From Pachysolen tannophilus NRRL Y-2460 (Eukaryota), in contig KV454013.1 in assembly GCA_001661245.1 (NCBI GenBank), positions 269,005 to 333,004 of the forward strand: a DNA stretch of 64,000 nt. The letters run 5' to 3'. The translations under genes were made by a program, and so were the position numbers. Shown piece after piece: positions 1 to 64,000 of the stretch. A model generated the notes under the pieces. It was not told where the DNA came from and searched no databases. It saw nothing but the letters and a program-made list of their open reading frames with translations. Position 1 is the stretch's first letter, and every line of letters starts with the position of its first letter.

Positions 1-57
1 CTTTAAAAAAAAAATTTTTGTTTTCTTTTAGTATAGTAGTACTATTTTATTTTATTT

Positions 58-323
58 TTACCTTGATAAGACGACGTATAAAGCATGTAAAATACCTGGG
101 AACCAAGCAAAACAACATAATATAATGTTAATGATAAAATCAGAACCAAACCCACATTCCATGAAAACAGCTAATGGTGGTAATATAATTGCTAAATTTT
201 TAATAAAAGATATTATATTTATTATGTTAGTATAACTAAAAATTAACACATGGGGTTAACTATAAACTTTTTCTGTTTTTTTTACTCACCAAGAATAATT
301 GCAATAATTTTTGAAGAATCCAT
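58..323 (-). CDS. PMP3: Plasma membrane proteolipid Pmp3 (UPF0057), two exons (323..290, 191..58)
   Basis: Spliced product MDSSKIIAIILAIILPPLAVFMECGFGSDFIINIILCCFAWFPGILHALYVVLSR has the Pmp3 motifs LPPLAV and PGILHALYVV. Intron 289..192 has a GTGAGT donor, TACTAAC branch site (232..226) and TAG acceptor, and joins in frame. Confidence 0.92.
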
Positions 324-819
324 CTTGCAAAATCTATTTTAATTTCTTATAATAATCACAATTGATAAATTGATGTATTAAAACAATTAGATAAAAAGAA
401 AAAAACAAACCACAAGTTTATTATGCCGCTATTTATATATATATTTATATATTTTTATTATATACGTATACAATATATATATTATTTATGGCCTCTTTAG
501 GGCTAGCGCTATAGCTAGTCGCCGGCTGCATAGAAAAAAAATTGAAATGATAATTAATTTTCCGGAAAAAGTCGGTCTTTTTTCTAGAAAATTTCACGAC
601 GAAACAACCGAATAACCGGTAGGAGAAGAAGAAATAGATAGAGAAGAAACCTTCTTCAAAAGAAAAAAAGTTTTTATATCTTTTTTAAAATTAGTTTAAT
701 AATATTAAGCTGTGAATTGTAAACAAAAAAAAAATAAGAAAAAAAAAAGAAAAAGCAGAGAGAAAGAGTGAATGAATGTGATAAAGAATGAATGAATGTA
801 TTTTTTTTTTTTTTTTTTG

Positions 820-2613
820 TTAAAAAATTCTTTCTAAAACGTTTTTAGTTACTGATCTATCAGGATTTGGCAAAATTGTCCACACTATCAAGACAACACT
901 GAATAAACCAATGAAAACTGGCATGACAACAAAAGTGCCTACAAATTCACTGATTAATCCAACCATAAATGGCCATACTGCACCTCCTGAACTACCTCCA
1001 CTTGTCATGATTGTTAATGAAATGACTTGAATCTTTCTAGGTAATACTCTTGTTGCAACAGTTATCATTAATGGATAAATTGGACCAACAAAAATTCCTG
1101 CAATAGATATAAAGACAGCCTCTAATATGATTATATTTACTAACCATGCTAATAATACAAATATTATGGCACCAATGGCAGCTATAGTGACTCCTCTTTT
1201 AGCACCCAGATATTTATGTATTCTATGAACAAGAAATAATCTTCCAATGGTTAAACCAGCCCAAAAACCAGAAGCAACATACCCAATTGAACTCTTATTA
1301 CCATCTCTATAATTTTCTAAAAATGAAACTATCCATCCTCCCATGGAAACTTCTGCAGCTTGATAATTAAATACAAATAATGTTAAAAGCCATGTTCTTA
1401 AATTCTTAACTGCCAATTTGAAATCTCCCTTTGGTATAACTGGTTCAACGGTATCAATTATTTTAGTTTCACTTCTAACAGGTCTAGTACGTAATTCTAT
1501 ATTTTCTTGTTCTTGTTCTTCTTCTTCAATCGCTGATGAAGTTATTATATCTTCACCATGAACAGCTTCACGATGATCCCATGGTCTTAAATCTTCATCT
1601 GCACCTTGAAATGAAAACCATAAATTAATTAAATTTGATATAGCTAAACCTAAAAGAATTAAATAATAAAAATGCCATTGAATTCCAGCATTTACCATAA
1701 TTGTAGAAATTATTGGAGATGCAGTTGCTCCCAGTCCATATGAACCATGAAACCATCCTAAATAAGTTGATGCTTTATCAAACCTAGATAAAAAAATATT
1801 CATTTGACTAAGACACATTGCTGAACCAAGACCTCCAATGAAAAAACCAATACAAATAATTGGATAAATTGTACCAGAACTAACTATAGCAAACATTATG
1901 GAAGTTAAAAAACATCCACCACAAGCCATTTTCCTCTTCCCCAATTTCAGATCTAAGAAATCACTACAGAGGGCAACAACTATAAAACCCAGAGCATTAC
2001 TTAACCAAATCAAAGAAACAATTGAGTAAGATATATTATAATAATCCTCGATATAACTTAAGATTGCACCTGGAGCACCATCTGAAGCACCACCTGAAAA
2101 AGACCATAAACAGACAGCAAAAACCCTCCATTTATTCTTAGGAGGAAAAGTTAAAGTCATCTCATGTGGAGTATGATTACTGGTGATGGTGGATGTAACA
2201 GCTGAACTTTTAAAACGAAATAATTGTTGTTGATCAGGAAACTCCAATGGATTCTTCCTATTGGAATACATAATCTCCTCAGCAGGAATTTCAAATCCAG
2301 GGGTTGTTGGTAAAGATTCTGGAATTGGAGGTGGAATCGCAGATAAATTCCCAAATGAACCGGCCTCAAATGATGGTTTAACAGAAGCAGATAATCGCCT
2401 ATGAACTATCGATGCAGTATCCATTTTTGTTGATTCAATTGTATCTTCTTCTTCTTCTTCCTCAGGTAAAAACTCAATACGAAAATTTTCCTTAACATCC
2501 AAATCCTCAGAACCTGTTGTAAAATTCAAATTCAAATTCTCATTATTGATACTTGAGTGTCCATTTCCACTAACTCTTACTTTCTCATTGTCAGAAGAAG
2601 CCAGAGTTGACAT
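820..2613 (-). CDS. MFS transporter, Bsc6/fucose-permease-like family
   Basis: 597 aa; acidic N-terminal tail then about 12 hydrophobic segments; motifs SDGAPGA, HGSYGxGATASP, EVSMGGW, GFWAGLTIGR, GPIYP. Confidence 0.85.
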   Translation of the reverse strand: MSTLASSDNEKVRVSGNGHSSINNENLNLNFTTGSEDLDVKENFRIEFLPEEEEEEDTIESTKMDTASIVHRRLSASVKPSFEAGSFGNLSAIPPPIPESLPTTPGFEIPAEEIMYSNRKNPLEFPDQQQLFRFKSSAVTSTITSNHTPHEMTLTFPPKNKWRVFAVCLWSFSGGASDGAPGAILSYIEDYYNISYSIVSLIWLSNALGFIVVALCSDFLDLKLGKRKMACGGCFLTSIMFAIVSSGTIYPIICIGFFIGGLGSAMCLSQMNIFLSRFDKASTYLGWFHGSYGLGATASPIISTIMVNAGIQWHFYYLILLGLAISNLINLWFSFQGADEDLRPWDHREAVHGEDIITSSAIEEEEQEQENIELRTRPVRSETKIIDTVEPVIPKGDFKLAVKNLRTWLLTLFVFNYQAAEVSMGGWIVSFLENYRDGNKSSIGYVASGFWAGLTIGRLFLVHRIHKYLGAKRGVTIAAIGAIIFVLLAWLVNIIILEAVFISIAGIFVGPIYPLMITVATRVLPRKIQVISLTIMTSGGSSGGAVWPFMVGLISEFVGTFVVMPVFIGLFSVVLIVWTILPNPDRSVTKNVLERIF

Positions 2614-3501
2614 TTTTGGCTTTTTAGATTTTTTTCCCCTATTCCTTTATATATATATATATATGATTCTATTACTTTCTACCTAGCAACATCAATCAGT
2701 TTCCTGTGGATAAATATGGATCCTACCAACCTTAGTTTCTCAAACGGCTGTGGGAAAAAGTAATAGATAAAAAAAGTGATAGATTAATTTTTAATAGATA
2801 CGTTAATTACGTACTTGTATTACTTTCCTGTATAGGGGAACCCTAAAAAAAAAAAAAAAAAAAAAGAAAAAAAAATTTTTTTTTTTCAGTGGAATTGTGG
2901 GGAAATGGTTAGAAACTAGTCAGTCAAAGATCCGAATAAGCACTAACGAGTCTATTCAGAGAGTCCAAGAGACTCCCAGTAGAATAGAATAAGTAAAGTT
3001 GAGATTAAGAGAGATTAAGAGCATAATTTAAGTTTTTTTTTGTTAAGAAAAATTGGAAAATATTTGATCATATTGTGATAGGAAGCGGACTCCGAAATCA
3101 GTTCCAGAGAGAACATTAACTTTAAAACTAATTTTTTAAACGTTGGAAAGAGGGGATGGATAAACTAAGCTTTTCTGTGGCCAATAAATCAGCTATGTTT
3201 ATTTTGAGAATCAGATGAGACGAGAGAAGATCATCTAATGTACTCTCGATTGTATGAATTTATGAATTTATCGAATGTTCTTTCGTACGGGGTTAATTCT
3301 CTTTAGTACTGCAAATTTAGGTTGTAATTTTTTTTTTTTTTTTTTTACTTTTTTTTGTACTTTTGCCTAGATTAATGCACGTATTGGCACATATAAGAAG
3401 ACCGTTCCCCATGGATTTAATTAATATTTTTTAATTCTGGCTATTAATAATTCCTCAGTTTATTGTAGCAACTCGATTAATTGAACAACAAACTTTTGTC
3501 T

Positions 3502-4593
3502 ATGAAAGCATTAGTGTACTCAGGGGCTGGTCTCCGTGAATTCAAAGATGTTCCAAAACCAGCTCTATTAAAACCAACAGATGCAATCATTAAGACTACA
3601 TCAACTACTATTTGTGGTACCGATTTACATATTAGCTTAGGTGATGTTCCAGCTTGTAAGCCAGGTACTGTCTTGGGTCATGAAGCAATTGGTATTATTG
3701 AGTCCATCGGGAATGACGTCAAGAATTTTGTCAAAGGTGATAAAGTTATCATTTCATGTATCACTAGTTGTGGCAACTGCTATTATTGCCTTAAAAACTT
3801 GCAATCACATTGTTTAGATGGTGGTTGGATCTTGGGTCATAAGATTAATGGTACTCAGGCTGAATATACAAGAATTCCTCATGCCGATCATTCATTGATT
3901 AAAGTTCCACTGGGTATTCCAGACAAGGCACTACTAATGTTGAGTGATATCTTACCAACAGGTTACGAAATTGGGATTCTATCTGCAAAGATCGGAAAAG
4001 GTGACTCTGTGGCAATTGTTGGTGCAGGTCCTGTTGGTTTAGCTTGTTTGTTAACTGCTCAAACTTTCAAACCTTCTAAGATCATCATGATTGATATGGA
4101 TGATAATCGTCTTGCTACTTCAAAAGCATTGGGTGCTACTGACACCGTTAACCCTAAAAAAGTTGCAAGTGTCTCAGAAGAAATCAATAAGATTACCTCT
4201 AATATCACTGCAAAGAGAACTAACGGTGTAATTCTACAGGATGATGATCTATTTGGAGTCGATGTGGCAATTGAATGTGTAGGTATTCCTGCAACTTTCG
4301 ATACATGTCAGGAAATTATTGCTCCAGGTGGAAGAATTGCCAACGTTGGTGTTCACGGCAAGAAAGTCGACTTGCAATTACAAGATTTATGGATTAAAAA
4401 TATTGGTATCACCACAGGTTTAGTCAGTGCCTTTTCTACTCAAGAATTATTGGACAGAATTATCAGTGGTGATTTGGACCCCAAGAAATTGGTCACTCAC
4501 ACTTTTAAATTTAGCGACCTTGAAACCGCTTACGATATCTTTAGTCACGCAGCAACGACAGGTGCCATCAAGACATTTATCGAACTTGATTAA
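3502..4593 (+). CDS. Zn-dependent alcohol dehydrogenase (MDR, FDH-like ADH2 subfamily), copy A
   Basis: ICGTDLH, GHE, CxxCxxC..C structural Zn site, GTQAEY, LSDILPTG, GAGPVG. First ATG is at 3502; the track start is a TTG. Confidence 0.93.
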   Translation: MKALVYSGAGLREFKDVPKPALLKPTDAIIKTTSTTICGTDLHISLGDVPACKPGTVLGHEAIGIIESIGNDVKNFVKGDKVIISCITSCGNCYYCLKNLQSHCLDGGWILGHKINGTQAEYTRIPHADHSLIKVPLGIPDKALLMLSDILPTGYEIGILSAKIGKGDSVAIVGAGPVGLACLLTAQTFKPSKIIMIDMDDNRLATSKALGATDTVNPKKVASVSEEINKITSNITAKRTNGVILQDDDLFGVDVAIECVGIPATFDTCQEIIAPGGRIANVGVHGKKVDLQLQDLWIKNIGITTGLVSAFSTQELLDRIISGDLDPKKLVTHTFKFSDLETAYDIFSHAATTGAIKTFIELD

Positions 4594-4712
4594 AACATCT
4601 AACATCTAAACCACAGACAATATATGTAACTCTCTGTATAGTTTGAATTGAAACTTTTACATTTCCTCTTTTGTAAACTTGTGTTTTGTAGTACGACCTG
4701 AAATTTTCATAG

Positions 4713-4751
4713 AAAAATTTTTCAAAAAGCTCATCTTTTGTGAAAAATTTT
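4713..4751 (+). promoter_or_regulatory. RRPE + PAC ribosome-biogenesis promoter module upstream of UTP4
   Basis: AAAAATTTTTCA (4713-4724), AGCTCATC = PAC GATGAGCT on the minus strand (4728-4735), TGAAAAATTTT (4741-4751). Confidence 0.75.
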
Positions 4752-4897
4752 GGTACTATTCATTTATATACTAAAGTTGACTTAGAAAGTGTTGATATCA
4801 AGAGCTTGAAGTCGAGTCAGGTGGTTGAGTAATTATATATTTATATATATATATATTTAAAGTTTTGCACATTGTTTTGTTTTTTTTTCTTTGAAAG

Positions 4898-7291
4898 ATG
4901 GACATACACCGTTGTAGGTTTGTGGATTTTACTCCTCATACCATAACTTCATTAGCATTTTCACATCAATCTACTAGAAAGTTTACACCAACAGATTTAA
5001 GATTAGCAGTTGGTAGAGCAAATGGAAATATAGAGATATGGAACCCGCGCCATAATTGGGTACACGAGCAAACGTTACAAGGGGGCAAGAATAGATCTAT
5101 TGAAGGTTTGGTGTGGTCAATTTGGGATAATATAGTACCGAGATTATTTTCTATTGGAGGATCTACAACGATAACAGAATGGGATTTGAAAACTGGATTA
5201 CCGTTGAAGAATCATGATTGCAATGCTGGGATAATATGGTCTGTTGCTTGTAGTGCAGATGGTCGGAAGTTAGCAGTTGGTTGCGATGATGGTAGTGTTG
5301 TAATCATAGATATATCTGGAGGTCCAGGATCCTTGGAACACGAGTCTATATTACAAAGACAAGATTCTAGAGTCTTGAGTATTACATGGCATGAAAATGA
5401 TTTAGTAATTGGTGGATGTGCAGATGGTAGAGTAAGAGTGTGGAATTTCAAACAAAACGATAGCAATAAGGCAAGATTAGTTTCAACTTTAAGAGTTGAT
5501 AAATCTAAAAAAGAAAGTACTTTAATTTGGTCTGTAATATCATTACCTACACAGGGACAATTTGTCACTGGTGATTCTACTGGTTCAATCAAATTTTGGG
5601 ACGTTCAGCATTTTGTTTTGCAACAATCTTTTGAAGTTCACGATGCTGATGTTTTGTGTCTTGCATCTGATTTGACTGGAGAAAAAATTTTTAGTGCAGG
5701 TGTTGATAGAAAGATATTTAATTTCAATTTACTTAAATCTGAAGATGGGAATTCTAAATGGATTAATTCTTCAAATAGATTATTACATACAAATGATGTT
5801 AGATCTATGTGCACTTTTGAAAGCAAAGGTGCAAATTTCTTAGTTTCAGGAGGTGTTGAAAGAACAATTGTAGTTAATTCAGTCAATAATTTACATGATG
5901 GACCATATAGAAAATTACCAATAACGTTACAAGATCCAAATATTATAGTGAATTTATCTAATAGATATGTTATTATGTGGCAAGATCAAACAATTAAAAT
6001 TTGGAAAATTTTAAGTGATATACAAAATAAAAAATTAGTTTCAAAATTAACCTTAGCGGATGATAGCAATATTACAAGTGTTGCTATTTCTCTGAATGGT
6101 AAATTCTTGGCTGTTGGTAGATTAACTGGTATCAAAATTTTTAAATTAACCGAAACAACTGATGAACGCAATCAAATTCATTTGAAAGTCAATAGGATTG
6201 AATCTAAGTTGTTGGAAAATTTCAATTCCAGGTATTTAACTTTTACTCCAAAAGATTTGTTATTGATAGTTTCTGCAGACAACGAACTAATTTCTTTCAA
6301 AGTCAATATTAATGCAAATGAAGGAGAAGATGATGTCGGTGAAATAGAATTTATTAACGATAATCAAGACGTCATTGAATATGAATTACCCGAAGAGTTA
6401 GTAACCAAATCTAAATTGTCACATATTCAAAATATAAATAATTTAAAGATATCTGAAAATGGTTCTCAAGTAGCTATATCAAGATTGAATGGTTCGGTCG
6501 AAATAGTTGATTTGGATAACACTGAATCCTATAGATTGGTGAAATTATCATCACTGCTGACACTGTTAGAGTTTACCTCCAGAAATACACTTGTATTGGT
6601 AAATTCTGAAAACAAGCTTTACGAATTCAATGTCTCAAAAGAGTCTATTAATAGTGCAAAGTTGTTGACTTCATGGTCAAAAAGGAATTCTGAATTTTTA
6701 CCTTCAAAATTTATGAATTTACAAACAAAATGTTCAGGTATTTTCAATGATACTTTGAATGATACAAGAATCTGGCTATTTGGTGACAATTGGTTATGTT
6801 TCTTTGATTTAAATTACAACATACCAATTGATGAAAAATTTGGTAATACAGGAAATAGACAGAACAATCAACAATTTAACATTAAAGAAAAGAAAAGAAT
6901 AAATAAAAAGAAAAGAAGAAACAGTAGCATTGTAATGACAATTTCAGAAGCAACGAATACTGTTGATGATTCAATCAATGAAGATTACTTAGAAGATAAT
7001 GATGAGGAATTACTTGCTAATGGTGAAAGCGTGGAAATAATTGACGGCATTGACTCTGAATTTGCAAGATCTTTAAGACAAACAGAAATAAACAGAATTA
7101 AGCTGGAATCAAACGGTACTGTTAATCAAGAAAATATTGATGAACTTGAGAAAAGTTTCTGGATGACCCAGAAATATAGCTCATTAATGCTAGTTGATAA
7201 ATTTGGCGCTAATGAAATTATTGTTATCGAGAGACCAGTTTTCCAATTGCCTTCTGCTCCTGCTTTCAAGTTGAATAAAATTCATGTTTAG
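4898..7291 (+). CDS. UTP4: U3 snoRNP / t-UTP WD40 protein Utp4
   Basis: Characteristic N-terminus MDIHRCRFVDFTP, LRLAVGRANGNIEIWNP, multiple WD40 repeats, C-terminal IERP. Confidence 0.93.
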   Translation: MDIHRCRFVDFTPHTITSLAFSHQSTRKFTPTDLRLAVGRANGNIEIWNPRHNWVHEQTLQGGKNRSIEGLVWSIWDNIVPRLFSIGGSTTITEWDLKTGLPLKNHDCNAGIIWSVACSADGRKLAVGCDDGSVVIIDISGGPGSLEHESILQRQDSRVLSITWHENDLVIGGCADGRVRVWNFKQNDSNKARLVSTLRVDKSKKESTLIWSVISLPTQGQFVTGDSTGSIKFWDVQHFVLQQSFEVHDADVLCLASDLTGEKIFSAGVDRKIFNFNLLKSEDGNSKWINSSNRLLHTNDVRSMCTFESKGANFLVSGGVERTIVVNSVNNLHDGPYRKLPITLQDPNIIVNLSNRYVIMWQDQTIKIWKILSDIQNKKLVSKLTLADDSNITSVAISLNGKFLAVGRLTGIKIFKLTETTDERNQIHLKVNRIESKLLENFNSRYLTFTPKDLLLIVSADNELISFKVNINANEGEDDVGEIEFINDNQDVIEYELPEELVTKSKLSHIQNINNLKISENGSQVAISRLNGSVEIVDLDNTESYRLVKLSSLLTLLEFTSRNTLVLVNSENKLYEFNVSKESINSAKLLTSWSKRNSEFLPSKFMNLQTKCSGIFNDTLNDTRIWLFGDNWLCFFDLNYNIPIDEKFGNTGNRQNNQQFNIKEKKRINKKKRRNSSIVMTISEATNTVDDSINEDYLEDNDEELLANGESVEIIDGIDSEFARSLRQTEINRIKLESNGTVNQENIDELEKSFWMTQKYSSLMLVDKFGANEIIVIERPVFQLPSAPAFKLNKIHV

Positions 7292-7645
7292 GTTTGAACA
7301 TTTATTTATTTGAAAGGAAGAAAAAAATTCTACTGCTTTATATATATATATACATATATTTTTTTAATTATAGAGTACCTGAAAGATAAAATCACCTTTT
7401 CTAAAAAGTTATATATTATACTCTAGTGCGCTTTATCTGTATGTATCCTATATAATATTGTTTCTTCGAGTAGAAAATAACTTGTTACCCCCCTGGTTTT
7501 CCTAAACACATATAAAATAAAATAAAAGAAAGAAAGAAAGAAAAGAAAAAAAAAAAAAAAAAAAAAAAAAAATAATCCTAAAGCAAAATTAATTTGAAAC
7601 CAATTGACAGGCGGAGTAATGCAAAAAAGAAAGCGATAAATTATT

Positions 7646-8842
7646 TCACAATTGAGGTGCAATTCTGGCTCCTTGATAGAAGATTCTAGCAGCAGCACCA
7701 GAACCGATCAACGATTTGACACATTTATCATCATGACCTCTTTCTTCCCTATTTGCGGAATAGCCTTTATGACCTCCAAATTCTTCCTTATAACGTTTAT
7801 AAACCTCTTCATTGATTGTAAAGATTTCAAAAGATTGCCAATATAATCCATCACTTTTATCGAGACAGTACTTGTTAAAATAGACCAAATGTTTTGGGAC
7901 TTCTCTATTAATTCTTTCAACTGCTCCTTTATCTGCTTTATCACCGAAATATAACATATAATCGGCCAAACCTTCTATCACCAATTGGATGAAATAAGAA
8001 GGATCTCTCCAAAATCTTTTCTCATCATTTGGATAATCTCTATCATATAAGGTATACCCTGGAGAACAAATTGAAACTGCCAAGTCAGAAGCAGCTCTAA
8101 ACCATTCATCTTTCTGTTCAAAAGAGTACAACAATGAAAGAGCAGAAAGTGTTGTACCAGCGTTATAAGACCACTTTGTTGTATTAACGCCTTGACCATC
8201 TTTCCCAACTCCATCATAAATCAATTTATCATCTTTATCTTGTAAATGATCCAACTGCCATTGAATACATTTCCTAGCGTAATCAACATAATCTTTTTGC
8301 TCTTCAGGAATAAATTTTGCTAATTGTAACGCAGCTTTTGCACATTCAGCAGTAGTACATGCATTGACATAATCTCTTTCCATATGCCATAACATCCCAC
8401 CTCCACATCCTGCATTTGGATCATCCACATATCCACCCATCAAGAACCGAACCAAATCACGACCTGCATCAAGATATTTCTTATTCCCACTAACTTCATA
8501 AGCAGTAATTATTGCACTTGCAACTTGAGCATCATCATCATAATAAATATCCTTATTACCATCAAAATTTTCAGCAGCACAGTATCCATGAAATTGAGGC
8601 GATCTATATTTGAACAAATTCTCCATAGCTAATTCCAACATTGGTAACATTTCTTTTGGATAAATTCTACATCCATCAACTATTGCCTGCACAGCAACAG
8701 ATACAGACCAAACATTAAATTTTTCATTAATTTGCCCATTACATCCTTCATTTGATCTAAAATATTTACCATTACCATCCCAAAACTTTAACCACAAGTT
8801 TCTAGTAACATTATAACCTTCTAAGTTCGTATTGAAAGGCAT
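7646..8842 (-). CDS. Glycoside hydrolase family 76 (alpha-1,6-mannanase-like), no obvious signal peptide or GPI anchor
   Basis: YYDD catalytic motif, GGGMLW, YVNACT, LIYDG, KWSYNAG. First ATG is at 8842; the track start is a GTG. Confidence 0.85.
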   Translation of the reverse strand: MPFNTNLEGYNVTRNLWLKFWDGNGKYFRSNEGCNGQINEKFNVWSVSVAVQAIVDGCRIYPKEMLPMLELAMENLFKYRSPQFHGYCAAENFDGNKDIYYDDDAQVASAIITAYEVSGNKKYLDAGRDLVRFLMGGYVDDPNAGCGGGMLWHMERDYVNACTTAECAKAALQLAKFIPEEQKDYVDYARKCIQWQLDHLQDKDDKLIYDGVGKDGQGVNTTKWSYNAGTTLSALSLLYSFEQKDEWFRAASDLAVSICSPGYTLYDRDYPNDEKRFWRDPSYFIQLVIEGLADYMLYFGDKADKGAVERINREVPKHLVYFNKYCLDKSDGLYWQSFEIFTINEEVYKRYKEEFGGHKGYSANREERGHDDKCVKSLIGSGAAARIFYQGARIAPQL

Positions 8843-9166
8843 TGCTCTGTTCACTCGGCTTACTCTCGATCAAAGACTAGAAAAAAAAGATATTAAAATT
8901 TGGGAAGTTGAAAAATTGAAAAATTCAAAGATTTTTTTTAAAAAAAAAAACAAAAAAAACTAAAGAAAGATCAACAAAACTTATAAACTAACCTGATAAC
9001 TAAGATCCGTAATCAATAATATATATATATATATATATATGTATTCTTATTTGGTGAAACAGGAACAGTTAGTGCCTAATGCTGCAACAGCAATCACTAC
9101 TGCCTGCCAGTACTAAAGATATAGGTCGTCCCTTGAAATACCAAATTTCAAATGAGGAATAATTCA

Positions 9167-9196
9167 TAAACTCCGAGAATTTTTTTTCGGAGTTTA
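9167..9196. promoter_or_regulatory. Perfect 10-bp inverted repeat TAAACTCCGA-N10-TCGGAGTTTA, Adr1/Mxr1 UAS1-like
   Basis: Directly visible; the core CTCCGA..TCGGAG fits the Adr1 inverted consensus CYCCRH-N(4-36)-DYGGRG. Lies in the divergent GH76/YCG1 promoter. Confidence 0.5.
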
Positions 9197-9304
9197 AGAA
9201 CTAAAAAAACCAAAAGTCGTGTCTCGATGCTTAATTCTTAGTTTAGTGCAATTTTTTTTTTGTTTATCTTTTAGCGCGAGTAACGTAAACAAAGGTAAAA
9301 CCAT

Positions 9305-9339
<35 letters not shown>

Positions 9340-9388
9340 GGTAGTTGTAAGGACAAAGTCAGGTTGTTCATTACTTTATAGCATTAAA

Positions 9389-12300
9389 ATGGTTAAAGAA
9401 ATGTCGGCGGCTGTATCACACAAGCAATATCTACAGGCGCTACAGGGAATATCTGAGCCGGAGGAAATACAAGTTGCTGTTGCTCAAACTTTCCAAGATT
9501 CTCAAAGTTCAGTGGCTTCGCATAGGAAACAAGTGGCCATTTTAAGACAGGTACAAATAAAAGCCCATGAGTTGGGGTTTGAAGATGTATTTAATAGGTC
9601 TTATTTGAATATGATAAACATGATTTTGACATTGAAAAGAACGGAGCAAGCCGCTAATAAAATAGCTAAATTTGTATCAAGTTTTATTAAATTCATTTCA
9701 GATGAAGAAGAGAAAAATAAAAAAGAAAGTGAAGATGAGGATGAAGATGAAGATGAAGAATTAGATTTATATGAAAGGTTTATCAATGAAGTAATTGGAC
9801 ATTTGGAGAAAGGTGTTGAAGCATCAAATAAAAATGTTCGGTATCGTTGTATACAACTTTTGCATAATATTTTATTTTGTTTAAACGCTATTGATCAACA
9901 ATTATATCAAGATTTATACCCTGTGGTTTCTAAAAGATTATATGACAAAGATGTTTACGTCAGGGTGGCGACCGTAAGGCTAATGGGGCTTTTCCAAAAC
10001 CCAGATTCTTTGGAAAGTGAAGATGTATCTGAAGCTGCTCAAAATTTATTAATTACCATACAAAATGATTTAGGTGCTGATGTTAGAAGAGCAGCATTAG
10101 TAACATTAGAAAAAAATAAAATAACGAGAGATTATTTACTTGAAAGATCAAGAGATACAAATCCTGTTAATAGAAGAATTGTTTATACAAAGATTTTAAA
10201 AGAACTAGGAGATTTTAGAAATATAGATAGTTCTGTTAGAGAGAAACTTTTAATTTGGGGATTATTGGATAGAGATACATCGGTAAGAGATTCAGCTAGA
10301 AAATTAATAAATAGTTGGCTAATCACTTGTAATGACGATTTGATTGAACTTATATCATGTATACCAGCTACAAGTACCATAGCGGAAAACGCAATAAAGA
10401 CATTATTTGATGAAAGAAAAGATTTATTTGCTAAAATTAGTTTTAGCGAAGAATTATGGAAAGGATTAAACCCAGAAGCTTCCATTTTAATAAGATGTTA
10501 TTTCCAATATTGTAATAAAAATAATTATAATGAATTAATTGATAAAAATTTCCCAGAAGCAGCTGAATTTTCATCAATGTTATCCAAATATTTGAAATTA
10601 AGGAAAGTTCTAACAGAGCAAAATGACAACGGAGTTCAAGAATTGAATTTTGTTATTCAACAATTACTCATCATTGCCATCGGTTATGACTATAGTGATG
10701 AAGTTGGACGTAGAGAGATGTTACAAACTTTACGTTCAGCATTGTGTTATGATAAATTGGAAGAAAGTTTAGTCAAAGATTTATTAGAAGTATTAAAGAA
10801 GATTTCTATTAATGAAAAAGATTTCTGTCAAATGATTAGTGAAATAATTGAAGATATTAGAGATGCTGCAATTGAAGAAGATCAAGAAAATTCTAAAAAT
10901 AGCGTGACTTCCCAACTGCGTCAACGTATTGAAGAGGAAGATGATGAAGATTTTTATTCTGCAAATTCAGATATTGATAATGATGCTTCCCTTGAAAGGC
11001 CAGCAAAAAAGAGAAAGACAAGTGAGGCTAGAGAGGAATTACAAATTTCAGATGAAATCATGCATCAAACTTTAGTGATTGTGAAACATATGTTGGAAAT
11101 TGTGAATATTTCTTTAGAAAATAATTATTCTATTGTCTCATTAATTGAAAATGTTATTAGACCTGCAATTAAAAATACACAAATGGCAATCAGAATTCTT
11201 GGTATTGAATGTCTTGGCTTAGTTTGTCTTTTAGATAAGCAGACAGCGTCTGATTCGTTATTCCTTTTTGGTATCTGTGTTTCTCAAGGTGAATTAGAAT
11301 TGAAATTAAGCGCGTTGAAATCAATTTTTGATATTTTATCAGTTCATGGTACTGCTGATATCTTAGACACTGAGGATGGAGTTGATTCGTTATCGCTTTC
11401 GAAGTTATTATACAAATGTTTAAAGGATACGTCAAACAAAGAATTACAGTCATGTACGGCTATTGGTATTTGCAAATTATATTTGGCAGATATTTTGGTT
11501 GATAATGAATTGTTTGAAACTATACTATTAACTTATTTCAGTCCAACGGTCTATGAGAATGAAGTCTTAAAGCAAGCACTATCATTTTGTATTCCTGTAT
11601 ATGCTCATTCACATCCAAGCCATCAAGAAAGACTTCTGAAAATTAGTGGTGATGCATTCTTGAGATCATATGAAGTTTATGAAAATGATTTAGATGAAGA
11701 AGAAAAGAAAAAAATGCCCACTCCAACAAATATTTTACAACAGCTCATTTTTTTCACAGACCCAAGAAATATTGTCAAGCAATTGGATGAAGATATGGAA
11801 AAATCTACTGTTCATTTGGAATTTGTAATTCAGTTATTTAAGTTGATTGTTCATAAAGATTATGCAGACAATAAAAATTTTAAGAAATTGATTATTACAA
11901 ATCTTTCTAAAATTTTTTTACCATCAACAAATGCAGTTGATCATGAAGAAAGTGAAAAACTTTCAAAATTAATTACTGAATTGACCGAATTACTAAACAA
12001 ATGCGAATTACAAAACAGTAGTAATGACGCTGACGATTCAAAAGATGAAGATTCCGAAAGCGATTTATTGAAATTTGATGGACCTACCAAAAACGCATTC
12101 ATCAAGTTTAAATCATTGATCACCGCCCTTGCTAATGAAAATTTGAAAGTCCTAAGACGTGAGAAGACCGAAGAAAATATGGATGATGACGATGAAATGT
12201 CTGTAAATCACCATAATGAAAAAGAAGAAAATAATGATAATGACGATGACAATGAGGCAAACCATGAGGAAGACCATGAGGTTAGTGATTCAGATAGAGA

Positions 12301-12439
12301 AGATATGCTTGTAGATCAAGAAGATAATAATTCTAATGCATCGGAAGACGAGGAAATTGTTTCTTCTGCGGATGAAGACAATGCAGAGGTTGAAAATGAG
12401 GTTGATGATTCGGAAGAAGAAAGTGACTCAAACGAATAA
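9389..12439 (+). CDS. YCG1: Condensin HEAT-repeat subunit Ycg1/Cnd3 (CAP-G)
   Basis: SHRKQ, KNVRYRC, ADVRRAAL, ERSRD..NRR.VY, WGLLDRD, LGLVCLLDK, CKLYLADI, QALSFCIPVY; acidic C-terminal tail. Confidence 0.93.
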   Translation: MVKEMSAAVSHKQYLQALQGISEPEEIQVAVAQTFQDSQSSVASHRKQVAILRQVQIKAHELGFEDVFNRSYLNMINMILTLKRTEQAANKIAKFVSSFIKFISDEEEKNKKESEDEDEDEDEELDLYERFINEVIGHLEKGVEASNKNVRYRCIQLLHNILFCLNAIDQQLYQDLYPVVSKRLYDKDVYVRVATVRLMGLFQNPDSLESEDVSEAAQNLLITIQNDLGADVRRAALVTLEKNKITRDYLLERSRDTNPVNRRIVYTKILKELGDFRNIDSSVREKLLIWGLLDRDTSVRDSARKLINSWLITCNDDLIELISCIPATSTIAENAIKTLFDERKDLFAKISFSEELWKGLNPEASILIRCYFQYCNKNNYNELIDKNFPEAAEFSSMLSKYLKLRKVLTEQNDNGVQELNFVIQQLLIIAIGYDYSDEVGRREMLQTLRSALCYDKLEESLVKDLLEVLKKISINEKDFCQMISEIIEDIRDAAIEEDQENSKNSVTSQLRQRIEEEDDEDFYSANSDIDNDASLERPAKKRKTSEAREELQISDEIMHQTLVIVKHMLEIVNISLENNYSIVSLIENVIRPAIKNTQMAIRILGIECLGLVCLLDKQTASDSLFLFGICVSQGELELKLSALKSIFDILSVHGTADILDTEDGVDSLSLSKLLYKCLKDTSNKELQSCTAIGICKLYLADILVDNELFETILLTYFSPTVYENEVLKQALSFCIPVYAHSHPSHQERLLKISGDAFLRSYEVYENDLDEEEKKKMPTPTNILQQLIFFTDPRNIVKQLDEDMEKSTVHLEFVIQLFKLIVHKDYADNKNFKKLIITNLSKIFLPSTNAVDHEESEKLSKLITELTELLNKCELQNSSNDADDSKDEDSESDLLKFDGPTKNAFIKFKSLITALANENLKVLRREKTEENMDDDDEMSVNHHNEKEENNDNDDDNEANHEEDHEVSDSDREDMLVDQEDNNSNASEDEEIVSSADEDNAEVENEVDDSEEESDSNE

Positions 12440-12673
12440 ACAAATGAATACTTGAATTGGTTTTTTAGATCGATATTTCCTAGGTATAGTCTGTATTATA
12501 GAATAAAAGTTTAAGGTAAAAATATATGTTCAACGATATAGTATCAATCAATAAATAAATGCTATCAACTTCAGTAATAAAAGAAAAACTCTTCCTCATG
12601 ATCGAATTTTCTCTATAGATAAAAAAGTTATATCAAAAAAAAAAAAGGAAAAAAAAAAAAAAAAAGTTAAAAG

Positions 12674-12745
12674 CTCCGCGACGGGGAATTGAACCCCGGT
12701 CTACCACGCGACAAGCGGTAATTCTAGCCACTAAACTATCACGGA
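12674..12745 (-). tRNA. tRNA-Asp (GTC), intronless
   Basis: Minus strand TCCGTGATAGTTTAGTGGCTAGAATTACCGCTTGTCGCGTGGTAGACCGGGGTTCAATTCCCCGTCGCGGAG: cloverleaf, anticodon GTC, B-box GGTTCAATTCC, followed by poly-T terminators; closely resembles yeast tRNA-Asp. Confidence 0.96.
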
Positions 12746-12857
12746 AATTTAGTTGGAGAGCAGTGATTGCTCTAATTTATTTCGGTTTGGTGTTTAAAAA
12801 CCATTAATTAGTCTAATGATTATCACGATAGAGTAGGAAGTTGTATGTTAGAGTGAA

Positions 12858-13712
12858 ATGGTGCGGAGCCAAGAGATAATGAGAATATTGTTGGTGGACG
12901 TTAATGAGCTGATGCATAATGCTTGGAAGACTGCACTTCTAGAGCTGAATGCAGTTCCAGAGCGCTTAAGTTGGCTAAATAAAGAAGTTGAAGTGATCGC
13001 ATGTAAAGGAAGGTTGGAATTATTATCAGAAAAATTCGAATTTCATCACCGTCAGATTGGTTGCACAGCAATTGTGTCTCCAGGAAACAGCTTAGGTTAT
13101 TTAGGTGGGGGATTTGACTTAGCAATTGCCAAATTGTTTTCATCTGATGAAACAAAATGGAAGGAAACTGAAAAGAAATTTAGAGAAAACTTGTATAAAA
13201 GCCATCATGGTTATAGTGTCTCTCCTAGTTTAGTCCCATTATACAATCCTGAATCTAATGCTTGGAAAAATTTCAAATCTAAGACGGTATTACATGTGCC
13301 TACGATGAAGGTTCCAGGTAAATTAATCACAGATACTGTAAATAAGGAGAAAGTACGGAAAGTGATGGAATTTATATTTGACTGCACTTGGCAAATGTTG
13401 GCTGAAGTAGATCAGCATAATAGGTCGGTTAATTTAGATCAGGGGAGCGATATTATAGACACCATAATAGTTCCAGCGCTAGGTGCAGGGTACGGTGGTA
13501 TACCTTACCAGTATGTGGCAAGATCAATGGTTGGAGCCATTGCTATATTTACTAGTAACAATTTATCGGCAGAACAAAAATCTGTATTGTGTTTGAAATT
13601 CTCTCAACAAGATTTTACAAAACTAGTGACCAACTGGAATAGTCTTGATCTTGGAGAAAAAAAAGATTATGATCCTGCAACGGACCCGTTACAAAAATTA
13701 TTATTTCCTTAA
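12858..13712 (+). CDS. Macro-domain protein, YMR087W-like putative ADP-ribose-1''-phosphate phosphatase
   Basis: MRILLVDVN, AIVSPGNSLGYLGGGFD, LHVPTM and IIVPALGAGYGG match the YMR087W macro-domain family. Confidence 0.85.
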   Translation: MVRSQEIMRILLVDVNELMHNAWKTALLELNAVPERLSWLNKEVEVIACKGRLELLSEKFEFHHRQIGCTAIVSPGNSLGYLGGGFDLAIAKLFSSDETKWKETEKKFRENLYKSHHGYSVSPSLVPLYNPESNAWKNFKSKTVLHVPTMKVPGKLITDTVNKEKVRKVMEFIFDCTWQMLAEVDQHNRSVNLDQGSDIIDTIIVPALGAGYGGIPYQYVARSMVGAIAIFTSNNLSAEQKSVLCLKFSQQDFTKLVTNWNSLDLGEKKDYDPATDPLQKLLFP

Positions 13713-13741
13713 GAAAACTTTATTAATATATATATTTTACT

Positions 13742-15433
13742 CTATTTCTTCCTAATGGTAATCAAATATGTTGTCAATGCAAGCGCTATAAATGAAAATG
13801 ATACCCCAGGAATAAAACCAACCAGGAAGCTTTTTCTATATATATTTAATAGGGTTTCTTTTAATGAAGCATCTTGTATATCTTTTAAATAGTTGACATT
13901 TTCCAATAATTTTTCAAAAATTTCTGAACCGTTCGGTTTATCCAGTAAGTAAGATTTTAGGCTACCAATGACTTTATTGTTATAAGTAGATAGCGAAATC
14001 GAAACACCCAATACATTTCCAGTAGATCTAAATAAATAATTCATGCCTGTTGCAGCTGCCTGACCCGACCTTCCCACAGTTGCGACAACTATGATCAACA
14101 AAGAAACTAAGAATATACCATAACCAAATCCAATGAAAGATAATCCAATGACCAAGATAATTCTCCAGACCAAGCCCAAAGAGTAAGGTTCAGTAACATA
14201 CACTTGAGAATCAATTAGGGTCATTCCTACGAATATCAACAATATTGAGAAAAAAGATATCTTAATAGCTCTTGCCTTAATAAATTCATTTTTGGATTCT
14301 TCATTTGTAAAAGAGGAATCATTCGACTGATTATCTTCATTATCGTTTGATTTTCTAAGATACATTCCTGCCACTAGAGATCCAAAAGATACAGCTAGCA
14401 CTTGAAACATAATAAAAGTTCCTGAACTAACTGGTGTTATATTTTCCACAACTTGTAAATATTGTGGTGTTAAGAAAATTGAATTATATAAAGCCATTGA
14501 ACCAAATGCTGCAACAAAAGCTGTTATTCCCAAAATTCCTTTAATCAAATTAGATGGAATGATTTGCTCTTTAGCGACATAATTTTCAACATAGATAAAT
14601 GCTGAAAAGCCAATTACTGCAATAAAAGATACAAAACTTTTATAAAGACCAGAAGTGGTGATATCGGAGGAAAATAATAATATCAATGCAGAAGTTGAAA
14701 TCACCAAAGTTAAAGATCCAGCAAAATCCAATCTTGATAAATTTTCTCTTGTAAATCTCTTATTTCCTTTAGGAATATGTTCAGCATGGATATTAACGTA
14801 ATTAAAAGCTAAAACCCCACAGAAAAGCATAAATGGGACTTGAATACCAAATGCCCATCTCCATCCTATAGTTTGGAAAAGGTATCCTCCAATTGGACCA
14901 CCTAATGCCTGGGCAACGCCATATATTACATTTGCATAACCTTGATATATGCCTCTATCTTCTAAACTGACAACGTCGCTCACAATAATACTAGAAAGTG
15001 CTGAAACCCCTCCTCCACCAATCCCAGCTATAGCCCTTGCTATCAGAAACTGTGTAACACTATTGCTAAAACAACAAATAAGGCAACCAAGTGTAAACCA
15101 AAATTGAGCAAATAGTAAGCAAAGTTTTCTTCCAACAATATCACTTGTCTTGCCATATAAAGGCTGGAACACTGTATTTGTTAAAAGATACGAAGTAGCT
15201 ATCCAACTAACATTTTTAACATCATCAAATTCAGATGCAATTCCAACCATTGTAGTTGCCACAACCGTGCTATCTAAAGCACTAAGAAAACTTCCTATCC
15301 ATAGAGCAGCTAATATTTTTCGTAACTGATCTTTAGGAAGAGTTATATTTCGATCCACATTACCATCTATACTTCCTTCCAAACTTTGTTCGGATTCTAA
15401 AAGTGGCGAAGATTGATCTGGATCAAAAGCCAT
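13742..15433 (-). CDS. DHA2-family MFS, vacuolar basic amino acid transporter (Vba1/Vba2-like)
   Basis: LSALDSTVV, SWIATSYLLTNTVFQPLYGKTSDIVGRK, RGIYQGYAN, GWRWAFGIQVP; about 14 TM segments; N-terminal dileucine-like SPLL. Confidence 0.85.
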   Translation of the reverse strand: MAFDPDQSSPLLESEQSLEGSIDGNVDRNITLPKDQLRKILAALWIGSFLSALDSTVVATTMVGIASEFDDVKNVSWIATSYLLTNTVFQPLYGKTSDIVGRKLCLLFAQFWFTLGCLICCFSNSVTQFLIARAIAGIGGGGVSALSSIIVSDVVSLEDRGIYQGYANVIYGVAQALGGPIGGYLFQTIGWRWAFGIQVPFMLFCGVLAFNYVNIHAEHIPKGNKRFTRENLSRLDFAGSLTLVISTSALILLFSSDITTSGLYKSFVSFIAVIGFSAFIYVENYVAKEQIIPSNLIKGILGITAFVAAFGSMALYNSIFLTPQYLQVVENITPVSSGTFIMFQVLAVSFGSLVAGMYLRKSNDNEDNQSNDSSFTNEESKNEFIKARAIKISFFSILLIFVGMTLIDSQVYVTEPYSLGLVWRIILVIGLSFIGFGYGIFLVSLLIIVVATVGRSGQAAATGMNYLFRSTGNVLGVSISLSTYNNKVIGSLKSYLLDKPNGSEIFEKLLENVNYLKDIQDASLKETLLNIYRKSFLVGFIPGVSFSFIALALTTYLITIRKK

Positions 15434-15796
15434 CTCTATTCTCCAAGTACGAGGAACTAATTATATGGTTAAATAATGGATGAAAAAAAACCTTTGGTCT
15501 TATGGAAAAATGATAATAGTTAATAATTTAGTATTAGTCACAGTACAAAGCCGCACTTTTGAAAAATCGCAAATCGTTATTAAAACATATTGTCCCTTCC
15601 ACTTAGAAGATAAGATACGATATTTCATATCAAATACTTGTGTTTGTTTGGATTATATATATATATATATGCCTTTCTACAAGTGTGTTGTAAGGTTTTT
15701 CTAAAAAAATGGAGTTGAAAACTATTTAAAAACAAAAAAGCTAAAAAAGCAAAAAAAGCAAAAAAAGACAAAAAAAAGGTCAAGACTGTTGTTTTC

Positions 15797-16903
15797 TTAG
15801 GCATCGTCTGCTTTGATAAAAGTCTTTATGGCACCATTTGAAGATGCGTTGCTGAAGACTTCATATGCTTTCTCCATCTCACTCATTTTGAAACGGTGGG
15901 TAACTAATTTAGAAGAATCGATTTCACCTTTTAAAATTCTTGATAATAACTCTTCAGTAGAGAAGGCACTGACTAAACCTGTGGTGATACCAATATTTTT
16001 AATCCACAAATCTTGTAATCGCAAGTCGACTTTCTTACCGTGAACACCAACGTTGGCAATTCTTCCACCTGGAGCAATAATTTCCTGGCACGTGTCGAAA
16101 GCTGCAGGAACACCTACACATTCAATTGCTACATCGACTCCAGATAAATCATCTTGTGGAATTACACCGTTAGTTCTCTTTGCAGTGATATCTGAAGTAA
16201 TTTTTTCAATTTCATCTTTTACACTAGAAACTCTTTTAGGATTAACAGCATGAGTTGCACCAAATCTTCTAGAAGCTGCAAGACGATTATCATCTAAATC
16301 AATCATAATTACTTTGGAAGGTTTGAAATTAGAAACTGTCAATAAACATGATAAACCAACAGGTCCTGCACCAACAATTGCCACAGAATCACCTTGTTTA
16401 ATCTTACCAGAAAGAACACCAATTTCATAACTTGTAGGTAATATATCACTAAGCATTAATAAGCTTTCATCTGATGCGGATTTCGGAACTTTATATAATG
16501 ATGAATTTGCATGTGGAATACGAACATATTCTGCTTGTGTACCATCAATCTTATAACCTAATATCCATCCACCATCTAAACAATGAGATTGTAAATTATT
16601 TTTACAATAAAAACATGAATTACAATTTGTAATACAAGAAATAATAACTTTATCACCTTTTTGAAAATTTTTCACATCTGAACCAATAGAATCAATAATA
16701 CCAATACCTTCATGACCTAAAATTGTACCTGGTTTACAAGCAGGAACATCTCCTGCACTAATGTGCAAGTCAGTACCACATATGGTAGTTGAAGTTAATT
16801 TGACAATAGCATCTGTTGGCCGGAGTAGTTTAGGAATTGGAACCGATTTCCAAGAACGAATTCCTGGACCACCATAAACTAAAGCTTTCATCAAACCAGA
16901 CAT
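15797..16903 (-). CDS. Zn-dependent alcohol dehydrogenase (MDR, FDH-like ADH2 subfamily), copy B
   Basis: Same motifs as 3502..4593; a clear paralogue sharing the unusual ITAKRTNGVI insert. Confidence 0.93.
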   Translation of the reverse strand: MSGLMKALVYGGPGIRSWKSVPIPKLLRPTDAIVKLTSTTICGTDLHISAGDVPACKPGTILGHEGIGIIDSIGSDVKNFQKGDKVIISCITNCNSCFYCKNNLQSHCLDGGWILGYKIDGTQAEYVRIPHANSSLYKVPKSASDESLLMLSDILPTSYEIGVLSGKIKQGDSVAIVGAGPVGLSCLLTVSNFKPSKVIMIDLDDNRLAASRRFGATHAVNPKRVSSVKDEIEKITSDITAKRTNGVIPQDDLSGVDVAIECVGVPAAFDTCQEIIAPGGRIANVGVHGKKVDLRLQDLWIKNIGITTGLVSAFSTEELLSRILKGEIDSSKLVTHRFKMSEMEKAYEVFSNASSNGAIKTFIKADDA

Positions 16904-16993
16904 ATTGAATTATTGACTCTACTATTATTTAACAACAGACACAAGAGAAGAGAAAGTGAGATATAAAGTAGACAATAACAATAACAACAATTC

Positions 16994-17293
16994 NNNNNNN
17001 NNNNNNNNNNNNNNNNNNNNNNNNNNNNNNNNNNNNNNNNNNNNNNNNNNNNNNNNNNNNNNNNNNNNNNNNNNNNNNNNNNNNNNNNNNNNNNNNNNNN
17101 NNNNNNNNNNNNNNNNNNNNNNNNNNNNNNNNNNNNNNNNNNNNNNNNNNNNNNNNNNNNNNNNNNNNNNNNNNNNNNNNNNNNNNNNNNNNNNNNNNNN
17201 NNNNNNNNNNNNNNNNNNNNNNNNNNNNNNNNNNNNNNNNNNNNNNNNNNNNNNNNNNNNNNNNNNNNNNNNNNNNNNNNNNNNNNNNNNNNN
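16994..17293. other. Assembly gap (N run)
   Basis: Run of N. Confidence 0.99.
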
Positions 17294-18383
17294 AGACGGC
17301 AATAACTACCTCTATTTATATTGGAGCTTTTCTACATATATATATACAATTCTTTCCAGATATTGCATGTGTCATATTTCATCATCAATTAAATTGAAAA
17401 GCATATCTCAAATAGTAAGATCAAATCATGCATATGCATTAAGACGGAGAACACATTCGATATATTGAGTTTTAGCTTATACTAAACACAAGATTATAAA
17501 AGATAAGGCTTTACTTATCGTTTTCAAATAAATCATTCCCACTTTTATTCACCTTAATATGTCTTTTTCATATCGCATGTTTTTTTTATTGCATAAACTT
17601 GAATTTAAAAAGTTAATTTTTTTTTATATATCTATATACTGCCTACTGCTTACGGACTTCTATAGACCCCCACACCCAATTAACATGATACAAAAAGACT
17701 AATGTCTTATTCCACTCACTCACTTTTTTTATATTACATATCTCGGACTTTACTTTTATTAACATCTCCCCATTAGCATATAAAAACAGACTTACCTCTG
17801 CATGATTAAAATAGAGATATAGAGAAATGCATAGTGCATAGTCCTTCCGGAGTTTAAAAAATTGACTATCATCTTCCTTTCATTATATATAACCTCCTCC
17901 TAACACTGGAACTTTATACTTACAATAGCTTAACACCACCTGCACCACCTACATATATATGGAAACACCTCATATTATGCGGCGCTTGTCATTTTTTTTT
18001 GGTCAAGTGTGCGTCACATGTCACAGCTAAGATGTCACGACGAAAAGCGGACATAAACATTTTTTTTAAAAGTTTTTTTTGATAAAGATCACACTACTTG
18101 TACATTACCGTTAAAATTTTAAAGAAAAAAAAAATTATTTTCCGAAAAAGGAAAATTTCCGATTTTAAACGGAGAATGAAAAACAGAAAAAAAAGAATAT
18201 GAAAAAAGAAAGAAGGTGTATGGGAGAAGAGTTAGATTTTCAAGTACTAGCAGTGATATAGAAGAAAGGTTGATTTAATTTCTGATGAGAAAAGGAGTGG
18301 CCAAATAGAAAATAGAAAATAGAAAATTTGGAAATTTGGGAATTTGGAAATAGAGTATAGAATATAGAAAAAATTGGTTTCAA

Positions 18384-19946
18384 ATGAATAGAATTGTAAT
18401 TGATATCGGAGGAAGTCGGTGGACATTGAAATGCATTCAGAGATCAGTATTAGTGAGGGTTGGTGTTCGTAGTTTTGCGTCATCTGTGGTAAGGTTTAAT
18501 GGTAATGGTGATAGTGGGGACAGTGTGATTACACCATTGCGTAAATATGCGGAATTAGTGAATAAAGGGAAGTTGAAAGAAGATCCATATCAGATGAAGA
18601 TAATTGGTGATATGGAATCATTATATGACAGTTTAATTAATTATAAACCACCAATGGCTCCAATTCCAACTGTTGAAGATTTACAACATAAGAATGCTTT
18701 TCAAAGAGTTTTTGGTCATTTTTTTGGCAAGAGGAATAAAGATGTTGATACAGATGTGGATCAAACTATTTTACCAGAACAACCACATGGAATATATCTT
18801 TACGGAGATGTCGGTTGTGGTAAGACAATGTTAATGGATTTATTTTATTCAACTATACCAAAAAATTTAAAGAAAAAAAGAATTCATTTCCATCAATTTA
18901 TGCAGAACTTGCATAAGAGATCTCATGAATTAAAAATGCAACATCTGGAACATCAAATTGATGTGATACCAATATTAGCTGCTGAGATTTCAAGAGATTC
19001 AACAGTATTATGTTTTGATGAATTCCAAGTCACTGATGTTGTAGATGCAATGTTATTAAGAAGATTATTAACAATTATATTACAACCAAGTCATGGATCT
19101 ATATTATTTGCAACATCAAATAGAAAACCTGATGATTTATATATAAATGGTATACAAAGAGAATTTTTCGTCCCATGTATTGAATTGATAAAGGAAAAGA
19201 CAAATGTTATTTATTTAAATTCTCCAACAGATTATCGTAAAGTGGCAAAACCTTTATCAAGTGTTTATTATTTCCCAGATATGGGAGTTCCTTTTAAATC
19301 AGAGAAATCTAAGAAAGAACAAGAAAAACATATTGATACTTGGTATAAATTTTTTAGTCAAAATCACAAGGCTGAAAGTAATGTTGAAATTTCAATTTGG
19401 GGAAGAACATTAGTAATTCCAAAATCATCACCACCTAATGTAGCACAATTTACTTTCCATGAATTATGTGGCACACCTTTAGCTGCTGGTGATTATTTAG
19501 CATTGGCAAATGCTTATAATTCTTTTATAATAACCGATATTCCTTATATGTCTGTGATGGTTAGAGATGAAGTTAGAAGATTCATCACATTTTTAGATGC
19601 TGTTTATGATGCCCATGATAGAATTGCAGTTACCGCCGCTGCTCCTTTTAATCAATTATTTGTTGAACCTGAAGAAATAATAGATAATTACACTTTAAAA
19701 GATACCACTGCTTACCTGAGAAAAGAAGAAGAAGATAAAAAAGAAATTCCTGATGAAGATTTAGTTGATGCTGGGAATGAATTAGTTAGAACCCATGGAT
19801 TTGATGCTAAAATTGCAGCTCTGGCTTCAAAATTTGCTTCGGTAGATGAAGAAAGATTTGCATTTGCTAGAGCATTGAGTAGATTAGCACAAATGAGTAC
19901 ACAAGAATGGGTCGAAGATGTTAGAGAAGCTGATTTAAAGAAATAA
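18384..19946 (+). CDS. AFG1: Mitochondrial AAA+ ATPase Afg1 (LACE1/ZapE family)
   Basis: GIYLYGDVGCGKTMLMDLFY (Walker A), LCFDEFQVTDV (Walker B), ATSNR, RRFITFLDAVYD, EERFAFARALSRL; presequence-like N-terminus. Confidence 0.95.
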   Translation: MNRIVIDIGGSRWTLKCIQRSVLVRVGVRSFASSVVRFNGNGDSGDSVITPLRKYAELVNKGKLKEDPYQMKIIGDMESLYDSLINYKPPMAPIPTVEDLQHKNAFQRVFGHFFGKRNKDVDTDVDQTILPEQPHGIYLYGDVGCGKTMLMDLFYSTIPKNLKKKRIHFHQFMQNLHKRSHELKMQHLEHQIDVIPILAAEISRDSTVLCFDEFQVTDVVDAMLLRRLLTIILQPSHGSILFATSNRKPDDLYINGIQREFFVPCIELIKEKTNVIYLNSPTDYRKVAKPLSSVYYFPDMGVPFKSEKSKKEQEKHIDTWYKFFSQNHKAESNVEISIWGRTLVIPKSSPPNVAQFTFHELCGTPLAAGDYLALANAYNSFIITDIPYMSVMVRDEVRRFITFLDAVYDAHDRIAVTAAAPFNQLFVEPEEIIDNYTLKDTTAYLRKEEEDKKEIPDEDLVDAGNELVRTHGFDAKIAALASKFASVDEERFAFARALSRLAQMSTQEWVEDVREADLKK

Positions 19947-20028
19947 ATAATATTTACATAAGAAGCATTTCTTTTCTGATATTATATACAATGTTAATTT
20001 TTTTTTTTTCTTCTATTTAAAATGAATG

Positions 20029-20553
20029 TTATTTTTTATTTTTTGAAGCATTTGGATCATAATCATAATACCAAACTTTATTTGGAGGATATTCAGTAGG
20101 GACTCTCATTTCTAATGAAAATCTCTTTGATTGTTCTCTTTTATTTGCTTCTTCAAATAAAAACTTGTTAACTTTCTTCAAATCTTCATTAGCTTTATAA
20201 ATCGAATCATATTGTTTTTGTAACATTTCTCTTTGAGATGTTTGTTTTTGCTTATTTAATAAAGACCATGCTTTCGATATGACCAAATGTTTAATATAAT
20301 CTTCCTTACATAACTTCAACAATCTGGGCTGTTTCCTTGCAGCAGAAAGTACTGACAACTGTGTTATAATCCTTTGTGTTGCAGGATTTACCACATCTTT
20401 AGATTTTGTTCTTTTCCCTCTAATAAATTGTAATATATTACTACCAGTTCCACATTTATAATGATTAATACCACCTTTGATTCCTTGTGGGAAACCACTC
20501 AGAGACCGAGAAACCAAACTTGCAACTTGTGATCTCTGAAGCATCGAAAACAT
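20029..20553 (-). CDS. MRPL28: Mitochondrial ribosomal protein mL40 (Mrpl28)
   Basis: RTKSK..QRIITQLSVLSAARKQPRLLKL and RFSLEMRVPTEYPPNKVWYY match yeast Mrpl28; likely start ATG 20553 (MFSMLQRS presequence). Confidence 0.88.
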   Translation of the reverse strand: MFSMLQRSQVASLVSRSLSGFPQGIKGGINHYKCGTGSNILQFIRGKRTKSKDVVNPATQRIITQLSVLSAARKQPRLLKLCKEDYIKHLVISKAWSLLNKQKQTSQREMLQKQYDSIYKANEDLKKVNKFLFEEANKREQSKRFSLEMRVPTEYPPNKVWYYDYDPNASKNKK

Positions 20554-20853
20554 CCTATATCTTAGTTTCACAATAAACCTCAAACAAGTAGTTAAATTTT
20601 TTTTATTTAATAATATTCTATCTTCTTCTCTTCTTCGTCGTCGGTCCTTCTTTTGGTGGGTTTTCCACTGAAAAATTTTTGGGTCAAAAGATGAACCAAT
20701 TTTTGTTTTTTGATCCAAAAATACACGACCACAATCATGATCACTTAATTTTGCTTAATAAGTTGAAAGGTTTGCTTTATGTATATAGTAAATTCATGTA
20801 ATTTAAATTTGAATATAGATTGATATAGATGAGGTTGGTTTGGAATTGAAGTC

Positions 20854-22062
20854 ATGTCATTATCTTCAAACAATCCGTTTTTGAAGGATATAGAATCTGA
20901 ATTGATTTACGATAATAATAATAAGAATAAGAATGATAATAAGATTAAGAATGAGGATGGTAATCGTCATGTATTGAGGATACATACACAAGATTTGGAA
21001 GGTATATTTGGGCCGGGTGTTTTACATTCGCAGTCTTCTTTGCAAGATGGTAATGGCGGTAATGGCGGTAATGGTAGTAATGCTGGGAGTAATGATGGGA
21101 GTAGTGTTTCGGGCAGTGTTGCGGGCAGCATTGCAGGCAGCAATGGTGGCAGTGGTGGCAGTACCTCTGTGGTTGCTAATTCAGCACCAGAACCAATTTC
21201 GGCGCCGCCACCAATTGCAGCACCTCCCCCTATTGCAGCACCTCCACCGGTTCCAGCACCTCCACCGGTTCCAGCACCTGCGCCAGTCTCTGCACCTGAA
21301 CCAGTTCCAGCACCTGAACCAGTCTCTACTCCAGTTTCAGCGCCAGTTTCTGCGCCAGTTTCTATGCCAGATGTCAATGTAATACCACCACCAGTTCCCT
21401 CTCGGAACGATGCTTCCAACACCGATAATGATACAACAGCTGAAGATCTGGATCGAAATCGATATCAAAATAGAAATAGAAATAGAAATAGAATTAGAAA
21501 TCGAAATCGTGTTTCTAGGACCTCTGGGATCTCTACAAATGCTTCCTCCTCTACAAATGTCTCTGCAAATGATGCTGATGACGAGCATGACGACAATTAT
21601 GTGCAGCGTATACCATCGCCCGCTTATTCCCCCAATGCACTGCCAAATGAAATAGTTACAGATGCAAATCTTCCTTCTGAACCAGATCCTGTTTTACAAT
21701 CCAATAACGAAGATAATCCAACGGAATTTGAGAATTTAAGCGATCCTCCTCCTCCATACACAGAAACCCCTGCTCGATTCCACAGCAGTGTTAACGATAA
21801 TAATTACTCCTACGAATTGTGCCCTCCATTACCCCCAAGACACCAACAACAAGGTGTTTATCTAAGACTGGACGATGCTTCACGGTACTCAAGGCCACAA
21901 CATCCACCACCAGGACAACCACCAGGACGAGCACGCAGAAATAATGACTCTCATTCCCCAAGACTACCACAACGTCCAGCCTCAAGTGCTTTCCCTGGAA
22001 GACTGCATGCTACCTATTCAAATGCAAACAGTAATCCTCCATTCCCAGCAAGGCGTCACTAA
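20854..22062 (+). CDS. Hypothetical disordered Pro/Gly/Asn-rich protein with NPF and PPxY motifs
   Basis: 402-aa ORF with ATG; SNNPF near the N-terminus, PPPPY, internal 18-bp tandem repeats; no folded domain recognised. Confidence 0.75.
   Translation: MSLSSNNPFLKDIESELIYDNNNKNKNDNKIKNEDGNRHVLRIHTQDLEGIFGPGVLHSQSSLQDGNGGNGGNGSNAGSNDGSSVSGSVAGSIAGSNGGSGGSTSVVANSAPEPISAPPPIAAPPPIAAPPPVPAPPPVPAPAPVSAPEPVPAPEPVSTPVSAPVSAPVSMPDVNVIPPPVPSRNDASNTDNDTTAEDLDRNRYQNRNRNRNRIRNRNRVSRTSGISTNASSSTNVSANDADDEHDDNYVQRIPSPAYSPNALPNEIVTDANLPSEPDPVLQSNNEDNPTEFENLSDPPPPYTETPARFHSSVNDNNYSYELCPPLPPRHQQQGVYLRLDDASRYSRPQHPPPGQPPGRARRNNDSHSPRLPQRPASSAFPGRLHATYSNANSNPPFPARRH
21184..21372 (+). repeat. Coding minisatellite: 18-bp (PAPPPV/PAPEPV) and 12-bp (PVSA) units
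   Basis: Repeated GCACCTCCACCGGTTCCA / GCACCTGAACCAGT / CCAGTTTCTGCG units. Confidence 0.8.
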
Positions 22063-22349
22063 TCTAATTTCACTAAAATTCACTACAACAACATTTCTTT
22101 TCTTTACTTTTCTTTTCCTTTTTCTTTCTTTCTTTCTTTCTTTCCTTTGAGCAACCGCTTGAATTCTTTTTCTGCTTTCTCTCCACTTGGACTCTTACAA
22201 TTCTTCTTCATGTTGTATCTAATCGTTGTTTCCCTCATCTTCTTTTCGCCGGTTTTATATGGACAAAATGATGTGCGCAATTTGTGGTTACTTTGGCGTA
22301 CCAAAATGCGCGCATTTTTGTAGTTTTTTTTTTTTTTTTTTTTTTTTTA

Positions 22350-22692
22350 NNNNNNNNNNNNNNNNNNNNNNNNNNNNNNNNNNNNNNNNNNNNNNNNNNN
22401 NNNNNNNNNNNNNNNNNNNNNNNNNNNNNNNNNNNNNNNNNNNNNNNNNNNNNNNNNNNNNNNNNNNNNNNNNNNNNNNNNNNNNNNNNNNNNNNNNNNN
22501 NNNNNNNNNNNNNNNNNNNNNNNNNNNNNNNNNNNNNNNNNNNNNNNNNNNNNNNNNNNNNNNNNNNNNNNNNNNNNNNNNNNNNNNNNNNNNNNNNNNN
22601 NNNNNNNNNNNNNNNNNNNNNNNNNNNNNNNNNNNNNNNNNNNNNNNNNNNNNNNNNNNNNNNNNNNNNNNNNNNNNNNNNNNNNNNNNNNN
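22350..22692. other. Assembly gap (N run) flanked by poly-T
   Basis: Run of N. Confidence 0.97.
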
Positions 22693-22903
22693 TTTTTTTT
22701 TTTTCATCCATAAAATTTGAATCAGTCAAATAAATATCTTTAAAATTGTTAAATTAATTTTTTTTTTTTTTTTCTGAAGAAGAAGTTTGAGAACAAGTAG
22801 AAGGAGGTTATAAGATCATAAGTTTATATATTATTTGTGATTGTACTTGTTTTTTCGAATTTTTTGTTTTTTTTTTTTTTGGATTCAGTTGTATTTAATA
22901 TAT

Positions 22904-25879
22904 ATGCCTGTAGGTTGTATCAATTTTATCAGACAAGGCGTATATAGTTTAAAGAGAACTTCATTTTTATCACAATTGAGAGTTAAAAAAATGAGTACTA
23001 GCGCAAGATTAGAATTACAAGAGAAATGGAATGCTTCAACTGTCCGTAATACGTTTTTGGATTATTTCAAAGAACGTGGACATACTTTTGTTCCATCATC
23101 TTCAGTGATTCCATATGAGGACCCAACTTTATTATTTGCTAATGCGGGTATGAATCAATATAAGCCAATTTTCTTAGGTACAGTAGAGCCAAGTTCTGAT
23201 TTTGCTAGTTTGAAAAGAGCTGTCAATTCTCAGAAATGTATTAGAGCAGGTGGGAAACATAATGATTTAGAAGATGTTGGAAGAGACTCTTATCATCATA
23301 CATTTTTTGAGATGTTGGGTAATTGGTCATTTGGTGATTATTTTAAAAAAGAAGCTATAGAAATGTCTTGGGATTTGCTTACTGGTGTCTTTGGCTTGGA
23401 TAAGGATAGATTATATGTTACTTATTTTGGTGGGGATGAAGCTTTGAAACTTGAACCAGATTTAGAAGCAAAAGAATATTGGTTAGCTGTTGGTGTTGCT
23501 GAAGATCATATCTTACCAGGTTCCACTGCTGATAATTTCTGGGAAATGGGTGATCAAGGTCCATGTGGTCCATGCTCAGAGATACATTACGACAGAATTG
23601 GTGGTAGAAATGCTGCAAGTTTAGTTAACATGGATGATCCAGATGTATTGGAAATTTGGAATAATGTTTTCATCCAATTTAATCGTGAAGCAGATGGTTC
23701 TTTGAGATCTTTACCAGCTAAACATATAGATACTGGTATGGGATTTGAAAGATTGGTTTCGATTTTACAAGATGTAAGATCAAATTATGATACAGACGTT
23801 TTCCAACCTTTATTTCATAAAATTCAAGAAATTACAGGTGTTAGACCCTATTCAGGTAAATTCGGTTCAGCTGATATTGATGGTATTGATACCACTTATC
23901 GTGTCTTGGCCGATCATGTTCGTACATTAACATTTGCTCTTGCTGATGGTGGTGTTCCAAATAATGAAGGTAGAGGTTATGTTTTACGTCGTATCTTACG
24001 TCGTGGTGCACGTTATGTTAGAAAATACATGAATTATCCAATTGGTAATTTTTTCTCACAATTAGCTCCAACTTTAATGGATCAAGTTAGTGATATATTT
24101 CCAGAATTATCCAAAAATAGAGCAGAAATTTTTGAAATCTTGGATGAAGAAGAAGCATCTTTTGCCAGAACTTTGGATCGTGGTGAAAAATTATTTGAAC
24201 AATACGCTATCATTGCTTCCAAGACACCAGAACAGACCTTGGCTGGAAAGGATGTTTGGAGATTATATGATACATATGGATTTCCAGTTGATTTAACTAG
24301 ATTGATGGCAGATGAAGCTAGCTTGAAAATTGATGAAGAAGCTTTTGAAAAAGCTAAGGAAGCATCAAGAGAAGCTTCTAAAGGTGCTGGAAAATCAACT
24401 GGAAAGGATATTTTAAAACTTGATGTCCACGCTTTAGGAAAGTTAGACTCTGAAGGTGTTGTTCCAAAAACTGATGATCATTTCAAATATGGAGTAGACA
24501 ATGTTCAAGCTAAAGTTGTTGCCATCTATGATGGTAAAGAATTCTTAGAATCTACAAAAGATCAAACTGGAACTGTTGGTATCTTGTTAGATAAGACTCC
24601 ATTTTACGCAGAACAAGGTGGTCAGACATATGATACCGGTAAGATTGTCATTGATGGAATTGCAGAATTTAACGTTGAAAACGTTCAACAGTATGCAGGA
24701 TATGTCTTACATACTGGTTACATGTTGGAAGGCAATTTTTCTATCAATGATGATGTTATTGCCACATATGAAGAATTGCGTAGATGGCCAATCAGAAATA
24801 ATCATACAGGAACACATATCTTGAATTTTGCATTAAGAGAAGTTTTGGGAAACGGTGTCGAACAAAAAGGTTCTTTAGTCGCCCCAGAAAAATTGAGATT
24901 TGATTTTTCTCATAAACAAGGTTTAACATTGGATGAAGTCAAGAAAGTTGAAGATATTTCAAATCAATATATCAAGAAAAACACACCAGTTTATTCTAAG
25001 GAAGTCCTGTTGCCAATTGGTAAAAAAATATACGGATTAAGAGCTGTGTTTGGAGAAAGCTATCCTGACCCTGTTAGAGTTGTCTCTATTGGGGTGCCTG
25101 TTGATGAAATATTACAGAACCCAGAAAATCCAGAATGGGAAAATATTTCTATTGAATTTTGTGGTGGAACTCATGTTGCCAAGACTGGGGATATAAAAGA
25201 TTTTGTTATTGTAGAAGAAAGTGGTATTGCTAAAGGGATTCGTAGAATTGTTGCAGTTTCTGGTAAGGATGCTCATCTGGTTCAGCGTATTGTTTCGGAA
25301 TTTGATGCTAAGTTAGATGAAATTGCAAAGATGCTGAATGGCCCATCCAAAGAGAAACATTTGAAAGAATCTAATACAGCTTTGAAACAAATGACTATTT
25401 CGATTTTGGAAAAAGATAGATTGAACAACAAATTCTCCAAGATTGAAAAAGAATATAAAGATGATTTGAAGCGCAAGCAGAAAGAGGAATCTAAAAAAGT
25501 TACTGAGGCAGTCAAGGCTTTCTTTGAAGAACATAAAAATTCTCCATTTTATGTAGGCCATATTGATGTTTCTCCAAATGCAAAAGCAATCACTGATGCT
25601 ATAAATTTCGTCAAGAAGGAGAACAAGGAAAAATCAGTTTTTATCATCACTGGTAATAACACTGACTCTAAAGTTGCACAAGGTTGTTACATTTCAGATG
25701 ATTCTACTGCAAAAGTAGGTATCTCAGCATCGGATTTGACAACGTTGGCAACTAAGTATATTGGTGGTAAAGCTGGTGGAAAAGGAAACGTATCACAAGG
25801 TATGGGTGTTGAAGTCGGTGGTATTGATACGGCTATTATTGAAGTTGAAAAGCTTTTGAAAGAGAAATTGAGTATTTGA
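22904..25879 (+). CDS. ALA1: Alanyl-tRNA synthetase (cytosolic start 22991; upstream in-frame ATG 22904 adds a putative mitochondrial presequence)
   Basis: [68 protein letters not shown]; editing domain NHTGTH and EFCGGTH; C-Ala GGKAGG. Confidence 0.98.
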
Positions 25880-26194
25880 AGATGAAAACATTGTTGTTTT
25901 CAATTTAGTTTACTCCATGATATTCATGTTTCATAGTTCTGTTAATCATTGCTTTTTTTTCTTTCTGAATATTTTTTTATCTTTGCTTAAAGGCAGTCAT
26001 TTGAAGAATATTTAATGTTCTTTTATTTTTTTTGTTAAATTAATTTAAGTTGAATTATTGTTACATTTCTTAAGTTTTAGTTTTGTGATTTTTATTAATG
26101 CAAATTTTTATATTGATAAATCCATCAACTTTTATGTAATATATCTTTTCTCCCTCATATACAAGAAAAATAAATAAAAATAAAAAATAAAAAA

Positions 26195-28477
26195 CTATAT
26201 GTCTATCAAGAACTCCGTATTTTTTTTCTTTTCAAAATCATTTAAATAATTATTTTCAGCCGGCGTGGTTTTATTACTATTTGATTCTTCAACACCATTT
26301 GGATTAATCCTGTCCTTATTTTCCACTTTTCCATTTTGCAGAATATTCTTTCTTACAGGGGTCATTGGAGGACTGCTAAAAGCAACTTCTAATTCTGGAT
26401 CAAGATTCTTCAAGTGTTGATGTTGTCCTTCTTGAACTAATGATCTCGGTATTGGTGTCAAGACAATATTTTTGTATTCAGTGTTAGATTGAATAATATT
26501 TTGCGGCACAACAAGGGGTGGTGATGGAGATGAAACAAATTTTGAAAACCCATCATCGTCGTCATCATCATCATCGTTATCATTATCTTCATTATTATCG
26601 TCATTATTGTCAATACTACTTTCTTCTTCCTTTTGCACATCGGCCTCTTTTAGATCCTGCTGCAAGTCTTTTTTATGAGATATTGGAGAAACACTATTTT
26701 TACGATTTTTGTTTGTATCAAGATTATTATCCAGGACAACTGAATTATGGGAAGTTGGTGGAATAGTAACATTATCATCCTCATTAGCTGGTACAACAAC
26801 GTTATCATTTTCTTCAAAATCATCAAAGTCTGTTGAATTTTCCAGTTCTACATTATCATCTCCATTATCATGTTCGTTTTCGTTTTCATTTTCATTTTCA
26901 TTCTCATTAATGTCTATCTGGTTATATCCATAGCTGAATCCTTCCCCATCATCACTATCTTCTTCTATTGATGCATTTGTTTTATCATTATTAATACTTT
27001 TCAAAAAATCAGCTTCTAAACTATGAGTTACTTGATTACTGGTAAATGTAGCTTCAGTTGCTTGATTATCATTGTGATCTTTTGCCATACCTATTTTTTT
27101 GGAATCTATGTGATCTTTCGAAATATTTGATTTTTTATTACCAAAAAGTAAATTTCCAATAGAAAACTTGTTTAATTTTTTCTGTTTTTCTTGATAACTC
27201 TTGCGTTCGTTTTCCAATTCTTGGTTTCTGAGTAAAAGTTGTTGCTTTTTCAACTTTTTTTCTTTTTCCAATTTTTGTAAATTTTTCAATCTTAATTCTT
27301 CCTTTTTTTTCATATTCAATAACTTTTCTTGTTCTTTTAGTTTTCTCTCTTCAACAAAATTCAATGATATTTTAGAAGCAAATAGTAATAAATTTTCTTG
27401 ATTTGTGGTTGTGGAAGGTATAGGTGCTGGAGTTACGGATGGAGATGAGGAAACTGTTGCTTCTGTTAATGGATTTGGAGTTGGAGTTGGTGTTGGTATA
27501 GGAGTAGAAGTTGGAGTTGGGGTTGGAGTTCTGGAAGAAGTTACAATTTTTTCACCTAAAGGTGTTACTTTTGTTGACCAATTAAATAAGGTTATACTGC
27601 TATGCTTTTTCCAAAATTCATCTTTAAGACTTCCTTGCCTTCTATGAATTGGTCTCATAGAGTTATTAACTTGATTTTCTTGGTTTTTAGCTTGATCTGT
27701 GTTTGTTGAGAAATTGTTTGAATTCAGATTAACAGCAATACCGCCTTGTTCTTCTATTTGCCATTGATTAACTATTTCATCCATCTTTTCATGAATAAAA
27801 GAATAATTCCAAAGATTCATATGTCGATAATTCAGATATGTTTTTTTCTTGAGTTCTAATGAATTTTTCTTAGAATCTGTATGAATTTCCTTAGGTTCAA
27901 ATTGTTTTTTCCGTGATGTTATAAGTGTATGAATTTTTCTTGATGAATTGGGTAATAATGATATAGTTTCAATTTTATTTATCATTGGTAATTCCTTATC
28001 TACCACATTTGAATTTGAAGGAAATATTTCCAAAACTATTTCTTCCACTGGCTTTATGAAAAAGGGAGTTTTTCTTTCATGTTGAATGATTTCTTCATTA
28101 AAAGATCCAAAATCATCATCTTCATCATCATCATCTTCATCTTTATCTTTATCTTTATCTTGAGGGCTATTTATATTTTCATTATCATGGTCATCATCGC
28201 CATTATCAAGATCAGTTTCCAATTCCTCCTCAACCTCCTTATTATCTGGTTCCCCCTTAGAACTCACCACCACTACCAGATCTCCCCAAACATTACCCTC
28301 AGTACCAACTACATTTTCAGAACTTTGTATATCCAGATGATGATGCACTATCTCAGATTCTTCTAATTCGGATCCTATATTCGGCCCAATACTAGTTCCC
28401 AGTTCTGCCCAAGGGTTAGTTAACTCTTCAATCTCAGCGCTATCATGACCATCACCAATACTACTATCAAAAGCCAT
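26195..28477 (-). CDS. Hypothetical acidic, largely disordered protein with adaptor/clathrin-type short motifs
   Basis: 760-aa ORF; NPW, DDFGSF, DFDDF, DGFSKF, TP repeats, central K/E coiled coil, C-terminal FLIDI. Confidence 0.75.
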   Translation of the reverse strand: MAFDSSIGDGHDSAEIEELTNPWAELGTSIGPNIGSELEESEIVHHHLDIQSSENVVGTEGNVWGDLVVVVSSKGEPDNKEVEEELETDLDNGDDDHDNENINSPQDKDKDKDEDDDDEDDDFGSFNEEIIQHERKTPFFIKPVEEIVLEIFPSNSNVVDKELPMINKIETISLLPNSSRKIHTLITSRKKQFEPKEIHTDSKKNSLELKKKTYLNYRHMNLWNYSFIHEKMDEIVNQWQIEEQGGIAVNLNSNNFSTNTDQAKNQENQVNNSMRPIHRRQGSLKDEFWKKHSSITLFNWSTKVTPLGEKIVTSSRTPTPTPTSTPIPTPTPTPNPLTEATVSSSPSVTPAPIPSTTTNQENLLLFASKISLNFVEERKLKEQEKLLNMKKKEELRLKNLQKLEKEKKLKKQQLLLRNQELENERKSYQEKQKKLNKFSIGNLLFGNKKSNISKDHIDSKKIGMAKDHNDNQATEATFTSNQVTHSLEADFLKSINNDKTNASIEEDSDDGEGFSYGYNQIDINENENENENENEHDNGDDNVELENSTDFDDFEENDNVVVPANEDDNVTIPPTSHNSVVLDNNLDTNKNRKNSVSPISHKKDLQQDLKEADVQKEEESSIDNNDDNNEDNDNDDDDDDDDGFSKFVSSPSPPLVVPQNIIQSNTEYKNIVLTPIPRSLVQEGQHQHLKNLDPELEVAFSSPPMTPVRKNILQNGKVENKDRINPNGVEESNSNKTTPAENNYLNDFEKKKNTEFLIDI

Positions 28478-29020
28478 GATAGACCAATAAACAATTATTC
28501 CGAGAAAATAGAATAAAAAATTAAAAAATTAAAAAAACAAGATAAGATAATAATATAGGTTTTCAAGCTGCTTTTTCTTTTTTACTTTTTTCTTTTACTT
28601 AACGCTAATAATAAAAATAATCTTTTACAAAAACGGAAGTAGCTAAAACAAAAACGGAAGTAAAAGAAAAAGTGCTTAAACAGGAAGTCAAAGCAATTTT
28701 TTACAAAACTGAAAAAACCGAAAAGGGAAATTTTGTTTTTTTGTCTTTTTGTGTTTTTGTGCCAAAAAGGGTAAAAGTCAAAATAACAAAAAAAGAAATA
28801 AATCACAAAGTTACCGAAATAGGAAGTCGTAGTTTAATTGTGTGTGTAACATTAAAGGTGATAATGGTGAAATCAATAAAGTGTTAGAAAGAGAAAGAGA
28901 AAGAGAAAAAGGAGACAATTGATTTAGGTTAACAACTACACTCAATTGATACGTTTACAGTTTTGGCATAAATAGATATCAGCTTCGTAGAGCTATATAG
29001 CTTTATACAACATAGAAATT

Positions 29021-29042
29021 AATAATAATAATAATAGTAGTA

Positions 29043-29092
<50 letters not shown>
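29021..29092. repeat. (AAT)n microsatellite with AGT interruptions
   Basis: Directly visible. Confidence 0.95.
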
Positions 29093-29094
<2 letters not shown>

Positions 29095-29477
29095 TTCAAA
29101 ATTCCCGTCTGCAATTGCCACTCTATGAGCGGATGTTTTAAAATCATATAATGCGCATGACTTTGTAAATATTATAATTCATATCTTCGTTCTTATCAAA
29201 AAAAATAAAATAAAAAAAAAAAAAAAATAGTTGATTAAAATAAAAATGAAAAGGGTTTTAAAATTTCAAAATTTAAAGGCCAGTAATTAAAAAAGATGAT
29301 AATTCGATAAATTAAAAAAAAAAAAAAAAAACATAGACCAACACAGAACAATCACTTCTTCTTTTAAATTTTTATTTTGTTTTTAACTCAATTACTTTTA
29401 CACTTGACCTTAATAAAAACCGCCATGTTATTTAATGATTATGGAGTGTAACTTCTTGTAGTTGTTTGTTTGTTAAA

Positions 29478-29762
29478 TTATTTTTTTTGCAGATCTTCCA
29501 AGAGTCTAACATGTTTTTCTAAATTTCTAATACTTTGTTGTAAAGCCAATATATCCGAAAGTAAAACATTACTAGAATTCTTGTATTCATCAACAAGATA
29601 ATAATACGAACCAAACCCAGTTATAGTAACTCCTAATAAAAAACCTAAAAAAGTACCTTTAAACCCAGATTTCTTTTTAATCACCGGTGCCGCCGCAATA
29701 GTACTTTGAAATCTTAAAAAAGATACACGTTTAACCAGTTGAATTGATTGATACTTGAACAT
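29478..29762 (-). CDS. Small single-TM, probably mitochondrial, conserved fungal protein of unknown function
   Basis: Presequence-like start (LRFQST), Gly-rich TM GFLLGVTITGFGSYYYL, then a coiled coil DEYK..DILALQQSIRNLE. Confidence 0.75.
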   Translation of the reverse strand: MFKYQSIQLVKRVSFLRFQSTIAAAPVIKKKSGFKGTFLGFLLGVTITGFGSYYYLVDEYKNSSNVLLSDILALQQSIRNLEKHVRLLEDLQKK

Positions 29763-30123
29763 TTTCTAAAAAAATTTTTAAATCAATTAAATAAACAATC
29801 TTTTATTTTTTAAATTATTTCCTTCTTTCTTTCTTTCTTTCTATAAATTATTCAATATTCAATTATAAATAATAAATAATAAATATTTAATTTATATATT
29901 TATAATCTTAAAACTAAATTGGTGGGGAATTTTGCGGACATAATTTTTTACAACTTTTTTTTTTCTTTCTTTCTCTTTTTAGGACATTTATTTTTACCCG
30001 GAGATTTTATGTTAAAGGGAAAAGAAAGAGATGATGATAAATATAAATGATTAAGTTAAAAGAAAAGTATTTTTTTAATTTAATTTGTTGAAATTTGGAA
30101 TTTTTTTTTTTAAATGATTGGTC

Positions 30124-31155
30124 ATGTCGGGGCTTGGGAATATGGATGGTTTATCGAGGAATGATGATAGGGATATGTGTCCTATTTGTAAGACCGATAA
30201 GTATTTATCGCCATCGATGAATTTTTTAATAAACCCGGAATGTTATCATAAGATTTGCGAGAGTTGTGTTGATAGAATTTTTTCAATGGGACCAACAAAA
30301 TGTCCATATCCAAATTGTAATAAGATTTTAAGAAAGAATAAATTTAAAAAACAAATATTTGATGATTTAAATATAGAAAAAGAATGTGATATTAGGAAAA
30401 AAATTTTAGAAATTTATAATAAACAAGAATCAAATTTTAAAAATTTAAATGAATATAATAAATATCTTGAAGAAATTGAAACTATTATATTTAATTTAAG
30501 TCATGATATTGATATAGAAGAAACAACAAATCTTGTTAAACAATATGAATTGATGAATAAAGAACTTATAAATGAAAATAATGATAAAATATCTAAAGAT
30601 TATGAAAATTTTATGAAAAGACAAAATTTAGAAAAATCTTTTAAACAAACAAGATTAAAATTACAAAAAGAAATTGAAGATGAAGATCTGAAATTGAAAA
30701 AATTAAAAAATTTAGAAAATTTAAATAATATGTATGATGAAGGAATAACTAAAAATAAAAATAATAATAATAATAATAATAATAAAAATGTTTTAAATCA
30801 AATGAAAGAATCAATATTAAAGAAAACTTCAGCAAGACAAAAACAATTAAAAGAATTGGAACAAAGACAACAAGAAAGATTATCACAACTCACTTCTTCA
30901 TTTGGTGGACAACAATTGGATGATATAAATGGGAAACTACAAAAACCAGAAACTCCATTTACTCCATTCAATGGAGATAGAGTTTTAAAATTACCTTATA
31001 ATGAAGATAATGATTATTATGATCCAATATATTTCAATTTAGTTGAAAAAAATGATGAATTTAGGGCAAGTGGTTATAATTTAAAAGAATTTTTTAAAAG
31101 AAGTTTATCAGAAGCATTTATAGGATTAGATTGTTTTATATGTGATGAAAAATAG
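30124..31155 (+). CDS. TFB3: TFIIH/CAK RING subunit Tfb3 (MAT1)
   Basis: DMCPICKTDKYLSP, ECYHKICESCVDRIF RING, YNKYLEEIE, PFTPFNGDR, EAFIGL. Start ATG 30124 (or 30142). Confidence 0.95.
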   Translation: MSGLGNMDGLSRNDDRDMCPICKTDKYLSPSMNFLINPECYHKICESCVDRIFSMGPTKCPYPNCNKILRKNKFKKQIFDDLNIEKECDIRKKILEIYNKQESNFKNLNEYNKYLEEIETIIFNLSHDIDIEETTNLVKQYELMNKELINENNDKISKDYENFMKRQNLEKSFKQTRLKLQKEIEDEDLKLKKLKNLENLNNMYDEGITKNKNNNNNNNNKNVLNQMKESILKKTSARQKQLKELEQRQQERLSQLTSSFGGQQLDDINGKLQKPETPFTPFNGDRVLKLPYNEDNDYYDPIYFNLVEKNDEFRASGYNLKEFFKRSLSEAFIGLDCFICDEK

Positions 31156-31192
31156 ATGAATATATTTATATATATATATATATTTATAATGA

Positions 31193-31744
31193 TTATTTTA
31201 ATTGCGTAATTCCAATAATTAATTTACTCAACCTTTCAATGTTATCACTTTCTCCATTTAATTTAAAAGTTTTCTTGATTTGAGATAAATCTACTAATTT
31301 CATCAAATTTATATCATTAAATTCCACTAATTCACCTTTAATAATTTTTTCTAAATTCATCAAATGATCTTTAACTGATAATTTATCATCATCTTGCAAA
31401 ATAAATTTCACCACTATTAAATTATCATTTTTTTCATTTATACCAAACCTATTCAAACTATCAACAATTTTATTCATATTTGATAAATTTAAAATTAACT
31501 CTGAATTAACAGAATTTGATTTCAAAGTCTTATTCTCAACACTTAGTAACGTCTTGTATATTGAAGAATATAATTGTTCAATACTTAGTATCATTGATGG
31601 ATTTATAAATGAATAATCATAATTTCTATCCTTTTCGATTAATTTATTCTTGATTTCTTTTAAATTTTTAACTTCATTAAATAACGTTATTAAAACAGTA
31701 ATATTTGGGAATTGTGGAAGCACTATCACTTTTTCTAATGTCAT
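31193..31744 (-). CDS. CGI121: EKC/KEOPS subunit Cgi121
   Basis: PQFP..LF..VKN.KEI, EQLYSSIYKTL, NSELILNLS, NRFGI. Confidence 0.88.
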   Translation of the reverse strand: MTLEKVIVLPQFPNITVLITLFNEVKNLKEIKNKLIEKDRNYDYSFINPSMILSIEQLYSSIYKTLLSVENKTLKSNSVNSELILNLSNMNKIVDSLNRFGINEKNDNLIVVKFILQDDDKLSVKDHLMNLEKIIKGELVEFNDINLMKLVDLSQIKKTFKLNGESDNIERLSKLIIGITQLK

Positions 31745-31890
31745 GATCTTTATGTTGTTTGTATATTGATTGATAATTTAAATTTATATTTATATTTAAA
31801 TTAAAATTAAAATTGAAAAAAAATATATATATAAAAAATATGTATATATTTGGAAAAAGTGAAAAATTCTTTTTATAATTACAAAATTGA

Positions 31891-33309
31891 ATGGATTATT
31901 TAAAAATGGGTTTAGATAATAAAAGTACTAATGAGCACTTGGTAAAAAAGAGGAAAATAGATGAACATGATAAAACTATTCCAAAAGAAAGATTACAATG
32001 TGAATTCTTTCTTGAAAGGAAACAAAGAAGATGTGCAATGACTAGAAGACCAGACATAAAGTATTGTGCAGAGCATGCTACATTTTTAAATCAAAATGAA
32101 AGATTAAAATTGAAAGATGTTAGAGTTCCTTGCCCCTTGGATGGGACACATTCTGTATGGGAAGGTGGTTTGAAAAGACATTTAAAGAAATGCCAACAAA
32201 GGAAATTATTACAAGAGAAGAATCTTAAAGAAAGATCTTGGTTTAAAGAGAATTTAAATAGTAATTGTGATTATAAAACTGATACAGTGGTGAACATTTT
32301 AGAACAAGAATATTCACAAGATAAAATTAAAAAGTTTATAAAAGAAGTTGCAATACCAAAGCTTAAATTTTTCCAGGAGGAAATATCCTATAGACAAAGT
32401 TATAATTATTCTAAAATATTAAATTCAAGATTTGAAGAAAAAATTGATCAGAAACATATATTACAACAGTCATCTATACTAGGACACCTTAATGATTTGT
32501 CTTTACTAGATAAAAGAAACTTATTTATTGAATTTGGTTGTGGTAGAGCAGAGTTGAGTCGATATTTGTCAAGATCTTTAATTGTTGATAGTGAAAATCA
32601 AAATTGTAATTTTAACAATATAAATTTTGCATTAATAGATAGATCACCATCTCGTTTAAAAATGGATAAAAAATTTGTGGAAGATTATAGAGAGATTTTT
32701 CCTAAAAGTGTAAAAAATGAGGAAAATCAAATAAATGTACAAAGATTTAAAATAGATATAAAAGATCTTAACTTGGACGCAATGATCCAACAAAATTTTC
32801 CACAAGATATTCATCAAATTGTAGGTATATCCAAACATCTTTGTGGATCTGCAACAGATCTTACACTTTCATGTTGTTTCTTACATTCAAACGTTGTTAA
32901 AGAAAAATTTGGTGGAATGTTAATTGCCATGTGTTGTAGACACTCTTGTTCTTATGATGATCTTTTACCTGATTCTAAGAAATACTTGATGGAAAATTTT
33001 CAAGTTGATAAAACTATATTTGATATCGTTTTAAAGAAATTGACTTCATGGGCCACGTGTGGAGGCATTGAAGGTAAATCAATACCTTGTGAAAATAGTG
33101 ATGAAGATAAAGTAAAATTTACAAATACACATTTTAGTGGATTAGATTATCTGGAAAGACTAGAAATTGGATTATTTTGCAGGAGAATCATTGATGAAAG
33201 CAGGAAATTTGCATTGACAAAAATGGGTTACAATGTTGAATTAATCAATTATTGTCAAAGAGAAGTTAGTCTAGAAAATCAATGTATGATTATAACTTGT
33301 AAAAAATAA
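31891..33309 (+). CDS. TRM13: tRNA:m4X 2'-O-methyltransferase Trm13
   Basis: CCCH and CHHC Zn fingers (RLQCEFF..CAEH; RVPCPLDGTHSVW..HLKKC), IEFGCGRAELSRY, KIDIKDL, SKHLCGSATDL, AMCCRH, SLEN. Confidence 0.95.
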   Translation: MDYLKMGLDNKSTNEHLVKKRKIDEHDKTIPKERLQCEFFLERKQRRCAMTRRPDIKYCAEHATFLNQNERLKLKDVRVPCPLDGTHSVWEGGLKRHLKKCQQRKLLQEKNLKERSWFKENLNSNCDYKTDTVVNILEQEYSQDKIKKFIKEVAIPKLKFFQEEISYRQSYNYSKILNSRFEEKIDQKHILQQSSILGHLNDLSLLDKRNLFIEFGCGRAELSRYLSRSLIVDSENQNCNFNNINFALIDRSPSRLKMDKKFVEDYREIFPKSVKNEENQINVQRFKIDIKDLNLDAMIQQNFPQDIHQIVGISKHLCGSATDLTLSCCFLHSNVVKEKFGGMLIAMCCRHSCSYDDLLPDSKKYLMENFQVDKTIFDIVLKKLTSWATCGGIEGKSIPCENSDEDKVKFTNTHFSGLDYLERLEIGLFCRRIIDESRKFALTKMGYNVELINYCQREVSLENQCMIITCKK

Positions 33310-33413
33310 CATGTGAATTTTTGCCAGATTTGAATTTTATTATTAATATTATTATTATTATCAAAAGTAACTAGCTATAGTAATAAAAAAAAAATATAAC
33401 AACAAAAGTTTTC

Positions 33414-33920
33414 TTAGATTTTTTCCTCTGAAACACCGTGTTTCCAAATAGCAACAAATGGAGTAGTACCATCCTCACGATAATTCAACAAGACAACCAT
33501 TCCATCTGGATCCATTGATTCACCAGTGTAGAAGTCCCAATCTTTGAAAGAACCAACAACTTTCTTAACATAAGCAGTAGCACCTTTTTCAAATGCTTCA
33601 ATTTGATCAGGATTGTTTTTAACTAAATATTGTTTAACACTTTTCATGTAACTTTTAATATAGGTAAGAAAAGATTTCTTATCAAAAGAAGTTTTTTGCA
33701 ATCTGAATGAATAGACAACGTTGTTAACAGTCTCAACACCATCTTCAGCAGCATCATCATCACCTCCTTCAGCCGATGGGTTGGCTCCAATATCAACATC
33801 ACCATTACCAACTTGGACCATCAGACAATCGGCTTCAAGGATAGCACCATCAACTTCCTTGATATCGTATGCATCAGAAAGCAATTCATCGCCTGAAATA
33901 ACGTCTTTATAGATAATCAT
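33414..33920 (-). CDS. TMA19: Translationally controlled tumour protein (TCTP/Mmi1)
   Basis: MIIYKD, DELLSD, IGANPSAEG, FDKKSFLTYIK, TGESMDPDG, YREDGTTPF, WKHG. Confidence 0.98.
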   Translation of the reverse strand: MIIYKDVISGDELLSDAYDIKEVDGAILEADCLMVQVGNGDVDIGANPSAEGGDDDAAEDGVETVNNVVYSFRLQKTSFDKKSFLTYIKSYMKSVKQYLVKNNPDQIEAFEKGATAYVKKVVGSFKDWDFYTGESMDPDGMVVLLNYREDGTTPFVAIWKHGVSEEKI

Positions 33921-34029
33921 CTTTTTTCTTTTTTTGGTCTCTGTCTTTTTTTAAAACAATTTTATTCAAAAAAAAAAAGATAATTAATTATATAAATTTT
34001 AACTTTTCCAATTGATTCTACTATATATC

Positions 34030-34065
<36 letters not shown>

Positions 34066-34416
34066 NNNNNNNNNNNNNNNNNNNNNNNNNNNNNNNNNNN
34101 NNNNNNNNNNNNNNNNNNNNNNNNNNNNNNNNNNNNNNNNNNNNNNNNNNNNNNNNNNNNNNNNNNNNNNNNNNNNNNNNNNNNNNNNNNNNNNNNNNNN
34201 NNNNNNNNNNNNNNNNNNNNNNNNNNNNNNNNNNNNNNNNNNNNNNNNNNNNNNNNNNNNNNNNNNNNNNNNNNNNNNNNNNNNNNNNNNNNNNNNNNNN
34301 NNNNNNNNNNNNNNNNNNNNNNNNNNNNNNNNNNNNNNNNNNNNNNNNNNNNNNNNNNNNNNNNNNNNNNNNNNNNNNNNNNNNNNNNNNNNNNNNNNNN
34401 NNNNNNNNNNNNNNNN
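34066..34416. other. Assembly gap (N run) flanked by poly-A
   Basis: Run of N. Confidence 0.98.
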
Positions 34417-34462
34417 AAAAATAAAAAANAAAAAANAAAAAAATAAAAAATAAAAAAAAACC

Positions 34463-34470
34463 TTACCCGG
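34463..34470 (+). promoter_or_regulatory. Reb1-type site TTACCCGG upstream of TMA19
   Basis: Exact match to the S. cerevisiae Reb1 consensus, next to poly-A tracts. Confidence 0.55.
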
Positions 34471-34688
34471 GCGCAAGTAAAATTATAAGTGCGAGCCAAA
34501 AGCGATATCTCAGTGCGCAGAGATAGACGCTATATTTATAAACATATGCGGTACACCGTAAGACACAGGAGTGCTCTCACAAAGCGCACGCATACACAGG
34601 GCATTTAAAGATCCAAAGCGTGGTACGCAGATCTTTACATGCTGTGATGCGCAAATAGTTTTAGAAGTGCGCATCATAGCGTATAGAA

Positions 34689-35546
34689 CTATACAATAAT
34701 AGTTTCACCATTCATGTCTTTATCTATCACGTTGATTACTTTATTTGCAACATCTTCTAAAGTTACAGTTTTTATTCCTTGTTCTTTCAATAACTCTTCA
34801 TTCACTGTGCTTCCAATTTCAGTTTCCTTAACGAATGAGGGAAGTATTACATTGCACCTAATATTATCTCTTTTTATATCTTGAGTAACATTTTTGGTAA
34901 AACCTAGGATTCCTAATTTTGTAGTTGAATAAATCGATGTTCCTCTAATTGAATATTGATCTTGTGCTAATATGGATGAAATATTTATAATATTCAAAGG
35001 GATTTCTCCATTATTTTTCCTATTTTTCCTTTCTTTTAAAAAATTTCTTATAAAAAATTTCGTTAATATCATCAGAGAAGTAAGGTTTATATTTACCAAT
35101 GAACATATATCATCAATTGAAGTAAATGGTAATAAACTTGCTTGAGATTTACCAGCACAATTAATTAAAATTGAAACATTGGTAAAATCTGTAAATATAG
35201 GATCAACAATTTTTGTTTCAATATTTTTCAAATCATTTAAATCATACAGTATAAATGAATGATGCTGTAAATTATTAATTAAACATAATTCTAATATCGA
35301 TTTTGCTAATACCTTATCATTTCTTGATAATAATACACAATTACAACCTCTAGAGCTTAATTTCTTAGCTATTGATAAACCTATACCTTTTGATCCTCCA
35401 GTGATTAAAGCTGTCTGGTTAACTAATGATTTCTCCAAACTTGTGGAATAATACCGATAGCAGAGTCCCGTAAGATGCTTGTTAAATTGAAACTTTGTTG
35501 CATGTTTGATTAATTGAATTGTTCTTATTCTCTTTGTATTCATCAT
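34689..35546 (-). CDS. OAR1: Mitochondrial 3-oxoacyl-ACP reductase (SDR)
   Basis: TGGSKGIG, LINCAG, NISS, YSTTK catalytic motif; presequence; adjacent to TMA19 as in S. cerevisiae. Confidence 0.82.
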   Translation of the reverse strand: MMNTKRIRTIQLIKHATKFQFNKHLTGLCYRYYSTSLEKSLVNQTALITGGSKGIGLSIAKKLSSRGCNCVLLSRNDKVLAKSILELCLINNLQHHSFILYDLNDLKNIETKIVDPIFTDFTNVSILINCAGKSQASLLPFTSIDDICSLVNINLTSLMILTKFFIRNFLKERKNRKNNGEIPLNIINISSILAQDQYSIRGTSIYSTTKLGILGFTKNVTQDIKRDNIRCNVILPSFVKETEIGSTVNEELLKEQGIKTVTLEDVANKVINVIDKDMNGETIIV

Positions 35547-35567
35547 TTTATCAAATATATTTATCGT

Positions 35568-35670
35568 CTCATCGCATTTTTAAAGTGTGAAAAAAAAAAA
35601 AATTTTTAAAATGAAAAAAAAAAAAAAAAAATTTAAAAAAAATTTAAAAAAATTTTTTTTTCACTTTAAA
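35568..35670. promoter_or_regulatory. PAC element plus RRPE-like/poly(dA:dT) tracts in the OAR1-ENP1 divergent promoter
   Basis: CTCATCGC (GCGATGAG) at 35568-35575; TGAAAAAA.. and ..TTTTTTCACT tracts. Confidence 0.7.
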
Positions 35671-35779
35671 TTTTTTTAATTAACACCATTAATAACTTAT
35701 AATCGATATAGAGATATATATTCGTTTTATTGGCTGTATTAGTCCTAGTTCTAAGTATAAGTCATCACAGGATTTGAAA

Positions 35780-36967
35780 ATGGGTAAAATAGTAACTTCA
35801 GATGCCAAGACAAAAGCTCACCGAGCTTCTTTATATAACGATATATCAAACGAAGGAATTTTGAAAAATAAATCAAAAAAGAAATCAAAGCATAATAAGA
35901 AACTGGGGGAAGATGAAGATGAAGATGGCGATAAATATCTAGATGCTGCTGTTTCCAGGAAAATTTTGCAATTGGCAAAAGAGCAGCAGGAGGAAATTGC
36001 CGAGGAAGAAAACGGTGGTGCAAATGGAAATAAGTTTTCGTTAAGTTCAAGAATTGTAAAAGGAGAAGAATCTCAAGAAGAAGAAGATGATGATGAAGAA
36101 GATGACGATGATGAGGAAGAAGAAGGAAAATATTCTGATTTTGAATTAGAAGAAGAAGAATATTATGGAGAAGAGCTGGATGAGGAGGAAGAAATCAATG
36201 AGGATGATATAGCTATGTTTGAATCATATTTCAAAGCATCATCATCATCATCATCTGCTCCATTTAGTAGTTTTAACTTGGCGGATAAAGTTATGGCCAA
36301 ATTACAAGAGCAACAAGATCAGAAAAGTCGAGATGACGAAGATGGGGAATCTTTGCAGGCAAGACAAAGGGACAAAGTTTTACTTCCACCAAAAGTGATT
36401 GAAGTTTATACCAAGATTGGTCAAGTATTAAAAAATTATAGACGTGGGAAATTACCAAAGTTGTTTAAAGTTATACCGTCTTTAAGAAATTGGGAGGATG
36501 TCTTGTATGTTACAAATCCTCAAGAATGGTCACCTCAGGCATGTTATGAGGCAACAAAGCTATTTGTTAGTAATTTGACTTCAAGACAAGCTGAAAAATT
36601 TGTTCATAATATTTTATTGGATAGATTTAGAGATAATATTGAAGATGATGAAAATCACAAATTAAATTATCATCTTTATCGTTCATTGAAAAAATCTCTT
36701 TATAAACCAGCAGCTTTTTTCAAAGGTTTTTTATATCCTTTAGTTGAGGAAAATTGTACTTTAAGAGAATCAATAATAGCTGGATCAATATTATCCAAAG
36801 TTTCAATTCCAGTAGTTCATTCATCTTTAGCATTAAGTTGGTTAACAGAACAACCTTTCCAACCTGCTACAATGGTTTTCATAAGAATATTATTGGAGAA
36901 AAAATATGCTTTACCTTATCAGACTGTTGATCACTTGGTGTTTTATTTCATGAATTTTAGAATTTTA

Positions 36968-36998
<31 letters not shown>

Positions 36999-37282
36999 TG
37001 GATATGGATATGGATATGGGAATTAATTCTAAAAAGACAAAACAAGAAGCTCCTCCACTTCCTTTAGTATGGCATAAAGCTTTCCTTGCATTTGCTCAAC
37101 GTTATAAAAACGATATTACTGAAGATCAACGAGATTTCTTATTAGAAACAGTTAGACAAAGAGGTCATGATAAAGTTGGACCTGAAATTAGAAGAGAATT
37201 ATTGGCTGGAAAAGTAAGACCTGAAGTTGAGAAAAGGGGAAACTCACTGAACAACGAAGAACTAATGGTGGACGTCTTTTAA
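35780..37282 (+). CDS. ENP1: Bystin / 40S assembly factor Enp1
   Basis: SRKILQLAKEQQEE, GKLPKLFKVIP, YEATKLFVSN, KKSLYKPAAFFKG, KKYALPY, FAQRYKNDITEDQRD, PEIRREL. ATG at 35780. Confidence 0.96.
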
Positions 37283-37490
37283 ACTTATAGATAGATATAT
37301 ATTTATAGAGATATACCTTATTTTACAACCGTGTAGTTATTAATCAATCAATCAATCAATCACTTAATCAATCATCATGTACGTTATACATTTATTTCCC
37401 TTTATGGAAAGTCCGCCAAGCAAGAACCCTTTACCTTTTTAATTTCTCCGCGAACCCTCCCACAAAACCTCCCGCCTAGCTGTGGGCACC

Positions 37491-37520
37491 ATTCTCCGCC
37501 ATTCACCGCCATTCTCCGCC
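37491..37520 (+). repeat. Three tandem 10-mers ATTC(T/A)CCGCC in the ACM1 promoter
   Basis: attctccgcc attcaccgcc attctccgcc. Confidence 0.85.
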
Positions 37521-37869
37521 TAATTAAATTCGTTACTTAAAAATCGCTATTTAAATCGCGATCATTTTCAGAAAAAGGTAAAAAAACCCAAAGTAAGGTA
37601 CAAAAAGGTAAATAAATGAAATCTATATAATAATAATACAACACCATTTTATTTATTATAATTAATATATGTATACATTCTTAAATCAGACGTGTCTAAT
37701 CATTTAAACCACATCTGTATATATATAAATAATTAAATACATATATATATATATGGACTGAATTTCATTATTTTAAATTCTTTTTTTTTCTTTTTTTTTT
37801 TTTTTTTTGGTATTATATTTATATATATATATTTGAATTTGTTGCAATTATTGTAATAGGTAGAGCAAA

Positions 37870-38658
37870 ATGTCACAACAATCAAGAAGAACATCACCAA
37901 CAAAGCTTTCAAGATCTTCGACTCCATTACAAGTCAAAAATGACTCGAATAATATTTTAAGAAAGACAAATTCACCAAAGAAGAATCAACTTTGCACTGA
38001 GAATTTTTCATCTCAACTGAGTCTCATATCTCCTACTAGGACATCACCAGTAAGGAAGCTTACTTCGCGTTCTTCTTCACCTTTGAAAACAATTCATAAT
38101 AGAAATACAAATTTTAAAATATACCAAGATGATACTGATTATAGGGAAGAAATTCTTCTGTTACAAGAAACACAACTCAAGAAAGTTGATAAGCCCGAAA
38201 TGATGTTATTGACACCCGAACAAGAAATGAATAAGGAAAATGAAAACAAAAATGAAAATACTACACCAACGAAATCACCTGTTGTTGGATTAAATAAATT
38301 AAATAATCAAAGAATCCCACTTTCGAATTTAGATATAAAATTATACCCAGGATTTGTTCAAAGTAGCAAAAATTCATCCAAGTCAACTGGTGGAAATAAT
38401 GTATTAAGACCAAAAATGCAATTGTTAACATCTTATAGACCATATGCAATTCAAGTTAAAAATCTTCCCTCATTTGTAACACCGCCAAGATCAAAGAAAT
38501 TTAAAAAAATCGATTATAGGTTTAATTCTAAAGGTCATATTTTGAAAAAGGTAAACAGATCTTTGTCGTTTGATAATAGAGTATTTAAACCTTTTATTGA
38601 TGACGCTGCAGATTTAAAGAAAAAATTAGAGTTTAAAATTTATGATGATCAGTTATAA
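37870..38658 (+). CDS. ACM1: APC/C-Cdh1 pseudosubstrate inhibitor Acm1
   Basis: Ordered motifs: many S/T-P CDK sites, ABBA FKIYQD, KEN box, D-box RIPLSNL, LPSFVTPPR, C-terminal LEFKIYDD; adjacent to PLC1 as in S. cerevisiae. Confidence 0.85.
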   Translation: MSQQSRRTSPTKLSRSSTPLQVKNDSNNILRKTNSPKKNQLCTENFSSQLSLISPTRTSPVRKLTSRSSSPLKTIHNRNTNFKIYQDDTDYREEILLLQETQLKKVDKPEMMLLTPEQEMNKENENKNENTTPTKSPVVGLNKLNNQRIPLSNLDIKLYPGFVQSSKNSSKSTGGNNVLRPKMQLLTSYRPYAIQVKNLPSFVTPPRSKKFKKIDYRFNSKGHILKKVNRSLSFDNRVFKPFIDDAADLKKKLEFKIYDDQL

Positions 38659-38863
38659 TCTTACAATATATTTTCAAATTGCTAAATAAAATTTTGTGTG
38701 AATTAAATTATTGATTGTGATTAACACAAAACGTAGAATAATAATATACACAAGCCTGAAAAGATAAATCACTATTTACAACATTAAAATTAAATTTCCC
38801 TTCCCCCAAAAAACTAAAATTAAAAAAAAAAAGACACCAACTATATTTTTTGATTCTTTTGAA

Positions 38864-41800
38864 TCACAAATCTTTCTCACCATAATCAATCTTGACAAAT
38901 AAAGTTGAAAAAATATACTCTTCACCTTGTAGATCAGAAATTGGTAGGTGCCTAAAACCTTTTTTCATATGTTTCAATTTATAACAGCAAACACCAATTG
39001 TCAAGTTATCGTTACCTCCGGTGTTAGCTCCATCATCTGAAACATCATGTGCCTCCCCAATTTCAGAAGAATTCGGTTTATTGCACTTGATTAAAAATCT
39101 TAAAAATACCAAATCAGAACAAGTTGTTGTAAATGACCCTTTAAATTCATTCATCCAAACGGGATTAAATCCATTTGATCTAACTGTTTTAGTTCTATTA
39201 CAACTCGAAAAATTATTTTCAAAGTAATTCTTGTCCTTCAAATTGTCAACGTAATAGATTTCAAATTCAACAAAGGGACTAATCTTATCGTTATCATCTT
39301 TAAAATCTTTTGGTCTTGGTAATTGTTGCAGCGATAAAATCTCTATTTGGAAATTGATTAATTTAGGTTTCTTGTCAGAAATTGCTGATTGAATATCATG
39401 TTTATGGTTTAATGTCCTCATGGATAATGGTTTCAAAATATAACCACTTCTACTACCTATCGAAAACATCGATTCGCTTAATTGCTGACCTAAATCGTAC
39501 TTTTGCCAGTTTGTTGCAACCATTTGAATTCCCAATTCCCAGAAATTCAAAGGATTAAAATTTGTTGAAGTATATCTGTATTTAGAAGGATATACCCTCA
39601 TCAAAAATTTTTTGTTGTGCTTTATTATCGACTGAGTCTTGACATCGTCTCTCAACATTTTCCGTAAAGTTTTCTCCGAAAATGAAAAACAATGGTTATA
39701 AGTCTTTGATTCGGGTAACGAAAAATTTCTAAACTTCAAGGATGATACGTAGACTCCTAATACCCCCAATTCAGGAGATATTTTTGTAGTCATTCCTCTA
39801 TTGATAAAATTACGTTTCTTCATATGATTTAATACACTATCTTCACTAAATGATGAAGGTGTACTAGTGGTAGATGTCATGGATGTTGATGTTGCTACAC
39901 CACTATTCTCTGATACCTTCATACCATTAATGCTGGAATCAGATCTCTTTACTTTAATTATTATCTTGTGCTTTAGCTCCAAAGGACTAGGTAAAACTTG
40001 CGAATCTGCTATCATAGGTTGTAAAACCAACATATCACCGAGAATATCACAAAATAAATTCTTTATTACAAGCTGATTTTCAATACTGCAATGAACTTCT
40101 AATGAAATTATTAAAGGAAATGGGGTAGAAATAAAAGCATATTTCCTTATCGTCAGGATAACTTGTTTTAAATCTATGGATGAACTAAACGACCTACCAT
40201 GCTTAACAACTGGAACTTTTACATTTAAAGTGTTTAATCCATCCCAAATATCAATTTCAATACATCTACAGCCTCTCTGTAATGCCCTTATGTATCCTTC
40301 TACTGACGATTCACCTCCAAATTGTTTGCCCAATAAGTATGTGTTATGAGATGATGAAATGAAATATTCGTTTAATGGACGAGTGTAATCTTCTTCAATT
40401 TCTTTAAGTGGTGAAGTATAAGATGAAATTAGAAAATTTTGGAAATCATCCAAAGTTAAATATTTTGCATCTTCAACAGTTGTAGAGGAAAATTTATTCG
40501 ATAATTTTACAATAAATTCATCGGTATACTTTTCTTGCTGAATATCGAGTAAAAATGTTTTAAATTGATCAAAGTTCATCAATTCACCACTGGTTGAAGT
40601 TTTAAAAATTTTCAAGATTTCTGATCTCAGTCTTAAACGTTTAACAAACTTTTTAAACTCATCAAAATTCAAACTACCTTTATCTTCCGAGTCACACTCT
40701 TTGAATAAGTCTAAAAGATATGCTTTATCAACATTAATATTTAATACTTTTGTTAGTTTCAAAATACCATCATAAGTTAACTTATCCCCTCCATTCTTCG
40801 TGTTAGTATTAGTCCTCATAGAAGAAATTTGCTTTTGAGAATTAACATAGTTATTCCAATGATAATTGGCAAATAATTCATTATTTGAAACCAAAGACAA
40901 ACTTCTCAGTAAATCTCTATTGATGAGTACCAAAGTATTTAAAGTGTTCAAAAAGATTTCGTAATCATAAGTTGTAGTAGCTAAGCAATGCAAAGCTTTA
41001 ATGTTATTTGAGATCGAGTCATTATAATAAATGATAGTTATCCATAAATCTTTATAATTAGATGAAACTTTGAACTCTTCTCTGTAATTCTTGGCATCAT
41101 CACCTATTCTGATACTTTTAATCTTATCTATTTTCAAAAAAGAGGATGACTTATTATTCCAAATTAAAATATTTTTATCATAATCAATTTTAAATAATCT
41201 TTTAATTTTTTTTTGTGAGTAATTCTCAAAAGCTCAATTCCTGGATCAATAAGTTCTGGAGGAATAGAATCTTTATCAATTAATTTAGGAGGGATTTCAT
41301 CTATTGGGAAGTCATCGCTAATGACATTAGTTATAGCATTATTATTTACACTAAAACTATTATTATCTTTATTTATCATTAAGTTTCGATTAATAGTATT
41401 ATAAATTTCCCTTTCATCACTAGGATTCCAGAGGAAATTTGCATTTTTCAAAAATTTTGAAATCTTATTGCCGCTACTGTTAGTATTCCCATTTTTCAAA
41501 CTATCAGCCGATGAATTAGAAGAATTTTGATCTGAATTAGATAATTGTGGAGCATCGTTTAAAGTAAACGATGAAATTCTCTTTAACAAGTTTCTTCCAG
41601 GGTTAAATGTAGGACTTGTAGGTGACATTGGTGGTGTTGATTCGGTTTCAACAGTACCATTTCCATTGCCGCTGCTAATTTTCGAAATCAAAGGTGGTGA
41701 TAAACTTAACGAAGTATTTCTTAATATCGATAATCTGTTTGATAATGATGTTGTGACAATAGGCGTCGGTGTCGGCATAGACGTAGCAGTAGCATTAACA

Positions 41801-42048
41801 GTAGCAGTAGATGCAGATGCCGATGTTTCTACTACTGCCAGCGGTACCCTTGTCTGTTGACCAGATTTCAAACTACCGCCGTTAATATGACCATGATTCT
41901 GAGCGGACGACAGTGATACTCTTTGCGATACTAAATAATCACCAATAGACGCCGATTCCGACATTACCAGTGGACGAGTCTCTAATAACAGATCCTCCCA
42001 ACTCTGCAGCATTTCTGATCCTTTCATTACTTCTTCATTACCTGGCAT
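38864..42048 (-). CDS. PLC1: Phosphoinositide phospholipase C Plc1, split over two ORFs by a 1-nt frameshift at 41206-41214
   Basis: PH, EF-hand, X box (YFISSSHNTYL, GCRCIEIDIWDG, ISLEVHC), Y box (RVYPS, QMVATNWQ) and C2 (NGFNPVW). ORF 41164..42048 supplies the N-terminus up to LLRITHKKK, and the -1 frame continues IKRLFKIDYDKNILIW into 38864..41137. Confidence 0.9.
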
Positions 42049-42268
42049 CTTTCACATATCAGCATCAGGCATCTGCAATAGAGCACGGCTTCTATTCTCG
42101 ATTAGAAAAAATTAAAATCAAGTACAAAAGGAAAAAGAAAAAGAACAAAAAAAAAAAACAAAGAGTAACTCCTAAATTCCTCTTTCTCTCAATTAATCAA
42201 AATGAATGATGCCCCATATATATAATATTATATTTCAAGAATATTCATCAAACATCAACAAATATTTA

Positions 42269-42300
<32 letters not shown>

Positions 42301-43222
42301 TACTTCTTTGAGGTTTTGGTAAAGTTTGAAGATCGATCAAACCCTGCGGAAGCCCTTCTTTAATTCAAAGGGGAAAATTTTTTAGTTCCCCTCTATTTTT
42401 AAACGGGGTGGCGAAAAATGGCGGCTAAATAAATTATTACAGGAAAAGATGAAGAAAAATTTGAATTAAAATAGACAAAATTGATTTAAATTATTTATTG
42501 AAAACTGATTAAATAGATTGATGGTATTTGTTTGAAAAATTGTCATATCACTATAAGATGTTCTGGATAATTTAACAAGGTGTAGATTTCAAAAGAAAAA
42601 AAAATTGTATAACCACATAGTTAAATAGTGAATTCTTTTAAATTCTAAGCGCGCTAAACCGTTACCAACACCAATCAACTAGAGACAACGGAATCTTGAA
42701 GATTGATGAATTTAGTATACATCAATCCAGGAATCAATCTAACCGCCGTTGAAGATCATGTTGTTTTACCTCGATATTGTCAACGACACAGAAACAAAAG
42801 ATAATTAATTAATTACCTTTGCCTTGTCTTTTTTTTTAATTTTTTTAGGCTTTTTAGCTTTTTTTTAGTGTTAAAATCCTTTAATCTCCGGCTACTCAGT
42901 CCAAATTAGAACACGGTGCCTGCATTAAGTGTGAAACATAAGCATTTTAAAAAACTAAATCTAAATTATATTATATAAAAGTATAATATATATACAAAGC
43001 CCAAATAAATAAATAAAAAAAAAAGGTTGATAATTGTGTTTTGATTTAGTTGGTATTGACTAAAGAATAAGTTTGATCATTGGCGCTTAAGGTATAGTAT
43101 TGGTTAAAAGAATTTTAGAGATTTGAAATTAATGATATTTTGTTGTTTGTTTAAGTTTCCAAAAATTGAATTGAATTGAATGTTTCCAAAATATAGAATA
43201 AACAAGAATAATAACAAATAAG

Positions 43223-44845
43223 ATGAAGCACCTTTCTCATTATTTGTCTCCTTTTTTACAAAATAAGATCAATAATGGTAATACCGATGGTAATGGTAGG
43301 TCAATTGAAGCATCAATTGAAATACCGCAGACCGCTGTTTATTTGAAAGGAGTTCCTTTAGCTGAAAGATTATCCAATTCTCCTAGTACATTAAGAGGTA
43401 CCGTTATTATAAATATACAAAAAATGAATCATGTGAAAATAAATTCGATTGTTGTTCAGTTGGTTTGCACATATTTGAAAAGTGGGTTATTAAATAATAA
43501 AAGTAATAAACTTTTATCAACTCCTTTAAATATAGAAGAAGAATTATTTAAAGAATCAATTATTTTATTTATCAGTACTCCAACAGCTGCTACAAATGTT
43601 CATTCGGATAAACTTTGCTTTTCAGCAGGTGTGAATTATCGTTATCCTTTTCAATTTGCAATAAGTCCAACTGCACCAGAATCTGTTTCCACAATTTTTG
43701 GAAGTATAGAATATAAAGTTAAATTGTTAATTGATTGTGGAGATACAATGTTAACCGCTGATGAAAAAATTCAAGTAATAAGGGCAAATGGAGAAATATC
43801 AGGACTTAAAAGTGAATCAACAATTGTTCAAGGTTGCTGGCGTAATCTTTTGAATTATAAATTTATAGTTGGTGCTAAAGTGGTAAATATCAATAATGAT
43901 TTAAATATAAATATTGAAGTTAATCCAATATTTAGAGAAAATTATATGGTACATGGAATAAGTATTTTTCTTATTCAACAAATTCAATATAATTATGATA
44001 AAGATAAAAAACTGTGTATTGATAATAATTTTGCCAAAGTTAATCAAACTCAAAAAATATTATTAAGAGAATATCCCGTTGATTTCATGGATTTGCAAGA
44101 AGATGGTTCCATAGTGTTTGATTGGTCTATTCCAATAACTGAATATATCAAGAGACCAACTCAAAGTTTTAGAATTTATCCATATACAAGCCATTTAGGT
44201 TTACCAAACAATATTCCATCATTAAAAATTTCTCATAATATTAAAATTTCTGTTTTCTTGGAAGAATTGAATCCTGAAAGGGAAAATAAAATGGAATCTA
44301 TAGAAAAAATTGGACCGCCAATTACTTCTACTTCAAGCAGTTCATTACTTTCTGTATTATCACCACATAATGTTTTTAATAGAAGTTGTTCTAACTCTTA
44401 TATTACATCTCCTAATCGAAATGATTTTTTTATTGATTCCAATCAAGATACAGAACAAAATTTTCCTCCTAAGAAAATTGAGTTATCTTCAAATTCACCT
44501 GTTTTCATGTTACACCCAGATTCTGTTGATGAAATTCCTCCTGCATATTCATTTTTTGAAGATGTAGATCAAGATTCGGTTTATAATAGCGATTACGAAG
44601 ATTCAAGCACAAATAATGATTTTCAATATAATAAAAATTATGTTACAGAATCATCTAATAGTGCAACAACATATAGCTATGGAACTGTTCCAGAAAGAAA
44701 TCCTGCAAGAGCAAATTCTGTAAGTTCACATACAAGTTCCAATTCCTGGTTTGATATAGTTGAGAAATGGAATGGACAATTACCTCCTAGCTATAATGAT
44801 CTTGAGTGTGGTTACAACAGTAGAGATGGAAATATTATCATTTGA
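43223..44845 (+). CDS. Alpha-arrestin (ART ubiquitin-ligase adaptor)
   Basis: Arrestin-N features LRGTVII and YRYPFQFAISPTAPESV..GSIEY; ISHNIKI; C-terminal PY motifs PPAY and PPSY. Confidence 0.82.
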   Translation: MKHLSHYLSPFLQNKINNGNTDGNGRSIEASIEIPQTAVYLKGVPLAERLSNSPSTLRGTVIINIQKMNHVKINSIVVQLVCTYLKSGLLNNKSNKLLSTPLNIEEELFKESIILFISTPTAATNVHSDKLCFSAGVNYRYPFQFAISPTAPESVSTIFGSIEYKVKLLIDCGDTMLTADEKIQVIRANGEISGLKSESTIVQGCWRNLLNYKFIVGAKVVNINNDLNINIEVNPIFRENYMVHGISIFLIQQIQYNYDKDKKLCIDNNFAKVNQTQKILLREYPVDFMDLQEDGSIVFDWSIPITEYIKRPTQSFRIYPYTSHLGLPNNIPSLKISHNIKISVFLEELNPERENKMESIEKIGPPITSTSSSSLLSVLSPHNVFNRSCSNSYITSPNRNDFFIDSNQDTEQNFPPKKIELSSNSPVFMLHPDSVDEIPPAYSFFEDVDQDSVYNSDYEDSSTNNDFQYNKNYVTESSNSATTYSYGTVPERNPARANSVSSHTSSNSWFDIVEKWNGQLPPSYNDLECGYNSRDGNIII

Positions 44846-45152
44846 ATTGTGGGTTTTCATTGTTTTATATTAACATTTGGGCTTTTTCTCCTTTTATTTT
44901 TCTTTTTTTTTTTTTTTTTTTTAATTCTTTTTGCTTTGGCTTCGTATTATTGATTGCTGTTGGTTGGTTGGGTTTATATACTTTTTTTTGTGCATGGCTT
45001 TCTCGGGAATAATGGATTTGTTATACAAGATTTTATTTAAAATTGCTAATAATGGGATATCATGACCTACTTTTTTTTTATAAACAAAATCACATTGCTA
45101 TTAAATAATCTCTTGAGTACTATAAAATAAAAAACACAAACACATTTTTTAA

Positions 45153-46136
45153 TTAACCATTCATCCATGAATCAAGATATATAGCACCGTCTTTGATATC
45201 AGAAGGAATCTCAGATTCATTTTCATTATATCCGGGAGTGATGATTTTGTAACTATCGAACAAATCAAATGGTGAATCTTCTTCTTGACCAACATCATTT
45301 TCTAATCCGCCTCCATTTTCTAATATACTTTGCCATGATGCTTTATAAGAATCTATAAATCCATTATGTAATTTTTCTAATTTCTCATCATATACAAGAA
45401 CATTACACAATGCTCTAATATCATTTTGAGATAACTCAACATTGGCAATTCCAGAATTTGAAATAAATTCCATAATATCTTTTGCAGTAGGATAATCCAC
45501 ATATGTATGAGGAAAAGATTGTTGTGGTGGTTGTGATTTCTCCATTGCATTATATTCTGGATTCTTATTGAATGCATTAGGGTATGATTTAGAAGCAACA
45601 TATCTCCATACAACAAGAAGTAGTGAGTCGATAAATTCTGTATCTAATTCACTATCTGTAAACCATGGTCCACCTGTGACTTCTATCGAAGGAGTTAAAT
45701 GATATAACATGTAAATTTTACGTGTAGGATATTTCACAGATTTAACCGACTTTATATAACTTTGATTTTCTAAACCTTTTAAACATCTCAATACAACGTG
45801 TTGATGTAAATTTGTCTTTGCCTTTATTGTCTTTGTCCAAATACCTTCTCTACCTGATGCTTCAATATATGAATAAATCATCGCTTCATCTTTTGACATT
45901 TTTTGTACCTTTTCAGCTTCAGACAGCTTAACAGCTTGAAACTTTAAGACCCCATCTTGTTTAACCAATTTTAATAACTGTTTATTTATTAATTCTTGAG
46001 CTAAAATCATTAAATCTTCTGGATTTGCAATCTTTGCTAAAATTTGTAATTCTTTCTGATCAAATATCGATCCAGATTTTTGCTCCAACATCAACCCATG
46101 GAGCTTTTCAGCTCTTGTAGAAATTGAAGAAGACAT
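45153..46136 (-). CDS. RPC34: RNA polymerase III subunit C34
   Basis: YSYIEASGREGIWTKTIKAKTNLHQH, KSVKYPTRKIYMLY.L.PS.EVTGGPWFTD.ELD. Confidence 0.96.
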   Translation of the reverse strand: MSSSISTRAEKLHGLMLEQKSGSIFDQKELQILAKIANPEDLMILAQELINKQLLKLVKQDGVLKFQAVKLSEAEKVQKMSKDEAMIYSYIEASGREGIWTKTIKAKTNLHQHVVLRCLKGLENQSYIKSVKSVKYPTRKIYMLYHLTPSIEVTGGPWFTDSELDTEFIDSLLLVVWRYVASKSYPNAFNKNPEYNAMEKSQPPQQSFPHTYVDYPTAKDIMEFISNSGIANVELSQNDIRALCNVLVYDEKLEKLHNGFIDSYKASWQSILENGGGLENDVGQEEDSPFDLFDSYKIITPGYNENESEIPSDIKDGAIYLDSWMNG

Positions 46137-46251
46137 AACAAAGCCTCACTACTTCTTGAAAATGATATACAGATCAACCACTTTACCTTAAACTCGGTTC
46201 GATGATAATTAACTAACTTAACTAACTATACCTTAATACTTTTTGCTAGAG

Positions 46252-46278
46252 AGCTCATCACTTTTTTAAAATTTTTCA
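46252..46278 (-). promoter_or_regulatory. PAC + RRPE module upstream of RPC34
   Basis: AGCTCATC (46252-46259) and AAAATTTTTCA (46268-46278). Confidence 0.7.
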
Positions 46279-46473
46279 GAGACATAAATTGATGCAAAAA
46301 TTAATAATGTTTGTACACGACTCTTTTTTTCCTCTCTCCCAAAATCTTTGCAAAAACTCCAATAACGACAACGACAACGACAAGACAACGATAGTAGATA
46401 AATAAGGATAAGTGCTGTATATAGAGATATATATGTATTTGTGCTGTGGGTTTAACTGATAATTGATTTAGTG

Positions 46474-47637
46474 ATGTCGTTTAGGAAGCAGAAACCGAGA
46501 ATTATTTTGGAAGAAGAAGAAGGAGAGGCGGAAGTTGAAGAAGATGTTCCTTCAGTTCAGTTTAAGAAAAAAAGATTTAGCACTGTGAATCAAAAGAGAA
46601 AGAATTTGAAGTTGACTAGTTTTAAAGACTATTTTGAAGGCGGGAAGGATGATGAGGCGGATGAGATTCTGGACTTGAAAATACGACCAAAGATACAGGG
46701 GAAGTTTAAGAAAAGTGTAAAATTTACTGGAGACAAGACACCACCAGATTTAATGGATATTGATAATGATAATGATCCTAATGAAACTGAGAATAATCAT
46801 GATAATCAAGAGAATAATAATTATACTCAAGAGTATTTGGAGGAGCTTAAACTGCAGAACAATATTGTTTCAAGAAATCCAGATTTTGAAAAAGAAGAAA
46901 CCGTGGAAATAGAAAACGAGGGACCAACTAAAGTTCCTTATAAGATAATTGAGTCATTGTCATCGTCATCGTCACCAGTACTGCAGAACCAGAACAAAAC
47001 AATTATACCCGACGCCTTAATGATAAAAGAGCTCAAGGAGAGAGCAACAAGGGATGAAATTCAAGAATTAAATATGAAACATGAAGATTTCATTTCAATA
47101 GAAGATTATGATGAAGAATTTGAGTATAAAAATAAACAAAATTTAAATACAGGGAGAAATATTAATGATAGAAATACAGATTTTGAAGTTGATTTACATG
47201 AAAATTTTGCAGATGATAGATTACCCTTGACAAAAAATGAATTTGAATTACAACAAAAATCTAATAGAGAAAAAATTGAAGACGCAATAAGAGAAGCACA
47301 AGAAGTACTGGAAGATAACGATGATGATAACAACCTCGAAGACCAGGAATGGGAAAAGACCCAACTCCGACAGGGGAAACTTTTATCAGTGGAAAGTAAC
47401 GCAAATTTGCATCCAATCTCTGGTGAAACAAAGCTCCCCAAGTTGAAGGAAATCATTTCAATCGATAACCAATTACAGAATTTAAAAGAAAAATTACAAA
47501 ACTTCAAAAACGTTAAAGAAGTCAATGAGGAAAGATTAAAAGAACTGATGGCTGAAAAACTGAACTTGGAAACCCAAAAGAAGAATTTATCCCAATCTCT
47601 TGATACTCTAGCCCAACAACTAAAAACCATAAAATGA
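46474..47637 (+). CDS. Ntr2-like spliceosome disassembly factor (probable)
   Basis: YTQEYLEELK, IPDA.MIKELKER, EDFISI, DDRLPL, EWEKTQL and a C-terminal coiled coil resemble the NTR2/GCFC family. ATG at 46474. Confidence 0.6.
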   Translation: MSFRKQKPRIILEEEEGEAEVEEDVPSVQFKKKRFSTVNQKRKNLKLTSFKDYFEGGKDDEADEILDLKIRPKIQGKFKKSVKFTGDKTPPDLMDIDNDNDPNETENNHDNQENNNYTQEYLEELKLQNNIVSRNPDFEKEETVEIENEGPTKVPYKIIESLSSSSSPVLQNQNKTIIPDALMIKELKERATRDEIQELNMKHEDFISIEDYDEEFEYKNKQNLNTGRNINDRNTDFEVDLHENFADDRLPLTKNEFELQQKSNREKIEDAIREAQEVLEDNDDDNNLEDQEWEKTQLRQGKLLSVESNANLHPISGETKLPKLKEIISIDNQLQNLKEKLQNFKNVKEVNEERLKELMAEKLNLETQKKNLSQSLDTLAQQLKTIK

Positions 47638-47743
47638 TTTCACTCAATGATTCCAACGTATTAAATTTTACTCATAGATTGGGAGGTAGTGTACCTAAAC
47701 CCCAGACATTCCCAATCTGGTAATTGGTGTTGTGTAAGCGCGG

Positions 47744-47749
47744 TGACTC
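47744..47749 (+). promoter_or_regulatory. Gcn4-type site TGACTC upstream of ARG3
   Basis: TGACTC plus several TTACTCA variants within about 350 bp of an arginine biosynthesis gene. Confidence 0.5.
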
Positions 47750-48012
47750 TTTACAATAACGTGCATCTGCAAGTTGAATTTCCAATCAAATAACTGGACA
47801 TAATGGAAAAAAATTTTCCAAAGTAACAATTGGAAATCTAAAATTACTCATTATTCATTACTCATACTATTTGCATATTGGGATTAACGTTTATATCTCG
47901 AGAAATTGGTTGAATCATCGAATATTTATTTAAAGATTACTTAAAGAACTTTTGAAGTTTATTTAAAAAGAGAGGTAATTTTTTTTTTTTTTTTTTTTTT
48001 TATTTCTAGAGA

Positions 48013-49056
48013 ATGATTAATAGTATTTCAAATACAGTTTTATTAAAATCGGTGGTATCAAAAAGATTTTTTTCTTCATCAGCAAAAATGAGTTCACAAG
48101 CTAAACCACGTCATTTGGTTTCTATGTTGGAGTTGTCAATCAAAGAGTTGGAGTCTTTGGTTAATAGAGCAGCTTATCATAAGCAACAGATTAGATCTGG
48201 TCTGGTTAATACTACTCAACCTTTATCTGGTAAGACTGTATCTTTGATTTTCAACAAGAGATCAACTAGAACTAGAGTTTCATCGGAAGGTGCAGCGGCT
48301 TATTTGGGAGGATGTCCGATGTTTTTGGGTAAAGATGATATTCAATTAGGTGTCAATGAATCTTTACATGATACGACTAAGATTATATCGTCAATGACTT
48401 CAAGTATATTTGCTAGGGTCAATAAGCATTCTGATATTCAAGAAATGTGCAAGTACTCTTCAGTACCAATTATAAATGCATTGTGTGATACTTTCCACCC
48501 ATTGCAAGCTATAACAGATATATTGACTATAAAAGAAAGTTTTGGGAATACTACCAAAGGTTTGAAGTTGGCATGGATAGGTGATGTAAATAACGTTATA
48601 AATGATTTATGTATTGCGGCTTTAAAATCAGGAATTGATGTTTCAATAGCAGTTCCTTCAGGTCTTAAATTTGAGGAACTGATTTTATCCGGTGCAAAAG
48701 AAATCTCTGCAGAAAATGGCACTACGTTAAAGATTACAAATGATCCACTTGAAGCAATTAATGGTGCAAATGTAATTGTCACCGATACTTGGATATCAAT
48801 GGGTCAAGAAGATGAAAGACTGCAGAAATTGAAACAATTTGAAGGATTCCAAATAACCAAAGAAATGATTTCTAAAGGTAAAGCTGCTGAAAATTGGAAA
48901 TTCATGCATTGTTTGCCAAGACACCCAGAAGAAGTACATGATGAAGTTTTCTACGATGAAGAAAGATCATTGGTTTTTGAAGAAGGTGAAAATAGATTAT
49001 ATGCTGCTATTGCTGTTCTTGAAGGTTTCGTTGTTAACAAGGGTAAATTATTATAA
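48013..49056 (+). CDS. ARG3: Ornithine carbamoyltransferase with mitochondrial presequence
   Basis: KRSTRTR, HPLQ, DTWISMG, FMHCLP, ENR; N-terminal leader ending KRFFSS. Confidence 0.98.
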   Translation: MINSISNTVLLKSVVSKRFFSSSAKMSSQAKPRHLVSMLELSIKELESLVNRAAYHKQQIRSGLVNTTQPLSGKTVSLIFNKRSTRTRVSSEGAAAYLGGCPMFLGKDDIQLGVNESLHDTTKIISSMTSSIFARVNKHSDIQEMCKYSSVPIINALCDTFHPLQAITDILTIKESFGNTTKGLKLAWIGDVNNVINDLCIAALKSGIDVSIAVPSGLKFEELILSGAKEISAENGTTLKITNDPLEAINGANVIVTDTWISMGQEDERLQKLKQFEGFQITKEMISKGKAAENWKFMHCLPRHPEEVHDEVFYDEERSLVFEEGENRLYAAIAVLEGFVVNKGKLL

Positions 49057-49176
49057 TTGTAACTCATAAATAAAAAATAAAAAAAAAAATAAATAATTCT
49101 CATTTATATTTATATATTATAATTACATAGAATGATTAATTAAACTAAAAAGCTAATGTTTTCGTTTTCTGTTTTT

Positions 49177-51633
49177 TTAAAAATTCACTAAAAGTTCTAA
49201 ATCTTCAAAATTAATAATTCTTTCACTGTCAAGCTCATTCCAATCAATACTAAAACAGCTTTTATCATGAAAATCATTCAAATTTCTTAATACTCTATTT
49301 GACAAGAAAGGCGCAACACCATTATTCAAAGTACCCACGGTAATGTGATTATACTTGTTCATCCAAAGTTTCTTATTCTCATCATCTCCTAATTTCAATT
49401 GATTTATATCGCACTCTATACACAACAATTTTCCATCACCACATAATTTTTTCAAGATTAATGTAAAAGGTGTAAGTGGTTTAGTTAATTTAAAAGTTCT
49501 CCCTCTTAAATTCCCACCTTCATTTGCTTTAAGGATTTCATTAATATCCTTCAAAAAATAATTTTCAACATAGTCATTAAAAATATTTACATTTTTATCA
49601 TTTCTGTGAGTTAATGTGACATGGAACTCTTTCTGAATTCTATCAGTTTCTTTCAACAATTGGTATAGATTCACAATATCTTCATTTGAAGTATTGTGGG
49701 ACAATAAGTTCTCAATTTTTGAGATAATTAAATCTGGATTCTTAATACCTATAGAGAAATAAATTGGCTGCTGCTTTTTGTTACGATTTGATTTAGAAGA
49801 GCTACTTTTAACAATCTTGCTAAAATTTGGCTCGTAACTCAACGCATCTTGAAAGCTGTTATGAATAGCTTCGTCTGATGGAATTTCAGGAATTATCTCA
49901 GGAAAAGATTGCTTAATTTGAGTTATAATTTTATATAAATTCTTCAAGTTTGTATTTTCAGTTTCATCCCATTCCATATCGATAATCAAATTAAATAAAC
50001 TATCAGGCTGCCTAGTAGGGTCAACATTTTGAAATCTACCTATGAATCCCTTCATTATATTGGCAACATCATTCATTCCCTTTTCTCCTGCTTTTATAGA
50101 TTGATGATTGTTGCCTCTTGCGCTAACTCTTTTGTAGGTTATTTCCCACAACTTTGATTTGATCTTATCTTTATCTTCAGGAAAAAAATTTAGACAAATA
50201 AATTTTAAATTGTATTTTCCCTTATTTAATTTATTAAAATCTTCAAATATTTGTTTTCTTTCCCTAAATTGATGATTATTTCTATCCATTATACAGCAAT
50301 CCGAATTTTCCAACAACTCTAAAGCACCTCTAATGAATTTATCTTTAACAGGATTGGGTATATTATCATTTTGGATATGTGACCAATGAGGAAATAATTT
50401 AGTTAATGAAATTGCAATTGTAGTTTTACCACAACCAATAGTGGCTACAGGTACAATGATATATTTCGTAATGGTGTTTTGAGAAACTGATGTCAAATTC
50501 AATGAAGATAAAGCTAACTCCATATCAAAATCTTTATCCTCATAATTTGCAACTTCAAACCCTTTTTTACCATAATGATTTAAAAATTGATTTCTCAAAT
50601 CAATTATTCCATGATTGTTTAAATATTTTTCTTTTAAATCAGGATTAGAGGATAAAATTGGCATAATGAATGCAATATATTTCAATGTTTGATATTTATG
50701 TTTTGATATTTTCAACTCTTCAATAGGCTTTCCACTAATTATTTCTTTTGTTACTTCTCTCCAACTTCTATACATTAAGTAAGGTTCTTCAAATTTGTAT
50801 TTAAAGAAAAAATCTTCATCTTGCAAATTCTTACACCTAATGACAAATCCCTCAGCTTCTCTCCCATCATAAGTACCCGTCTTTGAGCAATCGGTTAAAA
50901 TCTGCTGAAGATGATTAATATCATCAATAACTGTAAATTCAATTTCTTTGAATCCAAACATTTTTGAAAATTCATGTACCTTTTCCATTGAAAGAGTCAT
51001 GAAATTTACCTGATTCATGTTTAAACCATGAAGATATAATCCTGATCTTTTCTTGGAATATTCTAAAACATGTTCTTCAAATTCATCATCACATAATTCC
51101 AGGACAGCAGTGAGATTATTCTCATATAAATATTTTGCAAAATTTTTAATATCAATATTTTTAGAGTTTAACTGATTTTCTAACATTTTTTGACCATACA
51201 AAGCATGGTTCCTATTCACATCATCTCTTTCACCAGTAGAATGCTTAGAGCAAACAACAATAGTACCATCCTCTAACCCAGATATGAAAATAATACATCC
51301 ATTTTCCTTTAACGTTAAATAATATGGACCTCTTGTAGATTCAACTAAATTCTGCCACCTAGTGATTGGTAATTCATCAACATTGAAAAATTTATCATAT
51401 CCTCTAATAATAATTTTCTCATCATTCAAAGTAAACAATCCCCTTGCTTGAGAAACCAAAGTCTCACTTTTACCATAATCCCATTCATTAAATTTCCAAC
51501 TATCAATTTTAATATTCGTATTCAAAATTTGAAAAGTATTTTTCCTCACCTTACCTCTTTTCAAAGTCTTATCATGGTAATTCGAATTCAATTGTTTAAT
51601 CAACTCGATATCATCAGAGCACTCACGACACAT
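49177..51633 (-). CDS. TRL1: Trifunctional fungal tRNA ligase Trl1 (ligase, kinase, CPDase)
   Basis: ARGLF, RGYDKFFN, KENGC, CSKHSTG, EGFVIR, FFFKYK; P-loop ATIGCGKTT, DRNNH; 2H motifs FHVTL and HITVG. Confidence 0.96.
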   Translation of the reverse strand: MCRECSDDIELIKQLNSNYHDKTLKRGKVRKNTFQILNTNIKIDSWKFNEWDYGKSETLVSQARGLFTLNDEKIIIRGYDKFFNVDELPITRWQNLVESTRGPYYLTLKENGCIIFISGLEDGTIVVCSKHSTGERDDVNRNHALYGQKMLENQLNSKNIDIKNFAKYLYENNLTAVLELCDDEFEEHVLEYSKKRSGLYLHGLNMNQVNFMTLSMEKVHEFSKMFGFKEIEFTVIDDINHLQQILTDCSKTGTYDGREAEGFVIRCKNLQDEDFFFKYKFEEPYLMYRSWREVTKEIISGKPIEELKISKHKYQTLKYIAFIMPILSSNPDLKEKYLNNHGIIDLRNQFLNHYGKKGFEVANYEDKDFDMELALSSLNLTSVSQNTITKYIIVPVATIGCGKTTIAISLTKLFPHWSHIQNDNIPNPVKDKFIRGALELLENSDCCIMDRNNHQFRERKQIFEDFNKLNKGKYNLKFICLNFFPEDKDKIKSKLWEITYKRVSARGNNHQSIKAGEKGMNDVANIMKGFIGRFQNVDPTRQPDSLFNLIIDMEWDETENTNLKNLYKIITQIKQSFPEIIPEIPSDEAIHNSFQDALSYEPNFSKIVKSSSSKSNRNKKQQPIYFSIGIKNPDLIISKIENLLSHNTSNEDIVNLYQLLKETDRIQKEFHVTLTHRNDKNVNIFNDYVENYFLKDINEILKANEGGNLRGRTFKLTKPLTPFTLILKKLCGDGKLLCIECDINQLKLGDDENKKLWMNKYNHITVGTLNNGVAPFLSNRVLRNLNDFHDKSCFSIDWNELDSERIINFEDLELLVNF

Positions 51634-51879
51634 CCAGAACCTATTCTACTCCTCAATAGCAAAGACTACCCGTTGTCAAAATAAATTGTTAAATTCGATT
51701 TATTCCATTTAGAAATTTTTTTTTTTCACCTGTTGAAAAAAAAAACTGGTCGTTTTGAGTGTATCAAGACATTTTAATGATTTTAAGTAAACATGATAAT
51801 AAAATGATTTTACACTGTGATTTAAATTATTGAATTAGATTTATTTGTGAGTGCGAGTTTGAAGGTTTAAGAGTTGAAA

Positions 51880-53733
51880 ATGAGTGGTAATCAGTTGATA
51901 GATGTGGATGAGGCTGATGCTCTTGTGTTGGAAGAGAATTTGGAGAAGTTGAGGAGCAATTGTTTGATAATAAATAAAGGACTAAACATCATTTCAATTA
52001 AATCGAATCAATCGGAATTGAAGATCAAGCCTTTGATCAATGAGACAAATAAGTTGAATTTGTATAAGTCCAATATAGATAATATTTTATCGATAGTGAA
52101 TGAGGTTAAAGATTATTCTTCTATAATTGCCAATTATGAGCAACTTTTAATTAATCCAAATAATTTGAATAAATTAGGTACACTGAAATTCATAAAGAAA
52201 TTAAAAGATTGTGATTTATTATATGAACAATTGAATCAAAGTGATAAATTTATTAAATTTAAAGGTTTAATGAATTCTTTAGTTTCTTCAATCAAATTGG
52301 GTGAATTGAATTTGAAGACTTATTTTGAATTATCATTAAATAAGAATTCTAAATCTTTTGATCCTCAAAAATTAATTTCTTCAAATAAACCATTTCCTTT
52401 CCTATCAAACAATGCTATTCAAGATTATAAATTAATTTTGAATTATTTTCAAGAGAAAAATCAACCAATAAATAATATTTTAACTGATAATAGATCAAAG
52501 TTAATAGTTGATTCTATGGCAATATTAGAACCATTTACTAAAAATTCTGCAATTGACAATAAAAAATTTTATACAAAATCTTCAAATGGAATTATTAATT
52601 ATTCTGAAGCATTAATTTGTTTTATAACTAATGAAAATTCATTAATCCAAGAAATATATGGTAATGATAATATTGAAAATTTTAAGATTTTAAATAAAAT
52701 ATTTGAAATATCAATTGAAAATTATGAAAAAGTAATTAAAAATTTAACTAATTTAGTTGAGTCTAATAAAGTCAGATTAGGAATGTTAATATTTGAAGTT
52801 GTTGAATCTTTAGAAATGATTTTGAAAAATATTAATGTTGAAAATAAAATTTTCTATAATCAATTATCCAATTTATTAGAACAAACAAGATTATTTGCAC
52901 AAACAATATTAACAGAATATATTCTTTATGTGGATAGACGATATTCAGAATTACAATTATCTCCTAACGAATCTACTGTTTGTGATACAACGATAGATTT
53001 AACAAATAAATTAATAGATTTGGCTAGTTATAGAAATCAATTATTATTTATTATTAGGGATTTAAGAACTGGTTCATGGATTCCAACTGATAACACTAAA
53101 CCTGAATGGTTTGCATCTTTCACATCCATTAGAGGTACAAAAGCTACACAACTTGATCACAAGGATCCCAAGAATATCTTATCAAGTTATATTAGTGACT
53201 CTCTTGACGGGATATTAATTGGTCTTGAAGTAAAGGCCAAAAGTTCAATTAAAAAATCTGCAATTGGGTTTTATTTACTTTTAAATTTTTTAAAAGTTAA
53301 AACTATTGTAGAAAATTCAATTTTGAAAAAATTGCTCTTAAATATAGGATATGAAAGATTAGGTAAAATTGAGAAAAGATTTTTAGGTATTTTCTTGGAT
53401 AATTGGAAAAAAATTGCAAGTTATTTAATGGATATAACAGTGATCAATAGTAGTACTGCAGGTTCAAATAACTTATCAAAAGAAAAGGAAACTATCAAAG
53501 AAAAATTCAAAAAATTTAATGATGAATTTGAAGAACTAGTCAAAACTCACAAATCTTTTAATATGAAAAATGATCCAGATTTGAAGAATTATATATATAA
53601 AGAAATAACTTTTATTTCACCTTTATATTTAAGGTTTTACAACAAATATGGTACTGGTGACTATTTCAAACATACTGAAAAATACGTTAGGTTCACTCCA
53701 AAAGAGTTTGATGAAACCCTCAAGTCAATCTGA
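51880..53733 (+). CDS. EXO70: Exocyst subunit Exo70
   Basis: DVDEADALVL, helical body, KETIKEKFKKFNDEFEEL, PLYLRFYNKY, EKYVRFT. ATG at 51880; follows ARG3-TRL1 as in S. cerevisiae. Confidence 0.93.
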   Translation: MSGNQLIDVDEADALVLEENLEKLRSNCLIINKGLNIISIKSNQSELKIKPLINETNKLNLYKSNIDNILSIVNEVKDYSSIIANYEQLLINPNNLNKLGTLKFIKKLKDCDLLYEQLNQSDKFIKFKGLMNSLVSSIKLGELNLKTYFELSLNKNSKSFDPQKLISSNKPFPFLSNNAIQDYKLILNYFQEKNQPINNILTDNRSKLIVDSMAILEPFTKNSAIDNKKFYTKSSNGIINYSEALICFITNENSLIQEIYGNDNIENFKILNKIFEISIENYEKVIKNLTNLVESNKVRLGMLIFEVVESLEMILKNINVENKIFYNQLSNLLEQTRLFAQTILTEYILYVDRRYSELQLSPNESTVCDTTIDLTNKLIDLASYRNQLLFIIRDLRTGSWIPTDNTKPEWFASFTSIRGTKATQLDHKDPKNILSSYISDSLDGILIGLEVKAKSSIKKSAIGFYLLLNFLKVKTIVENSILKKLLLNIGYERLGKIEKRFLGIFLDNWKKIASYLMDITVINSSTAGSNNLSKEKETIKEKFKKFNDEFEELVKTHKSFNMKNDPDLKNYIYKEITFISPLYLRFYNKYGTGDYFKHTEKYVRFTPKEFDETLKSI

Positions 53734-53921
53734 TATATATAATTACTCATTTTTTTTCTTAATTTTGTTGTATAACTTCTAAAACAAATTTAATTGAAGT
53801 ATTTTCTTTTTTCCTTCACGGAAAAATCATATAAAAATTTTTTTGTAATGTAAACAATGTATTTTTCATAATATAACTACAGATAATGATAACAATACCA
53901 AACCAATGATATGACAATATA

Positions 53922-55546
53922 ATGACAGAGATAACAGATTTGAAGTAAGTGATATAACTTTTGAAATCAATAATACCCTGCTTTTTTTTTTTTTATATTG
54001 TTCTCCCCAGTTCTTGGTCTTTACTAACATCAAACTCTTTAGTACCCTTTTTACGACTGATGATAATAGGCCATATGTTTTTATAGTTTCAGAAACAATA
54101 CAGAATAGGAGTGAGGTGGTTTCTTTAATCAATGAATACGGGGGCCGTGTTTTAGATAATGGGAGCCATAACGGCAAGGGAATTATTTTCTTGACGCTGA
54201 GGAATTCTGATGAAGATATCTTACCACAGGGTAAGATAATTTATGATGTAAATTTTGTATATGATTCCATTAGAAGTAAGTCCAAATTGGACTTGAATGA
54301 TTATAAGATTCCAACTAGTGGTGGTGATGATAATACAGCTAAGAAGAAGCTGCAGAAAAATAATTTCAAACCTGAGGAGGATGAAATGATACTTGAATTA
54401 ATCAGGCAAAATCCAACGCTTAGAGATACACATTTCTTATTTGATAAGATTATTCAAAAAAGTTTACCCAATCACACGGGGAACTCTATACGATATAGGT
54501 ATAGAACTAAATTAAAGGACAAGCTTGAATATGTGTATCAAGTTGATGAAGACGGTAAATTGGTAAAAGATGTAAACGATCAGTATATCAAACAAACAGT
54601 TTTACCAAAGACTTTAAAATCGAGTTTCACTGCAGAAGATGATTATAATTTAACAAAAGAGATTTTATCAAATACTGAATTGTCCTTAGATAAGGATAAT
54701 AATGAGTTTGTTCTACAATATAATATTAAAAAATTTTATGAATATATGCAAGAAAAGTATTCAAATCATACTGCAAATGCTTGGAGAGACAGGTATCGAA
54801 AGTTTTTAAGCAAATATGGTATAACTAAATATTCACATTATTATGATGAATGTATTTATAGTGGAATTGAACCTGAATCTATTAAAAATTTTACTTCAAA
54901 AGCTGCTTTGAAGAGGGAAAGAGAAAATAGTACAACTCACCATGATGATAATAGTACAAGTAATAAGAAAAGAAGATCAAATGAACAAGAAATTATTACC
55001 AATAATGAAGAAATATTAACTTCTGAAGAAATTTCCAGACCAATTACCTTCCAGGATAACAAAGATGATGAAAATCATGACAACACCAATTATTTTGCTC
55101 AACAAGCTTTATCTCTTGGGGATGAAAAAATTCAAGAAGATGAGCAATTAATAGATAAAAATATTTTAAATTCCATGTCAAATACAGATTTTTTACTGAA
55201 ATTAAGTTTTATAATAGAGAATATTTCCAAGAAAGGTGAAGATATAGATACCGATGAATTATTAAAAATTTTGAAATTAGAGTTAGGAATATCAATTTTA
55301 TTCAGTTCAAATATAATATTTCATGTCTCTGGTGATTTATCCAAATTTCAAAATTTTTTAGATATTTATTTGAAAACGGGCCAAAATCCACCGGTTGACT
55401 ACAGTGGCATATTCATTAAAGAATACGATGACATTATCGCAAATAATTTTGATGAAAATAAATCCCCTTTGTTAGAGATGGTGAAACTACATGGTAAAAA
55501 GAAAGTTAGGTTTAGACGCAAATTTTTGAAATCTCTTTCTATTTAA
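53922..55546 (+). CDS. RAP1: Rap1 (BRCT, two Myb domains, C-terminal RCT), two exons (53922..53944, 54043..55546)
   Basis: KNNFKPEEDEMILELIRQNP..PNHTGNSIRYRY..LEYVYQVD..GKLV, FTAEDDY, HTANAWRDRYRKF, C-terminal KLHG..RRKFL. Intron 53945..54042 has GTAAGT, TACTAAC (54022-54028) and TAG, and joins MTEITDLN in frame. Confidence 0.9.
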
Positions 55547-55911
55547 AAAATTGTATTAAATATATATTGTAATTTATTTTAAAAATGATGTAGAACTTAA
55601 AACTAATCGATTAATCGAATTAATCGTTTACTGTATCAAATTTAGAATGTTCTTGTAGCAAATATAATAATTGTTAAAAAAGGAGTTTAGGGCGATAACC
55701 AACTGCATAATACTCAATGGCAGTATAGCCAATGTCAGTATGAACCAATCACAGTATAAACCTACAGCGGGATTACTAATATCAATTTCAAATGAAGTGT
55801 TGATAAACCTATTTAATACCATTGAATTCCTATTTTTTTTTCTTTTTTTTTCTTTTTTTTTTTTTTTTTAATTTTAGCAAAATTGCAGAAATATTCAATT
55901 AATTGAAAAAT

Positions 55912-56778
55912 ATGTCCAAATTAACTGCTGCTTCCACTTATAAATTAGCTTCGGGCTTTCAAATTCCAGTTATTGGTTTTGGTGTCTATTTGACACCACA
56001 AGATGTTGCTCAAAATGTTATTTACAAAGCTTTAGAAATTGGTTATAGACACTTTGATACAGCCCAATATTATAATAATGAGCAAGAAGTTGTTGATGGT
56101 ATTTCAAGTTATTTGAAAGATCATCCAAACCTTAAGAGATCAGATATTTTCTATACCACAAAAGTTGATACTCCTAATCAGGGTTATGAAAAAACCAAGA
56201 TTTCTTTAGAGCAATCTTTATTGAAGGCAAAAGCTTTAAAATATATTGACTTGGTATTAGTCCATGCTCCATTAACAAATAAGGAAAAAAGATTGGGTAC
56301 GTACAAGGCTTTGCAAGAGTATGTAGAGACAGGTAAGATAAGGTCAATTGGTGTTTCGAATTATGGTATTTCTCATATTGAAGAACTTTACAATTGGGAG
56401 GGCTTCAAGATCCCAATTTCTGCTAATCAAATTGAATTGAATCCATGGCTCACAAGAAAGGAATTGGTTGAGTATTGTAGGTCGAAAAATATTCTGGTCG
56501 AGGCCTTTTCGCCTTTAACCAGAGGTAAAAGAATTGACGACCCAGAATTAACAGCATTGGCTAAGAAATACAATAAAACTCCAGCTCAAATTTTATTAAG
56601 ATGGTCATTAGATTCAGGATTCATTACTCTTCCAAAGACTGTCACTGAAAAGAGAATGGTTGAAAATTTGGATATTTTTGATTTTGAACTTGAAAAGGAG
56701 GACTTCAAGAGCTTGACGCACGATGATCAATATTGGATTAGTCTGCCCCATTGGGATCCTGTTACTTATGAAGGTTAG
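55912..56778 (+). CDS. Aldo-keto reductase (YJR096W / 2,5-DKG reductase-like)
   Basis: IPVIGFGVY, GYRHFDTAQYY.NE, IDLVLVH, SIGVSNY, NQIELNP, AQILLRW, LPK. ATG at 55912. Confidence 0.93.
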   Translation: MSKLTAASTYKLASGFQIPVIGFGVYLTPQDVAQNVIYKALEIGYRHFDTAQYYNNEQEVVDGISSYLKDHPNLKRSDIFYTTKVDTPNQGYEKTKISLEQSLLKAKALKYIDLVLVHAPLTNKEKRLGTYKALQEYVETGKIRSIGVSNYGISHIEELYNWEGFKIPISANQIELNPWLTRKELVEYCRSKNILVEAFSPLTRGKRIDDPELTALAKKYNKTPAQILLRWSLDSGFITLPKTVTEKRMVENLDIFDFELEKEDFKSLTHDDQYWISLPHWDPVTYEG

Positions 56779-57410
56779 TGCTGTATCTTTTATGTTTATA
56801 AAATGTTCTATCAGTTCCACCTTTTTTTTTTTGTATTTACTCTGTATTTGATGATTATTTAATGATGATTACTATCATATATGGCTACTTTAATTCTGTT
56901 TCCCCTAAATGGGTTGAAACATGTTTTACCTGGTAGAGCTGAAATAGCGGATTTTTCGATAAAATCCTCGTTTGTAATGAAATGTTCAATATTAATACAA
57001 TTTTTGTCCTATAAAAAATGGTTAAAATTTCTTGTAGACACAATTGTAGTCTTGAATAAAATCAAAGCTATAGCTCATAAGTAGGTTATTGCTTGATTAC
57101 TATAAGATCGAAAAACATTGTAATAGAGGTTCACCTACTAAATTTTGCAAATAAGATGATTAGATTTTATATTCGTTGCTCTCCAAAGATTTTCAATCTA
57201 CATGAATTAATTACAAACTTGTAAACTTTTCAAAAGTTTGACCACTGAAATTCAATAATTAAATAGTATGCTACAGTGATATCCAGTCACTTTTAAACCC
57301 TAAGTTTTGAATAGTTCCTTAATATCTAAATAAATCATGCCAAAACGAATATTAAAAATAATATATATATATATATATATTTGTAAAAAAATGTATCACA
57401 TACCACATTA

Positions 57411-58994
57411 TTATTTAGCCCAAGGAGCTTTAGTAACAGCAACATTATCATTATTACCAGATACTCTTTTATATTGAGCTCCTCCACCACCGCGTACTCG
57501 TTGTGATTCTGTTCCAAAAACTGGTGGCGGTGGTTTATGAATGTTGATTTCGTTTCTACTTACAATACCAGTGCTTGCTTTTTTAATTTTTTCCAATCTT
57601 TCTGATTTTTCCTTTTCCTTCATCTGTTCTTCCAATTCAATGTCACCTTCTTTCAAATTATCTCTACTTGCTTCAGTACTAGCAGGTAAGGGTTTACCTG
57701 TTTCAAAATCTTTCCAAGGATATAATACATTACCAAAATAAAAATGTTGAACAACTGGGAACTTGGATAGTACTTCTACAAAATACATTTTAATCATCCC
57801 TTTTGTAACTTTATCCCAAGTCTTAACAGCACTGATATCATATAAAATTGGTGAATGTTCGTTGAATGGACCTGTTTTAACTTTCCTTATAAAGGAAATA
57901 CTATTAAAATATAAATTTGATGTCCTAAATTTATGTAACAGCATTGGGTTTAAGATAGATGATGGTGAAGGTATTTTATTTCTGTGATGAGGAAAAGGAT
58001 GATGCTGGTAGTACTCATGTGTGCTTGTGTTTGTCTTTGTTGTTGTTGCTGCTGTGGTGGTGTTATTTTCTTCCATTGAAGTGAAATCAATGAATTGACA
58101 GGCACCCAAAATATAAATTAAATGGAAATGATCATCTAAACCCCATACACCATGAGATCCGGCAGGTTCTAGAGTATAAGTTAAAATTAATCTTTTAACC
58201 AAATCATAATATTTAGCAAAAATAATCAATATATCCACACCTGTTATAGTGTCCCGATTCAAAATATCAACCATGAGTAAAGCATTTATAAATGCCAAGA
58301 ATGATAATTCATGACCAGTTCCAAAATCTAACCTTTGTCTTGATCCAAATGAACCAATAAAATAATGGGTCAATTCTGTTATAAACAAATCAAAATTATT
58401 ATACTTGTAAAAAATTTTCAAATGATTATGGAAAAATCCTTCAATCTTCTCAGATAAAGAATCATGCCATGAACGGAAAGCCATATTACCATACCGTCTT
58501 GGGCCAGGCAAAATCGGAGTCTCAACAATTAATTGGTTCAACCTTGCTATTAGATCCAATACCGCTTTAACTTCTGGTTTTAAATTTTTCGAAAAATCAC
58601 TACTCCCAGTAGCATCTTTACTTCCGCTACCGTTACCGCCATTACCGTCTTCTTGGTTTGAAACTGGTGGCGGCAAATTCAAACCACCGCCCCTACTGGC
58701 CCCAGTACCCCCACTGCCGTTTTTATGTCCGTTTTTTTTATGACCGTCTTCAAAAGAAACCAATTCATCATCAAGCACACCTTTTGGAACTTCACATTTA
58801 CTTATCAACTGGCAAATCTTGAATATACATGATTTAATATTATGTATCGCAACAGATTTTTCAAAATTTCCCACATCTTGTTGGTTATATATTTGCTTAA
58901 CAGGAACACACCAATCTTCAATTCTATCCAAACTTCCTTCCGTCTTCAAACGCGGGAAACTAAATTGTTTTTCTTCCGTAACAATCGATGTCAT
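57411..58994 (-). CDS. RRD1: PP2A phosphatase activator (PTPA) Rrd1/Ypa1
   Basis: PGPRRYGN, SFGSRQRLDFGTGHELSF, YTLEPAGSHGVWGLDDHF, GPFNEHSP.LYDIS, EVLSKFPVVQHF. ATG at 58994. Confidence 0.9.
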   Translation of the reverse strand: MTSIVTEEKQFSFPRLKTEGSLDRIEDWCVPVKQIYNQQDVGNFEKSVAIHNIKSCIFKICQLISKCEVPKGVLDDELVSFEDGHKKNGHKNGSGGTGASRGGGLNLPPPVSNQEDGNGGNGSGSKDATGSSDFSKNLKPEVKAVLDLIARLNQLIVETPILPGPRRYGNMAFRSWHDSLSEKIEGFFHNHLKIFYKYNNFDLFITELTHYFIGSFGSRQRLDFGTGHELSFLAFINALLMVDILNRDTITGVDILIIFAKYYDLVKRLILTYTLEPAGSHGVWGLDDHFHLIYILGACQFIDFTSMEENNTTTAATTTKTNTSTHEYYQHHPFPHHRNKIPSPSSILNPMLLHKFRTSNLYFNSISFIRKVKTGPFNEHSPILYDISAVKTWDKVTKGMIKMYFVEVLSKFPVVQHFYFGNVLYPWKDFETGKPLPASTEASRDNLKEGDIELEEQMKEKEKSERLEKIKKASTGIVSRNEINIHKPPPPVFGTESQRVRGGGGAQYKRVSGNNDNVAVTKAPWAK

Positions 58995-59380
58995 ATTCCT
59001 CACATGAGCCTAATAATACAAAAACTATTCAAATTATATTCAAATTAAAAACACATTGATCCATCTCTCAATTAAAGAAAAGCAACAACTATTACAATTA
59101 TTATTATATATATATATATATATATATCTTTGCTTTATCATCTTTTTTAAGAACAAAATTTGTGGTCGTGTCTCTGAACTCAAAACATTTTTTTTTTTTT
59201 TTTTTTTTTTTTGTAAACAAAACAGTTCGAAGATGAAGTTGAAGATGAAGTAAAAAGTAAAAGAACAAGAAGAGGAATAAGATATTAAATTAAGCGCCAA
59301 TAGAATTTTTTATTTTCCATTGATTGATTGAATAGGCTGCTTGGAATTCTTTGGGATAGGTTGTGTTTCTTTGGTGGAAT

Positions 59381-62300
59381 ATGTGGGATTCGTCTGCTTT
59401 CACGTTGTTATATGAGTCAATTAGAAGGCATGATGTGATTTCGATGGATGCATCATTAAAAAAATTACAAGATGATTTATTTGATTTAATATTAAATCCA
59501 TTAAAGAATGAGTCGAGTCGGCTGGTTTTGGAATCAGGAGATGTGACTTTTCCTGATGGACAGCAGTCTAAACTTAACAAAGATTTTATTCTATCTTCAA
59601 TCAAGTTGTCAGATGAATTGAATTTAGATGAATTGGTACTGGCAAATATGTTTCAATATTCTTTAAATAAGAGAAGTTTAGGTATTTCAACATTTGATGC
59701 TGCAAAAGCTAATTATTATATTAGAAGACAACATATCTTGTACATTGTTTCGTATATTTTGAATGTTTCTAATGATCTTAAATGTGTTGAATTTTTCTTG
59801 GGAAATGAAAAATTTATTGAAAATATAATTAAAAGTTTTAACAAAGTTGAAACAGAATTAGAAGATATTAAAGATTTAATTAAAAGATCAAAATTATTAG
59901 GTACTTATCATTCTACTCAATTACATCAAAGTATAAAGTTTAAAAGAGATTTCTTATTTCAAGAACATCAAACTTTAGGTGAAATATTACTGGGTGTGGT
60001 TAATAGAAGTAAATTAACAAAAGATTATTTTTTAAAAATTTTGGATAATTTAACTTTAAATTATGATGCAGATGATTTATTTATTGTTAATTATTTACCA
60101 GCATTATTTTTATTTTGTTCAAAATTAAATTATTTGGAGGATTTAGATGTTATATCTTTACATTCTAATTTTACTAAAGAATTATTGAATGATGAAAAAA
60201 ATTTAGCTTCTAAACCTATAAAAGCATCTATGATATTAATTTTTTTAACATTTTTCATTGATCGGTTTAATCAGCAACCTGAAAAATTAGAAAATTTTGA
60301 TTTTGAAAAAAATTGTTTTAACCCAATGTTGAAATGTATTGAGTTAGGTGCAATTGAACAATTAATGAGTATTGCAGCTGATACAACAGATTTTAATAAA
60401 GAAAAAGGAGTAAATGAAACTTTTTATGATTTTAGATCTTTGTTACAACGACATATACCTACATTAATTCCAAAAAGAGCCTTGGATATTGATGAAGAAG
60501 CAACACTTGCTTTAAAGAGAAAATTACAACAAGAAAGATTTAAAAATCATAATAATTCATCAATTTTAGAAGATTCGGTAACTCCAATATATATTTTAAA
60601 TAAAAATTTGAAAATAACTAAACATTTTATGCAATTATTTGCCCCTGCATTTTCAAATTTCATTCAACGTTTTATCAGCAATAGTTCATATCTCTTGACA
60701 AAATTAAAAGATGCTGAAGAAGATTTGTTATTATCGAGTGAAAGTATTACTTTGGATGAACTTTCAGAAAAAGCTGACTTAGAAAGATTTTATTTAACTA
60801 TTTTTTATCTATATTCATCAAGACCTTTCTTGTGTCAAGTTTTTTGGAATGATAAAGAATCAGAAGCTTATAACTTCATCAAGAGGGCTTCAGTTTCTAA
60901 CTCACCATTGATCAGTTCTACTTACTGTTTGATGTTAAGTGCATTAGCTTCAGGTGATCAAAACTCTATTGAAGTTTATAATTTTTTATTCTCAAACCAT
61001 CTGACTACATTAACGTCGAACGTTAATATTGGAAGCATGTATACTTTAAGAATAAATTGGTCAACAATTTATGAAGCTTTGATATACGCCAACACAGTTT
61101 CATCTGAACCAGTATTGGATACTTCAGAAAATTTTGCCTTACCTGGCAATTCGTCGTTCAGGCCCAAAAACCAGCAGATTGTTGTTCCAGAAATAGGGGA
61201 AGATTCTATTATATGCCGAGCTGGATATTTTCAGTTAATAGCTCAAGTAGCGTTCAATAATGAAAAGACAAAAAAACAATTGTTTGAAAGTGACAATATG
61301 GAATTACCTAAGATTTTATCTAATTTTTTAAATAATGAATCACCCTTTGTTGGTCCATGCCTATTAACTTTAAGATCATTAGTGGGTAATGATATTGAAA
61401 TTCGTCAAAAGATTTGGGTTATTATAGATGGGTGGATTTTCAATAGATCCAAGGTACATCAATTTATGAGTAAGGATGGCTCAAAATTAAACCTCAAAAG
61501 AATTTATTCAAATTATTTGAAGACCTATATCGATGTTCTCGCATTTGTGAATCTAATAAATGATTTGATATCACCATTAGATAATAATAAAACAGACAAT
61601 TTTAAGCAATGGGAATTATATTATCCTGTTAATTTGGGGCTTGATAACGGAAGGAAAAGAGGTATTTATCCCTATTTTGAATATTTGTTTGATGAAATTT
61701 TCCAAAATGTAAATAAAGGTCACCTTTCTACTGAAGAAAGAGAATATTTACAAATTCCATTTTTGAAGTTGGCGTTGAATTGTTTAAATTTTTTCAATGA
61801 GTCGATAATTGAATGTTCCCAGCATTGCAATTTAAAAAATTTAAATAATTTATTTACAAATAGAAATTTCAGAGAATTTGTCCAATCAGAGCCATCATCG
61901 GCAATTATGAATTTTATGTTTCAAGAAAACAATTATAATGTTTTGTTTGAATTATGTTCTGTTGGCATCGACAATATTGTTGATAAACCAAGTGATTCTA
62001 ACTCAGTTACAATTTTAGAATTGACTTTATCAATTATAAACAGAATATTGATATTGCAACCTTATTACATTGACAACTTATTGCCTATAATTAAGGATTC
62101 CTCAAATACAAACTATTTGACGAGTTCTGTGGGTACTCATGGTTTGAGATCTTTCTTTGATGCAATTTTATTCAAACTCCCGGTGGTTGCACATTTTGCT
62201 CTTTACGTAGGTGCACAGCATTTGAAAGTTGCCTCAACATCACTTTCAATTTTGGATAAAATATCCAAGGCAGAAGTATTCGCTACTTCAAATGAATTAA

Positions 62301-64000
62301 TTGGTAAAAATCGATTATTGACAACTTTAGACACAATTGATGAGTCCCTGAGAATTAAAAATTCATTTATTGATCAATTGGAAACTGAAATCATAAGCGA
62401 TGAAAATTTGAGTTTAAAAATTGAAATTTTGAATTTTATCAATTCACATTTATCTTATAATGATAACGAATCTACGGTATCTCACTTTTTGTTAGGTTTT
62501 CAAGTTCGAGGTAAAAATACATTAACATTAGGATTCAAAAGAAGTAAAGGTGATATAGACTCTGGAAGATCCGTCTTGAGCACATTACTTTATATTTTGA
62601 ACTTGAGCGTTGAGATAATTAGTAAGAACTATAACATTGAATATACTTTTACAAGATTGACCTCATTAATAATGGAGATAATTTTGAAGATTACGAGAAG
62701 CCTGATGTCAAGAAACTTGGTGACTCCCTATTTAAGAAGCAATAACTTGTTTTTGAAGTTGATCTCGTCGGAACCTAAAATTGATTCCGACTTAACCTTA
62801 TGGCATGGACTGAAATTCACTAATAATTTAAACCAAAATAATTTGTTTACCACTCAAAGTCAAAGTATCGGCTCGTTTTTATCATTTATTCAGCATAGAA
62901 GCTTTATTCTTCAATATTTGGCCTACGAGTTAAGTAATATGTTATCGGTGAATGGATCCGTTTCATTGACAAAAAAATATATCGATTCCTTAATTCATAA
63001 TAATGAACCTCTAAGTGGAGCTTCAAAAGTGTTAAACTTTTTAGATATCCTAGAGTTTAATTTCATAAACATTATAGAGCCGTTAAATCTGAAATTGTTT
63101 CAAGATTTTGATTATGATTACATTTTGAAAAATATCAAGTTAAACAATAAAAACATATTTCTCTCAGATTCAAGTGATTCTACATCCTTATATGATCTAA
63201 CCATTATTGATGTTATGGTTGAACTAGCTGGAAAAGAAATAAAATTTTTACACAGGAATGATATTGGAAAACAAAATTTCGACACTCTTTTTGAGAACGA
63301 GGCTGGATATTTGAAGAAATTTTTGACAAATGTTATAACTATTAGGGACTTCAAAAAGTATCAGTTGAAGTGTTTACATTCTTGGGCAACTTTGATACAG
63401 GTTATTGTTTCAAGCAGTAGTATTGATAGCGTAACAAAGTCGAATTTCATATTAAAAATCTTTCAATCGATATTACCTAAAATCAACGACTATATTGAAA
63501 TAGATATTTCCTTTGCGGAAGAACTAATCTCACTGTGTGTCTTATTGTACGATTTGTATGATAATAATGAGGATAACATTAATTTGATATCTCTTAGATT
63601 ATATCCATTATTCAAGACTTGTGTGAATGGAATTTTAGCTCCGCTTTCTACCCCTGATTTAAGGTCAGATTTATACGTGTTAGCAAATAGATATTTAAAC
63701 CAAATTGAAAATTCACAAGATGTTCTTGATGACTTACTTACACCTATCAAAGAAGGTATTGAAACGGAAAGATTTTTCAAAATAATACTTGAAGATTCAA
63801 TAGGAGGCGAAACTTCATCTAGGATTACATCATTATTATTACTAGAAACTTTTATGAAAATCACTTCTTCTAGGCAAGACAATTTTATTTTAAGCTTGTT
63901 AGTTAAAAATAACTACTTGGTTCTATTAATTAGATCGATTAAAAGAGCCGACGATTTATTATTTTCATATGCTGCTACTACATTGTCAGCTATTCCTACT
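59381..64000 (+). CDS. NUP192: Inner-ring nucleoporin Nup192 (Nup205 family), runs off the window end
   Basis: Not in the ORF track (no stop inside the window). ATG 59381: MWDSSAFTLLYESI..KNESSR..LESG..KLSDELNLDE..RRQHIL; later KADLERFYL, VSHFLLGF, LKCLHSW, ILPKINDYIE.DISFAEEL. Confidence 0.9.
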   Translation, partial: MWDSSAFTLLYESIRRHDVISMDASLKKLQDDLFDLILNPLKNESSRLVLESGDVTFPDGQQSKLNKDFILSSIKLSDELNLDELVLANMFQYSLNKRSLGISTFDAAKANYYIRRQHILYIVSYILNVSNDLKCVEFFLGNEKFIENIIKSFNKVETELEDIKDLIKRSKLLGTYHSTQLHQSIKFKRDFLFQEHQTLGEILLGVVNRSKLTKDYFLKILDNLTLNYDADDLFIVNYLPALFLFCSKLNYLEDLDVISLHSNFTKELLNDEKNLASKPIKASMILIFLTFFIDRFNQQPEKLENFDFEKNCFNPMLKCIELGAIEQLMSIAADTTDFNKEKGVNETFYDFRSLLQRHIPTLIPKRALDIDEEATLALKRKLQQERFKNHNNSSILEDSVTPIYILNKNLKITKHFMQLFAPAFSNFIQRFISNSSYLLTKLKDAEEDLLLSSESITLDELSEKADLERFYLTIFYLYSSRPFLCQVFWNDKESEAYNFIKRASVSNSPLISSTYCLMLSALASGDQNSIEVYNFLFSNHLTTLTSNVNIGSMYTLRINWSTIYEALIYANTVSSEPVLDTSENFALPGNSSFRPKNQQIVVPEIGEDSIICRAGYFQLIAQVAFNNEKTKKQLFESDNMELPKILSNFLNNESPFVGPCLLTLRSLVGNDIEIRQKIWVIIDGWIFNRSKVHQFMSKDGSKLNLKRIYSNYLKTYIDVLAFVNLINDLISPLDNNKTDNFKQWELYYPVNLGLDNGRKRGIYPYFEYLFDEIFQNVNKGHLSTEEREYLQIPFLKLALNCLNFFNESIIECSQHCNLKNLNNLFTNRNFREFVQSEPSSAIMNFMFQENNYNVLFELCSVGIDNIVDKPSDSNSVTILELTLSIINRILILQPYYIDNLLPIIKDSSNTNYLTSSVGTHGLRSFFDAILFKLPVVAHFALYVGAQHLKVASTSLSILDKISKAEVFATSNELIGKNRLLTTLDTIDESLRIKNSFIDQLETEIISDENLSLKIEILNFINSHLSYNDNESTVSHFLLGFQVRGKNTLTLGFKRSKGDIDSGRSVLSTLLYILNLSVEIISKNYNIEYTFTRLTSLIMEIILKITRSLMSRNLVTPYLRSNNLFLKLISSEPKIDSDLTLWHGLKFTNNLNQNNLFTTQSQSIGSFLSFIQHRSFILQYLAYELSNMLSVNGSVSLTKKYIDSLIHNNEPLSGASKVLNFLDILEFNFINIIEPLNLKLFQDFDYDYILKNIKLNNKNIFLSDSSDSTSLYDLTIIDVMVELAGKEIKFLHRNDIGKQNFDTLFENEAGYLKKFLTNVITIRDFKKYQLKCLHSWATLIQVIVSSSSIDSVTKSNFILKIFQSILPKINDYIEIDISFAEELISLCVLLYDLYDNNEDNINLISLRLYPLFKTCVNGILAPLSTPDLRSDLYVLANRYLNQIENSQDVLDDLLTPIKEGIETERFFKIILEDSIGGETSSRITSLLLLETFMKITSSRQDNFILSLLVKNNYLVLLIRSIKRADDLLFSYAATTLSAIPT

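Follow-up and report, generated by a model that had tools for sequence, protein, structure and literature searches.

We analyzed a 64-kb window (the whole stretch of 64,000 nucleotides under study), which carries 33 open reading frames (ORFs) with a total of 16,262 codons. In-frame CTG occurs 83 times among them, and 30 of the 33 ORFs contain at least one. The only tRNA in the window is a tRNA-Asp(GTC) at 12673-12745; no tRNA with the anticodon CAG was seen within the 64 kb. An initial annotation of this DNA proposed that CTG encodes alanine instead of leucine, described the codon as rare, and placed it at positions where homologues have alanine or another small residue. All 11 codons that it cited are CTG in the reading frame, including those at TRM13 aa421 (33151-33153) and OAR1 aa158 (35073-35075); for the OAR1 fragment, the solved-structure search returned no homologue at 1e-7. 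Beyond the genes described below, the remaining 43 in-frame CTG codons lie in other ORFs of the window, many in acidic or low-complexity stretches, with eight in a 760-aa ORF (26195-28477), six in NTR2 (46474-47637) and five in another ORF (41164-42048).

Four genes have deep homologue alignments. The BSC6-like transporter of the major facilitator superfamily (Pfam MFS_1; 823..2613, minus strand) has five CTG codons and columns drawn from 101 homologues: aa4 (2602-2604), aa208 (1990-1992; V26 L23 I22 A18), aa222 (1948-1950; P38 E18 S8), aa294 (1732-1734; L33 V27 I19 A7) and aa469 (1207-1209; L36 F20 I18). Three of these are transmembrane positions with L/V/I columns. UTP4 (4898..7291, plus strand; 118 homologues) also has five, at aa399 (6092-6094), aa553 (6554-6556; Y28 I17 F16 P12), aa554 (6557-6559; P71 I20 A15 V11), aa556 (6563-6565) and aa736 (7103-7105), the last within an insertion. 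The aa399 codon had been compared with an S(P/A)DG motif, and its column proved to be led by E (28) and D (16), followed by S (15) and P (13). Position 556 is a weaker alanine site than had been stated, with alanine in 26 of 118 homologues but leucine in 52 and cysteine in 13. The alanyl-tRNA synthetase gene ALA1 (22904..25879, plus strand; 147 representatives) has CTG at aa702 (25007-25009; P78 D13 S13 A10), aa792 (25277-25279; E39 K18 Q18 A14) and aa811 (25334-25336; within an insertion, 129 gaps). The expected E(I/V)PL context of aa702 is confirmed by proline in 78 of the 147 homologues. The five solved-structure alignments listed for ALA1 end before its CTG codons. A stretch of ALA1 is present in five sequencing runs, none of them listed as RNA.

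NUP192 (59381..64000, plus strand, with its 3' end cut by the window) contains nine CTG codons, whose columns come from 54 homologues. Two are alanine-plurality columns: aa87 (59639-59641; A20 V12 T11 S5 C4), in agreement with the alanine position assigned to it previously, and aa990 (62348-62350; A21 L8 I7). At aa48 (59522-59524), also assigned to the alanine or small class, the column does not bear this out, having S22 Q8 K8 A6. The others are aa204 (59990-59992; Y30 F11 L6), aa541 (61001-61003; S14 T8), aa1108 (62702-62704; P32), aa1144 (62810-62812; R14 K9), aa1237 (63089-63091; N9 K7) and aa1385 (63533-63535). The last had been named as an apparent counterexample and is a genuine one, with leucine in 52 of 54 homologues and methionine in the other two.

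In the other genes, CTG sites were compared mainly with homologues of solved structure. The clearest conserved-alanine CTG site in the window, judging from these alignments, is aa178 (51100-51102) of the tRNA ligase TRL1 (49177..51633, minus strand), within the invariant motif TAVAE.CDD: the window reads TAV-CTG-ELCDDEFEEH, aligned with TAVAEYCDD in one solved ligase and TAVAELCDD in three, so that alanine is found in all four alignments listed (five chains matched). This site was absent from the examples of the initial annotation. PLC1 (38864..40819, minus strand) has CTG at aa64 (40628-40630), aa222 (40154-40156) and aa497 (39329-39331), where PLC delta-1 and PLC gamma-2 have Q and F, R and Q, and G and A, respectively; the third pair fits the IS(A/G)QQLP family motif given for that site. 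The zinc alcohol dehydrogenase (Pfam ADH_N, ADH_zinc_N; 3502..4593, plus strand) has CTG at aa137 (3910-3912). The P(A/E)G pattern suggested there is not confirmed: five solved homologues carry E, N, D, P and D, and the window's own paralogue (15797-16903) has K. For TMA19/TCTP (33414..33920, minus strand), aa33 (33822-33824) had been taken as an alanine position by comparison with EADCAMV of S. cerevisiae. Among solved TCTPs, the closest match (1h6q) has Q at this site, and four other chains have K.

The condensin subunit YCG1 (Pfam Cnd3; 9389..12439, plus strand) has CTG at aa510 (10916-10918) and aa750 (11636-11638), the latter being S in three solved chains named 'condensin complex subunit 3' and A in a fourth, more distant chain. 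The AFG1-like ATPase (Pfam AFG1_ATPase; 18384..19946, plus strand) has CTG at aa188 (18945-18947), aa445 (19716-19718) and aa480 (19821-19823). All three columns of ornithine carbamoyltransferase (OTC; 48013..49056, plus strand) are variable among solved OTCs: aa64 (48202-48204; S/G/K), aa223 (48679-48681; H/S/K) and aa270 (48820-48822; I/K/E). The aldo-keto reductase (55912..56778, plus strand) has Q, Q, A, Q and V in five solved homologues at aa195 (56494-56496), while aa278 (56743-56745) lies beyond the aligned part. PTPA (RRD; 57411..58994, minus strand) has one CTG at aa352 (57939-57941) in a leucine-type column: solved chains of both 'PP2A activator 1' and 'activator 2' carry L there, and other chains fall short of the site. 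Across the 32 sites that could be placed, judged from the column counts, about five are alanine or small, eight leucine or hydrophobic, four proline and 15 variable polar. The earlier description of CTG as falling on alanine or small positions thus holds for about five of the 32 sites, and as an argument it weighs far less than had been claimed.

The codon is also not depleted, in contrast to the rarity previously attributed to it. Its in-frame density of 5.1 per 1000 codons is close to the intergenic value of 5.5 per 1000 per strand, and its count matches that of CTA (79 versus 75). The resulting CTG/CTA ratio of 1.05 is the highest G-ending to A-ending ratio among all codon boxes, the others including GCG/GCA at 0.12, CCG/CCA at 0.11, ACG/ACA at 0.16, TCG/TCA at 0.25 and GTG/GTA at 0.59. 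Since this ratio is out of line with the other boxes, CTG departs from what a synonymous CTN codon would show.

Homologue columns were scored by a Codetta-like procedure on MAFFT alignments, and those containing CTG were checked for domination by leucine or serine. In the four genes with deep alignments, only one of 22 CTG columns has a leucine majority (>50%), whereas TTA, TTG, CTT, CTC and CTA together reach 212 of 420 (Fisher p=9e-6). The calibrated fit of CTG to typical leucine sites is correspondingly poor (z=-7.0, p<5e-5). Among conserved leucine columns (>80% L), 101 use TTA, TTG, CTA, CTT or CTC, and a single one uses CTG. The rare leucine codons CTA (14 sites), CTC (6) and CTT (29) were each decoded as leucine by a wide margin in the same pipeline. 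Proline-majority columns hold three of the 22 CTG codons, against a reference of 17/3786, with no leucine codon among those listed there. These patterns lead us to reject the use of CTG as a leucine codon in the window, with NUP192 aa1385 and PTPA aa352 as the exceptions.

The same columns favor alanine, although weakly, over the other 19 amino acids. Scores were additionally calibrated on the sites belonging to each amino acid, and sharper sequence weightings were introduced, because the default HMMER weighting mis-assigns ATG, CAT, TGT and other codons; with the sharper weightings, 13 of 14 rare control codons were correctly decoded. Over the 20 usable columns, the total log-likelihoods are A -62.7, S -66.6, L -67.9 and T -74.7 with hmmbuild --enone, and A -56.2, L -56.7 and S -59.2 with --eclust, so that the lead of alanine across these two weightings is 0.5 to 5.2 nats over leucine and 3.0 to 3.9 over serine. 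Under the default weighting, applied to the first 18 sites, leucine and alanine tie (leucine ahead by 0.9 nats); correcting for background frequencies puts M, T and A in front, within 2.4 nats of one another. Alanine is therefore first in two of three weightings, and under each of the three its calibrated z is the least poor of all (-4.07, -4.26 and -3.7). The matching p-values of 1e-4 to 1.4e-3 mean that CTG sites are atypical for alanine too; no CTG among the 22 is in an alanine-majority column, versus 51 of 180 GCN codons (p=0.0014). CTG sites are poorly conserved. On their own, the homologue columns would not settle the choice between alanine and serine or threonine.

A naive-Bayes classifier using 12 flanking residues at the 83 CTG sites was tried and discarded. 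It ranked leucine first, serine second and alanine 20 nats behind, and failed its controls, in which the true amino acid ranked anywhere from 1st to 17th with leucine a frequent false winner.

Phylogenetic placement provides a separate line of evidence. In the UTP4 tree, the query pairs with its nearest relative (support 99), and the Leu2/Pichiaceae clade is the sister group of this pair with an SH-aLRT of 96, in a sampling that includes no named Ala-clade sequence; the Ser1, Leu1 and Leu2 clades are each monophyletic without the query, and Ascoidea lies away from it. The NUP192 tree recovers the same pair (99) outside Leu1 (100), Ser1 (100) and Leu2 (99), with an unresolved backbone. The nearest relative is 47-63% identical to the query; of the 13 CTG positions of UTP4 and NUP192 at which it could be aligned, it has alanine at only one; three of 233 of its conserved-column leucines are in alanine columns, too few for inference on its code. 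As described in PMC4937558 and PMC5951914, the CUG-Ala clade comprises Pachysolen, Nakazawaea and Peterozyma, and the latter source places it as the sister of the Leu2 clade. The lineage of the window appears from these trees to sit in that same place, beside the Pichiaceae of Leu2 and outside the sampled Ser1, Ser2 and Leu1 clades.

Public protein records of this DNA give alanine at all 27 CTG codons checked in seven proteins, among them UTP4 (5/5, P0001), NUP192 (9/9, P0121) and the BSC6-like transporter (5/5, P0176). Exact table-26 translations of OTC, TMA19, AFG1 and ADH are present in NCBI, UniRef and nr. For OTC, a table-1 translation is public beside the table-26 one. Neither translation was found in the public sets for the ALA1 and PLC1 ORFs, which presumably reflects a difference between the ORFs used here and the public gene models. 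An alanine in these records is the annotator's choice of table and no measurement. Direct evidence is published for Pachysolen, and P. tannophilus is probably the species of the window: PMC4937558 reports that, among 907 CUG positions with full peptide support, 97.2% are alanine, and that the Pachysolen tRNA(CAG) is a tRNA-Ala with G3:U70 and A73.

Taken together, the window is very probably nuclear DNA of a budding yeast in the CUG-Ala lineage (Pachysolen and relatives), which uses NCBI translation table 26. The initial proposal of alanine is supported by the rejection of leucine, the slight lead of alanine in the column fits, the apparent lineage placement and the public translations; the alanine identity rests mainly on outside evidence, namely the public records, the lineage position and the published mass spectrometry and tRNA. 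Its caveat that this may be nothing new for the species was also right. CTG as alanine in the Pachysolen lineage is already known, and since the code change has been published since 2016 and public annotation already uses table 26, the reassignment here brings no new biology. It does have a practical consequence: an ORF track made with the standard or bacterial table shows leucine where the cell puts alanine, and table 26 is the right choice for this window.

Following the literature, the tRNA-Leu that read CUG would have been lost in the lineage and a copy of a tRNA-Ala gene would have gained the anticodon CAG. Because alanyl-tRNA synthetase ignores the anticodon, the captured tRNA would be charged with alanine and CUG read accordingly, which would place alanine at CUG in peptides. 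Most CTG codons of the window may then be evolutionarily young, having arisen after the reassignment by single-base changes in CCG (Pro), CAG (Gln), CGG (Arg), GTG (Val) and TTG or CTN (Leu) codons at alanine-tolerant sites. The near absence of CTG from conserved alanine columns and its over-representation in conserved proline columns suggest such a post-reassignment origin; CTG would seldom be seen in conserved alanine columns because GCN codons are two base changes away. This placement pattern is a small addition of our analysis, in line with models of the capture type that PMC4937558 considers.

Among the alternatives, the one that survives best, with only a slim chance of being correct, is ambiguous decoding, in which CTG would be mostly alanine with a leucine share, comparable to Ascoidea asiatica. 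The columns are a mixture, and dual decoding has been reported in another yeast (PMC6041473). Since the CTG columns fit no one amino acid in a typical manner, a residual dual decoding retains some small probability, and it is similarly improbable that certain codons (NUP192 aa1385, PTPA aa352 and the L/V/I sites of the BSC6-like protein) keep a partial or context-dependent leucine reading. Against this, the Pachysolen peptides are overwhelmingly alanine, with ambiguous peptide-spectrum matches (PSMs) at only eight CUG positions according to PMC4937558, and the mixture is more simply explained by young CTG codons derived from neighboring leucine, valine, proline and glutamine codons. The plainer reading of the leucine-type sites is that of alanine substitutions at tolerant positions.

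Decoding as serine, whether of the Ser1 (Candida) or Ser2 (Ascoidea/Saccharomycopsis) type or through an independent new capture of the codon by a tRNA-Ser, is slightly less probable still. In its favor, CTG is often found in variable stretches of polar residues, serine holds the plurality at NUP192 aa48 and aa541, and it comes second with --enone, 3.9 nats behind alanine. An AU test on UTP4 alone, joining the query and Ser1 as one clade, was just short of rejection (p=0.052), which leaves a position as sister of Ser1 barely tenable. Yet serine fits more poorly than alanine in every weighting, with calibrated z of -5.1 to -5.4 (versus -3.7 to -4.3 for alanine), and none of the 22 CTG codons is in a serine-majority column, compared with 83 of 347 serine codons (p=0.006). 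Serine is also unsuited to the eight hydrophobic columns and the invariant TRL1 alanine, the query is nested within Ser1 in neither tree and stands apart from Ascoidea, and for TMA19 the table-12 translation is absent from the public sets that contain the table-26 one. Least probable of all is the standard code, with CTG merely a rare leucine codon of an AT-rich genome at fast-evolving positions: the leucine-type sites, the default-weighting tie and the public table-1 OTC are in its favor, but the leucine-majority counts, the clear leucine signal of the equally rare CTA, CTC and CTT, the proline-majority columns, the CTG/CTA ratio and a lineage outside Leu1 and Leu2 all speak against it.

In comparison with known systems, the mixture of CTG columns resembles what might be expected from the stochastic Ser/Leu decoding of CUG described for Ascoidea asiatica (PMC6041473); unlike that case, the window has no sign of two competing tRNAs, and Ascoidea is distant in the UTP4 tree. 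The CUG-Ser1 yeasts (Candida, table 12) likewise took the codon from leucine and have CTG mostly at non-conserved positions, but they differ in the amino acid, as serine fits worse than alanine here, in the capturing tRNA (PMC5951914), and in their clade, outside of which the query falls. For Pachysolen itself, PMC4937558 describes CUG as reassigned 'mainly at conserved alanine positions', whereas we found three to five of 32 placed codons at alanine or small columns and none of 22 in alanine-majority columns, a contrast drawn from a small sample and with differing criteria. The 16,824 CUG codons given for the Pachysolen genome in the same source suggest a density of similar order to that of the window. 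The window otherwise matches the CUG-Ala clade and its table 26 in the disuse of CTG as leucine and the public alanine translation and, less firmly, in the column fit of alanine and the apparent sister relationship to Leu2.

The window consists of gene-dense, intron-poor yeast DNA that is AT-rich (30% G+C over 64,000 bases), with 29 open reading frames (ORFs) of at least 200 codons and four credible smaller ones. Pfam matches identify UTP4, YCG1, AFG1, ALA1, TFB3/MAT1, TRM13, ENP1 (bystin), PLC1, RPC34, NTR2, ornithine carbamoyltransferase (OTC), TRL1, EXO70, RAP1, PTPA and NUP192, as well as two MFS transporters, two zinc alcohol dehydrogenases, an aldo-keto reductase (AKR) and others. The only RNA gene found within the window is a tRNA-Asp(GTC) on the minus strand (12673-12745). 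The 996 N lie in three runs of 300 to 351 bases each, all intergenic (16994-17293, 22350-22692 and 34066-34416), with single N at 34429 and 34436. The two zinc alcohol dehydrogenases are closely similar and stand 11 kb apart on opposite strands (3502-4593, plus; 15797-16903, minus); CTG is present only in the former, and the matching site of the latter encodes Lys.

All 11 codons whose coordinates the initial annotation gave when proposing CTG as alanine (translation table 26) proved to be in-frame CTG. Its description of the codon as rare does not hold: 83 of the 16,262 codons in the 33 ORFs are CTG (5.1 per 1000) versus 5.5 per 1000 on each strand of the intergenic DNA, so that CTG is no rarer than base composition predicts. 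CTA is equally common (79 CTG and 75 CTA in the 29 large ORFs), giving a CTG/CTA ratio of 1.05 against G-ending to A-ending ratios of 0.11 to 0.62 in all other codon boxes. Within the CTN box, CTG departs from the synonymous pattern. Three ORFs lacking Pfam matches (26195-28477, minus; 41164-42048, minus; 20854-22062, plus) are rich in low-complexity runs of acidic residues, Asn, Pro or Ser and have 8, 5 and 4 CTG codons respectively, a higher density than in the conserved genes.

The meaning of CTG was assessed in homologue columns. Genes were translated with CTG as X, and homologues were gathered and kept for UTP4 (118 of 119), NUP192 (54 of 54), the BSC6-like MFS transporter (101 of 101) and ALA1 (147 of 150 cluster representatives). 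An HMMER profile was built for each gene with the query left out, and, much as Codetta does, emission probabilities were taken at each query codon. Across the four genes there are 22 CTG codons, and for 20 of them no fewer than half of the homologues have a residue in the column. The approach was checked on ordinary codons: under sharper sequence weighting, 14 rare codons with 5 to 32 sites apiece yielded 13 correct calls by wide margins (among them Leu for CTA, CTC and CTT, Ala for GCC and GCG, and Ser for TCC, TCG and AGC) and one wrong call, for ACG.

Judged by these columns, leucine can be rejected as the meaning of CTG in the window. Just one of the 22 CTG codons falls in a Leu-majority column, whereas the remaining five Leu codons do so at 212 of 420 sites (p=9e-6), and mean Leu emission at CTG sites is 7 standard errors under that at real Leu sites. 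Whichever of the three weightings is used, the calibrated fit is least bad for alanine. Total likelihoods under the two sharper weightings were -62.7 for Ala, -66.6 for Ser and -67.9 for Leu in one, and -56.2 for Ala, -56.7 for Leu and -59.2 for Ser in the other, while Leu and Ala tied over the first 18 sites with the HMMER default weighting. None of the amino acids gives a typical fit to the CTG columns (calibrated p for alanine 1e-4 to 1.4e-3), and Ala-majority columns hold 0 of 22 CTG codons versus 51 of 180 GCN codons (p=0.0014). The CTG codons sit at poorly conserved places: five of 22 are in columns with any majority residue, against 1685 of 3786 other codons (p=0.051), and columns more than 80% conserved hold one of the 22 placed sites. 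The columns of one window reject leucine yet do not alone fix alanine.

Individual sites give a similarly mixed picture. The cleanest conserved-alanine CTG of the window is codon 178 of TRL1 (51100-51102, minus), within the TAVAE.CDD motif, which is invariant in fungal tRNA ligases; it reads TAV-CTG-ELCDDEFEEH, where one solved tRNA ligase has TAVAEYCDD and the others shown have TAVAELCDD. This site was absent from the initial list. Solved structures have G and A at PLC1 codon 497, S and A at YCG1 codon 750, and Q and K at TMA19 codon 33, and are variable at the CTG sites of OTC, the alcohol dehydrogenase (ADH) and AKR. By our own reading of the counts, the 32 placed sites comprise about 5 Ala/small, 8 Leu/hydrophobic, 4 Pro and 15 variable polar positions; the earlier summary that CTG falls on Ala/small positions is therefore only partly true, applying to about 5 of the 32.

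The column pattern also bears on the age of the codons. Pro-majority columns hold three of the 22 CTG codons versus 17 of 3786 other non-Pro codons (p=1.8e-4). CTG occupies conserved Pro columns at 6557-6559 (UTP4 codon 554), 62702-62704 (NUP192 codon 1108) and 25007-25009 (ALA1 codon 702), and also at 1948-1950 (BSC6-like codon 222); Pro is still present at the UTP4 and NUP192 sites in the nearest relative, one yeast assembly that groups with the query. This suggests that the Pro-column CTG codons are recent CCG-to-CTG transitions postdating the code change, and present-day CTG codons would mostly be young. Two positions separate CTG from GCN, so a conserved alanine can reach CTG only by way of valine or proline, while the one-step neighbours of CTG are CCG, CAG, CGG, GTG, ATG and TTG/CTN. 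On this reading, new CTG codons would appear at alanine-tolerant sites, replacing Pro, Gln, Arg, Val or Leu, and birth from such neighbours matches both the mixed columns and the Pro-column excess.

Where CTG stands in a strong Leu column, as it does at a few sites, it would reflect a Leu-to-Ala replacement. The apparent counterexample raised by the initial annotation, NUP192 codon 1385 (63533-63535), is indeed one where 52 of 54 homologues have L, and both solved yeast activator proteins have L at PTPA codon 352 (57939-57941, minus). Such sites could be taken as signs of residual Leu decoding, which is less likely than Leu-to-Ala replacement and in our estimate very improbable. Most likely, the tRNA-Leu for CUG was lost and the codon captured by a tRNA-Ala copy with anticodon CAG, steps published for Pachysolen that we infer for the window. 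Alanyl-tRNA synthetase makes such a capture possible, since it reads the acceptor stem and ignores the anticodon.

Public protein records of the window's DNA have A at all 27 CTG codons checked, among them 5 of 5 in UTP4, 9 of 9 in NUP192 and 5 of 5 in the BSC6-like gene. Exact table-26 translations of OTC, TMA19, AFG1 and ADH are found in NCBI, UniRef and nr (on a 1,751,653-base contig), while the translation of TMA19 with CTG as Ser (table 12) was not found in public protein sets. For OTC (48013-49056), the alanine and the standard-code leucine (table 1) translations are both public; there are thus two public annotation versions, with an older or parallel standard-code one still circulating. 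These records express the annotators' belief, not ribosome behaviour, and place the reassignment already on record for this genome, which bears out the earlier remark that it might not be new for the species. Pachysolen tannophilus peptides are reported in PMC4937558 to carry alanine at 97.2% of fully supported CUG positions, with 80% of its genes affected by the reassignment, and its tRNA(CAG) is described there as a tRNA-Ala with G3:U70 and A73. In practice, table 26 is needed for 30 of the 33 ORFs. With leucine rejected in the columns, the proposed alanine reading is supported, and the alanine identity of CTG rests mainly on public records, phylogeny and literature.

In the UTP4 tree (29 rows), the query and its nearest relative, 63% identical, are joined with 99 SH-aLRT support, and the sister group of the pair is the Kuraishia/Ogataea/Brettanomyces/C. 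boidinii clade (96). The yeast clades defined by CUG decoding (Ser1, Leu1 and Leu2, the last being the Pichiaceae clade) are each monophyletic without the pair, and Ascoidea falls elsewhere. With UTP4 alone, an AU test did not quite reject a union of the query with Ser1 (p=0.052). The NUP192 tree (19 rows) places the pair as its own lineage outside Leu1, Ser1 and Leu2, with an unresolved backbone. Among hits of the UTP4, NUP192 and BSC6-like searches, no named protein comes nearer than about 50%, and that one assembly is the only near relative. Such a hit profile suits the single Ala-clade species that has deposited protein annotation, and the window is probably Pachysolen tannophilus DNA. The UTP4 and BSC6-like orthologues of that relative (P0002 and P0177) are both on '6 contigs, longest 29015', which hints that these genes (window 823-7291) may be neighbours there too. 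PMC5951914 places the Ala clade (Pachysolen, Nakazawaea and Peterozyma) beside the Leu2 clade, as its sister within Pichiaceae sensu lato.
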